A stretch of DNA of 64,000 nucleotides from Candidatus Sulfomarinibacteraceae bacterium (GCA_963796455.1 CAWCLO010000001.1:640001-704000), one strand, 5' to 3'; shown: positions 1 to 64,000, numbered from the stretch's first letter. The notes: generated by a model not told the origin, from the sequence alone. Numbers and translations: made by a program.

Positions 1-1250
1 CCGTTCAACTTCTCCGCGACCGCTGCGGATCCTTCGATCTGGTGCTATTTTTCGTCCTGTTGGTCGGCGTTGCGGGGATCTCCGGAGCCGCCTTGCGTTG
101 GGGTCGGATCGTCCTTCCTGTTGCCACTCTCATCATCGCCATGCTGATCTCCGCTCTGCTTCGGGAAGCCGTCGAGTCAGGACTTGCCAGCCGTGAGACC
201 GGACGCCTCCTGAAGTCTCTATCGAACCATCTCGGAAGCCCGGACGATCTCGGGAATCCCCGGAGCGCACGAGCCCGTCTCGAAGCCCTACAGCACGTGC
301 AGAGTCGAATCCTCGAGGAGGACTCCACTCGCCAGGCTTTGCTCGCCGGGATGGGTGAGGGCGTCATCCTGTGGGACGATCAGGGCAAGGTCATGGCTGC
401 CAATCCGGCGGTTGAAAAACTGTGGGGACACATCCCGAGTCTCGAGGAGATCGAGAAAAGCGGCGACCAGGCCGCAGCATCCCGTCATCGTCGCGAGCTG
501 TCGCTCAACACCACCGAGCTCGCCTCCGGACACCTCGCCATCATCCGCGACATCACTGCCGAACGATTGCTCGAGCGGCGGCGAGGCGAGATGCAGCGCC
601 TCGTATCGCACGAGCTCAAGACCCCGCTTGCTTCCATCTCAGGTCTTGGAGAAACCCTGGAGCGATACCAACTCTCCGGTGAGGAGCTGGCGCGAGTGGC
701 GTCGCTGATCCGAGGCGAGGCCGACCGGCTCCACCATATGGTCACGGTGTTCCTCGACCTCGAGCGCCTCGGTGCCGGCCACTGGGAGGGCGAGACCGGG
801 GTCGTGGACCTCGGCGCCCTGGTTCACGGGCGGCTTGAAATCCTCCAGGCCGCCGCAGCCGCTCGCGAAATCCACATCGATCCGTCGATCGACGACAGAT
901 GTCCGACCACAGGAGTCCCCGCCCTGCTCGAACGCGTTATCGACAATCTTGTCGGAAACGCTGTCAAATACACCCACCCCGGCGATCACATCGAGGTCGA
1001 GGTGCGGGGCGAAGGCGGGCTCAGCACCTTGACGGTTCGCGACCACGGTCCCGGAATACCTGAGCAATCACGGGACCATCTCTTCGAACGTTTCTATCGC
1101 GTTCCGGGGAGCCAGGGGGCCGGCGCCGGTCTCGGGCTCTCCCTGGTCAAAGAGGTGGTCTCCTGGCACGGAGGATGCATATCATATGAGGGTGAACCGG
1201 GCGCCGGCAGCACCTTTAAAGTGTGTCTGCCGGGCGTTGAGGAGGACTGA
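1..1250 (+). CDS. Sensor histidine kinase (5' end outside or near the window edge)
   Basis: TM segments, PAS-like region, H-box VSHELKTPL, N-box NLVGNAVKY, G-boxes DHGPGI/GAGLGLS. Confidence 0.9.
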   Translation, partial: VQLLRDRCGSFDLVLFFVLLVGVAGISGAALRWGRIVLPVATLIIAMLISALLREAVESGLASRETGRLLKSLSNHLGSPDDLGNPRSARARLEALQHVQSRILEEDSTRQALLAGMGEGVILWDDQGKVMAANPAVEKLWGHIPSLEEIEKSGDQAAASRHRRELSLNTTELASGHLAIIRDITAERLLERRRGEMQRLVSHELKTPLASISGLGETLERYQLSGEELARVASLIRGEADRLHHMVTVFLDLERLGAGHWEGETGVVDLGALVHGRLEILQAAAAAREIHIDPSIDDRCPTTGVPALLERVIDNLVGNAVKYTHPGDHIEVEVRGEGGLSTLTVRDHGPGIPEQSRDHLFERFYRVPGSQGAGAGLGLSLVKEVVSWHGGCISYEGEPGAGSTFKVCLPGVEED

Positions 1251-1253
1251 AGC

Positions 1254-2621
1254 GTGGCGAGAGCAAAAATCCTCGTGGTTGACGACGACACCGCGATGCG
1301 CGAGATGATGAGGCTGAGCCTGAGCAAGGAAGGCTTTGAGGTCCTCGCCGCCGATTCGTCGTCAAAAGCCTTTGAGTTGATCGGTGACCACTCCTTCGAC
1401 GTCGTTGTCACCGACATCTATCTTGGCGACGGCACCGGTCTCGAACTCCTCGAACATTGCCAAAAAGGGTGTCCCGATGCCAAGGTGATCCTTGTGACCG
1501 CGCACGGTACGATCGAGACCGCGACTTCAGCGCGACAACTCGGTGTCTTCGACTATCTCGCAAAACCTTTTGCGGTCGAGGTGCTGGTCGAAAGGGTTCG
1601 GGCCGCCGCTGTCGCACCGACCGAAATATCAACCGAGCTGACACTCGGCCCCGAGTCCATGATCATCGGCAACGATCCGGCAATCGTCGAAGTTTACAAC
1701 GCCGTTGCAAGGGTCGCGCCCCTTCCGATTCCAGTCCTGGTTCGCGGTGAAACGGGGACCGGCAAGGAACTCATTGCCCGTGCACTGCACCGCTTCGGCG
1801 CCCAGCCGGACGGCCCTTTTGTTCCCGTCAACTGTGGTGCCATCCCGGAGAATCTGCTCGAAAGCGAGCTCTTCGGACATCGAAAGGGCTCCTTCACCGG
1901 CGCCGACAGGGATCACCGAGGGGCCGTGGAAAGCGCTCGCGATGGAACTCTGTTCCTGGACGAGATCGGCGAGCTCCCTCCTTCGCTCCAGGTCAAGTTG
2001 TTGCGCTTTCTCCAATCAGGCGAGGTCCGGCCGGTAGGATCGGACCAGACCAAGCAGGTCCCCGCGAGGGTCGTTGCCGCCACCAACCGGGATCTTCGTG
2101 CCGAGGTCGAGGCCGGTACCTTTCGCCAGGATTTCTATTTCCGCCTCGCCGCCTACGAGATCGTCCTTCCACCGCTTCGCGATCGCCGGTCAGACATCCC
2201 GCTGTTGACCGAACATTTTCGAAGACGCCACGTGGATGACCTGGGAATTTCCGACCAAACCATTGCGAGCAAAGAGGTTCTCGCGATTCTCGATGGTCAC
2301 GATTGGGCCGGAAACGTCCGCGAACTCGATCACGTGGTGCAGCGGGCACTCGTCGACAGCGGCAACCTGAACGACCCGCAACGAATCGACGCCCTCCTCG
2401 CCGCCGAGTCCGGATCCAAGCGACGGGATGTGAAGCCGGGTATCGGCGACGCTCTGACCCTCGAAGAACTCGAGCGGCTCCACATTGCGGCAGTTCTCCG
2501 CCGGACCGGCGGCAACCGGTCACAGGCCGCGAAGATCCTCGGGATCGAACGAAAATCTCTCTACCGCAAAGCCGAGCGCCTCGGAATAGCGCTCGACACC
2601 GACGAGGAGCAGTCACCATGA
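1254..2621 (+). CDS. Sigma54-dependent response regulator (NtrC/AtoC family)
   Basis: Receiver domain, Walker A GETGTGKE, GSFTGA loop, LFLDEIGE, WAGNVREL, Fis-type HTH. Confidence 0.95.
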   Translation: MARAKILVVDDDTAMREMMRLSLSKEGFEVLAADSSSKAFELIGDHSFDVVVTDIYLGDGTGLELLEHCQKGCPDAKVILVTAHGTIETATSARQLGVFDYLAKPFAVEVLVERVRAAAVAPTEISTELTLGPESMIIGNDPAIVEVYNAVARVAPLPIPVLVRGETGTGKELIARALHRFGAQPDGPFVPVNCGAIPENLLESELFGHRKGSFTGADRDHRGAVESARDGTLFLDEIGELPPSLQVKLLRFLQSGEVRPVGSDQTKQVPARVVAATNRDLRAEVEAGTFRQDFYFRLAAYEIVLPPLRDRRSDIPLLTEHFRRRHVDDLGISDQTIASKEVLAILDGHDWAGNVRELDHVVQRALVDSGNLNDPQRIDALLAAESGSKRRDVKPGIGDALTLEELERLHIAAVLRRTGGNRSQAAKILGIERKSLYRKAERLGIALDTDEEQSP

Positions 2622-3349
2622 AATATGCCCTCACCGCCGTCCTGGTACTCACTCTCGTTGGAGCGGCACCGGCAACGGAAGCACCGACAAAACTCGAATA
2701 CGACGTCACCGCGATCAAACGAAAGCTCATCCTCGCGGCTGCGGAGGGCGAACGCGAACTGGCAGTGGGCGACCGGCGCTTCTCCGGAGATGCGCTGCGA
2801 ACCGGATCCCGTTCGAGCGCCGACCTCGAAGTTCCCGAACGAGCGGCCGCATTTCACATCGGTGCGAAAACCGAGTTCCGTCTTGCCCACGGTCAACCGG
2901 GGGTATTGCTCGAGATCGACCGCGGCAGCGTCCGGGCGATCTTCGGTCCTCTCATGACAGGGAGCGAAGAGGAGCGTCTGGTCACCACTCCTTCGGCCGT
3001 GCTCGCGGTCCGAGGGACCGAGTACGGTCTCGAGGTCGAAAAGGATGGCGACACTTCTTTGACGGTTTTCGAGGGCGAGGTGGAACTCCGGGCATTGGAC
3101 GAGCACCGCACCGTGGTTCGTGTGCCGGCCGGTCAGGCCACCCGAATCCGAATGGGGCGCCAACCATCAAAACCGTGGGCCCACGGGATGTCATCTCGCG
3201 ATTGGGACAGCGGCCGCCGGATCGGGAACCCCAGCGCGGGCGGCCAGCAACAGCAACAACCGGGAATGGGTGAAGCGGGTCGCGGCGGCAGCGGCGGAGG
3301 GTCGCGTCAGTCGTCGTCTCAAGGCGGGTCCAAACGACACGGCGGTTGA
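2618..3349 (+). CDS. Secreted FecR-domain protein
   Basis: ATG overlaps the upstream stop (ATGA); signal peptide MKYALTAVLV; TPSAVLAVRGTEY and VFEGEV motifs typical of FecR domains. Confidence 0.75.
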   Translation: MKYALTAVLVLTLVGAAPATEAPTKLEYDVTAIKRKLILAAAEGERELAVGDRRFSGDALRTGSRSSADLEVPERAAAFHIGAKTEFRLAHGQPGVLLEIDRGSVRAIFGPLMTGSEEERLVTTPSAVLAVRGTEYGLEVEKDGDTSLTVFEGEVELRALDEHRTVVRVPAGQATRIRMGRQPSKPWAHGMSSRDWDSGRRIGNPSAGGQQQQQPGMGEAGRGGSGGGSRQSSSQGGSKRHGG

Positions 3350-3360
3350 GTCCGAAGGAC

Positions 3361-4551
3361 TCAGCTCGATACGGGAGTCACCGAGCGAAGCCGCATCAGG
3401 GCGACGATTCCGATCCCGAAAGCCGCCAGCATGAAAACCGACCCGGTTCGGAAGGGCCAGGCAAAACCGAGGGTGCCATAGGCTACTTCGGCCCAGAACG
3501 GGGCGATGATTCTGGCCAGACTCGAAACTCCCTGGTAGACACCCATGACTCCACCCACCTCGTCCGGCCCGGCGAGCTTGGATGTGAGGGCTGAGAGTGA
3601 GGGGTGGGCGATGCCCTGACCGAGGGCCAACACCGCCAAAACCACCAGAAGCGGTCCTCGGCCAGGCGCATACGGCAGGAAGCCGAGAGCCACAAAGCTC
3701 AGAAAGGTGCCGGTGACGATCAATCGCGCCTCACCAAAACGCCGGGACAGGCGGCCGACCAGACCGCCCTGAACCACGGCCCCGAGTACCCCTGCATAGA
3801 CAAAGAGCCAGGCGATCGTCGAGATGGAAAAACCGAAGCGCAGCTTGGCAAACTGGGCAAATGTTGTTTCGAAGTTTGCAAAGGCGAAGATGGTGCAAAA
3901 GACCAGCATCATGCACAGCCCGATCAAAGGGTGGGAAAGCGACCGGGCCAAGCTCCGCAGATCGAGGGCGTGGCGCCGGGCTTCGCTCTTCGCGTTCGGA
4001 TCGAGGGTCTCAGGGAGCTTGGTCAGAACCAACAGAAAAGCAATCATCGAGGCCGTCGCGGCCGCTATTCCGGGCAGCCATGGCGCCACTGTTACAAGGA
4101 GCGCACCGATCGCCGGCCCGAGGATGAATCCGAGACCGAATGCCGCACCGATCAGACCCATGCCCTTGGCGCGATCCTCGGGAGCGGTGATATCGGCAAT
4201 GACGGCCTGAGCGGTCGAGATATTGCCGCCCGATATGCCATCGATGATCCTCGAGGCGAAAAGCATCGCGATCGATCCCGCGATACCGAAAAGCACATAG
4301 CCCACCGCCGAGCCGATCAGGGAAACCAGCAACACCGGCCGCCGGCCGATACGGTCCGAAAGCCTCCCGAGGATCGGCGCAAAGATGAACTGCATGATCG
4401 AGAATGAAGCCATCAGGAGGCCAAAGATCACCGGCGACGGACCATACTCCTCGGCATAGAGCGGCAGAATCGGGATGACGATCCCGAATCCCACCAGATC
4501 GATAAAGACGATCAGGAAGATGATGCCGATCTTTGTGCGGTGATCTTTCAC
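3361..4551 (-). CDS. MFS transporter, TetA/DHA1-like
   Basis: IDLVGFGIVIPILP, motif A GRLSDRIGRR, GLGFILGPAIG; GTG start at 4551 chosen. Confidence 0.9.
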   Translation of the reverse strand: MKDHRTKIGIIFLIVFIDLVGFGIVIPILPLYAEEYGPSPVIFGLLMASFSIMQFIFAPILGRLSDRIGRRPVLLVSLIGSAVGYVLFGIAGSIAMLFASRIIDGISGGNISTAQAVIADITAPEDRAKGMGLIGAAFGLGFILGPAIGALLVTVAPWLPGIAAATASMIAFLLVLTKLPETLDPNAKSEARRHALDLRSLARSLSHPLIGLCMMLVFCTIFAFANFETTFAQFAKLRFGFSISTIAWLFVYAGVLGAVVQGGLVGRLSRRFGEARLIVTGTFLSFVALGFLPYAPGRGPLLVVLAVLALGQGIAHPSLSALTSKLAGPDEVGGVMGVYQGVSSLARIIAPFWAEVAYGTLGFAWPFRTGSVFMLAAFGIGIVALMRLRSVTPVSS

Positions 4552-4596
4552 AAATTGCCCTTCAGAGACGAACGGAGGGCATTCTACACGCAAGGC

Positions 4597-5450
4597 AGCT
4601 CGATGCTCGATGCTGGACTTGTCACGGCGTAGCCTGAAGGGCGAAGCCGGATGCTGGATTTGTCACGCCGTAGCCCGCATGGCGAATCCGGGTGCCGGAG
4701 AAACCGCAGATCACGCAGATGAACGCAGATCGACCATCGCCATCGCCATCGCCATCGCCATCGCCATCGCCATCGCTATCGACGAAGAGTTTCTAGATTG
4801 GCTGATTCAGGCGCGAAACACCCTCACTAAGAATTGCAGAGACACCAAGAGCTAGCTAGAAGGCCCACAGAGCACACAGAAAAACACAGAGGGCACTCAG
4901 TTCATCACGAATTAGCTGCCGGATCCTTCCGGGAATTTGAACACAAAGGCGCAGAGACATCGCAAGACCGTAGGGCCATCGCAAAAACCGCGAAGGCCGC
5001 GAAGACCGCAAAGAGGTCACGGCGACGTACACATTCGAGTAGTTCTTGCCCTGCCCCATTTATAGAAAGAGAGAGGCAGAACCGACGTGCGTCGCGCACG
5101 TCGGTCGGTGAGAAGGTCGTCCGGAACAAATACCTGTATTTGGAGCGGACGTCCTTCTCACCGGCGGCAGGCGATCATTGATCGACTGTCGTTCTGCCTC
5201 GGCAGCTTCGGTATGGCCCTCACGCTCAGCCACCGATCCGCAGCGTCTTTGCGTTCTTTGCGTTCTTTGCGGTTCATTCCGGGTTCTTCGGTGTCTTCTG
5301 TAGGCCATTGTGGTTTCGACCAGAGCGACTGCGATGGATCTGCGCAGATCCTTCGACTTGGTCGCGAGGCTCCCTCGCTCAGGATGACATTCGGCCGGTG
5401 TTGCCGCGGCCAGCACGGCCTCATGTCATCTGCGTGATCTGCGGTGTCTC
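4597..5450. repeat. Nested inverted microsatellite / fold-back region
   Basis: Arms 4703-4722/5426-5445 (perfect 20 bp), 4986-5014/5246-5274, 5073-5082/5191-5200; inner hairpins 5081-5105 and 5106-5163; (CCATCG)7 from 4734; 41-bp direct repeat 4609-4690. Confidence 0.9.
5346..5390. repeat. Single REP-like unit
   Basis: AGATCCTTCGACTT...CGCTCAGGATGACAT, same termini as 11025-11070. Confidence 0.8.
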
Positions 5451-5467
5451 AGGAATCCTGGTGCCGG

Positions 5468-6904
5468 CTACCGCCGCCAGAATTCCCGCGAAAAGAGCGC
5501 CAGCAACGTGAAGATCTCGAGACGGCCGAAGAGCATGCAGCCGGCGAGCACGATCTTCACTAGGCCGGGGAAGTGGGCGAAGTTGTCATAGGCGCCGACC
5601 TCGCCGAGACCGGGGCCGACGTTGCCGATCGAGGTCATCCCGGCTGAAATGGACGTCAGAAGATCGTAGCCGTGTGCGGCAACCACCGCCGTTCCAAGCA
5701 GGGCGATCAAAAGGTAGGCGGTGAGAAAGGCCCAGATACCGGACAGGACCGTTTCGGAGACCACCACGCCGCCATATTTCACAGGCCGCACCGCGTGCGG
5801 GTGGATCAGGCGGTGGATGGTCGTTCGCAAAGATGAAATGGCGAGGAGCGCGCGAAGGCTCTTGATACCGCCACCGGTGGAACCCGACATGCCCCCGAGG
5901 ACCATCAAACACAGCAGCACGAGGAGAGGCAACGTGGTCCAGATCTCGAAATCGGTGCTCGCGTAACCGGTCGTCGTGAGAACGCTCAAGGTCTGGAACA
6001 CGGCATTGCGAATGGTGTCCGCGAGATGCGCCCCAGCCTCGTAGGTCGTGATCACCAGGATCACCGTCGCAACCACGATGACACCGAGAAAGTAGCGCAA
6101 CTCGCTGTCCCGCCAGACCTCGTTGACCCGCCCGGTCAGCAGGCGGAAATGGAGCACGAAGTTGATGCCCGCCAACAGCATGAAGAAAATGATGATCCAC
6201 TCGATGGCCGGCGACCCGAACTCCCCCACCGACGTATTGCGGGTCGAGAAACCACCGGTGGCAAGGGTCGTAAAAGAATGGCATAGGGCGTCGTAGCCGG
6301 TCATTCCGGCAAGCCGTAAGGCGATCCACTCGGCCGCCGTGAATCCCACGTAGACCATCCACAAGGTTCGCGCTGTGGTCGCCAACCGGGGCCGGACCTT
6401 GTCGGCGACCGGGCCCGGAACTTCGGCCTTGAAGAGCTGCATCCCACCGATACCGAGCAAAGGCAGGATCGCGATGGTGAAGAGGATGATGCCCATGCCG
6501 CCGAGCCACTGACTCATCGCGCGCCACAACAACAGGGCGCGCGGAATGCCTGTGACATCCGCGATCACGGTGGACCCGGTGGTGGTGAATCCCGACACCG
6601 ATTCGAAGAAGGCGTCCACCGGCCCCAAAACCCCGGTCAGGAGGTAGGGCAGGGCACCCACCAACGAGACGGCGATCCACGCGCCGCTCACGATCAAGAA
6701 ACCTTCGCGTGGGCGGATGTGACGGTCGTCCGGCCGCCTGAGGCTCACCAGAAGACCACCGAGCACGCCTGCCAATGCAATGGCCGCCACCCACGGTTCG
6801 GGCGACTCGCCATAGAACAGGCTGGTCATCAGGGGCAAGGTAAGGAACGCACAGTCCAGCAGCAAAAGCCAGCCGAGCAGGTAGACCACGAATCGGCGAT
6901 TCAC
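5468..6904 (-). CDS. trkH: Trk potassium uptake membrane protein
   Basis: SGFTTTG, LATGGF, LTTTGY, GNVGPG pore loops; GRLEI. Confidence 0.95.
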   Translation of the reverse strand: MNRRFVVYLLGWLLLLDCAFLTLPLMTSLFYGESPEPWVAAIALAGVLGGLLVSLRRPDDRHIRPREGFLIVSGAWIAVSLVGALPYLLTGVLGPVDAFFESVSGFTTTGSTVIADVTGIPRALLLWRAMSQWLGGMGIILFTIAILPLLGIGGMQLFKAEVPGPVADKVRPRLATTARTLWMVYVGFTAAEWIALRLAGMTGYDALCHSFTTLATGGFSTRNTSVGEFGSPAIEWIIIFFMLLAGINFVLHFRLLTGRVNEVWRDSELRYFLGVIVVATVILVITTYEAGAHLADTIRNAVFQTLSVLTTTGYASTDFEIWTTLPLLVLLCLMVLGGMSGSTGGGIKSLRALLAISSLRTTIHRLIHPHAVRPVKYGGVVVSETVLSGIWAFLTAYLLIALLGTAVVAAHGYDLLTSISAGMTSIGNVGPGLGEVGAYDNFAHFPGLVKIVLAGCMLFGRLEIFTLLALFSREFWRR

Positions 6905-6929
6905 AACGCTGGCTCCCCGCCCCCGCCGC

Positions 6930-8279
6930 TCAGCCTTCCAGGATACCGTCGAGCCGCGAGGCGTTTTCGACCGTCGCGGCGACGATCACCTGATCGCCTG
7001 CATTGATGATGTCATCACCACTCGGGATGAAGATTCGATCGTCCCGTTGTACGGCGACGATGAGCATCCCTCGTGGCAGACCGAGTTCGGCTAGCGGCGA
7101 GTTGACCAGCGGGCTGTCCTCAACCGCTTCGACCTCGAAGACCTCGACCGAGTCCTCGAGCAGTGCCGCCACCGATTTCACCCTTCCTTTGCGGGCAAAA
7201 TGCAGGGCGAGGCTCACCGACAACAGACGCGGAGAAATGATGGCGTCGATCCCAAGCTCTCCCACCAGACCGGAGAGCGCCGAGTTGTCGACCAGCGCAA
7301 AGGTGTGGGCGGCGCCCATCCGGCCGGCAAGCAGACAGGCAACGACGTTTTCTTCGTGGCGATCGGTGCAGGCGATGAAGTCCTCCACCCGGTCGGCGCC
7401 CTCTTCTCGCAGAACCTCGCGGTCAGTGAAACTGCCGTGAATCACCAGCGTGTCGCTCAGCTCCGCCGCAGCTTTCTCACATAAAGGACGGCGGTCATCG
7501 AGCAGGGTGACCGGCACACCACGTTGTTCGAGCCTCAGCGCGAGATTGATTCCAATCCGGGTCGCTCCGGCGATCATGACCCTTCGCTCGGCCCCACGAT
7601 GGAGCCCGAGCAGCGCCAGGACATTATCGAGTTCCGCGGGATCCATGGCGAAATAGACCAGATCCCCGGCGCGAATCTCATCCTCACCAAACGGGACGCG
7701 CCACCGACCGTCGCGGCGGATGGCCACCACCAACATCGGAGTGGCGGGGAACAACAATCTCAGATGAGACAACATCAGACCCGCAAATTCGCTGCCCGGT
7801 TTGATGTGGAATCCGGCAATCAAAAGAGAACCGTCGAAAAAGGACACCACATCCACCGCACCGGGAACCGGCATCAGCGACAGTATTTTCTCCACCGCCG
7901 CCATATCGGGGTTGATCGCGACCCGTTCGCCGCCGGGCTCCCGTGCGATGCGCCGGAAACCTTCTTCGTGCCCTGAATCGCGCAACCGCGCCGCCACCCT
8001 CGGCACCTTGAAGATCACCGAGCCCACCAGCGCCACCACCATATTTGCCTCGTCCGAATCGGTGGTGGCCAGCAAGAGCTCCACATTCTCGATCCCCGCT
8101 TCCATCAAGACCGGGATCGTGGCACCGTTGCCACAGATGGTCTGCACATCGAGTTGCTCATTGAGTTGGTCGATCAGCTCTCGACTCTGTTCCACCAGAA
8201 CCACATCGTGACCGTCGCCCGACAGCTTCGCCGCCAGGGTCGAACCAACGAGACCACCACCAACGATGATTACGCGCAC
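6930..8279 (-). CDS. trkA: Trk potassium uptake NAD-binding subunit
   Basis: Two RCK repeats, IIVGGGLVG and IAGATRIG; adjacent to trkH. Confidence 0.93.
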   Translation of the reverse strand: MRVIIVGGGLVGSTLAAKLSGDGHDVVLVEQSRELIDQLNEQLDVQTICGNGATIPVLMEAGIENVELLLATTDSDEANMVVALVGSVIFKVPRVAARLRDSGHEEGFRRIAREPGGERVAINPDMAAVEKILSLMPVPGAVDVVSFFDGSLLIAGFHIKPGSEFAGLMLSHLRLLFPATPMLVVAIRRDGRWRVPFGEDEIRAGDLVYFAMDPAELDNVLALLGLHRGAERRVMIAGATRIGINLALRLEQRGVPVTLLDDRRPLCEKAAAELSDTLVIHGSFTDREVLREEGADRVEDFIACTDRHEENVVACLLAGRMGAAHTFALVDNSALSGLVGELGIDAIISPRLLSVSLALHFARKGRVKSVAALLEDSVEVFEVEAVEDSPLVNSPLAELGLPRGMLIVAVQRDDRIFIPSGDDIINAGDQVIVAATVENASRLDGILEG

Positions 8280-8384
8280 AATCTGTTCTCCACCTCAAAA
8301 AGATCCTGATTCATGAAATTGCGATTGCGAGCATAGTTTACACCCGCAATTGGTCTCAGAAGTCTGGCGAGAAGCTCAGGGCAC

Positions 8385-8412
8385 GGGCTATGGGCTATGG
8401 GCTATGGGCTAT
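8385..8412 (+). repeat. (GGGCTAT)4 heptamer array
   Basis: Four exact copies; degenerate complementary (A/G)GCCTA words at 8443-8476. Confidence 0.9.
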
Positions 8413-8473
8413 GAGCATGAAGCTACCGGTTACTCGTGCGCAGAGCCTAAGGCTTCTATCGTTAGGCCTATCC

Positions 8474-8887
8474 CTAGGGCAACGCTCCGCCTTCAATCCA
8501 CCGGCGGTAGAGATCTATTTCGGCGGGGCGGAGCTTTTTCGACCCGGTCAGCGTGCGGGGCATTCCTTTGCCCTCGCGGGCTCGGTGTTCGATCTTGAGC
8601 CAGAGATAGGACGCCTCGAGATTCCCCGGTTCGACCAGGGCCATCTCGGGCACCTGAACCGAGCGCGGACCGACCAGACGTTTGTAACCGAGGCCCGGAT
8701 CGAGAACCAGCTTGGCCTTGGCCTCCTCCGACTCGTGACACGAGAGACAGTGGGCGATGACCAGCGGTTCGAGGTGTTCCGCGTAAGAAACCGGAGCCTG
8801 TTGCGGAACCTCCGGCACCTGGGTTCCGCAGGCCGCTGTGACCGCCACCAGGGCCATCAGAACCACGCGCCGCGCCGTCAAAAGCAT
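8474..8887 (-). CDS. Putative monoheme c-type cytochrome lipoprotein
   Basis: Lipobox-like TAAC, CxxCH motif CLSCH, downstream GMP and RRWIEGGA; start uncertain (8887 or 8905). Confidence 0.6.
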   Translation of the reverse strand: MLLTARRVVLMALVAVTAACGTQVPEVPQQAPVSYAEHLEPLVIAHCLSCHESEEAKAKLVLDPGLGYKRLVGPRSVQVPEMALVEPGNLEASYLWLKIEHRAREGKGMPRTLTGSKKLRPAEIDLYRRWIEGGALP

Positions 8888-8905
8888 CCTTCGCCGATCC
8901 ACCAA

Positions 8906-10660
8906 TCAGCTTTCATCGCCGCGACGAATCAAACCCCTTCGGTTCGCACAATCGATGCGAACGTCGAGGGGTTGTTCCACCCGCACGTGGCGGACGCTTC
9001 GGCTCTCCCACACCGACTCCTGCCCGTCGAGCCAGTCGTAATCGATCCGTCCCTTGCCGTCTTCTTCGATCGACATATAGAGCACCTGGTGGCTGAGGAG
9101 GCGATGGAAGAAATGAGTGCCGTGGCTGAGACTCGTCGGCGTGTCGGGCAGGGTCGCCTCCACGATCACTCGAGCGGCCGAGATCTGACCCCACTTGACC
9201 GGAACCCCAAAACGGTCATCGGTCGTGCCCCACCGGCCGAGACCGATAAAAATCCCGTGCCGGCCTTCTTCGACCAGGCCACGGTTGACTGCTTCGAGCT
9301 CGGAGGCCATCATCCGGGTCATCCCACGATCAAAGAACTGGGGACGCAAATAGATGATGTCGGTCAGATCGTTGCGTGAACCGTGACCGAGGCAATTGTC
9401 GGAAGCCACCAACACGCGATCGGCATCGAGGTCATCGTCTTCGATCGGCGACCGTTCGCCGGGGGTCAGCATCGGCCGCAGTTGCAGCAACCCCACCTTC
9501 ATCGGCAGACCGTTGTCGGGGTCGAGGTCGGCGGCAATCTCGATCTCCGCCTCACCATTGACGACATTGCACGACAATTCCAACAACCGTTCCACCACTG
9601 GCGTGAAGGGAATCGTTCGCGACTCCAGCAGGGGCGCAAAAGTGAGTGCTCGCGGGCCCGGATCGCCGATCCCCGATTGCAGCCGGTCGGACGAAGGATC
9701 ATAGGTCGAGGCGAGGAACTTGAGGGTGCCGTCGCTCTCGGCGGTGGCCAGACCGGATCGGAGAAGACAGGTGGTCTCTCGAACCGGATCGGGAGGCGGC
9801 GGGTCGCCCACATTGACCGTCCAGAAACTGTTCTGGGTGTATTTGAGAAGGTCCCCGGTGCTCTTGAAGGGAGGCGGCGCGGTCGGTCGAAGCGGGCTGT
9901 AACTCCACACGTGGCCACCGTCAGAGATGGTCTTTCCGAGCCCGAGGGCCACCGAAACAACCCCGTCTTCGCGTTTGTTGCCCGGCACCGGATAGTGGTT
10001 GTAGGACCTGGCGACCGCCGAGATCGTCGGATAAAAACGACCGTCGTGGCGCCGGCCCATCACCTCTTGGATCACCACCGCCATTTTTTCGGAGTCGGCG
10101 TCTAGCCCTGCGGCGCGTCTCGAGCTGACGGCGTTGGCAAAAAAGGTCGAGGCCCAGGCGAGGCGAAGCGCACCGGACAGACGGCGATAACGAACGTTGT
10201 CGTCTTCTTCGGTGTTTGGAATCAACTTCGAGGTGAAGATGCCCGCAAAGGCGCGATCATGGGTGTCTTCGAGATAGCTCGAGGGACGGACCACCAGCGG
10301 TGTCTTGATGACACCCAGAAAGGCCCCGAGTTGTTCACGAACATCGGCGGGAAGTTCGCCCCCCTGGAACTCACGCGCGATCTTGCTGTCGGGGAGGTCT
10401 TCGTCGAGAATCCTCCACAAACCATTGCGATCCATGAAGGCCGAAAAAACACCGGTGGCCACCACAACGACCCGCGGCACTTCGACCTCGACGCCATCGA
10501 ATTCGGCGGCATCGAAACGGGGAAGGATCTCTTCTCGGATCTGCAGCAGTCCCGAGGCCTTGCCGCCGATATCACCCTCACCGATGACGGCAAAGGAGTG
10601 CTCCGAGCCAAAGGTTTTTGCATCAAACCGGGGGACGTCGACGCCACCAATCATATTCAT
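8906..10660 (-). CDS. PEP/pyruvate-binding (PPDK_N / PEP synthase N-terminal-like) protein
   Basis: IGGKASGL, VVRPSSYLED..FAGIF, MAVVIQEV, GLGKT, LQLRPM; the longer ORF-track N-terminus is translated repeat. Confidence 0.8.
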   Translation of the reverse strand: MNMIGGVDVPRFDAKTFGSEHSFAVIGEGDIGGKASGLLQIREEILPRFDAAEFDGVEVEVPRVVVVATGVFSAFMDRNGLWRILDEDLPDSKIAREFQGGELPADVREQLGAFLGVIKTPLVVRPSSYLEDTHDRAFAGIFTSKLIPNTEEDDNVRYRRLSGALRLAWASTFFANAVSSRRAAGLDADSEKMAVVIQEVMGRRHDGRFYPTISAVARSYNHYPVPGNKREDGVVSVALGLGKTISDGGHVWSYSPLRPTAPPPFKSTGDLLKYTQNSFWTVNVGDPPPPDPVRETTCLLRSGLATAESDGTLKFLASTYDPSSDRLQSGIGDPGPRALTFAPLLESRTIPFTPVVERLLELSCNVVNGEAEIEIAADLDPDNGLPMKVGLLQLRPMLTPGERSPIEDDDLDADRVLVASDNCLGHGSRNDLTDIIYLRPQFFDRGMTRMMASELEAVNRGLVEEGRHGIFIGLGRWGTTDDRFGVPVKWGQISAARVIVEATLPDTPTSLSHGTHFFHRLLSHQVLYMSIEEDGKGRIDYDWLDGQESVWESRSVRHVRVEQPLDVRIDCANRRGLIRRGDES

Positions 10661-10705
10661 GCGCGAAGCCTCGCGCGTTTGCCGCGCCGTGTCAAGCCTC
10701 CGGCC

Positions 10706-10859
10706 GGGGAAAAGGGGAAGGGGGGCACGGGAGAAAGGGGGAAAGGGAGAAAGGGGGAAAGGGAGAAAGGGAGAAAGGGGGACCGTCCGCTCGCTCGATA
10801 CTCGATAGTCGATGCTCGATGCTGGATATCGGATTTCGGATTTCGGATTTCGGATTTCG
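10706..10859 (+). repeat. Stacked arrays (GGGAGAAA)n, (GATGCTC)n, (CGGATTT)4
   Basis: Direct reading; complementary TCTCCCTT array at 11267-11292. Confidence 0.9.
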
Positions 10860-10947
10860 ATCCAGGATGGCTGAGGGGCGGAGGAGAAAGGGAACAAACA
10901 GAGAACCACCCGGCACCGATTTCTCCTGCATGGGAATGTCGCCTCCC

Positions 10948-11070
10948 GATGTCATCCTGAGCGCAGCCCCCACAGGGGCGAAGTCGAAGGATCTATGAGA
11001 TGGACCGTAGAGACTTCCAGCCGCAGATCCTTCGACTTCGCGCCGAAGGCGCTTCGCTCAGGATGACATC
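10948..11070. repeat. Inverted pair of REP-like units (REPIN-like)
   Basis: 10948-10963 is the perfect reverse complement of 11055-11070, and 10979-10994 of 11025-11040; each unit has its own small internal hairpin. Confidence 0.9.
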
Positions 11071-11343
11071 TTGAAAGACAGTTTCCGTTTCCGGACCCGG
11101 CCCCGTTCCCGCACGGGGCGGACCGTACCCAGGATTGCGGGGGGGGCCGGCGGACCGCTCCCCATCCTCGCTCTCGCTATTGAACGGCTGCTATGGATTC
11201 CGATCCCGAAAAGGGAAACGAGGATAAGGGACAACCATGCACCCACCTACTCCAGCGGAAGTTCGATCTCCCTTTCTCCCTCTCTCCCTTTCATTTCCAG
11301 AAGGTGGAGATCTTTCTGCATGAAATTTCAGCCTATAACTCGG

Positions 11344-12333
11344 CTACATCCTCACGATCATGGCCGCCCAATGGAAACCGGCTCCAAAGGCGGTCATGAG
11401 GACCAGATCACCCTTTTTGACACGGCCGTCACGGCGGGCTTCCCACAGGGCGAGGGGCACAGAGGCCGAACCGGTGTTGCCATAACGCTGGACGTTGATT
11501 GCGAGCTTTTCGTCGGGGATCGCGAGCTGTTTCTGCAACGCCAGGATGATCCGGAGGTTGGCCTGGTGCGGCACCACCAGGGCCAGGTCGTCGATTCCGA
11601 CCCCCGCCATCTCCAAAACATCCCTCGACGCCTGGCCCATCCGCGTCACCGCTTCGCGGAAGACCTCGCGACCCTTCATGACGATGTCACGGTGCTCGCG
11701 TTTGAGCACGCTCTCCCGGGTTGTCGGCAGACGGGTGCCGCCGGCCTCGAGTCCGAGAATCCCGGCTTGTGAACCATCGGTGCCGGCGGTGAAACTGAGC
11801 AGTTCGCCACCTTCCGGTTCGGCGCCGATCACCGCCGCTCCGGCCGCGTCGCCGAATAGAACGCAGGTCGTGCGGTCGCTCCAATCCATGAGTCGACTCA
11901 GGAGTTCGACGCCGATCAGCAGGACCCTCTTGTTACCGTCTCTGGCCCGCGACCGGGCCACGTCGAGACCGAGGACGAAGCCCGCACACCCGCTGCTCGC
12001 AAGATCGAATGACGGCACCTCGCGCGCGCCCAGGCGTTGCTGGATGTACGGGGCTGTGTCCGGGATGTAGACCTCGGGTGTGTCGGTCGCAACGATGATT
12101 TCGTCAATATCGGTAGCACCCAGGCCCGCGTCCTCGAGCGCCAGAATCGCCGCCTCCACCGCCAGATCCACCGTGGTCTGGTCCTCGGCGGCGATCCGCC
12201 GCTCCTTGATCCCGGTACGGCTGGTGATCCACTCGTCCGAGGTGTCCACGAACTCGGCCCAGTCGTCGTTGGTCATCACCCTCTCGGGAACATAGGCGCC
12301 CACCCCGAGAATGCCGATGGGGTAGTCGGTCAT
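11344..12333 (-). CDS. fabH: 3-oxoacyl-ACP synthase III
   Basis: DTSDEWITSRTGIKERR, catalytic C (SGCAGF), HQAN, GNTGSAS; start MTDYP. Confidence 0.93.
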   Translation of the reverse strand: MTDYPIGILGVGAYVPERVMTNDDWAEFVDTSDEWITSRTGIKERRIAAEDQTTVDLAVEAAILALEDAGLGATDIDEIIVATDTPEVYIPDTAPYIQQRLGAREVPSFDLASSGCAGFVLGLDVARSRARDGNKRVLLIGVELLSRLMDWSDRTTCVLFGDAAGAAVIGAEPEGGELLSFTAGTDGSQAGILGLEAGGTRLPTTRESVLKREHRDIVMKGREVFREAVTRMGQASRDVLEMAGVGIDDLALVVPHQANLRIILALQKQLAIPDEKLAINVQRYGNTGSASVPLALWEARRDGRVKKGDLVLMTAFGAGFHWAAMIVRM

Positions 12334-12417
12334 TTCCGGCAGACCCTCCTCCGTTTTCCGAATTCGTCGCGTTGAAGCGTACACCAGCCGAGTTCTCCGG
12401 TCCCGATTCCGATGAAA

Positions 12418-12596
12418 GGAGGAAAAGGAGAAAGGGAGAAAGGGAGAAAGGGAGAACCGTACCGGTTGCGTCGTTCGTGATAAGGATCGTGTCTCCTCTG
12501 CTCCTCTGCTCCTCTGCTCCTCTGCTCCTCTGCTCCTCTGCTCCTCTGCTCCTCTGCTCCTCTGCTCCTCTGCTCCTCTGCTCCTCTTCTCCTCTG
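12418..12596 (+). repeat. (GGGAGAAA)n array followed by (CTCCTCTG) x13
   Basis: 11 consecutive exact octamers 12493-12580, one variant, one more exact copy. Confidence 0.95.
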
Positions 12597-12612
12597 CCCG
12601 AACTGGGGAGAC

Positions 12613-12643
12613 AAAAAAAACGGCCCGGGAAAATCCCGGGCCG
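12613..12643 (-). terminator. Rho-independent terminator of the TonB receptor gene
   Basis: Stem CGGCCCGGGA/TCCCGGGCCG, 3-nt loop, 8-nt U tract on minus strand, ~25 nt after the stop. Confidence 0.85.
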
Positions 12644-12667
12644 TCTGGGTTGGTATCAGTTGATCGG

Positions 12668-15600
12668 TTAGAACGACCAGCGCAGACCGAGGCGCATCCG
12701 CCAACGCGAACGAAGGTCGTCGATGGTGTAGAGGTCGGTGTTCTCCGGGTCGGTGACGACATTGCGGAGCTCGTAGATGGGCTTGCCGTCGTCGGTGACG
12801 CCTTCGTAGGAGATCGGCGTCTGGGTCCCGAAAGGAACGTAGAGGACGTGACCGGAGCTGTTGTCGATCATGTTCCAGAAGTTGAGGATGTCGAGTGAGA
12901 CCTGGAGCGACGACCGGCCTGGGATCGGGATGTTCTGGCGGACCGAGAGGTCGGTCTGGGTGATCCAGGGCGTGGTGTACGGGTTGCGCGGCGAGATCTT
13001 GCCGCCGTAGCCGTCGATACCGGTTCGCTCGAGATAGGTCTCGAGCTGGTCCCAGGTGCCGTTGGTGATGACCACGTCATCTGCACCGGAAGGCACGTAG
13101 ATCGGGTCGTTGGATCCGAAGCGGTCTTCGTTGACCGAGGGGAAGAACCAGTTGTAGATGCTCATGTACGGTTTGCCGCTCTGGTGGTTCCAGAACAACG
13201 ACAGGGTCGTCGACCACCTCGACTGCCTGTTGAACTCGTAGTTGAGGTTGATCATCATGCGGTGCTTGATCTCGAAATCGGAAGTCGAGAGACCGGCGTT
13301 GTTCGGGTCGGGCGCTTCGTTGTACTGCCAGTTGGAGACCGCACGGCTCGAGGTGGCGTCGTTGACCACGTTGGAATCACCGTAGGTGTAGGAGGCGATG
13401 CCCCAGAAGGGCAGCTGGCCGTAAGGCAGTTCCACCTTGAGGATTCCGTTGAAGGCGTCGCCCTTGTCGGTGTTGGTGAGGTAGTAGACGCCGGTGTAGT
13501 CGCCGTTCACCCGTTCGTAGATCGGGCGGCCGTCAAAGGGCAGAGTCTCACCGGTCTGCTGAATGTTGAGGTTTTTGTAGTCGATCTCGTTGGTACTCTG
13601 GGCCCACATCACCTCGGCGGTGGCGACCAGGTTGTACCACGGCAGGCGGTGGTCATATGCGACATTGGCTCGCCAGGTTTGGGGGAAGTCGAAACTGGGG
13701 TCGATGGCGTTGATTTCCTCCGAGGTCGAGCCGCCGATGTCCTCCGGCTGGTCGAAGGGATCGGGGTTGAAGGGGATTTCGCCGCGGGCCTCGATGGTCG
13801 TCTGGCGGAGGCCGGTGCGGCCGTAGTTGTTGGAGACCCACACGTAGGGGGTGCGGCCCGAGAAGAGGCCCGCGCCGCCTCGCAGCTGGCTCTGGCCATC
13901 ACCCTTGATGTCCCAGTTGAACCCGATGCGCGGAGACCACAGCATGTTGCCGTCCGGGATGGAGTCGGTGCGGACTCCATACTCATCGTCAACCGCCTCG
14001 TTGTATCCCGGCTTGTCGGGGAAGAGCGGCACATCGAGGCGGAGACCGTAGATCAGAGTGAAGTTCGGCTTCGCGCGCCAGGTGTCGCCGGCGTAGAGGC
14101 TGACCTGGGCGGTGTCGAAGGAGTCGGCCGGATCGTCGGGGAAGTTGGTGTAGGTGTAGTCGTACTCCCGGGCGATGCCGGCGTAGAAGTCTTCGAGCGT
14201 GCTGAACTGATACGAACCGAAACCGTTCTGAATAAAGAGGTTCTTGAAGGTGTAGAACTCGTTGTGGGTGCCGACTACGATCTCGTGGTCGCCGGCAAAG
14301 AAGGTGAAATCGTCGGTGATCTCGATGATGTCGGTATCGAGCGAGTTGTAGGTCGAGAAGGGCTCGCTTCCCATCTCCCAATCGTGGAAGTCACCATCGA
14401 TGTTTTCGATCTCGATCCAGGGGAAGGACACACCCGGCGGGTTGCGATTGTCGCGGATGGTCTGGTAGGTGACGCGCAGCTCGTTGAACATGGTGGCGCC
14501 AAAAACTGCGTTCCACTGACCGACAAAAGAATTTGTTTCGTTCTTGAAATCGTAGGCCTGGCTGTCCCACTCATAGGTGTTGTTGTTCGGACGATTGATG
14601 AGGTTGGCGGCGTCGACATAGTTGTAACGCAGGAGGAAGTTATGGCTCTCGTTGAGGTTCCAGTCCATGCGCAGCAGGATCTTGTCGCTGGGTCGTTCGC
14701 GGGTCTGCTCGGAGGTACCGCCGATGTCGTAACCGTAGGTGCTCTGCACGTACTGCCGCAAAGCCTCGGCCTCGGCGGTGTAGTCGCAGTCCCGCCAGCA
14801 TTGTCCGGTGATGCCATCAAGCGACCATCCGGTCGGCTGGTCGTAGGTGTTGTGGCCGTAGCTGCCGAAGAAGAAGAGCTTCTCCTTGACGATCGGTCCA
14901 CCGAAGGTGAAGCCGTACTCGGAGTCTTCGTAGGTCCCGAACTCCGGGAAACTGGCGGGGCCGCTGCCGACCATGCTGTCGTCACTGTAGTAGCCGAAAA
15001 CGGAACCATGGAACTGGTTCGTCCCCGACTTGGTGATGACGTTGACGCTGCCGCCGGTGAAACCACCCTGGCGGACGTCAAAGCTCGAGGTCACGAGCTG
15101 GAGCTCCTGGATCGCGTCAAACTGGATCGGGTTGGTCCCGGTCTGGCCTCCCGGCGTGCCGGTGTCGGCGAGACCGAAGACGTCGTTGTTGACCGCGCCG
15201 TCGATGGAGATGTTGTTGTAGCGCGGGTTGCGTCCGGAAACCGACAGCACGTTCGGCTCCGACCCGCCTTCGGTGTAGAGCGAAAACACCGGGTTGGTCC
15301 GCGCCATGTCATAGACGCTGCGCTCGAGGGTCGGCAAGGCCTCGAGAGAAGCCTGCGACACCGAACTCGAAACACCCATCTTGGTCGGGCTGATCAGCGG
15401 GCTCGACTCGCCGACGATCTCGATTTCCGCGGTCGCAGCCGCAAGCTGCATGTCGATAACGAGGTTGGTGGTCTCACCCAGACGCACATACACGTTGGGG
15501 ACCATCGCATCCTGAAAACCAGCGAGGCTCGCATCCAAGAGGTACGGCCCGCCGACCTTGACGTTGGGAATCCGGAAGCGACCTTCGGTGTCGGTTACGG

Positions 15601-15775
15601 CACCAAAACGGTTTCCGGTGCTGGTCAGCTCCGCGCGTACCGCCACACCGGGGATCGGATCACCGTTGGGATCCATGACAACACCGGAAAGAGATCCGGT
15701 AGTCACACCCTGGGCATGGGCAAAGCCTCCCAAAAGTGCGACGCAAACCATCAAACATAGCACCTTCTTCATCAT
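12668..15775 (-). CDS. TonB-dependent receptor, Oar-like with carboxypeptidase-regulatory N-domain
   Basis: Signal peptide, GFTGGSVNVITKSGTN plug motif, WSPRIGFNWD, C-terminal RLGLRWSF. Confidence 0.92.
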   Translation of the reverse strand: MMKKVLCLMVCVALLGGFAHAQGVTTGSLSGVVMDPNGDPIPGVAVRAELTSTGNRFGAVTDTEGRFRIPNVKVGGPYLLDASLAGFQDAMVPNVYVRLGETTNLVIDMQLAAATAEIEIVGESSPLISPTKMGVSSSVSQASLEALPTLERSVYDMARTNPVFSLYTEGGSEPNVLSVSGRNPRYNNISIDGAVNNDVFGLADTGTPGGQTGTNPIQFDAIQELQLVTSSFDVRQGGFTGGSVNVITKSGTNQFHGSVFGYYSDDSMVGSGPASFPEFGTYEDSEYGFTFGGPIVKEKLFFFGSYGHNTYDQPTGWSLDGITGQCWRDCDYTAEAEALRQYVQSTYGYDIGGTSEQTRERPSDKILLRMDWNLNESHNFLLRYNYVDAANLINRPNNNTYEWDSQAYDFKNETNSFVGQWNAVFGATMFNELRVTYQTIRDNRNPPGVSFPWIEIENIDGDFHDWEMGSEPFSTYNSLDTDIIEITDDFTFFAGDHEIVVGTHNEFYTFKNLFIQNGFGSYQFSTLEDFYAGIAREYDYTYTNFPDDPADSFDTAQVSLYAGDTWRAKPNFTLIYGLRLDVPLFPDKPGYNEAVDDEYGVRTDSIPDGNMLWSPRIGFNWDIKGDGQSQLRGGAGLFSGRTPYVWVSNNYGRTGLRQTTIEARGEIPFNPDPFDQPEDIGGSTSEEINAIDPSFDFPQTWRANVAYDHRLPWYNLVATAEVMWAQSTNEIDYKNLNIQQTGETLPFDGRPIYERVNGDYTGVYYLTNTDKGDAFNGILKVELPYGQLPFWGIASYTYGDSNVVNDATSSRAVSNWQYNEAPDPNNAGLSTSDFEIKHRMMINLNYEFNRQSRWSTTLSLFWNHQSGKPYMSIYNWFFPSVNEDRFGSNDPIYVPSGADDVVITNGTWDQLETYLERTGIDGYGGKISPRNPYTTPWITQTDLSVRQNIPIPGRSSLQVSLDILNFWNMIDNSSGHVLYVPFGTQTPISYEGVTDDGKPIYELRNVVTDPENTDLYTIDDLRSRWRMRLGLRWSF

Positions 15776-16035
15776 GATTTCTCCTATACCTCCCACACTT
15801 GATGCACAGGACTATACCACCAACTTCGGGCTTCGGAAGGGGTTCTCGACAAGGTCGCTGTAAAGCCTTTGTGAAGCCCGAAGATGACTCCCTGGCCTCC
15901 AATTGAGGGTGTGACTCAAGACCCATGAAAGACCCTTCCCCAGGTTCTTTTTGAGTCTCCGTTTCCCTCTTTCTCCGCCGCCCCGTTTCTCTGTTTCTCC
16001 GGGATTTCGCGGCCTTCGAAACTTCGTTCCGTTTC

Positions 16036-16060
16036 CCTCGTATAGATGTTCGATAGGAGG
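16036..16060 (+). promoter_or_regulatory. Imperfect palindrome over the padR RBS (candidate PadR operator)
   Basis: CCTCGTATAGATGTTCGATAGGAGG, 9 of 11 outer positions pair and it overlaps the SD AGGAGG. Confidence 0.5.
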
Positions 16061-16064
16061 ACTG

Positions 16065-16397
16065 ATGATCGGCAATCGAAAAGAAATCCTGCGCGGAACT
16101 CTCGACATGTTGATCCTCAAAACTTTGTCGCTGACCCCGCTGCACGGCCTCGGGATCTCGCGCCGGATCGAGCAGGTGACGGATGGGGTGTTTCAGGTCA
16201 AGCCGGGATCGCTCTTCCCCGCCCTCCATCGGATGGAACAGGAGGGCTGGATCCGCGGCGAGTGGGGCGAGTCGGAGAACAAGCGGAAAGCGAAGTATTA
16301 CCAACTCACCGCTTCCGGTCAGCGACGGCTCGGTGAAGAAGAACGCGGATGGTCCAGCCTCGTGGTGACCATCGCCAAGGTCCTCGAGGCCCATTGA
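16065..16397 (+). CDS. PadR-family regulator, acidobacterial type
   Basis: GTLDMLILKTL..PLHGLGI, GSLFPALHRME, EWGESENKRKAKYY; SD AGGAGG. Confidence 0.93.
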   Translation: MIGNRKEILRGTLDMLILKTLSLTPLHGLGISRRIEQVTDGVFQVKPGSLFPALHRMEQEGWIRGEWGESENKRKAKYYQLTASGQRRLGEEERGWSSLVVTIAKVLEAH

Positions 16398-16406
16398 GGA
16401 GGCGTT

Positions 16407-19034
16407 GTGGGGGTTTTTTCCACTCTGAAGTCATCGGTGGGCGCGCCATTTGACAAAGAACGGGTCGAGCACGAACTCGACGAGGAGCTCCAGAGCTACC
16501 TCGAACTCCTGATCGACGAAAAGGTCCAAGCCGGTGTGGAACCCGGCAAGGCGCGTCGCCAGGCGCTGATCGAGCTCGGGGGAGCCGAACAAATCAAGAC
16601 GACCCTCCGCGAAACACGCCATGGAGCCGGGTTCGACACCCTGATCCAGGACCTCCGATTCACCCTTCGTCTGCTGCGGAAATCTCCAGGATTCGCCACC
16701 GTCGTGATTCTGACTCTGGCCATCGGCATCGGCGCGAACACGGCGCTTTTCAGCTCGATCAAGGCGCTGCTCCTGAGCAGCCTGCCGTATGAGGAACCGG
16801 CCCGGTTGGTTGCGATGACCAAAACATATGAAGGACGGCCGAGGGGCCCGGTCTCGAGACTGGACTCCCTTGACTACCGGCGTTTGAATCGCACCTTCGA
16901 AGGCTTTGGCGTGCTCTCCGGTAACAATCGATTCACCCTGACCGGTGGTGATCGCGCGCGACCCGTCTTCGGCACCTTTGTCAGCTGGAATCTTTTCCAG
17001 ATTCTCGGTGTGAGGCCCGACGCAGGCCGACTCTTTCTCGAGAGCGAAGAAAACCAGGGCGGAGCCAACTTGATTCTCGTCAGCCACTCGTTGTGGCAGG
17101 ACCTCTTTGCGGGTGGGGAGCACGCCATCGGTTCGTCCCTGCATCTCAACGGCCTGCCCTATGAGATCGTCGGCGTGATGCCACCGGGCTTCGAGTTCAT
17201 GTCCGAGGCCGAGTTGTGGGTTCTGATCGATCGTGATTGTCCGATCGACATGGCTCGAGACTCCCACAGTATGTGGGCCATCGGCCGCCTCCAAGACGGT
17301 GTCACCCTCGAACAGGCGCAGCAGGATATGGACCGCGTCGCCGCCATCCTCGCCGAGCAATACCCGGACACCAACAAAGACAAGGGGCTCCGCCTCTACG
17401 ATCTCCGCGAATTCATGGTTGCGCACGTCCGTCCGAGCCTCAATCTGCTCATCGTCACGACCGCGCTGGTCCTACTGATCGCCTGCGGCAACGTCGCAGG
17501 GCTGATGCTGGCGCGGGGCCAGAGCCGGGTTCCCGAGATGGCGATGCGAGCCGCCCTCGGAGCACCGCGGAGCCGTCTGATTCGCCAACTCATGACCGAA
17601 AGCGTGATCCTGACCCTTCTTGCCGGTGGTATCGGAGTCATCGTGGCGTTCCTCTTCCACGGATTCCTCCTCCGCCTATTGCCGGCGGGCGACGCCGGCG
17701 TGCCGGTCGCGAGGATCGACGGCGGCGTGTTGCTCTTTGCGCTTGTCATTTCAATTGTGACCGGTCTTGTTGTCGGCATCATCCCGGCCCTCAGGGTGAC
17801 TTCCTTCAATATCTGGCGCAAGCTCGAGATCTCAGGCAGGACGACAGAGAGCGGTCGTGGGACCCGCCTCAGAACGCTCCTGGTGATCGCCCAGGTCGCA
17901 ATGTCGGTCTCCCTGCTCATCGGCTGCGGCTTGATGATCCGCAGTATGGTGCAACTCACGCGTGCTGATCTTGGATTCGAGCCGAAGCATCTCGCCGGCG
18001 GCACGATCGCGATTCAAGCTGACGACCACCCGTCGATGACCGAGCGCGCCGGCTTTTTCGCGTCGCTGATCGAGGAAATCGAGGCTTTGCCCGGTGTCGA
18101 ACGCGCGGCCCTCATCACCAAGCTTCCTATCGCCTCGGGCGGAACCGATTGGCCCATCTGGCATGCCGCCGATCCCCGCCCCGAACCGAGAGACTCGGAT
18201 ATGGCCCTGGCCCGGATCGTGTCGCCCGGTTATTTCGACACCATGGCCATTCCGCTGCTCCGAGGGAGGGACATCGCCCATTCCGATCGAGAAGAAGCGG
18301 CCCGGGTTCTGGTCATCAGCGAAGCCGTCGCACGGGGTCTGTTTCCCCAATCCGATCCGATCGGCCAGATGGTCAAACTCGGTTGGTACGACGAGCCCTT
18401 TGAAATCGTCGGTGTCGTCGGCAATGCCAAACTGAATTCGGTTCGGAATGACTTCACCTGGGCGATGTATATGTCCTCCGCTCAATATGGATGGACAAAC
18501 CAATGGCTGGCGCTCCGCGCGCAAGGGGACGCAGATCTCTTGTCCGCTTCGGTCCGAAAGATCCTCGACGCTAAAGATTCGAATGCTCTTTTTGGCGGTC
18601 TTCAGACCATGGAGACGATCATCGACAACAATCTTTCGGGCTTTCGCGTTGTGATGCTGGCACTTGGAATACTCGCCATCGTGGCCATGCTCTTGACCGC
18701 GATCGGTCTCTATGGAGTGCTTGCTTACCACGTCAGCCAACGGACCAACGAATTCGGGATCAGGGTGGCGCTCGGCGCGACTTCGCGAGAGGTCGTCGGA
18801 CTGGTGTTCAAAAAGGGACTTGTCATGGTCGGCGCGGGCATCATTTTCGGTCTGCTCGGGGCTTCGCTGGTATCACGCCTGATCCAGAACCTTCTGTACC
18901 AGACCGGGGTCCTCGAACCTGCAGCCTACGCTGGAGCCGGGGCATTTCTGGGCGCCGTCGCCCTCATCGCCTGTTTCCTGCCCGCCTGGCGCGCGTCGCG
19001 CATCAGTCCCGTCGAGGCCCTCCGCCGAGAGTGA
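16407..19034 (+). CDS. ADOP-type ABC permease (duplicated MacB-PCD/FtsX) with permease-prefix domain
   Basis: ELDEELQSYLE prefix, LAIGIGANTALFS, LLIACGNVAGL, EFGIRVALGA, C-terminal PVEALRRE. Confidence 0.93.
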   Translation: MGVFSTLKSSVGAPFDKERVEHELDEELQSYLELLIDEKVQAGVEPGKARRQALIELGGAEQIKTTLRETRHGAGFDTLIQDLRFTLRLLRKSPGFATVVILTLAIGIGANTALFSSIKALLLSSLPYEEPARLVAMTKTYEGRPRGPVSRLDSLDYRRLNRTFEGFGVLSGNNRFTLTGGDRARPVFGTFVSWNLFQILGVRPDAGRLFLESEENQGGANLILVSHSLWQDLFAGGEHAIGSSLHLNGLPYEIVGVMPPGFEFMSEAELWVLIDRDCPIDMARDSHSMWAIGRLQDGVTLEQAQQDMDRVAAILAEQYPDTNKDKGLRLYDLREFMVAHVRPSLNLLIVTTALVLLIACGNVAGLMLARGQSRVPEMAMRAALGAPRSRLIRQLMTESVILTLLAGGIGVIVAFLFHGFLLRLLPAGDAGVPVARIDGGVLLFALVISIVTGLVVGIIPALRVTSFNIWRKLEISGRTTESGRGTRLRTLLVIAQVAMSVSLLIGCGLMIRSMVQLTRADLGFEPKHLAGGTIAIQADDHPSMTERAGFFASLIEEIEALPGVERAALITKLPIASGGTDWPIWHAADPRPEPRDSDMALARIVSPGYFDTMAIPLLRGRDIAHSDREEAARVLVISEAVARGLFPQSDPIGQMVKLGWYDEPFEIVGVVGNAKLNSVRNDFTWAMYMSSAQYGWTNQWLALRAQGDADLLSASVRKILDAKDSNALFGGLQTMETIIDNNLSGFRVVMLALGILAIVAMLLTAIGLYGVLAYHVSQRTNEFGIRVALGATSREVVGLVFKKGLVMVGAGIIFGLLGASLVSRLIQNLLYQTGVLEPAAYAGAGAFLGAVALIACFLPAWRASRISPVEALRRE

Positions 19035-19121
19035 TTGAGTTCTCCTTGCCTCGAGGCCACTCACCGGGCGCCTGATGACAGGTCCGCGCGACCGGCGTAT
19101 GGTTGGTCGGCGGAGGTCCGG

Positions 19122-20573
19122 ATGAGCACAGAAAACGGCCACTGGGACGCCGAAACCTTTCGCCGCGAGGGCCACCGGATGGTGGACTGGATTGCCGAAT
19201 ACCTCGATGGCGGCAACCGTGAGTACCCGGTCCTGGCAAAGGTCGAGCCCGGGGACGTGACGGCCAGGCTCCCAAAGACGATGCCAGAAAATGCAGAGGA
19301 TCCGGAAGCGGTGTGGCAGGATTTCCTCGATATCGTGATGCCCGGGGTCACCCACTGGAACCACCCCGGATTCATGGCCTATTACGGGATCACGGGTTCC
19401 GGTCCGGGCGTTCTCGGCGATATGCTCTCGGCCGCCCTCAACGTCAACGGCATGCTGTGGCGAACCTGCCCATCGGCCACCGAACTGGAACTGGTGGTTT
19501 TGGATTGGATTCGCAAAGGCCTCGATCTGCCCGACGAATTCTTTGGTTATCTCACCGACACGGCCTCCGTCTCGTCGCTCCTGGCCCTGGTGGCGGCGCG
19601 CGAGGCGGCCGATCCCTCGATTCGGCAACGTGGGTCAGCCGGTGGAGATCGACCTGCGAAATTTGTCGTCTACGCCTCCGACCAGACCCATTCGTCGATT
19701 GCCAAGGCCTGCGTCACCATTGGGCTCGGGCTCGATGGTTACCACGACATTCCCCACGACGACGATTTTCGGATGGACACCGCCGCGCTCGCCAGGGCGA
19801 TCGCCGACGATCGGGCAGCGGGTCTGCAACCGCTTGCCGTTGTGGCGACGGTCGGAACCACCTCGACCACATCGGTGGATCCGGTGGCGACGATTGCAGA
19901 GATCTGCGAAACGGAAGGATTGTGGCTTCACATCGATGCCGCATATGCCGGGTCGGCGGCATTGTGCCCCGAACAACGTTGGTGTCTCGAAGGCTGCGAA
20001 CGGGCCGACAGTTTTGTCTTCAACCCCCACAAGTGGCTGTTCACGCCTTTCGATGCATCAGCTCTCTACACCCGCCGCCCGGAGATCTTCAAACGCGCCT
20101 TTTCGCTGGTGCCCGAATACCTCACGACACCGGTCACCGGCCAGGTGGTGGATCTGATGGACTATGGGATCCAACTCGGCCGCCGCTTTCGGGCGCTCAA
20201 ATTGTGGTGGATCCTGCGCTGCTTCGGCGCCGAGGGGATTCGTGACCGCCTGCGCCGCCACATCGAAATGGCCAAGTCCTTTGCCGACTGGGTGGATGAC
20301 TCGCCGGTCTTCGAGCGCCTCGCGCCGAGCCCCTTCTCGGTGGTCTGTTTCCGCGCCCGGCCGAATGGCGTCGAGGGCGAAGCGCTCGACCGCTTCAATA
20401 TGGAATTGATGGAGTACGTCAACGCGGCCGGCGACATATTTCTTTCCCACACCAAGCTCGATGATGTGATTTCACTGCGGGTCGCCATCGGCAACCTGGC
20501 CACCGTCGAAACCGATATCGACCGCTGCCGTGAACTGCTCACGGAGGGCCTGGAATGCCTCTCCCGCCGCTGA
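19122..20573 (+). CDS. Group II PLP-dependent decarboxylase (aromatic L-amino acid decarboxylase-like)
   Basis: PGVTHWNHP, SPSATELE-like CPSATELE, HIDAAYAG, NPHKW (PLP lysine), GRRFRALKLW. Confidence 0.92.
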   Translation: MSTENGHWDAETFRREGHRMVDWIAEYLDGGNREYPVLAKVEPGDVTARLPKTMPENAEDPEAVWQDFLDIVMPGVTHWNHPGFMAYYGITGSGPGVLGDMLSAALNVNGMLWRTCPSATELELVVLDWIRKGLDLPDEFFGYLTDTASVSSLLALVAAREAADPSIRQRGSAGGDRPAKFVVYASDQTHSSIAKACVTIGLGLDGYHDIPHDDDFRMDTAALARAIADDRAAGLQPLAVVATVGTTSTTSVDPVATIAEICETEGLWLHIDAAYAGSAALCPEQRWCLEGCERADSFVFNPHKWLFTPFDASALYTRRPEIFKRAFSLVPEYLTTPVTGQVVDLMDYGIQLGRRFRALKLWWILRCFGAEGIRDRLRRHIEMAKSFADWVDDSPVFERLAPSPFSVVCFRARPNGVEGEALDRFNMELMEYVNAAGDIFLSHTKLDDVISLRVAIGNLATVETDIDRCRELLTEGLECLSRR

Positions 20574-21445
20574 CCAGAACCGCCGGCCCGCTGGCCACCC
20601 TTCGCGCCCTGGCGATCATTCCGTTGGGATTCGGCTCGCTCCTTTTGATCAACATCATCCAGATGCTGAGCCTGGTTGTCCGGCCGTTTTCCCGCAGCGC
20701 CTTTCGTCGCATCAATCGCTGGTGCGCAGACTCCTGGTGGGGTTGGTGCGTCAGCTGGGCGGACTGGGCGTACGGCCTCCAAATTCAAACCACCGGCGCC
20801 GATGTGCCGATGCGAGAAAACGCGCTCCTCGTCGCAAATCACCAACAGATGCCCGATATCCCCGTGATCATGAAGTTCGCACGCACGAAGGACCGCCTCG
20901 GGGACCTGAAATTCTTTGTCAAGAAACAACTCAAGTGGGTGCCCGGTCTGGGTTGGGGCATGCAGTTCCTCGACTGTCTCTATGTCGATCGCGACTGGAC
21001 CTCGGATCGGGAAACCGTCCGCCAGACTTTCTCCCGGTTGGTCGAGGGCAAGGTCCCCGTCTATCTGGTCTCCTTTGTCGAGGGCACCCGTTTGACTCTT
21101 TTCAAACTCGAAAAGGCGCAGGACTATGCGCAAGAAAACGGTCTCCGCGCGCCCCGTCACACCCTCGTGCCGCGCACCAAGGGCTTCGCCGCGTCGGTGG
21201 AGGGCTTGCGCGGCCACATCACTGCGGTCTACGACCTGACCATCGGCTACGAGGACGGCGTGCCATCGCTTTGGCAATACCTCCAGGGCCTGGTCACCAA
21301 CATTCATCTCCACGTGAAGCGATACCCCATCGAAGACCTGCCTGAAACCGCCGACGACCTCCGGCAATGGCTGCTCGACCGCTTCGAGGAGAAAGACGCC
21401 CTGCTTGATTATTTTTACGAGCATGGATCATTTCCAGACGCTTGA
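20555..21445 (+). CDS. Lysophospholipid acyltransferase family protein
   Basis: NHxxxxD (NHQQMPD), LKWVPGLGWG, FVEGTR, LVPRTKGF, VYDLTIGY. Confidence 0.9.
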   Translation: MPLPPLTRTAGPLATLRALAIIPLGFGSLLLINIIQMLSLVVRPFSRSAFRRINRWCADSWWGWCVSWADWAYGLQIQTTGADVPMRENALLVANHQQMPDIPVIMKFARTKDRLGDLKFFVKKQLKWVPGLGWGMQFLDCLYVDRDWTSDRETVRQTFSRLVEGKVPVYLVSFVEGTRLTLFKLEKAQDYAQENGLRAPRHTLVPRTKGFAASVEGLRGHITAVYDLTIGYEDGVPSLWQYLQGLVTNIHLHVKRYPIEDLPETADDLRQWLLDRFEEKDALLDYFYEHGSFPDA

Positions 21446-21465
21446 AGCTGGCCACAAAAAGGGAA

Positions 21466-22200
21466 GAGATGTTGGATACCGGATGCCGGATGCTGGAACG
21501 AGCAGCGTTTCGGAGAAACCGCAGATCACGCAGATGAACGCAGATCGACCGTCGCTATCGAACGCTGTCTGGGCTAACGATCTCTCAGCAAGGTATGGGA
21601 AACCGCACTGCCCGATCCCGTTCCCGAATTGCAGCGGCAGCGACAGTGTCCAGCGACAGCGACAGCGTCAGGGAGCGGCGACAGCGTCAGCGGCAGCGAA
21701 CAGCGATCAGTGATCAGCGGCGGCGGCCAGGAGTACAGGCGACGAAGTGGCCACCTCCGGGTCGTTCAACGGAAGAAGTAGCCGGTGGGCTGCCGAGTTG
21801 GGAGAGACCGGTCGGCCCACTGGAGGATCGCCTACGCCTCGGCGAAAGAGGTCGATAGCCACTTGCAGCTTCTCGCCCACGCCGGATCGATCAGTCGAGA
21901 TGGAGCCGGTGAAGCGATGAACGCCTTCGATCAGGTCCGTGCCATGATCTGGCGGCTCTTGAACCCTAATGGGTAAGTGCTATTCGCTGACGCTGACCAC
22001 TTTCGCTGGCGCTGGTTTCTGCCGCTGATAGCTGACTACTGTTCCCTGACGCTGTCCGCTGTCGCCGTCCCTGAACGGCGACCGAGAACCTGTCATGGAT
22101 AAGAGTGTTATCCTGCATCCTGCATCCTGCATCCTGCATCCTGCATCGAGCATCTCGCATCGAGTATCGAGTATCGAGTATCGAGTATCTCGCATCGTGA
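21466..22200 (+). mobile_element. Four-helix-bundle repeat element, copy F (5'-truncated gene)
   Basis: GATGCTG-type arm / CATCCTG-CATCGAG arm; CAGCGA arm / TCGCTG arm; 42-bp core 21749-21790; gene remnant in the centre; mobility is inferred. Confidence 0.65.
21800..21976 (+). pseudogene. C-terminal half of a four-helix-bundle gene
   Basis: GRDRSAHWRIAYASAKEVDSHLQLL...WRLLNPNG, 43/58 aa identical (manual count) to the C-terminus of the 61107-61458 product. Confidence 0.85.
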
Positions 22201-22211
22201 ACCCGTCAGGT

Positions 22212-23519
22212 TCACGACTCTTCCGCCCCCATCTGCCGGAAGAGTCTTGCGGTCCAGAGATGAAGCGCCACGGCGAGGGCCAGGATCACCGCCCCGGTTG
22301 CCTGATGGGTTGTGGTGATCGTCACTTCGAGGGCGGTCGGCGAGCCGACAACCGCGTTGCCCTGGGTCACGGCGAGCGCCGCGATCCCAAGGAAGACCTG
22401 CACGGACGCCAGAATCACCAACCCTTTGCCGAAGGCCTCCACCGGCCACGATCCGCCGTACATCCCCCACGCCCGGGCGCCGACCATCACCGCCAACAGG
22501 ACCACCACCGCAGCCAACGAGATGTGGACGATCAGCAGCGCCGCGAGATGCCGTTGAGCTGCTCCCAGCACGAGCTGCAACACCAGGGTCGGAATCAACC
22601 ACCGCTGCAGGGTAAGATCATCGCGAACGTGCGGACGCTGCTCTTGCGCGGGCGCATCAAACCACAGACTGCTGGTCACCACCGCAATGGCCACAATGAC
22701 ACCGAGAAAAATCTGACCGAGCACACCGTGCGCCAGGGCCAGGGCAATGCTCGGCGCCATGTCCTCGGGCGAGGTGCTGAGGGTGAAACCACCGGTGACT
22801 CTCAATCCGCCAAGGATTCCCTGCAGAATCACTAGAACGACGGCTGCTGCCGACAGGCAATGCAACCATCTCCGATCGTCGCGACGCCACAAGCGAATCG
22901 CCAACACGATGGTGGTCAGACCGACCAGCGCACCAAAGAGCCGATGGGCGTGTTCGTAATAAATGCCGCCGGTCATCCGCGACAAAGGATAGAGAAACAT
23001 GTTGTAACCAAACGAGTTCGGCCAATCGACCACGGCCAGACCGGCTTCATTGCTGGTCACAAGACCGCCGGCAACCACCAAAAGAAAGGTTGCGGCAACC
23101 GCGACCTTTGCAAGCAGCGCCGTCCAGGCATTCTCAGGAGACCGCCGCTCCTGGTTTGCACCGACTGCGGCCAGACCACCGGCAATCAGAGCGATCACCA
23201 GCACGGAGCCGGGAATCCACCACAGCGCCGATGGGACCATGGACCCGCTTTCCGTCGAGGCCAGGAGCGAGCCGAGGACCAACATGTTGATCACCGCCGC
23301 CACGGTGCCCACCATGACCCCGGCCAACCAACCACCACCGGACCGCGCACCCGTCAGCCATCCCCAGACGCCCACCATGATCAGCATCAGGGCCAGAAGC
23401 AGCCAACTCGGCGCCATCACCGCCGGCAGGCGGCAAAAATAGGCGACGGCCCACATGGAAACCGTCATCGCGAAGGCGAGGGGGATCACATAACTGCGAT
23501 CGGACGTGGATGTTGTCAT
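22212..23519 (-). CDS. ctaA: Heme A synthase (COX15/CtaA family) with extra N-terminal TM region
   Basis: GLAVVDWP, YEHAHR, QGILGGLRV, HGVLG and two further His in the C-terminal half; divergent from ctaB. Confidence 0.82.
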   Translation of the reverse strand: MTTSTSDRSYVIPLAFAMTVSMWAVAYFCRLPAVMAPSWLLLALMLIMVGVWGWLTGARSGGGWLAGVMVGTVAAVINMLVLGSLLASTESGSMVPSALWWIPGSVLVIALIAGGLAAVGANQERRSPENAWTALLAKVAVAATFLLVVAGGLVTSNEAGLAVVDWPNSFGYNMFLYPLSRMTGGIYYEHAHRLFGALVGLTTIVLAIRLWRRDDRRWLHCLSAAAVVLVILQGILGGLRVTGGFTLSTSPEDMAPSIALALAHGVLGQIFLGVIVAIAVVTSSLWFDAPAQEQRPHVRDDLTLQRWLIPTLVLQLVLGAAQRHLAALLIVHISLAAVVVLLAVMVGARAWGMYGGSWPVEAFGKGLVILASVQVFLGIAALAVTQGNAVVGSPTALEVTITTTHQATGAVILALAVALHLWTARLFRQMGAEES

Positions 23520-23725
23520 CAACGACCTCCTTCAATCCAGTTACTTTTCCGAAGACCTCGAATACGAGCAAGGCATCCTCGGTTATACTGCGCGCGGCGT
23601 CTTCCGAACGCAGGCCGCGCGGCCACAATCGATGAACTCCTGCACTATACACTCGGTATGGTGCATCGCAGGGAAAACGTACCTATGGTAGAGCAGGTCT
23701 CAGTTCGAATAGCGCACACCGATCG

Positions 23726-24700
23726 GTGGAACCGGTGACGGTACGATCGGCGGTCTCGATGTACCTCGAGTTGGCCAAGGCCCGTCTCGGCGCGCTGGTG
23801 GTATTAACGGCGTGTGTCGGCTACGTGCTCGGCGCCCGGGGCGAGATCGATTGGACGGTCGGTCTCGCAGCGGTTGCCGGCACGGCCCTCAGCGCTTTTG
23901 GCGCCAATATTCTCAATCAATGGCGCGAAGCCGATCGCGATGGTCGCATGTTGCGGACCCGCGAGCGGCCGCTCCCTGCGGGCAAAATGCAGAACCGGCA
24001 GGCCGCCATGTGGGGGCTCGCGACCTCCGTTGCCGGTCTCGCGATTCTGGCGATCGGAACCAACTGGTTGACCACCGGTCTTTCGCTCTTCGTCATCGCC
24101 CTCTACGTCCTCGTCTACACGCCGCTCAAGGTCCGAACGCCACTCAATACCGTCGTCGGCGCAATCTGCGGAGCCGTGCCACCGATGATGGGATGGTCGG
24201 CGGCCACGGGTAGCCTCGACGCCGGCGCCTGGATTCTCGGCGGCCTTCTTTTCGTTTGGCAGATCCCGCATTTCCTGGCCCTCGCCTGGCTCTATCGTGA
24301 GGACTATGAACGCGGCGGTTTCCGCATGCTCCCCGCGGTGGACGATGGAGGCCGGATGACCGGTGGTTTTGCGGTGCTCTACGCCGCAGCTCTCCTGCCC
24401 GTCACAGCCTCTCTCAGCGTGGCCGGCATCACCGGTGGCATATTTCTGGTTGCATCTCAAGTTGTTGGATTAGCCTTTCTCGCCCTCGGATGGGTCTTTC
24501 TTCGGGACCGGACACAACAGACCGCCCGCCGTTTGTTTCTGGCCAGCATTCTGTATCTTCCGATCGTTCTGGGGCTGATGGTCGCCGATATGAAATCTCA
24601 CGCAATTCAGCCGCAGCCGAATGCTGAAATCGAGGCTGTCGCACGTCCGGACGCGGCTCAGATCGATATCGCTCCAATCCAGCCTCCATCGGGAATCTAG
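23726..24700 (+). CDS. ctaB: Protoheme IX farnesyltransferase (heme O synthase)
   Basis: DGRMLRTRERPLP, YTPLK, GAVPPMMGW, WQIPHFLALAW..REDY. Confidence 0.95.
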   Translation: MEPVTVRSAVSMYLELAKARLGALVVLTACVGYVLGARGEIDWTVGLAAVAGTALSAFGANILNQWREADRDGRMLRTRERPLPAGKMQNRQAAMWGLATSVAGLAILAIGTNWLTTGLSLFVIALYVLVYTPLKVRTPLNTVVGAICGAVPPMMGWSAATGSLDAGAWILGGLLFVWQIPHFLALAWLYREDYERGGFRMLPAVDDGGRMTGGFAVLYAAALLPVTASLSVAGITGGIFLVASQVVGLAFLALGWVFLRDRTQQTARRLFLASILYLPIVLGLMVADMKSHAIQPQPNAEIEAVARPDAAQIDIAPIQPPSGI

Positions 24701-24704
24701 GCCC

Positions 24705-25790
24705 TTGCAGACACCGGCGATCATCCGCAACGGTTGGTGGGTGGCCCTGATCGGCGTGGCGGTCAGCCTAGCAATCATCATTGCCGCACTGTCATCCACC
24801 CGAACATCCCGCCCGCAAGGAGCAGATACCGGGGAATTCGACCTCGAGAGTGCCAAGGTGCCGCGGCAGCTCATCGTCCGTGCCATGGACCGCGACGGTC
24901 TCAGAGCGTTGACCGATCCTTCGACCCTCGAACCAGCCGATATCGCCCACAAGAACGAAGAGGAACGCGGCAAACTGCTGGTCGGTAGCGACAGGGTCAT
25001 CGGGGTCGAAATCAACGGTGAGGCCCGAGCGTATCCGCTCCGCCTCATGCGTTGGCACGAGGTAGTCAATGACCGCGTGGGCGACCAGGCAATCGCCGTC
25101 ACCTACAGCCCCCTCTGCGACAGCGCGGCCGTCTACTCCCGTCGGATCGATGGGAATGTTGCGGATATCGGTCTTTCAGGCCTTCTTTTTCAGTCGAATC
25201 CCCTGCTCTATGACCGCCGCCTCGGACCCGCCACCTCACCGCTGTGGGTTCAACTCACCGGAAATGTCGTTGCCGGCGCCAGTCCGGATTCAGCCTCCGG
25301 GCTCCTCCCGCTCCCCGCCTCCCTGGTCACCTGGGCCGAATGGCTGAGCCTCCATCCCGGAACCACGATCCTGGCGCCGGAGGAGGATCTGAAAAAGCTC
25401 TACAAACGAGATCCCTACCACTCCTACTTCGGGTCCGACGTGCTCCGCTTTCCGGTCGATCCCATCCCGACCACCCACGAGCTCCGACTCAAGGACCGGG
25501 TGGTGGTGATTACCGTCAATGGCGAGGACTCGGTCTACGGCCTGCCCCAGTTGGCGGCGGCAATCGGAAAGAAGCGAGGGGTCATCGAAATATCGGTAGC
25601 GGATCTGCCCATCCGGCTGAGCTTCGACGCCGAGATCGGTACGGCTTCCGCGGAGGTCCCGAGCGACCCGTCAAGGCTGCAGGGAGTGCGGCTCGCATTT
25701 TGGTTTGCCTGGTATGCCCTGGAAGGAACGATTCCTGCTAATATTCAACCCGCCGTGACGGAGCGGCAACAATCAAAAACCAGAGATTGA
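24705..25790 (+). CDS. DUF3179-like membrane-anchored protein
   Basis: ARAYPL...HEVVND, VTYSPLC, SGLLFQSN.LLYDR, FWFAW; start uncertain. Confidence 0.75.
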   Translation: MQTPAIIRNGWWVALIGVAVSLAIIIAALSSTRTSRPQGADTGEFDLESAKVPRQLIVRAMDRDGLRALTDPSTLEPADIAHKNEEERGKLLVGSDRVIGVEINGEARAYPLRLMRWHEVVNDRVGDQAIAVTYSPLCDSAAVYSRRIDGNVADIGLSGLLFQSNPLLYDRRLGPATSPLWVQLTGNVVAGASPDSASGLLPLPASLVTWAEWLSLHPGTTILAPEEDLKKLYKRDPYHSYFGSDVLRFPVDPIPTTHELRLKDRVVVITVNGEDSVYGLPQLAAAIGKKRGVIEISVADLPIRLSFDAEIGTASAEVPSDPSRLQGVRLAFWFAWYALEGTIPANIQPAVTERQQSKTRD

Positions 25791-25815
25791 CTGAGAAACC
25801 TCCCGGAGGAACTTG

Positions 25816-28113
25816 ATGAACGTCCAGATCGAACAATTCTCCTACGACGACGCCATCGTCCGAAAATTCACTCTGATGACCCTTGTCTGGGGTGTGGTCG
25901 GGATGCTGGTGGGTGTCATCGTCGCACTCCAGTTGGCGGCACCGGTCTTCAACTTCGAATTTTCGCTCATCTCCTTCGGTCGGCTCCGTCCGCTGCACAC
26001 CAATGCGGTGATCTTTGCCTTCGCGGGCAATGCCGTCTTTGCCGGGGTCTACTATTCGATGCAGCGGTTGCTCAAAACACCGATGTTTTCGAAGGCGCTG
26101 AGTGCCGTCCACTTCTGGGGCTGGCAGCTGATCATCGTTGCAGCGGCGGTGACCTTGCCGCTCGGCATCACCCAGGGCAAGGAATACGCCGAACTCCAGT
26201 GGCCGATCGACATCGCCATCGCGGTGGTGTGGTTGACCTTCGCATTCAACGTTTTCGGGACGATCGCCAAACGCCGAGAACGCCACATCTACGTTGCCAT
26301 CTGGTTCTACATCGCCACCGTCGTGACCATCACCCTGCTCCACGTATTCAACAACCTCGTGGTTCCGGCCGGTCTCTGGCGCAGCTATCCGATCTACGCC
26401 GGTGTGCAGGACGCCTTCATGCAGTGGTGGTACGGACACAATGCCGTCGGATTCCTGCTCACCACGCCTTTCCTCGGGATGATGTACTACTTCCTGCCAA
26501 AGGCGGCCAACCGCCCGGTCTTCTCCTACCGTTTGTCGATCATCCATTTCTGGTCGCTGGTCTTTCTCTACATCTGGGCCGGTCCCCACCACCTCCACTA
26601 CACCGCGTTGCCGGCCTGGGCCTCGACACTCGGCATGCTCTTCTCCGTCATGCTGTGGATGCCGTCCTGGGGAGGCATGCTCAACGGTCTGCTGACCCTC
26701 CGAGGCGCTTGGGACAAGGTCGCCTCGGACACGGTCCTGAAGTTCTTCGTGGTGGCCATCACCTTCTATGGCATGTCCACTTTCGAGGGCCCTCTGCTGT
26801 CGGTCAAAATCGTCAATCTGCTTTCCCACTACACCGACTGGACCATCGCCCACGTCCACGCAGGCGCCCTCGGTTGGGTCGGGTTCCTGATCTTCGGGAT
26901 GATCTATTGGTTGCTGCCGAGACTTTTCCAGACCGAGCTGTGGAGCCGCAAACTGGCCGAAATCCACTTCTGGCTCGGCACAATCGGCATCCTGCTCTAT
27001 ATCGTCGCCATCTACGCAGCCGGTTTGACCCAGGGACTGATGTGGCTGGCCTTCGACGACGAGGGCTACCTCAAGTATGGCGATTTCGTGGAAACCACCC
27101 TGCGCCTCATTCCCATGTACTGGGTCCGGGTCATCGGCGGCGTCGCCTATCTCGGCGGCGCGCTCCTGATGGGTGTCAATTTCTTCATGACCTGGCGCAG
27201 TCGTCCCTCCGTCTACGAGGTGCCGGTGCACGAGGCACCCGCCCTGTCCAAAACCTATGTCGATCATCCCGAACCGGAGACCGAGCTCCAGAAAAGCGGC
27301 GCCCACGTCGTCAACGTGGCCTACAAAATCGATCGCTTCTTTTCGACGAGTTGGCACCGCAAGTGGGAGCGGCTGCCGGTCAAATTCACTCTGGCGGTCC
27401 TGATCGCTGTCGTCGTGGCCTCGCTCTTCGAGATCATCCCGACCTTCTTGATCAAATCCAATGTCCCAACCATCGCCACCGTGACGCCTTATACCCCCCT
27501 CGAGCTGGCGGGTCGCGATCTCTACCTCGCGGAGGGCTGTTACAACTGCCATTCGCAGATGATCCGACCGATCCGCGCCGAGACCGAGCGCTACGGCGAA
27601 TACTCCAAACCCGGCGAGTTCGTGTGGGACCACCCCTTCCAATGGGGCTCGCGCCGCATCGGTCCGGATCTCCAGCGCATCGGCGGTAAATACCCGGATC
27701 TGTGGCACGTCCGGCACATGGACGACCCACGCGCGATCACCGCCGGTTCGATCATGCCCGCCTACCCGTGGATGCTGACCAAGGACCTGGATTTCGAGGC
27801 GATTCAAAAAATAGTGCGCGCCCACCAGATCCTCGGCGTGCCCTACGCCGATGAAGAGGTCGCCGGCAGTATCGCGGCAGCGCGGGAACAGGCAGCTGCC
27901 ATCGCCGAAGAAATCGTGGTTCAGGGCGGACCCGACGGGCTCGCCGAAAAACAGATCGTGGCCCTGATCGCCTATCTGCAGCGGATGGGAACCGACATCA
28001 CCAAGCCGGAACCCGTCGCGGTCGAGGAAGAGATGGGGCCTGCCGATCCTCCGGTCGAGGAGGAGGAAGTCGCTGACGCCGAAGCAACCGCGGCTGATGA
28101 GGAGGCTTCATGA
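25816..28113 (+). CDS. ccoNO: cbb3-type cytochrome c oxidase, fused subunits I+II
   Basis: FGRLRPLHTN, QWWYGHN, GPHHLHY, IAHVH, then EGCYNCHSQMIRP and WGSRRIGPDL. Confidence 0.97.
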   Translation: MNVQIEQFSYDDAIVRKFTLMTLVWGVVGMLVGVIVALQLAAPVFNFEFSLISFGRLRPLHTNAVIFAFAGNAVFAGVYYSMQRLLKTPMFSKALSAVHFWGWQLIIVAAAVTLPLGITQGKEYAELQWPIDIAIAVVWLTFAFNVFGTIAKRRERHIYVAIWFYIATVVTITLLHVFNNLVVPAGLWRSYPIYAGVQDAFMQWWYGHNAVGFLLTTPFLGMMYYFLPKAANRPVFSYRLSIIHFWSLVFLYIWAGPHHLHYTALPAWASTLGMLFSVMLWMPSWGGMLNGLLTLRGAWDKVASDTVLKFFVVAITFYGMSTFEGPLLSVKIVNLLSHYTDWTIAHVHAGALGWVGFLIFGMIYWLLPRLFQTELWSRKLAEIHFWLGTIGILLYIVAIYAAGLTQGLMWLAFDDEGYLKYGDFVETTLRLIPMYWVRVIGGVAYLGGALLMGVNFFMTWRSRPSVYEVPVHEAPALSKTYVDHPEPETELQKSGAHVVNVAYKIDRFFSTSWHRKWERLPVKFTLAVLIAVVVASLFEIIPTFLIKSNVPTIATVTPYTPLELAGRDLYLAEGCYNCHSQMIRPIRAETERYGEYSKPGEFVWDHPFQWGSRRIGPDLQRIGGKYPDLWHVRHMDDPRAITAGSIMPAYPWMLTKDLDFEAIQKIVRAHQILGVPYADEEVAGSIAAAREQAAAIAEEIVVQGGPDGLAEKQIVALIAYLQRMGTDITKPEPVAVEEEMGPADPPVEEEEVADAEATAADEEAS

Positions 28114-28319
28114 GTCTGACGGACATCATGTCGGCGGCCGGTCTCTCGTCGTGGACCGAGATCGCGCTGATTCTCTGCTTCATCAGCTTTTCGGCAATCG
28201 TGTTCTGGGTCTTCGTCGTGCGACGCAAACCCTCATATGAGCACCTGCGCCATCTGCCGCTCGAGGACAACGGGAACGGCCCATCGCAACCCGCCGCGAA
28301 TGGAGGCAACTCATCGTGA
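28110..28319 (+). CDS. ccoQ: cbb3 oxidase small subunit
   Basis: Single TM then HLPLED; position between ccoO and ccoP. Confidence 0.8.
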   Translation: MSLTDIMSAAGLSSWTEIALILCFISFSAIVFWVFVVRRKPSYEHLRHLPLEDNGNGPSQPAANGGNSS

Positions 28320-29002
28320 CTGACAAACAACCGGATCAGCAGCCGACCGCCCCGGACTCGGACCACCTCCTGGACCACGCCTATGACGGCATTCAGGAGT
28401 ACGACAACCCACTGCCACGGTGGTGGCTGGCCATCTTCTGGGCAACCATCATCTTCACACCGCTTTATGTTCTCTATTTTCACTTCGGCGCCGGCCTGCT
28501 TGCGGTGGACAGCTACGATCAGGAGATGATCGCGTTTTACGACAAACAGGCGGAACAGCTGTTGGCACTGGGTGAAATCTCCGAGACCATGCTCTCCGAT
28601 CTGACCGTCGACCCGAGCATGATGAACGGCGGCAAAAAGATCTTCCAGGCAAAATGTGCCACCTGCCACGGGATGTTTGGCGAAGGCGGCATCGGACCAA
28701 ATCTGACGGACGAATACTGGCTTCACGGAACGCAGTATCTCGAGGTCTATGCAACCGTCCGCGACGGTGTGACCGCCAAAGGCATGTTGGCGTGGGAGCG
28801 CCAACTTCGACCCGCCGAGCTGATGGCGGTGAGCGCCTATGTGGGAACCCTCCTCGGGTCGGATCCTCCGAACGCCAAAGAAGCTCAGGGAAACCTCGTC
28901 GTCCGGCTGCCCGCGTCCGAGATCGATGCCGGGACCGAAGCCGCAGAAGCTGTTGCTGAAGAAGGGGCTGAAGAGGTCGCATCCGAACCGGCCGCATCCT
29001 GA
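28316..29002 (+). CDS. ccoP: cbb3 oxidase subunit III (monoheme form)
   Basis: DHAYDGIQEYDNPLPRWW, CATCH, GPNLTDEYWLHG, GMLAW. Confidence 0.93.
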   Translation: MTDKQPDQQPTAPDSDHLLDHAYDGIQEYDNPLPRWWLAIFWATIIFTPLYVLYFHFGAGLLAVDSYDQEMIAFYDKQAEQLLALGEISETMLSDLTVDPSMMNGGKKIFQAKCATCHGMFGEGGIGPNLTDEYWLHGTQYLEVYATVRDGVTAKGMLAWERQLRPAELMAVSAYVGTLLGSDPPNAKEAQGNLVVRLPASEIDAGTEAAEAVAEEGAEEVASEPAAS

Positions 29003-29012
29003 GGCAAATTTC

Positions 29013-30413
29013 GTGGCCACGACATCAAATGCTCCGGAGGCCCAGGAACGGGTCCTTTCGACCCTCAACCGGGACGGGTCCCGGCGCTGGATCCGGCCCA
29101 AACTCTCCAAGGGGAAACACTATCGCCGGCGTTTGATCACGGGCTGGGCGCTGATCGCGACCTTCACCCTGATCCCGATCATCAAGGTCGGCGGCAAACC
29201 GCTGATTCTGCTCGACGTGCCGAAAAGAGAATTCACCTTCTTTGGTGCGACTTTTCTGCCGACCGACACCTTTTTATTGATGTTGTTGCTGTTTTCGATC
29301 TTTATCGGAATCTTTCTGGTCACCGCCGTCCTCGGCCGGGTGTGGTGCGGATGGGCCTGCCCCCAGACCGTCTACATGGAGTTTCTCTACCGCCCGATCG
29401 AGGTCCTCATCGAGGGCGGCCGCACCAAACAGCTCAAGCTCGACGCCGAAGGCGCCAATGCCCGCCGCCTGCTCAAAAACGTGGTCTTCCTGTTCGTCTC
29501 GGCCTTCCTCGCAAATACCTTCCTCGCCTATTTCGTGAGTTGGGAGCAACTTCTCAGCTGGATGACCGGTTCGCCCACCACACACCCGGTCGCCTTCGCC
29601 TTGATGCTCGGCACCACCCTGTTAATGTTTTTCGATTTTGCCTACTTTCGCGAACAGACTTGTATCGTCGCCTGCCCGTACGGCCGCTTCCAGTCGGTTC
29701 TGCTCGACCGGCAATCGTTGATCGTCGCTTACGACAAGGACCGCGGTGAAGTCCGGCAGAAGTGGCGTAAAAATGAAGAGCGGAAGGCCGGCGACTGCAT
29801 CGACTGCAATTTGTGTGTCAGCACCTGTCCGACCGGAATCGATATCCGTGACGGCCTCCAGATGGAGTGCATCCACTGTACACAATGCATCGATGCCTGC
29901 GACGAGGTCATGAACCGGGTCGGTCTCGAACCCGGTCTGATCCGCTACACCTCACAGGCCGAGCTCGCCAGCGGCAAAAGATCATTTTTCCGCCCGAGGG
30001 TCTTTGTCTACTCAGCCATCCTGCTCGTGATGTTCGGCACCTTCACCGTCTCGCTGGCCGGCAAGAGCAGCGCCGATGTCACGGTTCTGCGCGGTCTCGG
30101 GGCGCCCTTTACGATCCTCCCGGGGGGTGAGGTTTCGAATCAGATTCGGATAAAGATCGCCAACCGATCTCCCGAGGAACGCTCCTATCTCGTCGAACTC
30201 GTCGACGCCGGTGATCTGGTACTGATCGCGCCGGAAAACCCGTTGACCGTCGCTCCAGGAGAAACCGAAATGACCGGCGCATTTATCACCGGCCCGGCAT
30301 CCGTCTTCGCGGGTGGTGATATCGCCATCACTTTGAGAATTGGCGACGGGTCGGATTTTTCGACCGACCGGCCCTACCGACTGCTCGGTCCGGCAACGAC
30401 CGGAGGTGGATGA
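29013..30413 (+). CDS. ccoG: Cytochrome oxidase accessory 4Fe-4S protein
   Basis: CGWACPQT, CPYGRFQ, CIDCNLCVSTCP, CIHCTQCIDAC. Confidence 0.95.
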   Translation: MATTSNAPEAQERVLSTLNRDGSRRWIRPKLSKGKHYRRRLITGWALIATFTLIPIIKVGGKPLILLDVPKREFTFFGATFLPTDTFLLMLLLFSIFIGIFLVTAVLGRVWCGWACPQTVYMEFLYRPIEVLIEGGRTKQLKLDAEGANARRLLKNVVFLFVSAFLANTFLAYFVSWEQLLSWMTGSPTTHPVAFALMLGTTLLMFFDFAYFREQTCIVACPYGRFQSVLLDRQSLIVAYDKDRGEVRQKWRKNEERKAGDCIDCNLCVSTCPTGIDIRDGLQMECIHCTQCIDACDEVMNRVGLEPGLIRYTSQAELASGKRSFFRPRVFVYSAILLVMFGTFTVSLAGKSSADVTVLRGLGAPFTILPGGEVSNQIRIKIANRSPEERSYLVELVDAGDLVLIAPENPLTVAPGETEMTGAFITGPASVFAGGDIAITLRIGDGSDFSTDRPYRLLGPATTGGG

Positions 30414-30910
30414 TGAAGCCCGGTACCCTGTGGCCGTGGATAATCGGTGGGGCCCTCGTCCTGCATGTGGTCGTGATGCTGGGGGTCGTCTTCTTTGCTG
30501 CATCCGATTCGTCCTATGCGGTCGAAGAGGACTACTACCAGAAGGCGATCGATTGGGACCAGAAACGAGCTCAGGATCGCGATAACGAAAATCTCGGCTG
30601 GTTGCTGGAATTCGAGGTCAACCCACCCCAGATTCCCGGCGATCAACCGACCGTCGTGGTCCGCCTCGAGGACGCTCTCGGCGAGCCCTTGGCCGACGCG
30701 ACGGTCGATCTCGAAACATTCCACAATGCACGCAGCGATGACATCATCCGCGTCCGGGTCGATGCCTCCGACGAAGCCGGTCTTTATTCGGTCGCACCCG
30801 CTATGCGCCACAACGGCCTGTGGGAACTCCGCTTTACCGTAACCCTTGGAGAGGACACATTCACCTTCGCTGAAACACGCCACCTTTTTGTCGAAGGAAG
30901 CTGGTTATGA
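30410..30910 (+). CDS. ccoH: FixH/CcoH family protein
   Basis: N-terminal TM, VEEDYYQKA, GLWELR; follows ccoG. Confidence 0.8.
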   Translation: MMKPGTLWPWIIGGALVLHVVVMLGVVFFAASDSSYAVEEDYYQKAIDWDQKRAQDRDNENLGWLLEFEVNPPQIPGDQPTVVVRLEDALGEPLADATVDLETFHNARSDDIIRVRVDASDEAGLYSVAPAMRHNGLWELRFTVTLGEDTFTFAETRHLFVEGSWL

Positions 30911-30914
30911 ATTT

Positions 30915-31013
30915 GGAGTTCGGAGTTCGGAGTTCGGAGTTGCCGCACGTGCTTTTGTGTCGTTTCGGGCGGGTGGGCGCCATTCCGAATTCCGAATTCC
31001 GAATTCCGAACTC
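30915..31013. repeat. Inverted heptamer arrays (GGAGTTC)4 / (ATTCCGA)4
   Basis: Direct reading; complementary with G-U pairs on the + strand. Confidence 0.9.
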
Positions 31014-31031
31014 TGGAAACGGGAACGTTGC

Positions 31032-31787
31032 GTGACGACTCTGTTGTTAACCGTTTTCGTGGCGAGCCTTGTGGGCTCATTGCACTGCATCGGAATGTGC
31101 GGGCCATTCGTAGCTTTTTATTCAGGCGCTGATGGATCAGGCGGTGCAAAACGCCTCCTCAGTCACAGCGCCTACTCGGCCGGAAGACTGCTCACCTACG
31201 CCCTGTTCGGTCTCGCGGCCGGTTCGGTGGGCGCGGCCCTCGATGTCGCCGGATCGCTGGCCGGCGTGCAACGGATTGCAGGTTTTGTCGCCGGCGGGGT
31301 GATGATTCTGTGGGGAGTAGTGGCCTTGCTGCAACTGCGCGGCGTCAAGATTTTTCGACACGGCTCCGGCAACGGCCGGGTTGCCAGGGCACTTCGCCGC
31401 GGGTTTTCAGTGGTGAGCAACAAACCGCCGATCGTGCGCGCCGGGGTCGTCGGTCTTCTATCGGGCTTTCTGCCCTGTGGATGGTTGTGGGCATTCGTCG
31501 TCACCGCTGCCGGCACCGGAAACGCCCTCACAGGGGCCGCCGTAATGACCGCGTTCTGGGCGGGAACCGTGCCCGCGCTCCTCGCGGTGGGCTTTGGCAC
31601 CCAACTCGTGAGCGCCCCGTTACGCCGCCACATTCCCGCCGTCACCGCCATCCTCTTGGTTGGGCTGGGGCTGTTGGCGATCATCGGAAGGCCGGCCTCC
31701 GTCACCGCCGCCATCAACAAACACCAGCACAGCCATGAAGTCCCCGCACCCGAAGACGCCGCCGCTTCCTGCTGTGAAGCCGAATAG
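31032..31787 (+). CDS. DsbD_2 / TauE-like membrane protein of cco clusters
   Basis: HCIGMCGP, GRLLTY, GFLPCG. Confidence 0.88.
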   Translation: MTTLLLTVFVASLVGSLHCIGMCGPFVAFYSGADGSGGAKRLLSHSAYSAGRLLTYALFGLAAGSVGAALDVAGSLAGVQRIAGFVAGGVMILWGVVALLQLRGVKIFRHGSGNGRVARALRRGFSVVSNKPPIVRAGVVGLLSGFLPCGWLWAFVVTAAGTGNALTGAAVMTAFWAGTVPALLAVGFGTQLVSAPLRRHIPAVTAILLVGLGLLAIIGRPASVTAAINKHQHSHEVPAPEDAAASCCEAE

Positions 31788-31841
31788 AATCTCAGGATCC
31801 GAGCACCCATTCAATACGCATGGCGACGTCGGCCGGGTGAG

Positions 31842-31931
31842 AAACGCAAAGACGCCAAGATCGCGAAGTCGCCGCAAGCGTTTCGAACGCCATTATCAAG
31901 ACTTCTTTGCGATCTTTGCGTCTTCGCGGTT
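31842..31931. repeat. Inverted 9-mer arrays (CGCAAAGA-type) between convergent genes
   Basis: 31842-31868 vs reverse complement of 31905-31931: 23/27 identical. Confidence 0.85.
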
Positions 31932-31978
31932 TTTATGCTGTTGAAACTGGTCTAGATTGACCGGCCCGCCAACAACGT

Positions 31979-32404
31979 TCAATCCGCCTGCTCTTGGGTC
32001 ACCATCACCACGGCCTCGCCTTCGAGGACAACCTCGCCGTTCTGGTTGGTGCAGGTGGTTGCCAGGGTGACGATGGGCTTGTCCTCACGGACCTTGACGA
32101 CCTCGACGGTGGAGGTTATTTCGTCTCCCGGAAAAACCGGCGCCTTGAACTTCAGATTCTGTCCGAGATAGACCGTGCCCGGTCCCGGGAGATCGTTGGC
32201 GAGGGTGGCGGAAATGAAACCCGCAGGGATCATCCCATGGGCGATACGTCGCCCGAACCTTGTTTGAGCGGCATAAGCGTCATCGAGGTGGACGGGGTTG
32301 GAATCGCCGGTCACCTCGGAAAACGCACGGATCATTTCGTCGGTGATGGTGGTGCTTCGTGACGCGGATGCACCGGCTTCGAGTCTCGGCATGATGTCCT
32401 CCAT
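31979..32404 (-). CDS. MaoC-like (R)-hydratase
   Basis: GDSNPVHLD, RIAHGM, PGPGTVYLGQNLKFKAPV. Confidence 0.92.
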   Translation of the reverse strand: MEDIMPRLEAGASASRSTTITDEMIRAFSEVTGDSNPVHLDDAYAAQTRFGRRIAHGMIPAGFISATLANDLPGPGTVYLGQNLKFKAPVFPGDEITSTVEVVKVREDKPIVTLATTCTNQNGEVVLEGEAVVMVTQEQAD

Positions 32405-32407
32405 TTC

Positions 32408-33067
32408 CTACTCGTCCTGGTCATCGATTCCTATTCGAGTTGCAGCCAGATCCTTGACGGCAACGACCACATGATCGAGGCGGGCGTCGCCATCACCGGC
32501 TGCGGCGCCGCGATCACCACTCATCACATTGAGTGGGATACCCCCGACAAACACCACCAACATGAAGACGAGCAGATGATTGAGTCGCCGAACCCGGTTC
32601 AAGCGGCGGATGATCTTCTTCGGATCGCGGAATCGGTAAAGCTCCACCTCGATCAGGAGGTTGTCCTCGGGGGCGAAGACGCTCTGCATGGCCGCGATCC
32701 TGCCGTTGCCTTCGAAGGCCAGATAGCAGCCCGGCTTTTCTTCAACGACCTTGATCCACGAGACCGAGGGCAGGTAGCGGGCGAGCACGTCACAGCTCAG
32801 GGTTCCGTTCTCGAGCAACTGTTCCCTGTGCGACTCGAGTATTTCTGAACGCCTCCGGGTCGCCTCGATGGCGTTCTCTCGATCGAGACGGTGGATCTGG
32901 TGGAGGGCAAAAAGAGGCACGCTGATGACCTCTTTGTGGGTCCTGGAACGGTGGATATCGAGGATCGCCTTGGCCATCACGATGTCCTTGAGATCCAGTT
33001 CCTCCAACTCCGACTTCTTTCCCCGGAGATAGCGCACGAGTTTGGTCATTTCGTCGAGCAGATTCAT
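32408..33067 (-). CDS. Hypothetical protein (ParB-like EGNGR motif) with chimeric C-terminus
   Basis: Good codon usage; AFEGNGRIAAM; tail LDHVVVAVKDL resembles a VOC/glyoxalase N-terminus. Confidence 0.6.
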   Translation of the reverse strand: MNLLDEMTKLVRYLRGKKSELEELDLKDIVMAKAILDIHRSRTHKEVISVPLFALHQIHRLDRENAIEATRRRSEILESHREQLLENGTLSCDVLARYLPSVSWIKVVEEKPGCYLAFEGNGRIAAMQSVFAPEDNLLIEVELYRFRDPKKIIRRLNRVRRLNHLLVFMLVVFVGGIPLNVMSGDRGAAAGDGDARLDHVVVAVKDLAATRIGIDDQDE

Positions 33068-33111
33068 GCCGGACCTCGATCAGCTCTTTCGACCATGATC
33101 GGGCTCAAACA

Positions 33112-33606
33112 TCACGCCGCTATTTTCTGCAGCCAAACCATGTCGAAAGATTGACCGTTCTTGATGCCGACGTCGAGGAAACGACCGCATTCGGTGAATC
33201 CATGCTTGAGATGGAAACGGATGCTCCCGGGATTCCCCGAGGAGATGTGAGCCAGAAAGTTGGTGATGCCGAGCGCTTTGCCTTCCCTCAAAAGCTGATC
33301 GAGAAAAAGTGTGCCCAGACCCTGGCCGGTGCACTCGGGATCGAGGAAGTAGGTCAGCGCCGCGCTGTGCCTCATGGTTGCTGCCGGGTGGAACGGACTC
33401 AAGTAGGCAAAACCCACCACCCGGGCCATGGAGTCCTCGGCAACGAAGAACGGATAATCCGGGTTCCCCTCGTGCATTTTTCGAAAAAACGATTCTGCAA
33501 CCGGCTCTTCTGGATAGGCCGCCAGCGACCCGACCACAAAATAATTGAAGATCGTGGTGATCGATCCCCAGTCACTGTCATCCACCGGACGGATCTGAAT
33601 ATCCAT
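33112..33606 (-). CDS. GNAT acetyltransferase (phosphinothricin acetyltransferase-like)
   Basis: TGQGLGT, NPGSIRFHLKHGF..CG....VG.K. Confidence 0.88.
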   Translation of the reverse strand: MDIQIRPVDDSDWGSITTIFNYFVVGSLAAYPEEPVAESFFRKMHEGNPDYPFFVAEDSMARVVGFAYLSPFHPAATMRHSAALTYFLDPECTGQGLGTLFLDQLLREGKALGITNFLAHISSGNPGSIRFHLKHGFTECGRFLDVGIKNGQSFDMVWLQKIAA

Positions 33607-33615
33607 GGGACGATT

Positions 33616-34155
33616 CTACCGCTCCCCGATGATCTCCAGAATCTTGCCGACCGTTCGCCAATTGCGGCCTGTGGCCGGCACGCCCACAACACGTTCGACC
33701 TTTGCCGCGAGCTTGGAACGACCGATTCCGTCCGGGGCATGGAGGTAGGCGGCGGCGTCGACGATCTCGAATCGTTCGCTCTCGGCCTTGAGGCCGGCGA
33801 GCAACTCGGTATCGGGATTCTCCGGTGGCGTGGTCATGAAAAAGACGTGTAACTTCGACGGCTCGGCCGCGGCCTCAGGAAATGGATTGGCTCGCACGAC
33901 GCGATCAAACTGATCCGGACTCAGGATGAGAACTTCCGGTTTGAATCCTTTGTTCTCATGGACGGCGTCGCGAATCAACTCCGAGAGACGGCTCCCGTTC
34001 TGTCGACGATGACCGAACACTGCGTTGCCGCTCTGGATGTAGGTCTTCACATCAACGCACCCAAGGCCCTCGAGCACGGAAACCAGTTCTTTCATCGGCA
34101 CGATATTGGAACCGCCGACGTTGATGCCGCGAAAAAGAGCGATGTAGGTTTTCAA
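33616..34155 (-). CDS. DUF1697 family protein
   Basis: YIALFRGINVGG, VKTYIQSGN, TGRNWRTV; TTG start assumed. Confidence 0.88.
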   Translation of the reverse strand: MKTYIALFRGINVGGSNIVPMKELVSVLEGLGCVDVKTYIQSGNAVFGHRRQNGSRLSELIRDAVHENKGFKPEVLILSPDQFDRVVRANPFPEAAAEPSKLHVFFMTTPPENPDTELLAGLKAESERFEIVDAAAYLHAPDGIGRSKLAAKVERVVGVPATGRNWRTVGKILEIIGER

Positions 34156-34217
34156 CTCGCCACCGCCTGCTCCCTCACCTGCAACACCCTTCTTCGCGCA
34201 GGTCTGCAACGGGATGC

Positions 34218-34436
34218 CTATCTGGAATGCTCCGCCGGGGCAGACCACCTCAACATCAAATAGGCCGCTCCACATCCAGCACCGACGCCGAGAAAGACCG
34301 GCACTGTCAAAGACCCCAGCGCTCCCCCAATGGCAAATCCAGCGGCAACACCGATCGGCACCGTCAAGGTGCTATAGAACATGTACAACTCTCTTTTTTT
34401 CATCTCTGATCTCCAGATTCGCAGCAAGCTCGGCAA
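34218..34436 (-). CDS. Small hypothetical membrane protein
   Basis: Two Gly/Ala-rich hydrophobic segments; same strand as neighbours. Confidence 0.45.
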   Translation of the reverse strand: MPSLLRIWRSEMKKRELYMFYSTLTVPIGVAAGFAIGGALGSLTVPVFLGVGAGCGAAYLMLRWSAPAEHSR

Positions 34437-34490
34437 AAACCTGACGTTCCCTGATACGCGAAAACCAGTCCGGTGTTCTTGCCTGGCTGC

Positions 34491-34865
34491 CTATGCAGGC
34501 GCGTCATCAAGTTCCAACACCATTTTCACATACGAGTCCCATGGCCCACCCATCCCTCGCTCCTGCTCCCAAAACAAAAGACGAACCGGTCGGCCGCAAC
34601 CACGACAATGAAAATCAAATGCCGCCTCGTGATCCCCCATCTTCACCCGATCAAAAAGTTTCTTGACCTCGGCGGAGAATACGGACGGTTTCGGACTGAA
34701 GGCGTTGAGGTCCTGAAACCTCACGAGCGTCTTCCCGGCACATGAAGGACAGTGGTAATAACGTGACGCACCGCGGAAGAAGACGTTGCCGGGACCCTCG
34801 AGACGCCTCCGATAGACGCGGAGGTGAAATCGGTCAAGGGGCCGTATCTTGACGATCGAAGTCAA
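34491..34865 (-). CDS. Hypothetical protein with two CxxC motifs
   Basis: CPSC and CRGC; fills the gap on the same strand. Confidence 0.55.
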   Translation of the reverse strand: MTSIVKIRPLDRFHLRVYRRRLEGPGNVFFRGASRYYHCPSCAGKTLVRFQDLNAFSPKPSVFSAEVKKLFDRVKMGDHEAAFDFHCRGCGRPVRLLFWEQERGMGGPWDSYVKMVLELDDAPA

Positions 34866-34960
34866 TTTTTCAACTCAATTCCAAACCGGTCTCGAGCCAA
34901 ATATTTCATCGGAATCTTGACGATTTTCTCAATTCTTAACGTCTTTCACCAAAAATTCTT

Positions 34961-35587
34961 TCATATGTTTTTTGCTACAACAATAAACCCGATCGCTAGT
35001 TGCGCGAACTTTTTTTCAAGTTTATGAGGCAAATAGGGATTCAATCCGATGAGGTGTTCAATCTCGAAATCCTTCAATAACCTCTTCAGATCACCTGCAG
35101 TGCATTCAGCCACATGCCCGTGGGTCGGGTTTTTTAAAAGCGCCAGTGAAAACCGACCTTTCCTCAGGTTGTTCAGGTACATCAACGACCGATATACGTA
35201 TTTGTTTGGCGTCGTCAGAACCAGTCTTCCATTCGGTTTCAGAATCCTCTGGATCTCAGCGATGACTTTTTCCTGATCGCCGATATGCTCGATGACTTCT
35301 TCCATAACAACGGCATCAAAAGCATCCGAATTGAAATCCGTATCTGCAATATCTCCGATGACGATATCTACCGTCTCAGGTACCTTTGATTTGAGTTTTT
35401 CGGCCAGGTTATCAGAAAGTTCGAGACCCGTTATATCTTTGCCATTCAGCTCGTTGATAACCCTGCCATAACCTGGACCAACTTCGAGAATTTTTCCGTC
35501 TATACTCTTGACAATTTCTAAAAATTTTTCTCGTTCGAGATTTCTGAATTTCCAACTCGAGATCTCATCTTCCCAGATCTGGTCCAT
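34961..35587 (-). CDS. Class I SAM-dependent methyltransferase, AT-rich
   Basis: ILEVGPGYG, FDAVVMEEVIEH, ILKPNGRLVLTTPN. Confidence 0.9.
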   Translation of the reverse strand: MDQIWEDEISSWKFRNLEREKFLEIVKSIDGKILEVGPGYGRVINELNGKDITGLELSDNLAEKLKSKVPETVDIVIGDIADTDFNSDAFDAVVMEEVIEHIGDQEKVIAEIQRILKPNGRLVLTTPNKYVYRSLMYLNNLRKGRFSLALLKNPTHGHVAECTAGDLKRLLKDFEIEHLIGLNPYLPHKLEKKFAQLAIGFIVVAKNI

Positions 35588-35602
35588 GGGGCACCTTTCT
35601 TT

Positions 35603-35806
35603 TCACAGGGTCCAACTCCGGCTCACCATACCCGGGGCAAAGCGCAGTTCTTCGAGGCCTTCGTATTTTATTTCGGGCGCAAACTCGAGGGGAAACGGAA
35701 TCGTCTCCGTCTGCCATCCCTCGGGCGTGGGCAGGAAAAACGACGGCACGGCGACTTCTTCTGCCGCAGCGACAACGCCTACCGAAATCAGGAGAAGCAC
35801 GACCAT
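35603..35806 (-). pseudogene. Probably truncated secreted-protein gene
   Basis: Signal-like segment then PEGWQTETIPFPLEFAP...LRFAPGM, ending just before the AT-rich block. Confidence 0.4.
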
Positions 35807-36036
35807 GAAAGTCCGGAACACCAATGCCTCCCTCTTCAAGTTGCCCCAGAGTAGATCATCTCGAGCAAATCCCGGATCCATCCACCCAGCTTCGTCTGTG
35901 AAATGGCAGGCTCCGCGCTTTCAGTACAACAACCGCTACGAAGTCCGCGGACGATACCCGCTGACCCAAACACCGAGAACGAAGATTTGAGCCATAGGCG
36001 GTTGAGAGCATCGTCACCGAGCTCCCCAACAATCCA

Positions 36037-36504
36037 TCACGGGGTTTCCGCAGGATGTTGGCGGCGGATGGACTGGATCACTTCGTCGAGAGTCTGGAGA
36101 AAACGCGAACGATCCCGCTTTGTGAGTGGCGGAGGACCACCCATGATCTCACCGGCGCCGCGAAGTTCCGACAGGAGATTGCGGGTCGCGAGTGCCCCAC
36201 CGATGTTTTCCTCCGTAAAGGGTTTACCCGTGGAGCCGATGACCCGCGCTCCCTTCTTGATGCACCGACTTGCCAGCGGGATGTCGGCGGTCACGACGAT
36301 GTCAAGACTCTGAACGTGCTCCACGATCCAATCGTCGGCGGCGTCGAAGCCATCCTCCACGACCTCGAGCCTGAGCCACGCCTCATCCGGCGTCCGCATC
36401 CAGGAGTTGGCCACCAGCGTGACCTCCAGGCCGTATCTTTTTGCGACGCGATAGACCTCGTTTTTGACCGGACACGCGTCGGCGTCGATGAAGATATGAA
36501 GCAA
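36037..36504 (-). CDS. yaiI: YaiI/YqxD (UPF0178) family protein
   Basis: IDADACPVK, DAADDWI, VVTADIPLA, GGPPP...DRSRF. Confidence 0.92.
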   Translation of the reverse strand: MLHIFIDADACPVKNEVYRVAKRYGLEVTLVANSWMRTPDEAWLRLEVVEDGFDAADDWIVEHVQSLDIVVTADIPLASRCIKKGARVIGSTGKPFTEENIGGALATRNLLSELRGAGEIMGGPPPLTKRDRSRFLQTLDEVIQSIRRQHPAETP

Positions 36505-36704
36505 TAGAACCGCCCCAGACTGCAAACCAGGATTCGGGCCCCGTCACTCGGCATGCACGGCCCGTCGCAGGGAGCATACCGAAGTTCACTCGGACTGCAG
36601 ATTTCTCCCGGCCCAATCGGTGATGAGTTCTTGCCTGTAACACCCTCACCCGGTGTCGGGAAATCCCCAACACGCCGGTTTCAGAGCGTGAGAGAATCCC
36701 CACC

Positions 36705-39107
36705 ATGTTGATCGATTGTGATCACTGTGGCCTGCCCATCCCGGCGGGTTTGATTGAAGAAGGCGTCCCGCTTCAGTTCTGCTGCACCGGCTGTCGGGTG
36801 GCCTATGAAGTGATTCACGAGCACGGGCTCGACGGCTACTACGACATCAAGGCACGGATCGAGGCGCCGGACCAGGCCGCCCAACCGAGCGGCAAGTCTT
36901 TTGCCGAGTTTGACGACCCGGCTTTCCACGAACTCTACTGCCGCAAGCTTTCCTCAGGTCTCGAGACCGTCGAGTTGTATCTCGAAGGCGTGCACTGTGC
37001 GGCCTGTGTGTGGTTGGTCGAGAAACTGACCGTCGTGATGGGTGGAGTGGCTGAAGTCCGGCTCGACCTCGGCCGCTCGCTGGCCGGCGTGACCTGGGAC
37101 CCGAAAACCACGACCCTGTCCCAGATTGCCCGATTCCTCGACTCGATGGGTTACGCGCCCCACCCCTTTCGTGGCGTCGAGGCGCGCGATATGGCGCGAC
37201 GCGAAGAACGGCGCCTCCTGATCCGGATAGCCATCGCCGGGGTGGTTGCAGGCAACGTGATGCTGATCGCATTCGCCCTTTATGGCGGTCATTTCCACGG
37301 TATCTCGGAAGAATTCAGCAACTTCTTTCGCTGGGTCAGTCTCGGGCTGTCGCTCCCTTCGGTTTTGTGGTGCGCATCGATCTTCTACCGCGGCGCATGG
37401 GGCGCATTGAGGACCCGCACGCTCCACATGGATCTGCCGATCGCGGTGGGTATTCTGGCCGGTTTCATCCAGGGCACCGTCAACACGGTGCGCGGAACCG
37501 GGGAGGTCTACTTCGATTCAGTCACGGCCTTGATCTTTTTCCTTCTCATCGGGCGCTTCCTGCAACGCCGCCAGCAGCGAGCCGCGGCCTCTTCGACGGA
37601 GCTGTTGTTTTCCTTGGCGCCATCGGTCGCTCGACTGGTGGAAGACAGCGGCGTCCGCGAGGTGCCTCTCGAGGCCCTGACCCAGGGATCGAGGGTCGAG
37701 GTGCGGGCCGGTGATTCGGTGCCGGCCGACGGGATCGTGGTCGAGGGCGCATCGACTCTCGACCGCTCCTTGTTGACCGGAGAATCGCTGCCCGAACCGG
37801 TGAGCCCCGGTGACGCCATCCACGCCGGAACCGTCAACATGAGCGGCCGATTGTTCGTCGAGGTCCGCAGTACGGGAGAAGACACCCGCGTCGGGCGGCT
37901 GATGCGATTGGTCGAAGAGGGAGCCATGCGGCGGGCGCCCGTGGTTTTGCTGGCTGACCGCATCTCGGGTTGGTTTGTCGCTGCGGTCCTCATCCTCGCC
38001 GCCCTCACGGTGCTGATCTGGTGGCGTCTCGACCCCGAACACGCCATTCAACACGCGGTGGCCCTCCTGATCGTCAGTTGCCCCTGCGCCCTCGGTCTCG
38101 CCACCCCCCTGGCCGTCAGCGCCGCCATCGGCCGCGCGGCACGGAAAAAGATCCTCATCAAGGGCGGTGACGCCCTCGAGTCCCTGGCCAAACCGGGCCG
38201 CATCCTGCTCGACAAGACCGGCACCGTGACTGAAGGCCGACAGGCAGTTGTCCGGTGGTGGGGCGACACCGAGGTTCGTGGCGCGGTGGCGGCCATCGAG
38301 CGCCACTCCGCCCATCCCGTAGCCCGGGCCCTCGCCGAAGCGGGGGGCGAAAAGCCTCTACCCGAGGTCAGCGATGTGCGCGAGATCCCGGGCGCCGGGA
38401 TGATCGGAAGGTGGGGTGAGTCGGAGGTGCTGATCGCCTCGGCCGGCCACGCGCGGAAAACCATCGGTGAGTTGCCCGGCAGGTTTTCGGACGCCGTGAA
38501 CGATCTGGCTGGCGATGGGTCGAGTCCAGTGGTTGTGGTCGTCGATGGCCGCGCAGTTGCGGTGGTCGGTATCGGCGACCCGGTGCGCGGTGACAGCGCC
38601 GCGTCGATCGGCAAGATGATCGATCGGGGTTGGCAAGTCGAGGTCCTTTCCGGCGACCATCAGCTGGTTGTGGACGCCATCGCGCAGCAGATTGGCGTCG
38701 ATCCGCGGGAGGCCCGCGGCGAATCGACTCCTGAAGAAAAACTGGAGATCGTCCGCCAGAGCGAGACGGCAACCACGACGGTCATGGTCGGCGACGGTGT
38801 CAACGATGCTGCCGCGCTGGCCGCGGCCACCGTCGGCATCGGTGTCCACGGCGGGGCCGAAGCGACTCTCGCCGCCGCCGATGTCTATCTCGGGCGACCC
38901 GGTCTCTCACCGATCGTGGAGCTGTTGGACGGCGCCCGCCGCACCCTCGGAGTGATCCGTCGCAATCTCGTCTTCTCGTTGCTCTACAACGTCATCGCCG
39001 TGACCTTTGCCATCACCGGCCACATGAGCCCCATCATGGCGGCGATCCTCATGCCGCTGAGTTCGATGACGGTCGTTTTGAGTTCGTACCGGGCAAAAAC
39101 ATTCTGA
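36705..39107 (+). CDS. ccoI: Copper-translocating P1B ATPase for cbb3 assembly
   Basis: CDHC..FCCTGC, HCAAC, LTGES, CPC, DKTGT, HP, GDGVND. Confidence 0.93.
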   Translation: MLIDCDHCGLPIPAGLIEEGVPLQFCCTGCRVAYEVIHEHGLDGYYDIKARIEAPDQAAQPSGKSFAEFDDPAFHELYCRKLSSGLETVELYLEGVHCAACVWLVEKLTVVMGGVAEVRLDLGRSLAGVTWDPKTTTLSQIARFLDSMGYAPHPFRGVEARDMARREERRLLIRIAIAGVVAGNVMLIAFALYGGHFHGISEEFSNFFRWVSLGLSLPSVLWCASIFYRGAWGALRTRTLHMDLPIAVGILAGFIQGTVNTVRGTGEVYFDSVTALIFFLLIGRFLQRRQQRAAASSTELLFSLAPSVARLVEDSGVREVPLEALTQGSRVEVRAGDSVPADGIVVEGASTLDRSLLTGESLPEPVSPGDAIHAGTVNMSGRLFVEVRSTGEDTRVGRLMRLVEEGAMRRAPVVLLADRISGWFVAAVLILAALTVLIWWRLDPEHAIQHAVALLIVSCPCALGLATPLAVSAAIGRAARKKILIKGGDALESLAKPGRILLDKTGTVTEGRQAVVRWWGDTEVRGAVAAIERHSAHPVARALAEAGGEKPLPEVSDVREIPGAGMIGRWGESEVLIASAGHARKTIGELPGRFSDAVNDLAGDGSSPVVVVVDGRAVAVVGIGDPVRGDSAASIGKMIDRGWQVEVLSGDHQLVVDAIAQQIGVDPREARGESTPEEKLEIVRQSETATTTVMVGDGVNDAAALAAATVGIGVHGGAEATLAAADVYLGRPGLSPIVELLDGARRTLGVIRRNLVFSLLYNVIAVTFAITGHMSPIMAAILMPLSSMTVVLSSYRAKTF

Positions 39108-39110
39108 AGG

Positions 39111-39215
39111 TTTGAGAGTTGAGTTTTAAGTTTTGAGTTCGCGCTCAACCATTTTTGCAATCATCCTGGCGGCGCCGACAACTCATAACTCATAACTCAA
39201 AACTCAAAACTTAAT
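39111..39215. repeat. Inverted heptamer arrays (GAGTTTT)n / (AACTCAW)n
   Basis: Direct reading, between ccoI and ccoS. Confidence 0.88.
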
Positions 39216-39276
39216 ATTGCGTCCGGGACAATTCGAAAGCCGAAATCTGAGCCCGTGCGACTACAATCGTCTCGTC

Positions 39277-39483
39277 ATGTCAGCGGTCTACATCGCCCTG
39301 CCCTTTGCCCTGCTGCTGGCCCTGCTCTTCCTGGCCGGCTTTATCTGGTCGGTCAAATCCGGCCAGATGGATGACCTCGATACCCCGGCGATGAGAATTT
39401 TCGGCGAGGACGATGTGAGGAAGAAGGCGTCGGACACCGACGACGGCAAAACGGCCCACAAAAACGAAGGCCCCGGTATGTAA
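39277..39483 (+). CDS. ccoS: cbb3 oxidase maturation protein
   Basis: TM followed by [18 protein letters not shown]. Confidence 0.93.
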
Positions 39484-39848
39484 CCCCCACCGCCCCCCCG
39501 GCACAGCACCGGTCATGATATCCACCAGACGCTGCTCCAGACTCGTGTTCCCCGGAGATTCGATCGCCTGCGCTTTACGCGTTCGCGGAGCCCGGAGCAT
39601 GCCCTCCCCCTCAAGAACAACCCCAACCCGCCTTTCACCAGGGAGCGCCCTCGTGACAGAACTCACCACCTCAACCGAGCCGGCGTCCGGGCGCCGGAGC
39701 GGTTCCTTCCGGGTTGTCAGTTTGCAGTAGTCACCAGTTGACAGCCTGCCAGCTGACAAATTGTGATTGAAATATAGAGGTTTAAGATTCAACGGTTATT
39801 GGTTCAGGTCAAAATCGGCAATGCCGACAGTTCGTGGCGCTTCACACG

Positions 39849-40877
39849 TCACTCGATGAACATCGCATCCCCATATGAGAAGAACCGATAGCCTTGCGCC
39901 ACGGCCTCTCGGTAGGCGGCCAACACAGTTTCCTTGTCGGTCAGAGCGCTCACCAACATCACCAGGGTCGATTTCGGCAGATGGAAATTGGTGAGCAGCG
40001 CTCCGACGCCGCGAAACTGAAACCCGGGTGTGATAAAAATCTGAGTCCACCCGTGACCCGCGGCCACCCGACCGGCGCCGACAGCCAGAGCGCCCTCCAA
40101 CGCACGGACGGTTGTGGTCCCCACACAAACGATCCGCCGGTTCTCGTCGAGGGCACGATTCACCGCATCGGCACTCGCGTCGGTGAAGTGGTACCACTCG
40201 GAGTGCATCTCGTGGTCCTCGATCTCTTCCGCCTGCACCGGTCGGAAGGTCCCCAGACCGACGTGGAGGGTGAGGAAGGCTAGCTCACACCCCACCATTC
40301 GGATCTCTTCGAGCAGTTCTTGGGTGAAGTGGAGGCCGGCCGTGGGCGCCGCTACGGCTCCCGGGTTGGCAGCGTAGACCGTTTGGTAGTCCATCCGATC
40401 CGCATCCGAACCGCCTTCCGGGCGCTCGATATATGGAGGTAAGGGCACCTCACCAAGTCGGTCGAGACGATCCAACCCAAGCGCCGGCCTGAACTCGACC
40501 AGCCACCGTCCTTCGCCGAGGTCCTCAATCGGTATCGCCACCCCACCGTCGTCAAGATCCAAGCCTTCACCAGGTCGCACCTTGGCCGAAGGACGGAGCA
40601 AACTGTGCCACCGGTCGTCTTCGACACGACGGAGAAGCAACAACTCGAAACGCCGGCCCGTCGCGCGGTGCGCCCGAAGTCGGGCCGGGATGACGCGGGT
40701 GTCGTTGAACAGGATCAAATCACCCGGGCGCAGCAACCCGGGGAACCGGGAGACTTCGCTGTGAGTCACCGATCCGGAGCCGCGATCGAGGACCATCATG
40801 CGCGAAGTCCCGCGCGGCGCCGGTTTCTGGGCAACCAATTCCATCGGAAGCTCGTAATCGAAGTCATCGGTTCGCAT
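39849..40877 (-). CDS. queA: S-adenosylmethionine:tRNA ribosyltransferase-isomerase
   Basis: FNDTRVIPARL, PLPPYI, AAPTAGLHF, LHVGLGTF, TNFHLPKS, FFSYGDAM. Confidence 0.97.
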   Translation of the reverse strand: MRTDDFDYELPMELVAQKPAPRGTSRMMVLDRGSGSVTHSEVSRFPGLLRPGDLILFNDTRVIPARLRAHRATGRRFELLLLRRVEDDRWHSLLRPSAKVRPGEGLDLDDGGVAIPIEDLGEGRWLVEFRPALGLDRLDRLGEVPLPPYIERPEGGSDADRMDYQTVYAANPGAVAAPTAGLHFTQELLEEIRMVGCELAFLTLHVGLGTFRPVQAEEIEDHEMHSEWYHFTDASADAVNRALDENRRIVCVGTTTVRALEGALAVGAGRVAAGHGWTQIFITPGFQFRGVGALLTNFHLPKSTLVMLVSALTDKETVLAAYREAVAQGYRFFSYGDAMFIE

Positions 40878-40953
40878 CGAGGGAATCATACACATTCAGC
40901 CGTACCAGGGCCTCGGATCGAGCCGAAAGCAACACCGTGCGGAAAACGATTTA

Positions 40954-40990
40954 TGACCGCTTCCGAACACGCGAATCGCACAAACGGACA
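40954..40990 (+). promoter_or_regulatory. Candidate enhancer (UAS) for the sigma54 promoter
   Basis: TGACCG-N4-CGAACA and CGGACA at the same offsets as the sites at 43598-43634. Confidence 0.55.
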
Positions 40991-41028
40991 GACCCCCGCC
41001 CTGGGCGTCTCAAACCGCCCGGATCAGG

Positions 41029-41044
41029 TGGCACGGTGCTTGCT
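41029..41044 (+). promoter_or_regulatory. Sigma54 -24/-12 promoter
   Basis: TGGCACGGTGCTTGCT matches TGGCAC-N5-TTGC. Confidence 0.85.
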
Positions 41045-41138
41045 CAGATGGAGGTGGGAGAGAACCATGACAATGTTCACAGAATGCCGCCTCGCACTCA
41101 GGACGGTGCTTCGAACCGATTAGGTGAAAGGAATCGCC

Positions 41139-43583
41139 ATGGATGGATGGATCACTGAAATACGATTCGCGCTGAGGCACCTCGCGAGAAGCCCCATGTT
41201 TTCGATCCTGGTTATTGTCACCCTGGCTCTCGGCATCGGTGCGACCACCGCGATATTCAGTGTGGTCAACGGCGTGCTGCTGAGTGAACTCCAGTACCCC
41301 GATTCGGACCGCATGATCAGAGTGCAGACCCATTTCCAGGGTCGGGTCGGAAACTCGAGCGCCGCGGCCAACTTCGTCGATTATCGAAAATTCGACAGCC
41401 TAGAATCCGTCACCTTCTATCGCTATCAGCGCTGGTACCTCGGCGACTCACCCGAGCCCCGGTATCCCCTCGGGGTCGAGGTCAGTCACGAGTTCTTCCA
41501 TGTCGCCGGTACCCAGCCCGCCCTCGGCCGTGGATTCACACCCGATGACGAGCGACCCGACACCGACGTCGTGGTGATCAGCCACGGTCTGTGGCAGAGC
41601 CATTTTGCCGGTCGTCCCGATATCGTTGGGCGGAAAATAGTCCTCGACGGTATTCCATTCAATGTGATCGGTGTGGTCCCGGCCGGTTTTGATTTCCCGT
41701 ATTCGGAAGTGGAGGTGTGGCGGCCGCTGGCATTCGATGTGGCGGCAACGGGCCACCGCACCGATCATCTCTACTCGGTGATCGCCCGGGTCACAGACGA
41801 TGTCACCATCGAAGAAGCTCAGGCCGAATTCGTCGCCTACGGTGAGCGCCTGGTCCGTGAATACCCCGAGAACTATAAGGACTTTCAATACGGCATCTCG
41901 GCCGTCACACTACTCGAATCCCAGGTGGGCTCGGTCCGTGCCGCGCTTCTCGTGCTGATGGGCGCGGTGGTTTTTGTTCTGCTGATCGCGGTGGCCAACG
42001 TTGCCAATCTCCTGCTCGTGCGGTCTGAAGCCCGCAATCACGAACTCGAGGTACGGTCTGCACTCGGCGCGTCGCGGCGGCGCATCCTGCGGCACCTTTT
42101 TGCAGAATCGCTCGTACTTTCTCTCGCAGGAGGCGCTCTGGGTGTGTTGCTGGCTTTTCTCGGCACCAGAGTATTACTGACCCTGGCCGGAGATTCGGTC
42201 CCGCGTACCGAGAACATCGCCATCGATTTTCGGGTCCTCATGGTCACGGCACTTGTCTCGATCGCAGCAGGGCTCCTGGCCGGGGCCTTCCCGGCGCTGA
42301 AAATCTCGGGTCTCGGCGGCGGAAAGACCCTCAGGGCCGGTACCCGTGCGGTGGCGGCAGGTGGCCGCAACGGTCTGAGGAACGGTCTGGTTGTGGCTGA
42401 AATCGCGGCAGCGGTGATCCTCGTTGTCGGGTCAGGCCTCATGATCCGCACCCTCACCGAACTGACCCGAGTCGACGTGGGTTTCCGAACTGAAAACATC
42501 CTTACAACGCGGATCTCACTGCCGGTTTCGATTTATCCAAGCGGGCCGCAGGTGGCGGAGTACTTCCGCACCGCCGAGGAACGCATCGAGGCGCTCCCCG
42601 GTGTGATTTCGGCAGGATTCGTCCGGCAGCTTCCCTTGGTGAGCGGCTATGGCACCTATTCGATCCAGATCGAGGGGCGCGAGGTCGACACCATCGGTGA
42701 GTCACCCCACACCTTTTTCCAACTGACCTCGCCGGGCTATTTCAGCGCGCTTGGACTGGCACCGGTTCGCGGCCGTCTGCACGACGATCGCGACACCGAG
42801 GGGAGCCCCCTGGCCGTCACCGTCAATCAGGCCTTCGTCCGCCAACTCCTGGATGGTGAAAAGGCCCTCGGTCGCCGCGTGAAACGTTGGGGCGACCAAC
42901 AACCGTGGGCCGAGATCGTCGGGGTCGTGCCCGACGTCCAGCAAAGGGACCTGGAAAGGGAGCCCTACCCAACGATTTACGCGGCACTGGCGCAGGTGGC
43001 GGTGCGAGGCCTTCCGGCGGACAGTTTCGAACTCGGCTTCGCGCGCCGCCTCTATCTGGCAGTCCGTACCGAGCGCGACGCGGCGGGATTCACAGAATCC
43101 ATTCGGTCCATTCTGCGTGAGCTCGGGCCCGGGGTCCCACTCGGCTCATTTCAGACGATGGCTGATATCCGCGCAGGCGGCGCCGCCAGCCGCGAATTTC
43201 CGACAGTATTGCTGGTTGTCTTCGGCGTCATCGCATTGACCTTGGCTGTGGTCGGCGTCTACGGAGTCGTGGCATTTGCGGCCAGCCGGCGGTTTTTCGA
43301 AATCGGCATCCGGATCGCCCTCGGTGCAAAGCCGTCACAGATTCGACGCCTGGTGGTCGGTCACGGGCTGTTCCCGGTGTCGGTCGGCATACTGATCGGG
43401 CTGTTGGGAGCGGTGCTTGCCGGCCGTTTTCTGCAGAGCCTGCTTTATAACGTTCGTCCTTTTGATCCGATCACCCTGATCGCGGTTCCGATCGTCATCA
43501 TCACCGCAGCATTTTTCGCGAGTTTGATCCCCGCACTCAGGGCTTCAAGGGTCGATCCTTCAACAGTGTTGAGGAGCAACTGA
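41139..43583 (+). CDS. ADOP-type ABC permease
   Basis: LALGIGATTAIFSVVN, LLIAVANVANLLL, EIGIRIALGA. Confidence 0.93.
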   Translation: MDGWITEIRFALRHLARSPMFSILVIVTLALGIGATTAIFSVVNGVLLSELQYPDSDRMIRVQTHFQGRVGNSSAAANFVDYRKFDSLESVTFYRYQRWYLGDSPEPRYPLGVEVSHEFFHVAGTQPALGRGFTPDDERPDTDVVVISHGLWQSHFAGRPDIVGRKIVLDGIPFNVIGVVPAGFDFPYSEVEVWRPLAFDVAATGHRTDHLYSVIARVTDDVTIEEAQAEFVAYGERLVREYPENYKDFQYGISAVTLLESQVGSVRAALLVLMGAVVFVLLIAVANVANLLLVRSEARNHELEVRSALGASRRRILRHLFAESLVLSLAGGALGVLLAFLGTRVLLTLAGDSVPRTENIAIDFRVLMVTALVSIAAGLLAGAFPALKISGLGGGKTLRAGTRAVAAGGRNGLRNGLVVAEIAAAVILVVGSGLMIRTLTELTRVDVGFRTENILTTRISLPVSIYPSGPQVAEYFRTAEERIEALPGVISAGFVRQLPLVSGYGTYSIQIEGREVDTIGESPHTFFQLTSPGYFSALGLAPVRGRLHDDRDTEGSPLAVTVNQAFVRQLLDGEKALGRRVKRWGDQQPWAEIVGVVPDVQQRDLEREPYPTIYAALAQVAVRGLPADSFELGFARRLYLAVRTERDAAGFTESIRSILRELGPGVPLGSFQTMADIRAGGAASREFPTVLLVVFGVIALTLAVVGVYGVVAFAASRRFFEIGIRIALGAKPSQIRRLVVGHGLFPVSVGILIGLLGAVLAGRFLQSLLYNVRPFDPITLIAVPIVIITAAFFASLIPALRASRVDPSTVLRSN

Positions 43584-43595
43584 TGACGGGTTCCA

Positions 43596-43615
43596 GGTGT
43601 TCGATATCGAACACC
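43596..43615. promoter_or_regulatory. Perfect 20-bp palindrome, candidate enhancer
   Basis: GGTGTTCGATATCGAACACC upstream of a sigma54 promoter. Confidence 0.65.
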
Positions 43616-43673
43616 CGCCTCCCGCAGACGGACGAACACGATTCCAAACAGGGGGTTGTGACTCTTCGGTGGC

Positions 43674-43689
43674 TGGCACACGCTTTGCG
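43674..43689 (+). promoter_or_regulatory. Sigma54 -24/-12 promoter
   Basis: TGGCACACGCTTTGCG with GG and GC 12 nt apart. Confidence 0.8.
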
Positions 43690-43710
43690 ATAGGACGCAC
43701 CAGGAAGTAC

Positions 43711-44967
43711 ATGATGGATATTCTTCGCACTGGAATCACTGAAAAGAAACGCCGCAACCGGTGGATCCTCGGAGCCGTTGGGGTCGCCGCAGTGGTCCTG
43801 GTGACGGCTGCCGTCGCAAGCCTCGACCCTGCCGCCCCGGGGGTTGACCGCGACACGGTGTGGATCGGTACGGTCGAGCGCGGCACCCTCGTCCGCCAGG
43901 TTCGAGGTCACGGCACCCTGGTGCCGGAAAACCTGCGCTGGGTCCAGGCCCAGACCACCGGTCGTGTCGACCGGGTCTTTGTCGATCCGGGTCAACGGGT
44001 CAAAGCTGACGAAGTGATTCTCGAACTCATCAACTCCGAGGTTCAGCGGTCTGCCGTCGATGCGGAGAACGCCCTCCTCCGGGCCGAGGCCGAGCTGGAG
44101 AGTCTGCGGATGACCCTCATCTCCACCGAGCTCGATCAACAGGCCCAGGCCGCCGAAGTCGACGCCGACTATATCCGCGCAACCCTGCAGGCCGAGGCGA
44201 ATCGTGAGCTTTTCGAGCAAGGTTTGATTTCGGACATTCAGCTTCGATCATCGGAAGCCGTTGCCGACGCCGTTGCCACACGCCGCGAGATCGAAGGCAG
44301 AAGGTTGCAGATGACCGGCAAAGCGAACCGGGCGTTTCTCGAGGCCAAGCGGGCCGGGGTCGAGCAACAAAGAGCACTGCAACGACTGCGAACCGAGCAA
44401 CTCGATGAACTCGCGGTTCGGGCGGGTATCGACGGAGTGGTGCAGGAGGTCCCGGTCGAAATCGGCCAACAGGTCATGGCCGGTACGATGCTCGCCCGGG
44501 TCGCCGAGCCATCCCGCCTCCAGGCCGAACTTCGGGTACCGGCGACCCGAGCCCGGGACGTGCGCAGTGGTCAGTCGGTAAGCGTCGACACCCGCAACGG
44601 CGTCGTCGCCGGAACGGTGAGTCGCATCGACCCCTCGGTTCAGGAGGGCACCGTCATGATCGAGGTACGGCTTGACGGAAAACTCCCCGAAGGGGCGCGC
44701 CCCGACATGGCCGTCGACGGCACCATCGAGATCGAAAGCCTGAGCGATGTGCTCCACGTCGGGCGGCCGGTGCAGAGTCAGGAAAACGCGACCGTCGGTT
44801 TGTATCGCATCGAAGCCGACGGCGATCACGCGGTTCGGGTTCAGGCAGAACTGGGTCGTGCTTCAGTGGAGGCCATTGAAATCCTCAGAGGTCTCGTTGA
44901 AGGCGATCAGGTGATCCTGTCCGACACCAGCCGTTTTGACGATCACGAACGAATTCGGCTCCGATAA
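43711..44967 (+). CDS. HlyD-type periplasmic adaptor
   Basis: N-terminal TM, VRGHGTLVP, coiled coil, GARPDMAVDG, GLVEGDQVILSD. Confidence 0.9.
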   Translation: MMDILRTGITEKKRRNRWILGAVGVAAVVLVTAAVASLDPAAPGVDRDTVWIGTVERGTLVRQVRGHGTLVPENLRWVQAQTTGRVDRVFVDPGQRVKADEVILELINSEVQRSAVDAENALLRAEAELESLRMTLISTELDQQAQAAEVDADYIRATLQAEANRELFEQGLISDIQLRSSEAVADAVATRREIEGRRLQMTGKANRAFLEAKRAGVEQQRALQRLRTEQLDELAVRAGIDGVVQEVPVEIGQQVMAGTMLARVAEPSRLQAELRVPATRARDVRSGQSVSVDTRNGVVAGTVSRIDPSVQEGTVMIEVRLDGKLPEGARPDMAVDGTIEIESLSDVLHVGRPVQSQENATVGLYRIEADGDHAVRVQAELGRASVEAIEILRGLVEGDQVILSDTSRFDDHERIRLR

Positions 44968-44982
44968 AGGAAGGGCAATTCA

Positions 44983-45699
44983 ATGACCGAAAAACAACCA
45001 AGCCTCATCCATATGAGCGGCGTCAAAAAAGTTTTCCTGACCGATGAGGTGGAGACCCACGCGCTTTCCGATGTTCACCTCGAAATCGATCGCGGCGATT
45101 TTGTCACCATTTCCGGCCCGTCTGGAGGAGGCAAATCAACCCTGCTGTCGATCATGGGCCTCCTCGACACGCCCACCAGCGGTGAATACCACCTCAACGC
45201 TCATCCGGTTGAAGAACTCAGCGTTCGCGACCGCGCCCGGCTCAGGAATCAAGCGATCGGCTTTATTTTTCAGAGCTTTAATTTGATCGGCGATCTGACT
45301 GTTTTCGAAAACGTCGAACTGCCCCTCGTCTACCGCAACACCCCGTCGTCGGCCCGAAAGTCGATGGTGCGGGAAGCCCTCGAACAGGTCGGCATGGAGC
45401 ACCGGCTCAACCACTATCCATCCCAGCTTTCAGGCGGCCAACAGCAGCGCGTCGCCGTCGCCCGTGCCCTTGTCGGCAAACCGCTCATTCTGCTCGCGGA
45501 CGAACCGACCGGCAATCTCGACTCCCGAAGCGGCGAACGGGTCATGGACCTCCTCGGCAAGCTCCACTCCGACGGCGCCACCATCTGCATGGTGACCCAC
45601 GATCCCCGCTACTTGAAGTATGCCGAGCGCACCATCCACCTCTTTGACGGCCAGGTGGTGGACGAGACAGATCCAGCCGTCGTTGAAGCGACCCGTTGA
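44983..45699 (+). CDS. ABC transporter ATP-binding protein (MacB/LolD type)
   Basis: [26 protein letters not shown]. Confidence 0.96.
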
Positions 45700-45722
45700 T
45701 CGATTGACGAAAGGGCGAGACG

Positions 45723-48140
45723 ATGTCCGACTTCATCCAGAACATCCGGTTCGGACTGCGTATGCTCCTCCGCCATCCGACAGTCACCGTCATTTCGGTA
45801 TTGACCCTTGCTCTCGGAATCGGTGCCAGCACGGCGGTCTTCAGCGTGATCGATTCGACCCTGCTCACCCCTCCCCCTTTTGAAGAACCCGAACGCCTGG
45901 TCCGGTTGTTTACCGCGAAGCCGTCGGTCGGGTGGGTGACCATGACAGTCTCGGGGCCTGACTACCGGGACTGGAGCGAACAGAGTTCGTCGGTCGAACA
46001 GGCGGGGATCTTTATTTTTGACGCCGTCAACGTCATGGGGGCGGAGCGTCCCGAACGGCTGATCGCGGTGAACGCCTCGGCCGAGGTCCTGCAGGTTCTC
46101 AGGATCCATCCCACTCTCGGCCGGACCTTCGAGAATTCTGCCGACAGCCCGGATGCGGAACACGTAGTTTTGTTGTCTGACAACACGTGGCGGCAAAGAT
46201 TCGGGGCGGATCCCGGGGTCATCGGCACCATGCTTCGCATCGACGACGTACCCCACGAAGTGATCGGCGTGCTGCCGCCCGAAACCGCGGCCGCCTTGAG
46301 ACGATTCGATCTTTGGACACCCTTCGCCTTTGGTCCATCCACGGAGTCGCGATCGAACCGCGCTTTCAGTTCGATCGCAAGATTGCGGCACGGGGTCACC
46401 GTCGCCGAGGCCGACCAGGAATTGAAAGTGATCGGCGACCGCCTCGCTGAGGCCTACCCGGATAGCAATCGAGGCCATACCGTTTCGGTGATCTCCCTGG
46501 CGGACGTACTCCTCGGCCGAAACACCCGTCCCATGCTTTTCGCGCTGTGTGCGGCCGTCGCTTTTGTATTGCTGATCGCATGCGTCAATATCGCCAACCT
46601 CCTCCTGGCAACCGCAACCAGCCGCGAACGGGAGTTTGCGGTTCGAACCGCACTCGGCGCCGGTCCCCGCCGGCTGGTTCGCCAACTCGTGACCGAATCG
46701 GCATTGCTGGCGGCAACGGGAGGAGCGCTCGGTATCGCAATCGCCTACCTGAGCATTGATGTCTTCGCTGCAGGGTTGAGGGATTACGTCGGCTTTATGG
46801 GTGAGGCGACGGTCGATGGGAGAGCTCTCGGCTTTTCACTCTCCGTGCTCGTCCTGACCAGCCTGGGAATCGGAATACCGGTTGCGCTCCGCGCCTCGAA
46901 ATCCCGTCTTCCGGAAATGATCGGTGCCAGCTCCCGCGCGGTATATGGAAGCCCGAGGGAGAGGCTCCGCAGGAATCTCATGGTGGTCGGCCAGGTGAGT
47001 CTGGCACTGGCTCTCCTGATTTGCGCCGGTTTGATGATCCGCAGCCTGGTCGAGCTGAGGTCAGTCGATCCCGGCTTCGACACCGACAATCTCCTGACAA
47101 TGCGGGTCTCGCTGCCCGATGAGAGATACCCCTCCGATGCCGAGCGGGAAGGATTTTTCACAGCTGCCGTTGGCGAGATCGCCACCGTCTCGGGCGTTCG
47201 CTCGGCTGCGGCCGTGTCGATGATCCCGCTCGAGGGTTACAACGGCAATTCGAGCATGAGCATCGAGGAACACCCCATCTCGGATCCCGCCGACAAGATT
47301 TTTGTCGGCAACGAGGCGGTCACACCGGGCTATCTCGAAACCATGGGCATCCCACTTCTTGAAGGTCGCGATTTTACCGCCCTCGACCGCGCCGATGCGC
47401 CTGCAGTCATCATCATCAACCGGCAAATGGCCCAACACTTCTGGCCGGAGGAGAGTGCGATCGGGAAACGGGTCAAATTCGGACCCCTGGACGGGGATTT
47501 GCCATGGATGGATGTGGTCGGGGTGATGGGTGACTACCGGATGACTTCGCTCGACGTCGGCCCTCGATTCGAAACTCTTTACCCCATGGGCCTGTTTCCC
47601 ACTTCAGCGATGACATTTGTCGTGAAGACCGAGATCGAGCCGACAACGTTGGCAAACACCGTTCAGCAGGCCATCCGGCGAATCGATCCGGAACTCGCCG
47701 TGTACAAGCTCGCAACCATGGCAGAACTTCGCACCCGGAACACACGATCCCTCAACCACCTGACCACGATTCTGGTGGGTTTCGGTCTCGTCGCCCTGGT
47801 GCTGGCGCTGAGCGGTGTCTACGGTCTGTTGTCTTTTGCCGTCGGTCTGCGGACCCAGGAAATCGGTCTGAGAATGGCTCTCGGTGCGGAGGCCCGCTCG
47901 ATCCTGGCCTCGATCCTCTATAAGAACCTGACGCTGGTGATGGGGGGTGTCCTGGCCGGGGGTTTGATTGCATGGATTCTCGGCCGATGGCTCCAGGACG
48001 TGCTCTTTGAGGTTTCGACCTTCGATCCTGTGGTTTATGCCGTGGTGGCAACAGGAATGATGGTGGTTGGGCTCCTGGCCGGGCTGATACCGGCACTGCG
48101 GGCCTCCCGGATCAATCCGGTTGTCGCACTTCGCGAGTAA
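45723..48140 (+). CDS. ADOP-type ABC permease
   Basis: LALGIGASTAVFS, LLIACVNIANLLL, EIGLRMALGA. Confidence 0.93.
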   Translation: MSDFIQNIRFGLRMLLRHPTVTVISVLTLALGIGASTAVFSVIDSTLLTPPPFEEPERLVRLFTAKPSVGWVTMTVSGPDYRDWSEQSSSVEQAGIFIFDAVNVMGAERPERLIAVNASAEVLQVLRIHPTLGRTFENSADSPDAEHVVLLSDNTWRQRFGADPGVIGTMLRIDDVPHEVIGVLPPETAAALRRFDLWTPFAFGPSTESRSNRAFSSIARLRHGVTVAEADQELKVIGDRLAEAYPDSNRGHTVSVISLADVLLGRNTRPMLFALCAAVAFVLLIACVNIANLLLATATSREREFAVRTALGAGPRRLVRQLVTESALLAATGGALGIAIAYLSIDVFAAGLRDYVGFMGEATVDGRALGFSLSVLVLTSLGIGIPVALRASKSRLPEMIGASSRAVYGSPRERLRRNLMVVGQVSLALALLICAGLMIRSLVELRSVDPGFDTDNLLTMRVSLPDERYPSDAEREGFFTAAVGEIATVSGVRSAAAVSMIPLEGYNGNSSMSIEEHPISDPADKIFVGNEAVTPGYLETMGIPLLEGRDFTALDRADAPAVIIINRQMAQHFWPEESAIGKRVKFGPLDGDLPWMDVVGVMGDYRMTSLDVGPRFETLYPMGLFPTSAMTFVVKTEIEPTTLANTVQQAIRRIDPELAVYKLATMAELRTRNTRSLNHLTTILVGFGLVALVLALSGVYGLLSFAVGLRTQEIGLRMALGAEARSILASILYKNLTLVMGGVLAGGLIAWILGRWLQDVLFEVSTFDPVVYAVVATGMMVVGLLAGLIPALRASRINPVVALRE

Positions 48141-48175
48141 TCCGTGTCTCGGTTACGATGTCGCTACGAGGACGC

Positions 48176-49549
48176 ATGATGACGGAGCACCAAGCAACGC
48201 CGCGAATCCTGATCGCCGACGATCAGCCGGATATCCTGGAGTCCCTGCGGCTTCTGATCAAACCCGAGGGCTATGTGGTCGAGACGGCTGATACGCCGGA
48301 CAAAGTGATCGAGGCCATCGCCAATCGGGATTTTGATGTCGCCCTCGTCGACCTCAATTATTCTCGCGACACCACCTCAGGCGCCGAGGGGTTGGAGTTG
48401 ATAGCAGCGTTGCAGGCACTCGACAGCACCTTGCCGGTCGTGGTGATGACCGCGTGGGGAAGCGTCGGACTGGCGGTTCAGGCGATCCAGGTCGGGGCCC
48501 GCGATTTCATCGAAAAACCATGGGACAACGACCGCCTTCTGTCGATCCTCCGGATCCAGGTCGACCTCAGCCGGGCTCTCCGCCGGGGGCAGCGCCTCGA
48601 GGCCGAGAACACGACCCTGCTCATGAAGGATGCGCCGGATCTCATCGCCACATCCCCTCGTATGGAGCCGGTACTCGAGTTGATTTCCCGGGTCGGTCCA
48701 TCCGACGCCAATATCCTGATTACCGGTGAGCACGGCACCGGCAAAGAAGTGGTTGCGAGGCGGCTGCACGCGGTGTCCGCCCGTGGCGAACGCCCGCTGA
48801 TCACAGTAAACGTCGGTGGGCTCCCGGAGGGTGTCTTCGCGAGCGAGCTCTTCGGTCACGTCAAGGGCGCGTTCACCGATGCGAAGGGCGATCGCATGGG
48901 CCGTTTCGAAATGGCCGACGGCGGCACCCTCTTCCTCGACGAGATCGCCAACGTCCCCTTGGATCAACAGGCGAAGCTGCTGCGGACTCTCGAAACCGGA
49001 GAACTCGAACGGGTCGGATCATCCAAGACAACGACGGTCGATGCTCGGATTCTCTCGGCGACCAACGCCGATCTCCGCCACGAGGTGGAAGAAGGCAGAT
49101 TCCGTGAAGACCTTCTTTTCCGCCTCAACACGGTCGAGATTCGGCTGCCTCCGCTCCGCGATCGTCCGGAGGACATCCCGCTTCTGGCCAACCACTTCCT
49201 CGGTCGGTTCGCACAGAAGTACCGGAAGCCGTTGGTGGGCTTGGACGGAGCCGCGACCACCACTCTCTTGCGTCACGGTTGGCCCGGAAACGTCCGCGAA
49301 CTCGCTCACGTGGTGGAAAGAGCGGTCCTGATGGCCGACGGTGAAACAGTCAAAGCCGACCATCTCGGCATCAATGAGGGTACTTCCACCACGACTGTCA
49401 CGCTCGACGAGATGAGCCTCGACGACCTCGAAAAAGTTTTTGTTCAGAAAGCGATGCGCCGCTACGACGGCAATGTGAGCCAGGCCGCCCAGGCGCTCGG
49501 TCTGAGCCGCAGCGCACTTTACCGACGGCTCGAGAAACACGGTTTGTGA
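48176..49549 (+). CDS. Sigma54-dependent response regulator
   Basis: Receiver domain, GEHGTGKE, GAFTDA loop, WPGNVREL, HTH. Confidence 0.95.
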   Translation: MMTEHQATPRILIADDQPDILESLRLLIKPEGYVVETADTPDKVIEAIANRDFDVALVDLNYSRDTTSGAEGLELIAALQALDSTLPVVVMTAWGSVGLAVQAIQVGARDFIEKPWDNDRLLSILRIQVDLSRALRRGQRLEAENTTLLMKDAPDLIATSPRMEPVLELISRVGPSDANILITGEHGTGKEVVARRLHAVSARGERPLITVNVGGLPEGVFASELFGHVKGAFTDAKGDRMGRFEMADGGTLFLDEIANVPLDQQAKLLRTLETGELERVGSSKTTTVDARILSATNADLRHEVEEGRFREDLLFRLNTVEIRLPPLRDRPEDIPLLANHFLGRFAQKYRKPLVGLDGAATTTLLRHGWPGNVRELAHVVERAVLMADGETVKADHLGINEGTSTTTVTLDEMSLDDLEKVFVQKAMRRYDGNVSQAAQALGLSRSALYRRLEKHGL

Positions 49550-50859
49550 AAAGGCGACACGCGCTTCTTTCGGTTCTCGTTCTTCTCACTGGGTTGATTC
49601 CCACCGCAGTGGCCGGTTTCTTCTTGTGGCGGTCCGATTTTTCGCCTTCCGTGCGAAATCTGCTCATCGGCGGCCTGGTGGTGATCTGGTTGGGAATGGT
49701 CTTGATCGTTCGCGCCCGGACGGCATACCACCTGCGCACCCTTTCCAATCTCCTCGCCGCATTGCGCGAGGGCGACTATTCGTTTCGAGCCCGCCAGGTC
49801 TCGCGCGCGGATCCCTTTGCGGAAGTGATCACCGAACTCAACCTCCTCGCCCGAACCCTCAGGCAACAACGGGTCGAAGACCTCGAAGCCACTTCCCTGG
49901 TGCGCAAGGTGATGGCCGAGATCGACGTGGCGGTCCTCGCATTTGATGGCTCGGGCCGGTTGCGCCAGGTCAACGCCGCCGGGGAGGAGCTCTTTTTGAA
50001 CGAAGAGGGCCTGATCGGCAAAACTGCCGTGGATCTGGGTCTCGAAGACTGTCTGACGGGCCCGCCGGCAAGAACCGTCGAACTCGAGATCGGTGCGACG
50101 ACGGGACGATGGGAAATGCGGCGAGGAACATTCCGACAACACGGTCGTCCCAACCAGCTCCTGGTTCTGTCGGATGTCAGCCGGACCCTGCACGCCGAAG
50201 AGCTTGCGGCCTGGAAGCGACTCATCCGGGTCATCGGGCACGAACTCAACAACTCGCTGGCGCCGATCACGTCGCTTGCGGGAAGCCTCGAAAAGCTGGT
50301 GGATCAGGACCCACTCTCCGAGGATTGGCGGAGCGATCTCGGGCGGGGTCTCGATGTCATCTCGTCCAGGGTCGAAGCGCTCAACCGATTCATGGGCGAT
50401 TGTTCCCGGCTCGCCAAGCTCCCGGAGCCGACAATCGGAAAATTCGACCTCACAAGCTGCATAACCAGGGTTGCGGACCTCGAGAACCGGACCCCGATAA
50501 CGATTCTTGGCGGCCCCGAACTTTTTGTCGAGGCCGACCAGGATCAAATCGAGCAGGTGCTCATCAACCTGATTCGGAACGCGGTCGAAGCCAGCCTCGC
50601 AAATGACGCCCCGGTGGAAATCGCCTGGACAATTGTTAGCGGTCAGATCGAAATTTCGGTCCGTGACCAGGGACCCGGTCTGCCCGATTCGGCAAACCTC
50701 TTTGTTCCCTTCTTCACCACCAAAGCCGAGGGCTCGGGTATCGGCCTTTTTCTGAGCCGCCAGATCGCCGAGGCCCACGGAGGTTCGATCAACGTCGGCA
50801 ACAGGGTGCCTGGGCCGGGTTGTGAGGCAGTCTTGCAGTTGCCGTTGGAAGATCGGTAA
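49546..50859 (+). CDS. Sensor histidine kinase (NtrY-like)
   Basis: Two TMs, HELNNSLAPI, NLIRNA, DQGPG, PFFTTK, GSGIGL. Confidence 0.93.
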   Translation: MKRRHALLSVLVLLTGLIPTAVAGFFLWRSDFSPSVRNLLIGGLVVIWLGMVLIVRARTAYHLRTLSNLLAALREGDYSFRARQVSRADPFAEVITELNLLARTLRQQRVEDLEATSLVRKVMAEIDVAVLAFDGSGRLRQVNAAGEELFLNEEGLIGKTAVDLGLEDCLTGPPARTVELEIGATTGRWEMRRGTFRQHGRPNQLLVLSDVSRTLHAEELAAWKRLIRVIGHELNNSLAPITSLAGSLEKLVDQDPLSEDWRSDLGRGLDVISSRVEALNRFMGDCSRLAKLPEPTIGKFDLTSCITRVADLENRTPITILGGPELFVEADQDQIEQVLINLIRNAVEASLANDAPVEIAWTIVSGQIEISVRDQGPGLPDSANLFVPFFTTKAEGSGIGLFLSRQIAEAHGGSINVGNRVPGPGCEAVLQLPLEDR

Positions 50860-50870
50860 CGCCGTTGAGC

Positions 50871-50904
50871 GTGGCTATGGGGCTATGGGGCTATGGGGCT
50901 ATGG
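50871..50904 (+). repeat. (GGGGCTAT)n octamer array
   Basis: One variant plus three exact copies. Confidence 0.9.
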
Positions 50905-51053
50905 CGCCGATCCTCTCAGATCAAGGGGTCTGCACAAAACCTCATCGCCAGGCCGCTTCAGCGGCCGGCCATTGCCTTATAGCGTTCCTCCCAGCATTCA
51001 TGCAGTTTTGTTGTCGCGGAAATTTCGTTGCCGCCGGATATACAATCTCGCTG

Positions 51054-51443
51054 ATGCATCCCCCTTCCTCACACCGCCTCGGCCGCCGCGCCGAATGGGC
51101 CGCCCTTCTGCTCCTGGTGGCAAAGGGTTATCGCCCGCGCCATCGGAGGTGGCGGGGCGGTGGAGGCGAACTCGATCTGGTGATGCAGCAACACGGGGAG
51201 ATCGTTTTTGTGGAGGTCAAAGCGAGATCGAGCGATCAGTTCGGTGGAGCCGTTGCAGCGATCGACGGCCACAAGAAAAAGACGCTCATTCGGGCGTCCT
51301 CCGCCTATCTCAGCCGCTTCGGGCTCTGGGAAAAGCCCTGCCGATTCGATGTCGTCACCTTCGAACGAAAAGGCGGTCTCGTACCGTGGAGCGTCCGCCA
51401 TTATCGCAACGCCTTCCAGCCCGACCTCGGCCGCATGATGTAG
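51054..51443 (+). CDS. yraN: YraN (UPF0102) family protein
   Basis: GRRAE, GELDLV, FVEVKAR, CRFDVV. Confidence 0.93.
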   Translation: MHPPSSHRLGRRAEWAALLLLVAKGYRPRHRRWRGGGGELDLVMQQHGEIVFVEVKARSSDQFGGAVAAIDGHKKKTLIRASSAYLSRFGLWEKPCRFDVVTFERKGGLVPWSVRHYRNAFQPDLGRMM

Positions 51444-51467
51444 CAGCAACGACGTCGCTTTTCACGA

Positions 51468-51896
51468 CAGATGCTAGATGCTAGATGCTGGATACAAGAT
51501 GCTCGATGCTCGATGCTCGATTCACACACCGATCAGAATGAGATTTCTTGGGGTGGGCAACGGATCGAGCGACAGAGCTTTCCAAGTCACGCGTGGCAGC
51601 GTCAGTTTGCAGCGGCAGTGAACAGCAATCAGTATTCAGCGGCAGCGGTCAGGAGTCCAGGCGGCGACGCGGCCACCTCCGGTTCGTTCAAAAAATCAAG
51701 TTGCCAGTGGGCGCTGTCGCTGTCCCTGCCGCTGGACACTGCCGCCGTCGCTGATCACTGACGCTGCCCCTGAATGCTGTCGCTGACTCCTCTTCGCTGC
51801 CCTTGCCGGTGATCTGCATCTATCTGCGTTATCTGCGGTCTGCAGCGTGGGCGGGTGGGCGGAAATTCCTAATTCCTAATTCCTAATTCCGAACTC
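51468..51896. mobile_element. Four-helix-bundle repeat element, copy I (no coding remnant)
   Basis: GATGCT arm, CAGCG arm, CAGGAGTCCAGGCG flank, 42-bp core 51671-51712, CGCTG arm, ATCTGCG and AATTCCT arrays. Confidence 0.6.
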
Positions 51897-51898
51897 AC

Positions 51899-54800
51899 CT
51901 AGCCTTCCACCGGGGATACCTGCCTGCTGACCCGTACCTCCTCCTCGGTGGCTCCGAAGATCGCTTTGATGTCCTCGAGAATTCGATACAGCGTCGGGAT
52001 CAGAATCAGGGTGATCGCCGTCGCAAAAACGATTCCGTAGCCGAGGCTGACCGCCATCGGGATCAGGAATTTCGCCTGCATGCTGGTCTCGAAGATCATC
52101 GGCGTCAGACCGAGGAAGGTGGTGGCCGTGGTCAGCATGATCGGCCGGAACCGGCGTTCACCGCTTTCGCGAATGGCCTGGTCAACCGTCGACCCAGCGG
52201 CTCGCATCCGGTTGATGAGATCAATCAGGATCAGCGAGTCGTTGACCACGACCCCGGTGAGCGCCACCATCCCGAACATCGACAACATGGTCAGATCCAG
52301 ACCCATGAGCAGGTGGCCGAAGACGGCGCCGACAAGGCCGAACGGAATGGCCGACATGATGATCAACGGCTGGAAATAGGATCTGAACGGAATCGCCAGG
52401 AGGGCAAAGATCGCCAATTGCGCCACCAGGAAATTCACTTTCATGCTGTCCAATGACTCGGACTGCTGCCGTTGTTCGCCTTCAAAATCAAAGGTCAGCC
52501 CAGGGAAATCGGCCCCCAGCGCCGGCAGAACCTCCTTGCGTAGATCATCGGAAATCTCGTTGGCGTTGGCGACGCTTTCATCAACATCCGATGTCACGGT
52601 GACGACACGACGCCGGTCGGTGCGGTTGATCACCGAATAACCCCTGCCCTCTTGGACGTCTGCAACCGTCGTGAAGGGGACTTCAGCGCCGTCGGGCAAT
52701 CGAATTCGCATCTCGTCGATGTCGCCCCGTGAACGACGCTCGGCCTCCGGATACCGGACCATGACCCTGATGTCGTCACGACCCCTTTGGATGCGCTGGA
52801 CTTCCTGGCCGTAGAACCCTGACCGAACCTGGCGTGCCAGATCCGACAGGGTGAGACCCGCCGCCCGTCCTTCGGGAGTCAGGGTCAGCTTGAGTTCTTT
52901 TTTGCCGGGCAGGAAGGAATCCGCCACATCTTTGGTACCGGGATATTCGGCGATGATCGCCTTGAGCCGGTCGACCGCGATCAGCAAGGTCTCGAAATCC
53001 CGGTGGGCGAGTTGCACGCTGACCGGATCACCGGCCGAAAACATATTTGCTTTGAAAGTCAACGAGACCGCGCCCGGCACCTCACCGACGATTTCACGCC
53101 ATCGGCTGACGAGCTCGGCGGATCCCACATCCCGGTCCTCCGCGCCGAGAAGCTCGACATTGACTTCACCGAGATGAGAGGAGTCGCCGCCTGAAGACCG
53201 CTGCGCCATCGGTCCGCCTCCACCGGCCGACGGCTGTTGGCCGACGGTGTTGGAAATGTGGCGGACAATCGATGGAGAGCCCTCCGGCTGACCTTCATCA
53301 AAATCGCGCCGAAGAGCCTCGGCTCCCGCCTCGATCCGGGCCAGGATCGCCTCGGTCTGCGAAACCGGCGTTCCCTGTGGCATCGTGAGCTGGGCAACCA
53401 TGTTGTCGGAGTCGACCCTCGGCATGAAGCTGAACTTGAGGAACCCGCCGGCTACCAGCGACACACTGAGAAAAAGAAAGACCAGGGCCACCGCCACCGT
53501 CAGATAGCGCCACTCCAGGGCAAAGCCCAGGGACTTGCGGTACGGCCCTTTGATGAACCACTTGAGCCCGGCCTGGACCTTGTTCTGAACACGCTCGATC
53601 GGACCGAGGAATGGGCCGACGATGCGGTTGAAGATCTTGCCCTCACCGGACAGGTGAGCCGGCAGGATCAGCAGGGCCTCCACCAGCGACATCAAGAGCA
53701 CCATGATCACCACGACCGGAATCTGGCGCATGACTTTGCCCATGTTACCGGCCACGAAGAGCAGCGGTGCAAAGGCCGCTACCGTCGTGATAATGGCAAA
53801 GGTCACCGGCATGGCCATCTCACGAACACCTCGGATCGCCGCATCGAGGGGCTTCATGCCCTGTTCCAGATAATTGAAGATGTTTTCACCAACCACGATC
53901 GCATCATCGACAACGATTCCGAGCACCACGATGAATGCGAAGAGCGAGATCATGTTGATGGTGACATCGGCGTAGGGAATCAACCACAGACCACCCAGGA
54001 AGGAGATCGGGATGCCCATGGTGGTCCAGAAAGCGAGCCTCGTGTTGAGGAACAACGCAAGGCAGGCGAAGACCAGGATCAAACCATAGCTCGCATTCTT
54101 GAGCAGCAGGCCGATACGTTGCTTGAGAATGATCGAGTCGTCGTCCCACGTATCGACGGAGATTCCCATCGGGAGCTCTGGTTCGAGCGTCTCGAGATAT
54201 CTCTTGGTGGTCCTGGCAACCTCGAGGGCGCCTTCAGCGCCCACCCTGTAGACCTGGATCGAAACCGCCCTCTTCCCGTCAAATCTGGAAGCGGTATCGG
54301 TGTCCTCGAAACCATCGATCACCGTAGCCACATCGGACAGATAGACACGTGTGCCATCCGACCTGGTCACCACCACGATGTCCTCGAATTCGACTCCACG
54401 ATAAAGCTGGCCCTTTGTCCGAAGCAGGATCTCGCCGCCGCGGGTCTTGACCGCACCGCCGGGCAGATCGAGCGACGACATCGAAACCGCTCCCGCCACC
54501 TGCTCGAAGCTGAGACCGAAGCGGCGCAGGGCCTCCTCCGACACTTCGATGGAGATCTCGTAATTTCGGACGCCGGCCACCTCCACCTGGGAGATTCCTT
54601 CAATTGCGGTCACCTCGTCGCGGACTCTTTCGGCCAGGGCCTTCAGTGCCTTCTCGGAGGCATCACCATAGAGCACGATGGTGATCACCCTTCGCCGGGT
54701 ATCGACCTCTGAGACCACCGGTTTTTCGGTCTCGACGGGGAAGGTCTCGATACGGTCCACCGCCGCCTTGATGTCGTCGAGCACCTCGCGATTATCGGCG

Positions 54801-55108
54801 TCCTCTTCGAGTTCGGCGGTCACCGTCCCCAGGTTTTCCTGTGCCGATGAACGAATACGTTTGATGCCTTCGATGGAAGCGATGGCCTCCTCGACGCGAA
54901 TGCACACACCCTCTTCCGCCTCGGCCGGAGAGGCACCGCGGTAGGGCACCCGGATCGTCACCGTGTCCGTCTCGATTTCGGGGAAGACCTCGATGACAAC
55001 GGTGAGGAGCGACAACGCACCCGATACCAACACGAAGATCATGAGGATGTTGGCCGCCACGTGATTGGCGGCAAACCAGGCCAGGGGCCCTTTGCGGCTG
55101 TCTTTCAT
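51899..55108 (-). CDS. RND efflux permease (AcrB family)
   Basis: GIVVDDAIVVGEN, GVVVNDSL, RFRPIMLT; 1069 aa. Confidence 0.95.
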   Translation of the reverse strand: MKDSRKGPLAWFAANHVAANILMIFVLVSGALSLLTVVIEVFPEIETDTVTIRVPYRGASPAEAEEGVCIRVEEAIASIEGIKRIRSSAQENLGTVTAELEEDADNREVLDDIKAAVDRIETFPVETEKPVVSEVDTRRRVITIVLYGDASEKALKALAERVRDEVTAIEGISQVEVAGVRNYEISIEVSEEALRRFGLSFEQVAGAVSMSSLDLPGGAVKTRGGEILLRTKGQLYRGVEFEDIVVVTRSDGTRVYLSDVATVIDGFEDTDTASRFDGKRAVSIQVYRVGAEGALEVARTTKRYLETLEPELPMGISVDTWDDDSIILKQRIGLLLKNASYGLILVFACLALFLNTRLAFWTTMGIPISFLGGLWLIPYADVTINMISLFAFIVVLGIVVDDAIVVGENIFNYLEQGMKPLDAAIRGVREMAMPVTFAIITTVAAFAPLLFVAGNMGKVMRQIPVVVIMVLLMSLVEALLILPAHLSGEGKIFNRIVGPFLGPIERVQNKVQAGLKWFIKGPYRKSLGFALEWRYLTVAVALVFLFLSVSLVAGGFLKFSFMPRVDSDNMVAQLTMPQGTPVSQTEAILARIEAGAEALRRDFDEGQPEGSPSIVRHISNTVGQQPSAGGGGPMAQRSSGGDSSHLGEVNVELLGAEDRDVGSAELVSRWREIVGEVPGAVSLTFKANMFSAGDPVSVQLAHRDFETLLIAVDRLKAIIAEYPGTKDVADSFLPGKKELKLTLTPEGRAAGLTLSDLARQVRSGFYGQEVQRIQRGRDDIRVMVRYPEAERRSRGDIDEMRIRLPDGAEVPFTTVADVQEGRGYSVINRTDRRRVVTVTSDVDESVANANEISDDLRKEVLPALGADFPGLTFDFEGEQRQQSESLDSMKVNFLVAQLAIFALLAIPFRSYFQPLIIMSAIPFGLVGAVFGHLLMGLDLTMLSMFGMVALTGVVVNDSLILIDLINRMRAAGSTVDQAIRESGERRFRPIMLTTATTFLGLTPMIFETSMQAKFLIPMAVSLGYGIVFATAITLILIPTLYRILEDIKAIFGATEEEVRVSRQVSPVEG

Positions 55109-56268
55109 ACCGCTCCTCCCGCCTCGGCGTCGGTTTGTCGAACCGTCATGCCATCGGTCACGGCGTCGAGCGAGCTGATCACCACCAGATCGCCCTTCTC
55201 CAGACCCGAAGAAATCAGGGTCTGCTGCCGATCCGCCCGCAGGATCTCCACGTCGCGGATTCTGAGCGCTCCGTCTTCGAAGACCCAGACGCTGTGGCCG
55301 TCACGGATGGCGTGGCGGGGAACGGACACGACTTCGTTCAAAATCCGGCCATTGATTTTGACGTCGACAAAGCTACCGGGCAACAGGGCCGGACGTCCAC
55401 CCGATGTGTCATAGGGTTTCGGAACCTCGACCACCACATGCACCATCCGCGAGGCCTGGTCCACCTGCGCCTCCATACGGGTCACCCGTCCATCCCAAAC
55501 CGACCTGCCGCCCGCGAAGTTCACGCTCACCTCAGCCGGCGAGCCCTGTGTCCTCCCATTCGAAGGCACCGTGAACCACGCCATTTCACGGCTGTCCAGG
55601 GGAACGCGAACGTCAACCACCTGGGTTCCATAAACCGTCGCGAGCCGGCTGCCGTTGCCGACAAACTGGCCGACATCGACGTTTTCAGAAACTACGACCC
55701 CGTCAAAGGGCAGCGTCACTCGGGTTCGCTCGAGGCTGAGTTTCGCACCACTGAGATCCGCTTCGGCGGCGGCCAATTCCGCCTCGGCCTGGCGGATTTG
55801 AGGATCCCTGACGACGAGACCGGTCGGTTCTTCATCGGGATGCAGCTCGTACCACTCCGCCCGCGCCACCTCGGCCTCGGCCTGCTCGCGCTCGAGGGTG
55901 ACCCCGGCGCGGGCGACGGCCGCCTGGGCCCGTTCCACTGCGAGGTCGTAGTCACGCGGATCGATCACGACCAGCACCTCGCCCGCAGAGAAGAAACCAC
56001 CCGCCACCAGCGAGGGGTGAACCTTGACCACCTGGCCCGCCACCTGCGGCACGATATCGACCGAGACCCGGGCCACCACCTCGCCGTGACCGGTCACGAC
56101 GACAGGCACATCCGTGATCTCGGTCGCCATGACCTCGACCAGAGGCCCGAGAGGCGGTCGATCGACACGCGGTGGTGCCTTGCGGGCGGAAGCGAGGAAG
56201 GCAGCAGCAGCGACACCGGCGAGGACAACGATGATGGGGAGAACGAGTTTGAGCGCTTTTGAGGACAT
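55105..56268 (-). CDS. RND periplasmic adaptor
   Basis: PQVAGQV, LERTRVTLPFDG, LLPGSFV. Confidence 0.93.
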   Translation of the reverse strand: MSSKALKLVLPIIVVLAGVAAAAFLASARKAPPRVDRPPLGPLVEVMATEITDVPVVVTGHGEVVARVSVDIVPQVAGQVVKVHPSLVAGGFFSAGEVLVVIDPRDYDLAVERAQAAVARAGVTLEREQAEAEVARAEWYELHPDEEPTGLVVRDPQIRQAEAELAAAEADLSGAKLSLERTRVTLPFDGVVVSENVDVGQFVGNGSRLATVYGTQVVDVRVPLDSREMAWFTVPSNGRTQGSPAEVSVNFAGGRSVWDGRVTRMEAQVDQASRMVHVVVEVPKPYDTSGGRPALLPGSFVDVKINGRILNEVVSVPRHAIRDGHSVWVFEDGALRIRDVEILRADRQQTLISSGLEKGDLVVISSLDAVTDGMTVRQTDAEAGGAV

Positions 56269-57788
56269 CAGGACACCTCTTCGGAATTCGGATTTTGGAT
56301 TTCGGATTTCGGATTTTCACCACGGGCTTGAGACTCCGCAGCAAGAGCAGCAGGAGCTTCGGTTTCGGAGAGGTCGGTGCCCCAGTCGCCGCCAAGGGCC
56401 AGGAAGAGATCGATGCGGGCGTTCCACACATCTGCGGTGCTGGTGATGATGGCCTGTTCGGCCAGACGCAGACGACGCTCGGTTTCGAGCACCCTGAGCA
56501 GGGTCTCAACACCGCGCTGATAGCGCTGTTTCGACAATCGATCGGCTGCGCGCGCCTCCGCCACCCGGATATCCGAAAATTTCTGGTTCTGCAGAGACGA
56601 TTCATTTCGCACCAGGGCATCTTCGACCTCGCGCAAGGCCACCAACACCACTCCGGCGTAGTTCCCGGCGGCTTGATCGGCTCGCGCCCTGGCGGCATCG
56701 ACGTCAGCCCGCCGCTGACCGCCCGTGAAGAGCGGACCGATGAGGTTGGCGATGGCGTTGTAGACGAGGCCATCGGAAATCGTGAGATCGTTGATGGAGT
56801 CCGCCGATGATCCGGCGGATCCGGTCAGGCTGAGGTCGGGATAGAGGTTGGCGATGGCTGCTCCAACCCCAAAAGTTGCGGCCGCCAACTGCATCTCGGT
56901 CTGGCGAAGATCCGGGCGGCGGTCAAGAAGTTGTGCCGGCAACCCGAGCGGAACGGGGTCCAGGGACGGAAGCTGGGGCAAGGTGTCGGGGAGTTCACCA
57001 CCGCTGCCCGGCCGACGGCCAACCAGAACATCAAGCGCCAACCGTGACAGATCGACCTGCCCTGCGATCACCGCCTCGGAGGCGCGCGACGATGCCAGGT
57101 TCTCCCGTGCGAGGTGGAGCTCGACGGCGTCGGCGATCCCGGCGCGATATCTTCTTTCGACGGTGACGAGGGTCGATTCCCAACTGCGGGTGATTTCCTG
57201 ATTGATGCCGAGTGCCCATTCCGCGGTGGCGACGGCGACCCTCGCGCGGACGACCGAAGCCACCACCGAGTGCATCACCGCCTGCTGTGCGGCCTCCTCG
57301 GCCAGCAGACTGGCCCACACCGATTGCTGGGTGCGCTTGAGCCGCCCGAAGAGATCCGCCTGCCAGGCGACATTGACGTTGTACGAGTAGGTTGTCGAGT
57401 TGATCTGCTGGCGGCCGATGTTCGGCAGCACGAAGGACATCTGTTGGGTCGAGGCGGTGGCGCCGTAACCGACCTGCGGCAACCTCGCTCCCCCGGCCCG
57501 TTTCAGATTGGCTTCCGCCTCGATCACCCGGCCGGCGGCAACTTGAAGATTGGGGTTGTTCGCGAGGGCGAGCTCCACCAGCTCGACTGTGGTCTCGTCG
57601 CCAAAGGTGCGCCACCACGGCGATATTTCCGGGGGCTCGCCGGCGTTTTCGTCAGCGGCAAATGTATAGGTGTCGGACACCGCCGCCGCCGTGACCGGCC
57701 GCTCGGGCTCGGGCCCGAGGGTGCATCCGAGGGCGAGGACCACCATGACACCCGCCGCAACCGCTCTCAAAATGAACTGGGAACTCAT
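56268..57788 (-). CDS. Outer membrane efflux lipoprotein (NodT/OprM family)
   Basis: Lipobox ALGC, WWRTFGD, LLDRRPDL, LFLALGGDW. Confidence 0.94.
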   Translation of the reverse strand: MSSQFILRAVAAGVMVVLALGCTLGPEPERPVTAAAVSDTYTFAADENAGEPPEISPWWRTFGDETTVELVELALANNPNLQVAAGRVIEAEANLKRAGGARLPQVGYGATASTQQMSFVLPNIGRQQINSTTYSYNVNVAWQADLFGRLKRTQQSVWASLLAEEAAQQAVMHSVVASVVRARVAVATAEWALGINQEITRSWESTLVTVERRYRAGIADAVELHLARENLASSRASEAVIAGQVDLSRLALDVLVGRRPGSGGELPDTLPQLPSLDPVPLGLPAQLLDRRPDLRQTEMQLAAATFGVGAAIANLYPDLSLTGSAGSSADSINDLTISDGLVYNAIANLIGPLFTGGQRRADVDAARARADQAAGNYAGVVLVALREVEDALVRNESSLQNQKFSDIRVAEARAADRLSKQRYQRGVETLLRVLETERRLRLAEQAIITSTADVWNARIDLFLALGGDWGTDLSETEAPAALAAESQARGENPKSEIQNPNSEEVS

Positions 57789-58492
57789 GAAGTGACCTCC
57801 CGGGTCGTCGCTTCCGAGGATCGTTGGGCGAACGACATCGAACAGGCGCGGATACCGCCCGCCGAAAAGCGAACGAAATGAGGAATGTAACTGCCGAGAT
57901 TTGTCGCCATGACTTCGGATCCTTTGTGTTGGGTGAAAAGATGGTGGGCCTTGAGCGCATGCAGGAGTTGACCGACCAGGGACATGATGCAGAGATGCGC
58001 GTCCTCGGGATCGAGAGGCGGACCGAATTTTTCGAGCGCCATCAGCGACCGCTTCAAAATCGGGCGGACAAATTCGGTGACGAACACGTCGTGTGGCAAG
58101 CGGGCATCGAAGAGCTCCCTCGACACCAGGGCCATGAAGAGCCGGCCCCGACTCTCATCCACCAGTGGGTCGATAAACCCTTCGGCAAAGGACTGGAGGA
58201 ACTCTTCGAGGGTCGGAGCCTCGTCGCGCTCCATCAATTCGCCGAGAACCGACAGACGTTGATCCCTGAGGAAGGTCAGCATCGATCGAAAGGTCTCGAG
58301 GTAGAGCTTGTCCTTGCCGCCGAAGTGATAGTTGACGGAGGCCACATTGCACCCGGCCTCGGAGGTGATATCTCGCACCGACGTCGAGTCGAAACCCTTT
58401 TTGGCAAAGAGCTTCTGCGCCGAGAAGAGGATTCGATCCCGGGTGTCTTCGGCCTCCTGAGTCGCGGTGAATTCATCGGTCTGTACAGCCAT
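57785..58492 (-). CDS. TetR-family regulator (CecR/YbiH-like)
   Basis: LFAKKGFDSTSVRDIT...NVASVNYHFGGKDKLY; SD GGAG. Confidence 0.92.
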   Translation of the reverse strand: MAVQTDEFTATQEAEDTRDRILFSAQKLFAKKGFDSTSVRDITSEAGCNVASVNYHFGGKDKLYLETFRSMLTFLRDQRLSVLGELMERDEAPTLEEFLQSFAEGFIDPLVDESRGRLFMALVSRELFDARLPHDVFVTEFVRPILKRSLMALEKFGPPLDPEDAHLCIMSLVGQLLHALKAHHLFTQHKGSEVMATNLGSYIPHFVRFSAGGIRACSMSFAQRSSEATTREVTS

Positions 58493-58501
58493 GAAAACTC
58501 C

Positions 58502-58550
58502 AAACGCTTGTTTCAAACGTTAATATTAAACAAGTGTTTCAAACCGTCAA
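58502..58550 (-). promoter_or_regulatory. Sigma70-like promoter overlapped by tandem AAAC-N4-GTTT palindromes
   Basis: TTGACG-N16-TAATAT on minus strand; palindromes at 58502-58513 and 58528-58539. Confidence 0.65.
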
Positions 58551-58613
58551 GTTAAGATTCGTCAAGAAGCTAACGAAAAGGAGGGTTGCAGGCTTCCATG
58601 GCGTGGAGGCGAT

Positions 58614-58790
58614 GGAGCTATGGGGCTATGGGCTATGGGCTATGGGCTTTTAGCTGTAGGCTGTTTGAGAGGGAAGGATCGAATCACGTCGAGTACGCCT
58701 CTCCCTTTCTCCCCTCTCTCTTCTCTTCTCCCTTTCTCCCTTTCTCCCCTTCTCCCTTTCTCCCTTTCCCCCATTCTCCCTTTCTCCCCC
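58614..58790 (+). repeat. (GGGCTAT)n array followed by (TTTCTCCC)n array
   Basis: Direct reading. Confidence 0.9.
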
Positions 58791-58852
58791 GCTCCTCTGC
58801 CATTGTTCGGAAACGGGATCGGGATCGGCAGAGGCACCGGTATGATGCCCGA

Positions 58853-60022
58853 ATGCAACACGATCTCTCCTCCCGTCGGTGGTTGATCCTCTTTTCGACC
58901 GTGGTGAGCTTTTTTGCCGTTGGGGTGACCTTCTTCGCCGTGCCACCGCTGGTACCGGAACTGATGACTCGGTTCGGCCTCAGCCACCTCGCGATCGGCA
59001 TCCTGATGGGCGCCATTTCGGTCCCGGCCATCCTGTTTTCCATCCCGTTGGGTTCTGCGATCGACCGCTGGCCGGCCCGGGCGACGGGCAACGTGGCCTT
59101 GCTTCTCATGGCGATCGGCGCCCTGCTTTTTGCCCTCGCTCCGAGCTACGCCCTGCTCTTCATCGGCAGGTTGCTCTTCGGCGTCGGTGGGCTGGCGATC
59201 AACCTGCTCCTGGCACGGTTGGTCTCGACCGCCTTTGCCGGACGAGAGCTTGCTCTGGCAATGGGTGTATTCAACGCCGTGTACCCGGCGAGCATGATCG
59301 TCATGTTCTCGCTCCATCCCAAGCTCCTCGCGACCTTCGGTTGGCGCGGTGAACTGCTGGCACTGGCCGTCATGGTCGTCATCGCCATACCGCTCCACAA
59401 CTTCGCGGTGCCGCATCAACTCCGGGGTGACGCAGCCACCGAGGAGAAAGTCAGCGAACCCTGGATCACCGGTCCCCTGGTGGCATTGGCAGTTTCCTGG
59501 CTGCTGTTCTTCGCCGCCTATGCCTCGATCTTCACCTTTGCCCCCGAGTGGGCAGGCGGAGGAGGCTCGGCCCTCCTAATGGTCAGCCTCATCCCCTGGG
59601 CGGCGATCTTCCTCGCCCCCATCGTCGGCATTTTCATCGATCGCACCGGACACGCAGCACGATGGGTGCTCGGGGGCCAGCTGCTTCTGGGGACCGTGCT
59701 GACGGGCATGGCATTTCGTCTTCTGCCGCCCGCGCCCGCAATGCTGCTGGTTGGGGTCACCTTCGCCACGGTCGCGACGGGAACCTATTCTCTGCCGGCC
59801 TCATTGGTCCGGGCAGCCAGAGTCGGTTTTGCCTTCGGCTTCATCACGGCCTTCTCGAACCTGGGCAATCTGATCGGACCGGCGATCACCGGAGCCATCC
59901 ACGACCGCACCGGGGGCTGGACCCTCGGCTGGACGGTCCTCGCCGGTTGTGCACTTCTGGGCGCGGTGATGTGCGCCTTGATTTCCGTCAGAGAAAATCG
60001 AGCTGCGGAACCTTCGGAATGA
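58853..60022 (+). CDS. MFS transporter
   Basis: About 12 TMs, GSAIDRW, GRLLFGVG, GPAITGAIHDRTG; start MQHDL. Confidence 0.88.
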   Translation: MQHDLSSRRWLILFSTVVSFFAVGVTFFAVPPLVPELMTRFGLSHLAIGILMGAISVPAILFSIPLGSAIDRWPARATGNVALLLMAIGALLFALAPSYALLFIGRLLFGVGGLAINLLLARLVSTAFAGRELALAMGVFNAVYPASMIVMFSLHPKLLATFGWRGELLALAVMVVIAIPLHNFAVPHQLRGDAATEEKVSEPWITGPLVALAVSWLLFFAAYASIFTFAPEWAGGGGSALLMVSLIPWAAIFLAPIVGIFIDRTGHAARWVLGGQLLLGTVLTGMAFRLLPPAPAMLLVGVTFATVATGTYSLPASLVRAARVGFAFGFITAFSNLGNLIGPAITGAIHDRTGGWTLGWTVLAGCALLGAVMCALISVRENRAAEPSE

Positions 60023-60818
60023 GTCGCTCCGAATGGGCCCGCTCGAGGAAAGCCTTGACAGCCGTTCGGCCCCTTTCGCCATAGTCAACCGTCAGCTGGT
60101 TGACGTACATCCCGACGAATCGATCCGCCTTGTCGCGGTCGAGGCCGCGGCCATAGTCGAGGGCGTAGTCGAGAGCCTCTTTACGATGCTCGAGTGAGTA
60201 CTCGATCGACTGTCTGAGGAGCACCGAGACCTTCGCGAGTGTTTCTTCGCCGAGATCGCGTCGGATCACGTTGCCACCGAGGGGCAGCGGCATGCCGTCA
60301 TTCTCCTCGGCCCACCAGACGCCCAGATCGACGATCTTCGAAAAGCCTTCATCCTGCCAGGTCAATTGACCCTCGTGGATCACGACACCCGCGTCAACCT
60401 CGCCCGAGCTCACCGCCGGCATGATCTCGTCGAATCCCATGATCACCGTTTGCAGAGCGGGATTCCACATCTTGAGGGCCAGCGCCGCCGAGGTGAGACG
60501 GCCGGGAATGGCCACCTTCATCGAGGCCAACTGGTCCTTCGTGACATTTTCCCTCGCCACCAGAACCGGTCCGTAACCGTCCCCCATCGAGGCACCCGAG
60601 GCCAACAGGGCATAACGGTCATCGAGGTGGGCATAGGCATGGATCGATACCGCGGTCACCTCGTAGGTGCCCTCGAAGGCCTCGCGGTTGAGGGTCTCGA
60701 TATCGGAAAGTACATGTTCAAATCGAAAATCACCGGTGTCGATGAGTTCTTTGGCAAGCGCGTAGAACATGAATGCGTCGTCGGAGTCGGGCGAGTGTGC
60801 AACACGAATCAGGGTCAT
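59988..60818 (-). CDS. mqnD: 1,4-dihydroxy-6-naphthoate synthase (futalosine menaquinone pathway)
   Basis: HSPDSDDAFMF, DIETLN, GDGYGP, IHEGQL, PLPLGGN, MYVN. Confidence 0.88.
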   Translation of the reverse strand: MTLIRVAHSPDSDDAFMFYALAKELIDTGDFRFEHVLSDIETLNREAFEGTYEVTAVSIHAYAHLDDRYALLASGASMGDGYGPVLVARENVTKDQLASMKVAIPGRLTSAALALKMWNPALQTVIMGFDEIMPAVSSGEVDAGVVIHEGQLTWQDEGFSKIVDLGVWWAEENDGMPLPLGGNVIRRDLGEETLAKVSVLLRQSIEYSLEHRKEALDYALDYGRGLDRDKADRFVGMYVNQLTVDYGERGRTAVKAFLERAHSERLIPKVPQLDFL

Positions 60819-60869
60819 CTATCCTCCGCTTCCCAGAATGGGAGCCCGCATTCTAACCCGAACATTCGA

Positions 60870-61776
60870 CGAACCACAGAAGAACGGCGAAACAGAGACG
60901 ATCCACCCACTCGATACTTGATGCTGGATGCGAGGTGTTGGATCACGCTTGTCCAAGACAGAGTCTCAGACAGCGATCAGGGACGGCGACAGGGATCAGC
61001 CTCAGCGACAGGAAACAGCGATCAGTGTTCAGCGACAGGGAACAGTCGCCAGCGGCAGTGTTCAGTCATCAGCGTCAGCGATCCGCGGCCGGGACAGCGA
61101 CTGAACTCACTTCTTCGGATTCAGTAGCCGCCAGGTCATCGCACGGACTTGATCGAAGACGTTCATCGCGTCACGGGAGGCTGTCGCACCGATCGCCCCG
61201 GCGTGCGCGAGGAGCTGCAAGTGGCTATCGACTTCTTTGGCCGATGCGTAGCCGATTCTCCAGTGGTTCAAACGGTCTCTACCGAATCGGCCGTCCCCTT
61301 CTGCCAGATTCGCAGGGACCGAAAGCCGACCGGATGACCTGATCGGCAATAGGCTTCAGCGGAGCCGGAACCCTCATCACGAGCTTGATCGCGATTCCTG
61401 CCGCTGCGAGGGCATTCGAGTGGGCAACGAGGTTGGTGTTCGGGGCGGCGTTGGACATGGTCACCTCCGGGTCGTTCATGCCCATTCCCACAAGCCGGTG
61501 TGGCCACTTCGTCGCCGGTACTCCTGACCGCTGCCGCTGATCACTGATCGCTGATCGCTGATCGCTGTTGCCTGTCGCTGAACCCTGACGCTGGACACTG
61601 TCGCTGTCCCTGCCTCCTGAACACTGTCGCTGCCAACTGTCGCTGTTTGCTGTCGCTGCCGCTGCAATTCGGGCACGGGCACGAGGCAAACCTCTGAAAC
61701 CCGAATACGACCGGAGACCCGCCTTATGCCAGCGGCACTCGTTACCCTTTCTGTGTCTTTCTGAGTCTCTGCGGTT
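60870..61776 (-). mobile_element. Four-helix-bundle repeat element, copy G (full-length gene)
   Basis: CAGCGA/TCGCTG arms around the gene; boundary motifs shared with copies F and H. Confidence 0.65.
61107..61458 (-). pseudogene. Four-helix-bundle protein (23S-IVP / TIGR02436-like), frameshifted
   Basis: SD GGAGGTGA + ATG; MSNAAP...DQVIRSA in one frame, SVPANLAEG..GR...YASAKE...WRLLNPKK in another; shift at ~61322. Confidence 0.85.
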
Positions 61777-63476
61777 CAGCCGATGTCGCGTCGCGCGACA
61801 AATCGCTCGATCAGATTCCGGGTCGAGGAGTCGTGGTGGCTCAGGTCAGCCTCCTGCCCCGCGACCAATTCGTTTTCTTCTTCGAGGATTGTCCCCGCCA
61901 GGACCTTGCCGAGCTCGACGCCCCACTGGTCAAAGCTGTTGATCCGCCACACCACCCCCTGGACAAAGATCGAGTGCTCATACAGCGCGATCAGCATGCC
62001 CAGCGATCGTGGGGTCAAACGATCGAGCAGGATCGTATTGGTCGGTCGATTGCCGTCGAAGATCTTGTGCGAAGCCAGACGCTTGATCTCGTCGGGCTCC
62101 ATGCCGGAATGCTCGAGCTCCGCCACCACCTCTTCCTCGCTTCGACCCCGCATCAGGGCTTCGGTCTGGGCGAAGAAGTTTGCCATCAGCTTCAGGTGGT
62201 GATCACCAAGCGGATTGTGGGAGTTGACCGAAGCGATGAAATCACAGGGCACCAGTTCGGTCCCCTGGTGGATCAGTTGAAAAAATGCGTGTTGCCCGTT
62301 GGTGCCGGGTTCACCCCACACGACCGGTCCGGTCAGGTAGTCGATCCTGTTGCCGTCCCGGTCGGTGGATTTCCCGTTGGACTCCATGTCGCACTGCTGC
62401 AAAAAAGCCGGGAAACGGCTCAGATACTGATCGTACGGTAGAACCGCCTTGGTCGAGGCGCCAAAAAACGACCGATACCAGATACCCAGCAGCGCAAGGA
62501 TAGTCGGGATATTGCGTTCGGCGGGTGATTCGAGAAAATGGCGATCCATGGCGTGGCCGCCTTCCAGGAGCTCGACGAAACGATCAAAACCGACAGCGAT
62601 GGCCACGGTCAGACCGATGGCGGACCAGCTCGAGTAGCGACCGCCGACCCAGCCCCAAAACTCGAATACGCTGTCGCCGGCAATACCAAAGGACTTGACT
62701 CCTTCATTGTTGGTCGACAAGGCGACAAAATGACGAGCCACCGCTGTTTCGTCGCCGAGCGCCTCCACCAGCCAGAGCCGCGCGGACAGTGCGTTGGTCA
62801 TGGTCTCCTGGGTGGTGAAGGTCTTCGACGCGACCACAAAAAGGGTTGTGGCCGGATCGAGGTCGCGGGTCTTTTCAGAAATATCGGTCGCATCCACATT
62901 CGAGACAAAGCGAATCTCCGGACCGTCGCAATAGGGACCGAGTGCCTCGCAGATCATTGCCGGCCCCAGGTCCGAGCCACCGATCCCGATGTTGACGACC
63001 GTCGTTATGGGTTTGCCCGTGTGACCGAGCCACGCTCCCGACCGAAGCGATTCGGAAAATGCGCGCATCTTCTCGAGCACCCGAGAAATCTGCGGCATGA
63101 CATCTTCGCCGTCCACCACGACGGACTTTCCACCGCGGTTGCGAAGGGCCGTGTGCAACACCGCCCGATCTTCGGTCCAGTTGATCTTCCCGCCCGACAC
63201 CATGGCCTGAGCCGCTTCGGGCACACCACTTTGACGCGAAAGATCGCACAGGAGTCTCAGCGTCTCATCATCGATCCGGTTTTTCGAAAAATCGAAGAAC
63301 AGATCTTCGAGCTCGAGCGAGAAACGCGAGGCACGATCCGGCTCGGTTGCAAAGAGGTCCCGCATGTGGACGCCACCGATCTCGAGGTGGTGCTGGGCGA
63401 GAGCCTTCCACGGCTCGGTTTCGGTCAGTCGTGTGCCGGCACGCACGGCACGGTCAATGGGTGAATCAAATAGCAT
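61776..63476 (-). CDS. pgi: Glucose-6-phosphate isomerase
   Basis: [45 protein letters not shown]. Confidence 0.98.
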
Positions 63477-63524
63477 CGGGTCGAGTCCTCCAGACGACAG
63501 AAAGCATAGCGTCGATTCGGCGGG

Positions 63525-63990
63525 AGGGCTATGGGGCGTGGGGCGTGGGGCTTGATGCTAGATGCACGATGCTGGATCACTCTTGTCCAAGGCAGCGCCT
63601 CGGATAGCGATCAGCAACAGCGACGGCGAACAGTAGCCAGCGGCAGCGAACAGCGGCCGGGGCAGCGACAGCGACAGCCAACTGCACTCACCTCGTCGGG
63701 TTCAACAGACGCCAGGTCACGGCGCGGACCAGATCGGCTGCCCACCGGCTACGCCTTCTGTTGAACGACCCGGAGGTGGCCGTCACTTCACTCGGCCGCT
63801 GCCACTGTTAGCTGTTCGTCTGTCGCTGGATTCTGTCGCTGGATTCTGTCGCTGACCTCTGTCGCTGACCTCTGTCGCTGCCGCTGCCGCTGCCGCTGGA
63901 CACTGTCGCTGTCGCTGCAATTCGGGCACGGACACGGGAAGGGAGAAAGAGGGAGAAAGGGGGAGGGGAAAGGGAGAACCGTACCGAAAG
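63525..63990 (-). mobile_element. Four-helix-bundle repeat element, copy H (last 15 codons only)
   Basis: Remnant DLVRAVTWRLLNPTR* at 63688-63735, core 63740-63781, 13-mer tandem 63820-63880, shared boundary motifs. Confidence 0.65.
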
Positions 63991-64000
63991 CTCAATTCGT

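Follow-up and report, generated by a model that had tools for sequence, protein, structure and literature searches.

Mobile insertion cassettes (MICs), of which MIC231/IS231 is a known case, and MITEs derived from IS4 ends combine terminal inverted repeats (TIRs) of IS type, a target duplication of fixed length and passenger DNA in place of a transposase, with the cognate IS located elsewhere. The repeats described here resemble both types, as defined in PMC3129680, in each of these respects; they differ in carrying an IVS-type hairpin plus gene with microsatellite arms as passenger, in numbering ~190-220 loci per genome, in having a heptamer array as preferred target and in a cargo under purifying selection across copies. 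With the IS4 family, as covered in PMC2266710, they share CA.. ends and a 9-bp duplication within the family range (8-10 bp for IS4Sa, 9 for IS10 and 8-9 for IS50), whereas the transposase is absent from the element. The passenger is comparable to the S23p-encoding 23S rRNA intervening sequences (IVS) of Coxiella burnetii and Leptospira, in which, by the account in PMC4990558, a PF05635/TIGR02436 gene has complementary flanks and short tandem repeats upstream; unlike these, it is intergenic, lies outside rRNA in either orientation and is bounded by IS4 TIRs. Its protein has the predicted four-helix-bundle fold of the Avd proteins of diversity-generating retroelements (DGRs), with ~10% identity, no reverse transcriptase (RT) found in the genomes searched and no adenine-specific variation. 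Palindromic intergenic repeats are also typical of the REP/REPIN and RAYT systems described in PMC2817692, and a 61-copy mini form of our family holds a RAYT-flanking REP hairpin, but here the ends and duplication are of IS4 type and the REP is cargo.

The four repeats studied here are very probably decayed copies of a non-autonomous IS4-family derivative of the MIC or MITE kind. The literature searched, with most subscription journals outside it, yielded no paper describing an IS4-ended cassette with a hairpin and a four-helix-bundle gene.

Four relics and their genome-wide family

The window, the whole 64,000-nt stretch of DNA analysed, holds four copies, termed F, E, G and H, in 42 kb, which is about the genome-wide density (224 merged loci in 5.0 Mb). 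They were compared by alignment with one intact TIR-to-TIR copy as reference, and their pairwise E-values, down to 1e-54, place their similarity far above chance. A complete copy of ~860 bp consists of a left TIR, a ~90-bp spacer, a CAGCGA arm, a ~135-nt hairpin leader, the four-helix-bundle gene, a TCGCTG arm and a right TIR. The window copies are one-ended relics of this architecture: a recognisable left terminal repeat is absent from all of them, and F, G and H have one end only. They occur in both orientations (F and E on the + strand, G and H on the - strand), and their centres form the deletion series that the sequence-only reading had described, with the whole gene, frameshifted, in G, half of it in F, the last codons in H and none in E.

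Copy F (21609..22107, +) keeps the inner left end, the CAGCGA arm, half of the leader, half of the gene, the TCGCTG arm and the right TIR, and folds ~4 SD below shuffles. Its leader remnant, the 5' half of the hairpin (21725..21796, +), meets codon ~57 of the gene at a GGCCGA microhomology; the C-terminal half of this gene (codons ~57-117; 21797..21976, +) encodes a piece identical to that of G at 43 of 58 residues, as first reported. This junction class is common to 9 loci; as a 6-bp microhomology junction could recur, these half-gene copies may stem from one deletion or from several. The right TIR, type B (IS4-type; 22090..22107, -), adjoins a heptamer array (22110..22197, +), the putative insertion target, with an ATSCWGSAT-like 9-mer in each register, while a GATGCTG-type heptamer run further upstream (21474..21497, +), separated from the element, is probably an arm of an older repeat palindrome. 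Copy E (51578..51785, +) follows a GATGCT heptamer array (51469..51521, +) and comprises the arms and, at 82% identity, the 5' half of the leader (51637-51713); the gene is absent and there is no clear TIR, the left terminal repeat giving a 60% match only.

The remaining half of the 9-bp target of copy G (60935..60943, unstranded) reads GTGTTGGAT, with 7/9 matches to ATGCTGGAT, and is followed by the type B right TIR (60944..60961, +), the downstream TCGCTG-type arm (60969..61083, -), the whole TIGR02436/PF05635 gene (61107..61458, -) with a frameshifting 2-bp loss near 61325, a leader remnant (61459..61542, -) with a ~89-nt deletion at 61503/61504, and a region (61524..61686, -) with the upstream CAGCGA arm, the CCCGAATTG motif and CCCGTG hexamers, beyond which the left TIR is lost. 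Copy H (63606..63943, -) is preceded by a perfect target 9-mer ATGCTGGAT (63569..63577, unstranded) adjoining the type B right TIR (63578..63595, +); it comprises an arm, the last 15 codons and stop (63688-63735), half a leader (63736-63781), an arm and CCCGAATTG (63926), the left TIR again being lost. The boundary motif CCCGAATTGCAGCG is common to F, G and H, at 21623 (+), 61673 (-) and 63926 (-), and the 14-mer occurs 75 times genome-wide, likewise far above chance. The degenerate CAC(T/G)CTT... motif, noted earlier as a further shared boundary, is indeed present in these three copies and is in each the right TIR itself. Rfam gave no match in the window, and PADLOC likewise none.

Across the genome, 187 loci have the shared core of this dispersed mobile family (65 full, 44 partial and 78 gene-less), and 58 of 59 full-length genes encode the full 117-aa frame. 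Orientation relative to the upstream gene is random (36/65, p=0.46), with no sense bias relative to neighbours in our own gene calls (3916 genes). Convergent gaps are enriched (26/65 copies vs 17%), a preference also typical of REP palindromes. Primer words place the rRNA genes roughly at C10:143600-145100, and no family locus falls inside them, the nearest (C10:147300) lying outside. The gene-less form has a RAYT-type REP hairpin in its centre and IS4 TIRs at its ends, as against the REP palindromes at the ends of a REPIN; this captured hairpin is common to 61 of the 78 gene-less loci and also flanks two Y1_Tnp genes. Conspecific contigs from four DNA runs over C7:236000-255999, which are short and shallow with joint sides of ~24 letters, revealed no polymorphic empty site and carry no weight either way.

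Termini, target and the probable IS4 parent

The sequence-only reading saw the ends as fold-back microsatellites. Complete copies are instead bounded by 18-bp TIRs and a 9-bp target duplication, and the homology of recent duplicates ends at the TIRs, not at the microsatellites: between their TIRs, three full copies located at unlinked loci agree at 98-99%, as do two gene-less 433-bp copies with differing duplications, an indirect sign of mobilisation in trans. Recent copies lie at C7:250697, C4:42244, C3:36275, C5:63916 and C8:36527. Among 255 TIR ends in the genome we found 74 TIR pairs, of which 21 have a perfect 9-bp duplication and 38 one with at most one mismatch; duplications of 3-8 or 10-13 bp gave no signal in the same pairs. 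Orientation-normalised shuffles of 71 pairs gave a mean of 2.1 perfect matches (maximum 8; observed 21/71) and of 7.8 within one mismatch (maximum 17), and the relative G006 has 20 perfect pairs out of 41, against 3.5 when shuffled. Eleven matching duplications, such as TCTTTGCGT/TCTTTGCGT, do not conform to the heptamer consensus. Complete copies have outer heptamers of one and the same direction to their left and right; the GATGCTG heptamers are the insertion target and not the termini. Their derivation as excision footprints, by collapse of the 9-bp duplication on its terminal AT to a period of 7, was rejected, as arrays abound in genomes without a TIR match (151 pattern matches in G015, 39 in G022, 15 in G018, 14 in G002 and 11 in G004); G021 has 71 TIR matches vs 1 array match, and AACGTT arrays, too, are present where the second TIR has no exact match. 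Twelve matches of the TIR word in viral contigs are attributable to chance, with the partner end absent.

Among 123 loci examined, ten are elements of 1.3-1.5 kb that have these TIRs as their ends and encode ~400-aa transposases; their 9-bp duplication is perfect in six, has one mismatch in one and is missing in three. Both transposases tested pass NCBIfam NF033592 transpos_IS4_1 (268 and 251 bits; cut-off 115), the proteins of four TIR-bounded elements contain DUF4372 and DDE_Tnp_1, and the Y(2)R(3)E(6)K motif was read in the transposase sequences; a single ~400-aa DDE protein with this motif and a duplication in the ~9-13 bp range are the marks of an IS4 parent. An intact IS4 (DUF4372) element with these ends, lacking a matching duplication, is present in the same-genus G017. 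In the present assembly (G000), tblastn for the matching transposase was empty, DUF4372 had 0 matches, self-BLAST gave no multicopy IS with these ends, and the only DDE_Tnp_1 gene (C7:291107) is not bounded by these TIRs; nor was a matching transposase found in 23 of 24 relatives, the TIR-rich G006 and G021 included. The family shows the TIR pair, the fixed-length duplication, the lack of an internal transposase and the ends common with a cognate IS that characterise mobile cassettes, and departs from them in that no cognate transposase was found in the same genome, in an assembly 90.5% complete. For the second TIR, no parent transposase was found among the loci examined, 15 of which gave a paired end.

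The earlier reading is borne out in that no transposase or RT lies inside the copies, and in the mobile family, the deletion series and the Avd-like gene; its ends and its autonomous element are not. None of the copies is autonomous: G has a frameshift, a deleted leader and a single end, and the gene-less copies duplicate with target duplications of their own. Some observations count against the IS4-derivative reading, among them the matching transposase not found in this assembly or in 23 of 24 relatives and the G017 element lacking a matching duplication. Flanks differ by more than one mismatch in 33/71 pairs, and only 33/65 full-coverage copies retain two TIRs, with the downstream TIR alone in 18/65, as in F, G and H; such one-ended copies might also arise when resident repeats undergo gene conversion.

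Among relatives with conserved neighbours, the orthologous gaps are mostly empty, as the mobile-family claim required: the cassette is absent in 12/13 at the G site, 15/16 at the F site and 9/9 at the E site. Related cassettes do occur at the G and H sites in G004, at the H site in G017 and, in opposite orientation, at the F site in G018; as the pgi tree is mostly unresolved, these shared sites could be ancestral, a further point against the IS4 derivation. At the sequence level, then, the TIRs, the 9-bp duplication, the target consensus, the IS4-identical ends, the duplication of full and gene-less forms and the empty orthologous sites are all documented.

These features lead to the following proposal. 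An IS4 (DUF4372 + DDE) transposase supplied in trans would bind the 18-bp TIRs and cut a palindromic 9-bp target (consensus ATSCWGSAT), inserting the element in either orientation, presumably by a cut-and-paste route as for IS10 and IS50, with duplication of the 9 bp. The GATGCTG arrays offer the target 9-mer in every repeat and would thus be preferred for landing, often where neighbouring genes converge. Once inserted, copies are predicted to lose pieces by microhomology deletion and to exchange short tracts by recombination, while derivatives with both TIRs could multiply again, chiefly the gene-less form in which the RAYT-type REP hairpin replaces the centre. The cargo of arms, leader and gene would be an older unit captured by the IS4 carrier.

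Protein, leader and repeat arms

The C-terminal piece of G passes TIGR02436 (29.7 bits; cut-off 24), in support of the suggested family membership, and falls below the PF05635 cut-off (28.4 vs 33.8), whereas an intact copy passes both (59.3 bits vs 24 and 57.7 bits vs 33.8). The predicted structure has four helices (pLDDT 93.9) and the four-helix fold of 2GSC and 2RLD (TM 0.79-0.83 to 2GSC); its match to Avd 4DWL (TM 0.79, E 0.037) agrees with the Avd-like fold proposed from sequence, and PMC10053308 states that PF05635 and Avd are homologous. To our knowledge, the four-helix-bundle family has no known catalytic function. Over 58 copies dN/dS is 0.158 (0.15 for shared variants, 0.54 for singletons), and it is 0.23-0.29 in G006, values that indicate purifying selection on the cargo protein across copies. 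Variable sites (A 44/83, C 74/113, G 54/104, T 24/54) are concentrated at third codon positions, and linkage decays within 30-60 nt. Xcc0516, a member of the same family, is a homopentamer according to PMC4990558.

In the leader, 39 two-sided vs 4 one-sided changes point to covariation, and the scarcity of G-U pairs hints that it folds as a DNA hairpin. Diversity (pi) is lower at its paired sites (0.033) than at four-fold sites (0.252) or in the spacer of the left end (0.241). The basal stem covers the ribosome-binding site, and the gene has two ATGs in frame. The CAGCGA and TCGCTG arms, described earlier as complementary, are so as a family trait (match 48.5 vs 15.8 shuffled); pairing specific to a copy fails, the within-copy match of 48.5 being no better than that to other copies' arms (49.2, p=0.68), by which copy-specific co-evolution of the arms was rejected.

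The cassette occurs in 17/24 genus relatives and in 3/16 other members of the order. G004, which has no TIR match, gave 38 matches and G040 gave 43; in the copies sampled from G004, G003, G016, G018, G021 and G040 (1-4 per relative) no shared termini were seen. In G008, G012, G020, G021 and G024 the same TIRs enclose REP-like doublets without a gene, and in three relatives the arms-leader-gene unit sits in an unrelated carrier whose duplication is 6 bp long. In this genome, each of four unrelated four-helix-bundle genes and three GxxExxY genes lies between complementary repeat arms of its own.

Alternative accounts and significance

On one account, the arms-leader-gene unit is a selfish cassette spreading by its own means, with IS4 capture a secondary ride; its protein is proposed to bind the folded single-stranded DNA leader and to promote copying or recombination into repeat-rich sites. 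As this concerns the cargo, it is compatible with the IS4-derivative explanation, and we consider it possible though somewhat doubtful. The wide occurrence of the cassette, in G004 even without the TIRs, the sampled copies without common termini, the low dN/dS, the covarying and conserved leader, the decay of linkage within 30-60 nt, and the other genes between their own arms all favour it. However, gene-less forms multiplied without the protein, and their captured REP hairpin (pi 0.049) is as conserved as the leader, so that hairpin conservation need not reflect the protein; further, pairing of the arms is not specific to a copy, the selection may date from donors and have come in via recombination or transfer, termini were compared in just those few copies per relative, and the family is one without a catalytic function known to us. 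More tentatively still, the unit could be a selfish module whose Avd-like protein recognises its own ssDNA hairpin and favours copies keeping both, and which would spread through repeated capture by unrelated miniature transposons (the IS4 carrier with 9-bp and the second with 6-bp duplication), each targeting simple-repeat arms left by like modules, to build nested layers at intergenic hot spots. Such recognition would explain purifying selection on a 'passenger' over dozens of copies. For the protein itself, a selected activity on its own hairpin, dispensable for transposition, appears slightly likelier than inertness, and a host benefit rather improbable.

The idea of arms and leader serving as RNase III substrates or terminators, in a regulatory or RNA-processing module kept for the host, draws on the gene family and stem-bounded layout of the Coxiella IVS (as given in PMC4990558), the stem over the ribosome-binding site and the enriched convergent gaps; we hold it unlikely in view of the lack of sense bias, the mostly broken or gene-less loci, the sites not conserved between species, the few G-U changes, the absence of an Rfam match in the window and of loci inside rRNA genes. 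The autonomous element with fold-back microsatellite ends, moved by its four-helix-bundle protein, is very improbable and largely refuted: it accommodates the complementary arms, the folding of copy F, the 58 full-frame genes under purifying selection and the lack of an internal transposase, but leaves the 9-bp duplications and IS4-identical ends unexplained, and recent duplicates end at the TIRs, in other species the same TIRs mobilise cargo that contains no gene, and heptamer arrays abound without a TIR match (151 vs 0 in G015). Hardly credible is a retro-element satellite or DGR accessory in which the Avd-like protein works with an RT, despite the modelled fold and the stated PF05635-Avd homology: RVT_1 (PF00078) has 0 matches in G000 and G004, by which an RT as mover was rejected there, A is variable at no biased rate, which speaks against DGR-type adenine mutagenesis, and neither the random orientation nor TIRs with a fixed 9-bp duplication suit it.

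For the IS4-family derivative, then, the mode of movement is ordinary, and its value is as a testable handle on the abundant S23p/IVP, Avd-like family: a named transposase, defined ends and target, 58 natural protein variants under selection and a covarying leader as candidate ligand. It also tells apart two look-alikes, heptamer arrays as cassette arms and as landing sites. An older suggestion, discussed in PMC4990558, holds that IVS-type units can travel by transposition, and the free-standing relative described here lends it support.

The window copies and their relatives in the source genome

Four loci sharing one architecture lie within 42 kb, as the sequence-only reading had described: E (51578..51785), F (21609..22107), G (60944..61686) and H (63578..63943), with an acyltransferase gene, yraN, an RND permease gene, pgi, a CtaA-family gene and a menaquinone-biosynthesis (MqnD-type) gene as neighbours. 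The proposed likeness of the F and G proteins (43/58 residues in common in the alignment) and their assignment to a four-helix-bundle family both held: the C-terminal parts of the two pass TIGR02436 in an HMM search. The source genome (G000; 5.0 Mb in 10 contigs C1-C10, 90.5% complete), of which the window is C1:640001-704000, contains 187 core-sharing loci in a consensus-core search (65 full-coverage, 44 partial and 78 gene-less) and 224 merged loci once terminal repeats are added; thus, four copies per 42 kb is ordinary density. With the G protein as tblastn query (frameshift read through with X), 59 full-length gene copies were recovered, 58 of them with a 117-aa frame, while PF05635 yields 76 matches, 67 exceeding the cut-off.

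The limits of the unit were read from copies at unlinked loci that are nearly the same: identity is 98-99% among three full copies across ~865 bp and likewise 98-99% between two gene-less ones across 434 bp, and in each set it stops at an 18-bp terminal inverted repeat (TIR), the left one being CACTGCTGTCCAAAACAG and the right one CACTCTTGTCCAAGACAG. The ends are thus not the fold-back microsatellites initially envisaged; the heptamers outside the TIRs run in one direction on both flanks. F, G and H keep the right TIR alone and E has no clear TIR on either side, whereas the 65 full-coverage copies retain both (33), only the downstream one (18), only the upstream one (7) or none (7); the four loci of the window are end products of erosion. 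The TIR-bounded cassette is also present in named public records of Candidatus Sulfomarinibacteraceae.

Target, transposase and gene-less forms

When target-duplication lengths of 2-13 were tried on 74 TIR pairs, a peak emerged at 9 bp (perfect in 21/74, at most one mismatch in 38/74), along with a secondary signal at length 2 from the AT ends. When the 71 pairs shorter than 1.1 kb were shuffled with orientation normalised, perfect duplications averaged 2.1 (maximum 8) and those with at most one mismatch 7.8 (maximum 17). The target consensus, ATSCWGSAT, is palindromic, and a (GATGCTG)n array offers one such target per repeat; 35/83 of these arrays in G000 adjoin a TIR, and 23/74 insertions have no array on either flank. 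Eleven matching duplications do not fit the heptamer consensus and therefore fix the duplication length at 9. Tandem or adjacent elements 1-2 heptamer units apart (G000 C2:76354, C3:330051, C1:10444, C7:212114) are insertions into a target beside an earlier copy, and copies with cargo flipped relative to the ends, or with two like ends (C10:353281, C1:390883, C7:133820), point to recombination between arms or between copies. The same TIRs also surround other cargo, a GTCATCCTGAGCG-type palindrome, at C4:114700-115252 and C5:1335-2018.

The TIR pattern was found in 10/24 same-genus genomes (reversed control: 0 matches): in the relative G006 it encloses the four-helix-bundle cassette, with perfect 9-bp duplications in 20/41, and in G008, G012, G020, G021 and G024 it surrounds REP-like doublets without a gene. 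Scanning species-representative genomes gave 123 loci, of which 80 have complete flanks; ten of the loci are elements of 1.3-1.5 kb that bear a transposase between the same TIRs (9-bp duplications: perfect in six, one mismatch in one, none in three). Four transposases from TIR-bounded elements combine DUF4372 with DDE_Tnp_1, and both of those tested pass the NCBIfam IS4 model; the end letters, duplication length and YREK motif of these parent elements all fit the IS4 entries tabulated in PMC2266710. Gene-less miniatures of 250-290 bp with the same TIRs and perfect 9-bp duplications occur in unrelated organisms (loci L113, L121, L172). The same-genus genome G017 encodes an intact transposase-bearing element of this type, without a matching duplication. 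As no cognate transposase was found in G000 (a 90.5%-complete assembly) or in 23/24 relatives, the mover has been lost, is transient or was not assembled. Nor was a reverse transcriptase found in G000. At a contig end (C7:290000-293858), an apparently frameshifted gene with IS110-like motifs adjoins the sole DDE_Tnp_1 gene of the genome.

Partial copies have their junctions at short microhomologies. One foreign centre, common to 61/78 gene-less loci in G000, is a hairpin that is also found flanking two Y1_Tnp (RAYT-type) genes. Because this junction is unlikely to have arisen repeatedly and 14/22 TIR-complete gene-less copies show duplications with at most one mismatch, the four-helix-bundle protein is not needed in cis for IS4-ended transposition. 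The earlier division into an autonomous element and non-autonomous derivatives is accordingly the wrong split, as gene-less copies transpose with their own duplications. In three G006 loci (L036, L037, L038) the leader centre is swapped for an unrelated ~140-bp sequence and the gene is intact.

The cargo, its leader hairpin and other carriers

CAGCGA arm, leader, gene and TCGCTG arm form an inner unit that appears to predate its IS4-ended carrier. It has matches in 17/24 genus relatives and 3/16 other genomes of the order. Among 20 cargo copies from nine relatives examined for termini, six (L061, L062, L064, L068, L069 and L071, from G014, G017 and G020) lie in a second carrier, whose different TIR, CGGCTCATCCGGAA, was also seen at L409; its apparent 6-bp duplication is frequently AACGTT, and it sits next to AACGTT arrays. 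The remaining copies share no termini. Exact matches to this TIR occur in 12/24 relatives, and no parent transposase was found among the loci with it.

Four unrelated genes for four-helix-bundle proteins and three for GxxExxY proteins in G000 are each flanked by complementary 6- to 9-mer arms of their own, those of the GxxExxY genes (C1:453966, C1:750137 and C1:748395, the last split across two frames) being 8- to 9-mers. Their arm words recur as gene-less arrays within the window, where further intergenic 6- to 9-mer arrays occupy 4598-4781, 5246-5271, 8385-8425, 10706-10859, 12414-12597, 30915-31010, 39180-39211, 50873-50904, 51812-51890, 56280-56316 and 58608-58788; since several of these words are arms of other four-helix-bundle or GxxExxY genes elsewhere in G000, one repeat word per cassette family is suggested. 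A separate multicopy nested palindrome of ~600-1000 bp, with up to 18 partners and no obvious gene, has CACAGAG, CGCAGAT and CGCAAAG arms around a REP doublet (C1:2036-2763, C1:620254-621148, C4:284929-285953 and others).

The intact-copy protein passes TIGR02436 and PF05635 and is modelled as four helices (pLDDT 93.9), with Xcc0516 and BT_0352 as closest structural matches and Avd next; homology between PF05635 and Avd is stated in PMC10053308. The leader (~135 nt) folds as a long hairpin with the ribosome-binding site inside its basal stem. An in-frame upstream ATG within that stem, the sole start in the three G040 copies, would yield a protein of 124 aa; hence, the true start may be either of the two. 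Across 18 copies from nine genomes, 14/40 leader pairs covary, and changes affect both sides of a pair 39 times but one side 4 times; 0/500 shuffles scored as high and slid controls were far lower. GNA triloops are stable in DNA. Their presence on one or other strand at the apex in several relatives, together with the scarcity of G-U changes in the stem, points to a hairpin that would act as DNA rather than RNA.

Among the full-frame copies, to which the selection count was limited, the 58 in G000 have dN 0.057 and dS 0.360, with pN/pS of 0.15 for shared variants and 0.54 for singletons; the 34 intact G006 copies give 0.23 and 0.29. Nucleotide diversity (pi) is 0.033 at paired leader sites, and as it is similar at four-fold sites (0.252) and in the left-end spacer (0.241), carrier and gene have diverged equally deeply while amino acids and stems were conserved. 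These values call for caution: the captured REP hairpin of the gene-less form is conserved equally to the leader (0.049), and the two arms of one copy do not vary in step. Linkage between G000 copies falls off within 30-60 nt; tracts are thus exchanged, and the selection may be inherited from donors.

Orthologous sites and the nature of the element

Where the neighbours are conserved, 12/13 relatives lack the cassette at G, 15/16 at F and 9/9 at E, the empty sites foreseen for a mobile element; at H, no leader, TIR or gene was found in 14/16 examined. As exceptions, G004 has a 63%-identical gene at the G site and a fragment at the H site, G017 a leader remnant with the TIR of the second carrier at the H site, and G018 a 65%-identical gene in opposite orientation at the F site. 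Common ancestry of these is compatible with the pgi tree; independent hits on hot spots are the likely explanation, as nested repeat palindromes in the orthologous gaps differ from species to species. A gene tree was built from G, 22 intact G000 copies chosen at random from the 58, and 18 copies from relatives. In it the copies of G000 and G006 fall together in one supported clade, whereas the pgi tree groups G006 with G003, which suggests cassette transfer. Orientation relative to the upstream gene is random, and gaps between convergent genes are enriched.

The sequence-only reading is upheld in its observation and partly in its interpretation. That the four-helix-bundle protein moves an element with fold-back microsatellite ends is very improbable. 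The cassette is very probably a MIC/MITE (as defined in PMC3129680): an IS4 transposase acting in trans would insert it at ATSCWGSAT targets, copies would then lose pieces through microhomology deletion, and recombination would mix them with each other. S23p-bearing IVS, their RNase III excision and a pentamer structure are treated in PMC4990558, and IVP genes inside CPR rRNA insertions in 10.1101/2024.02.27.582315; passages of PMC4679880 discuss intergenic heptamers and do not include this family, and our literature search, supplements aside, found no published description of a four-helix-bundle cassette with IS4 ends.

As for the protein, a selected activity on its own hairpin is a serious possibility, somewhat short of probable; it could also, with rather less likelihood, be inert cargo with inherited selection, and a host benefit is unlikely. 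What transposition by IS4 leaves unexplained is a selected and repeatedly captured module of hairpin and Avd-like protein, which might, as a tentative and rather doubtful reading, be selfish in its own right.
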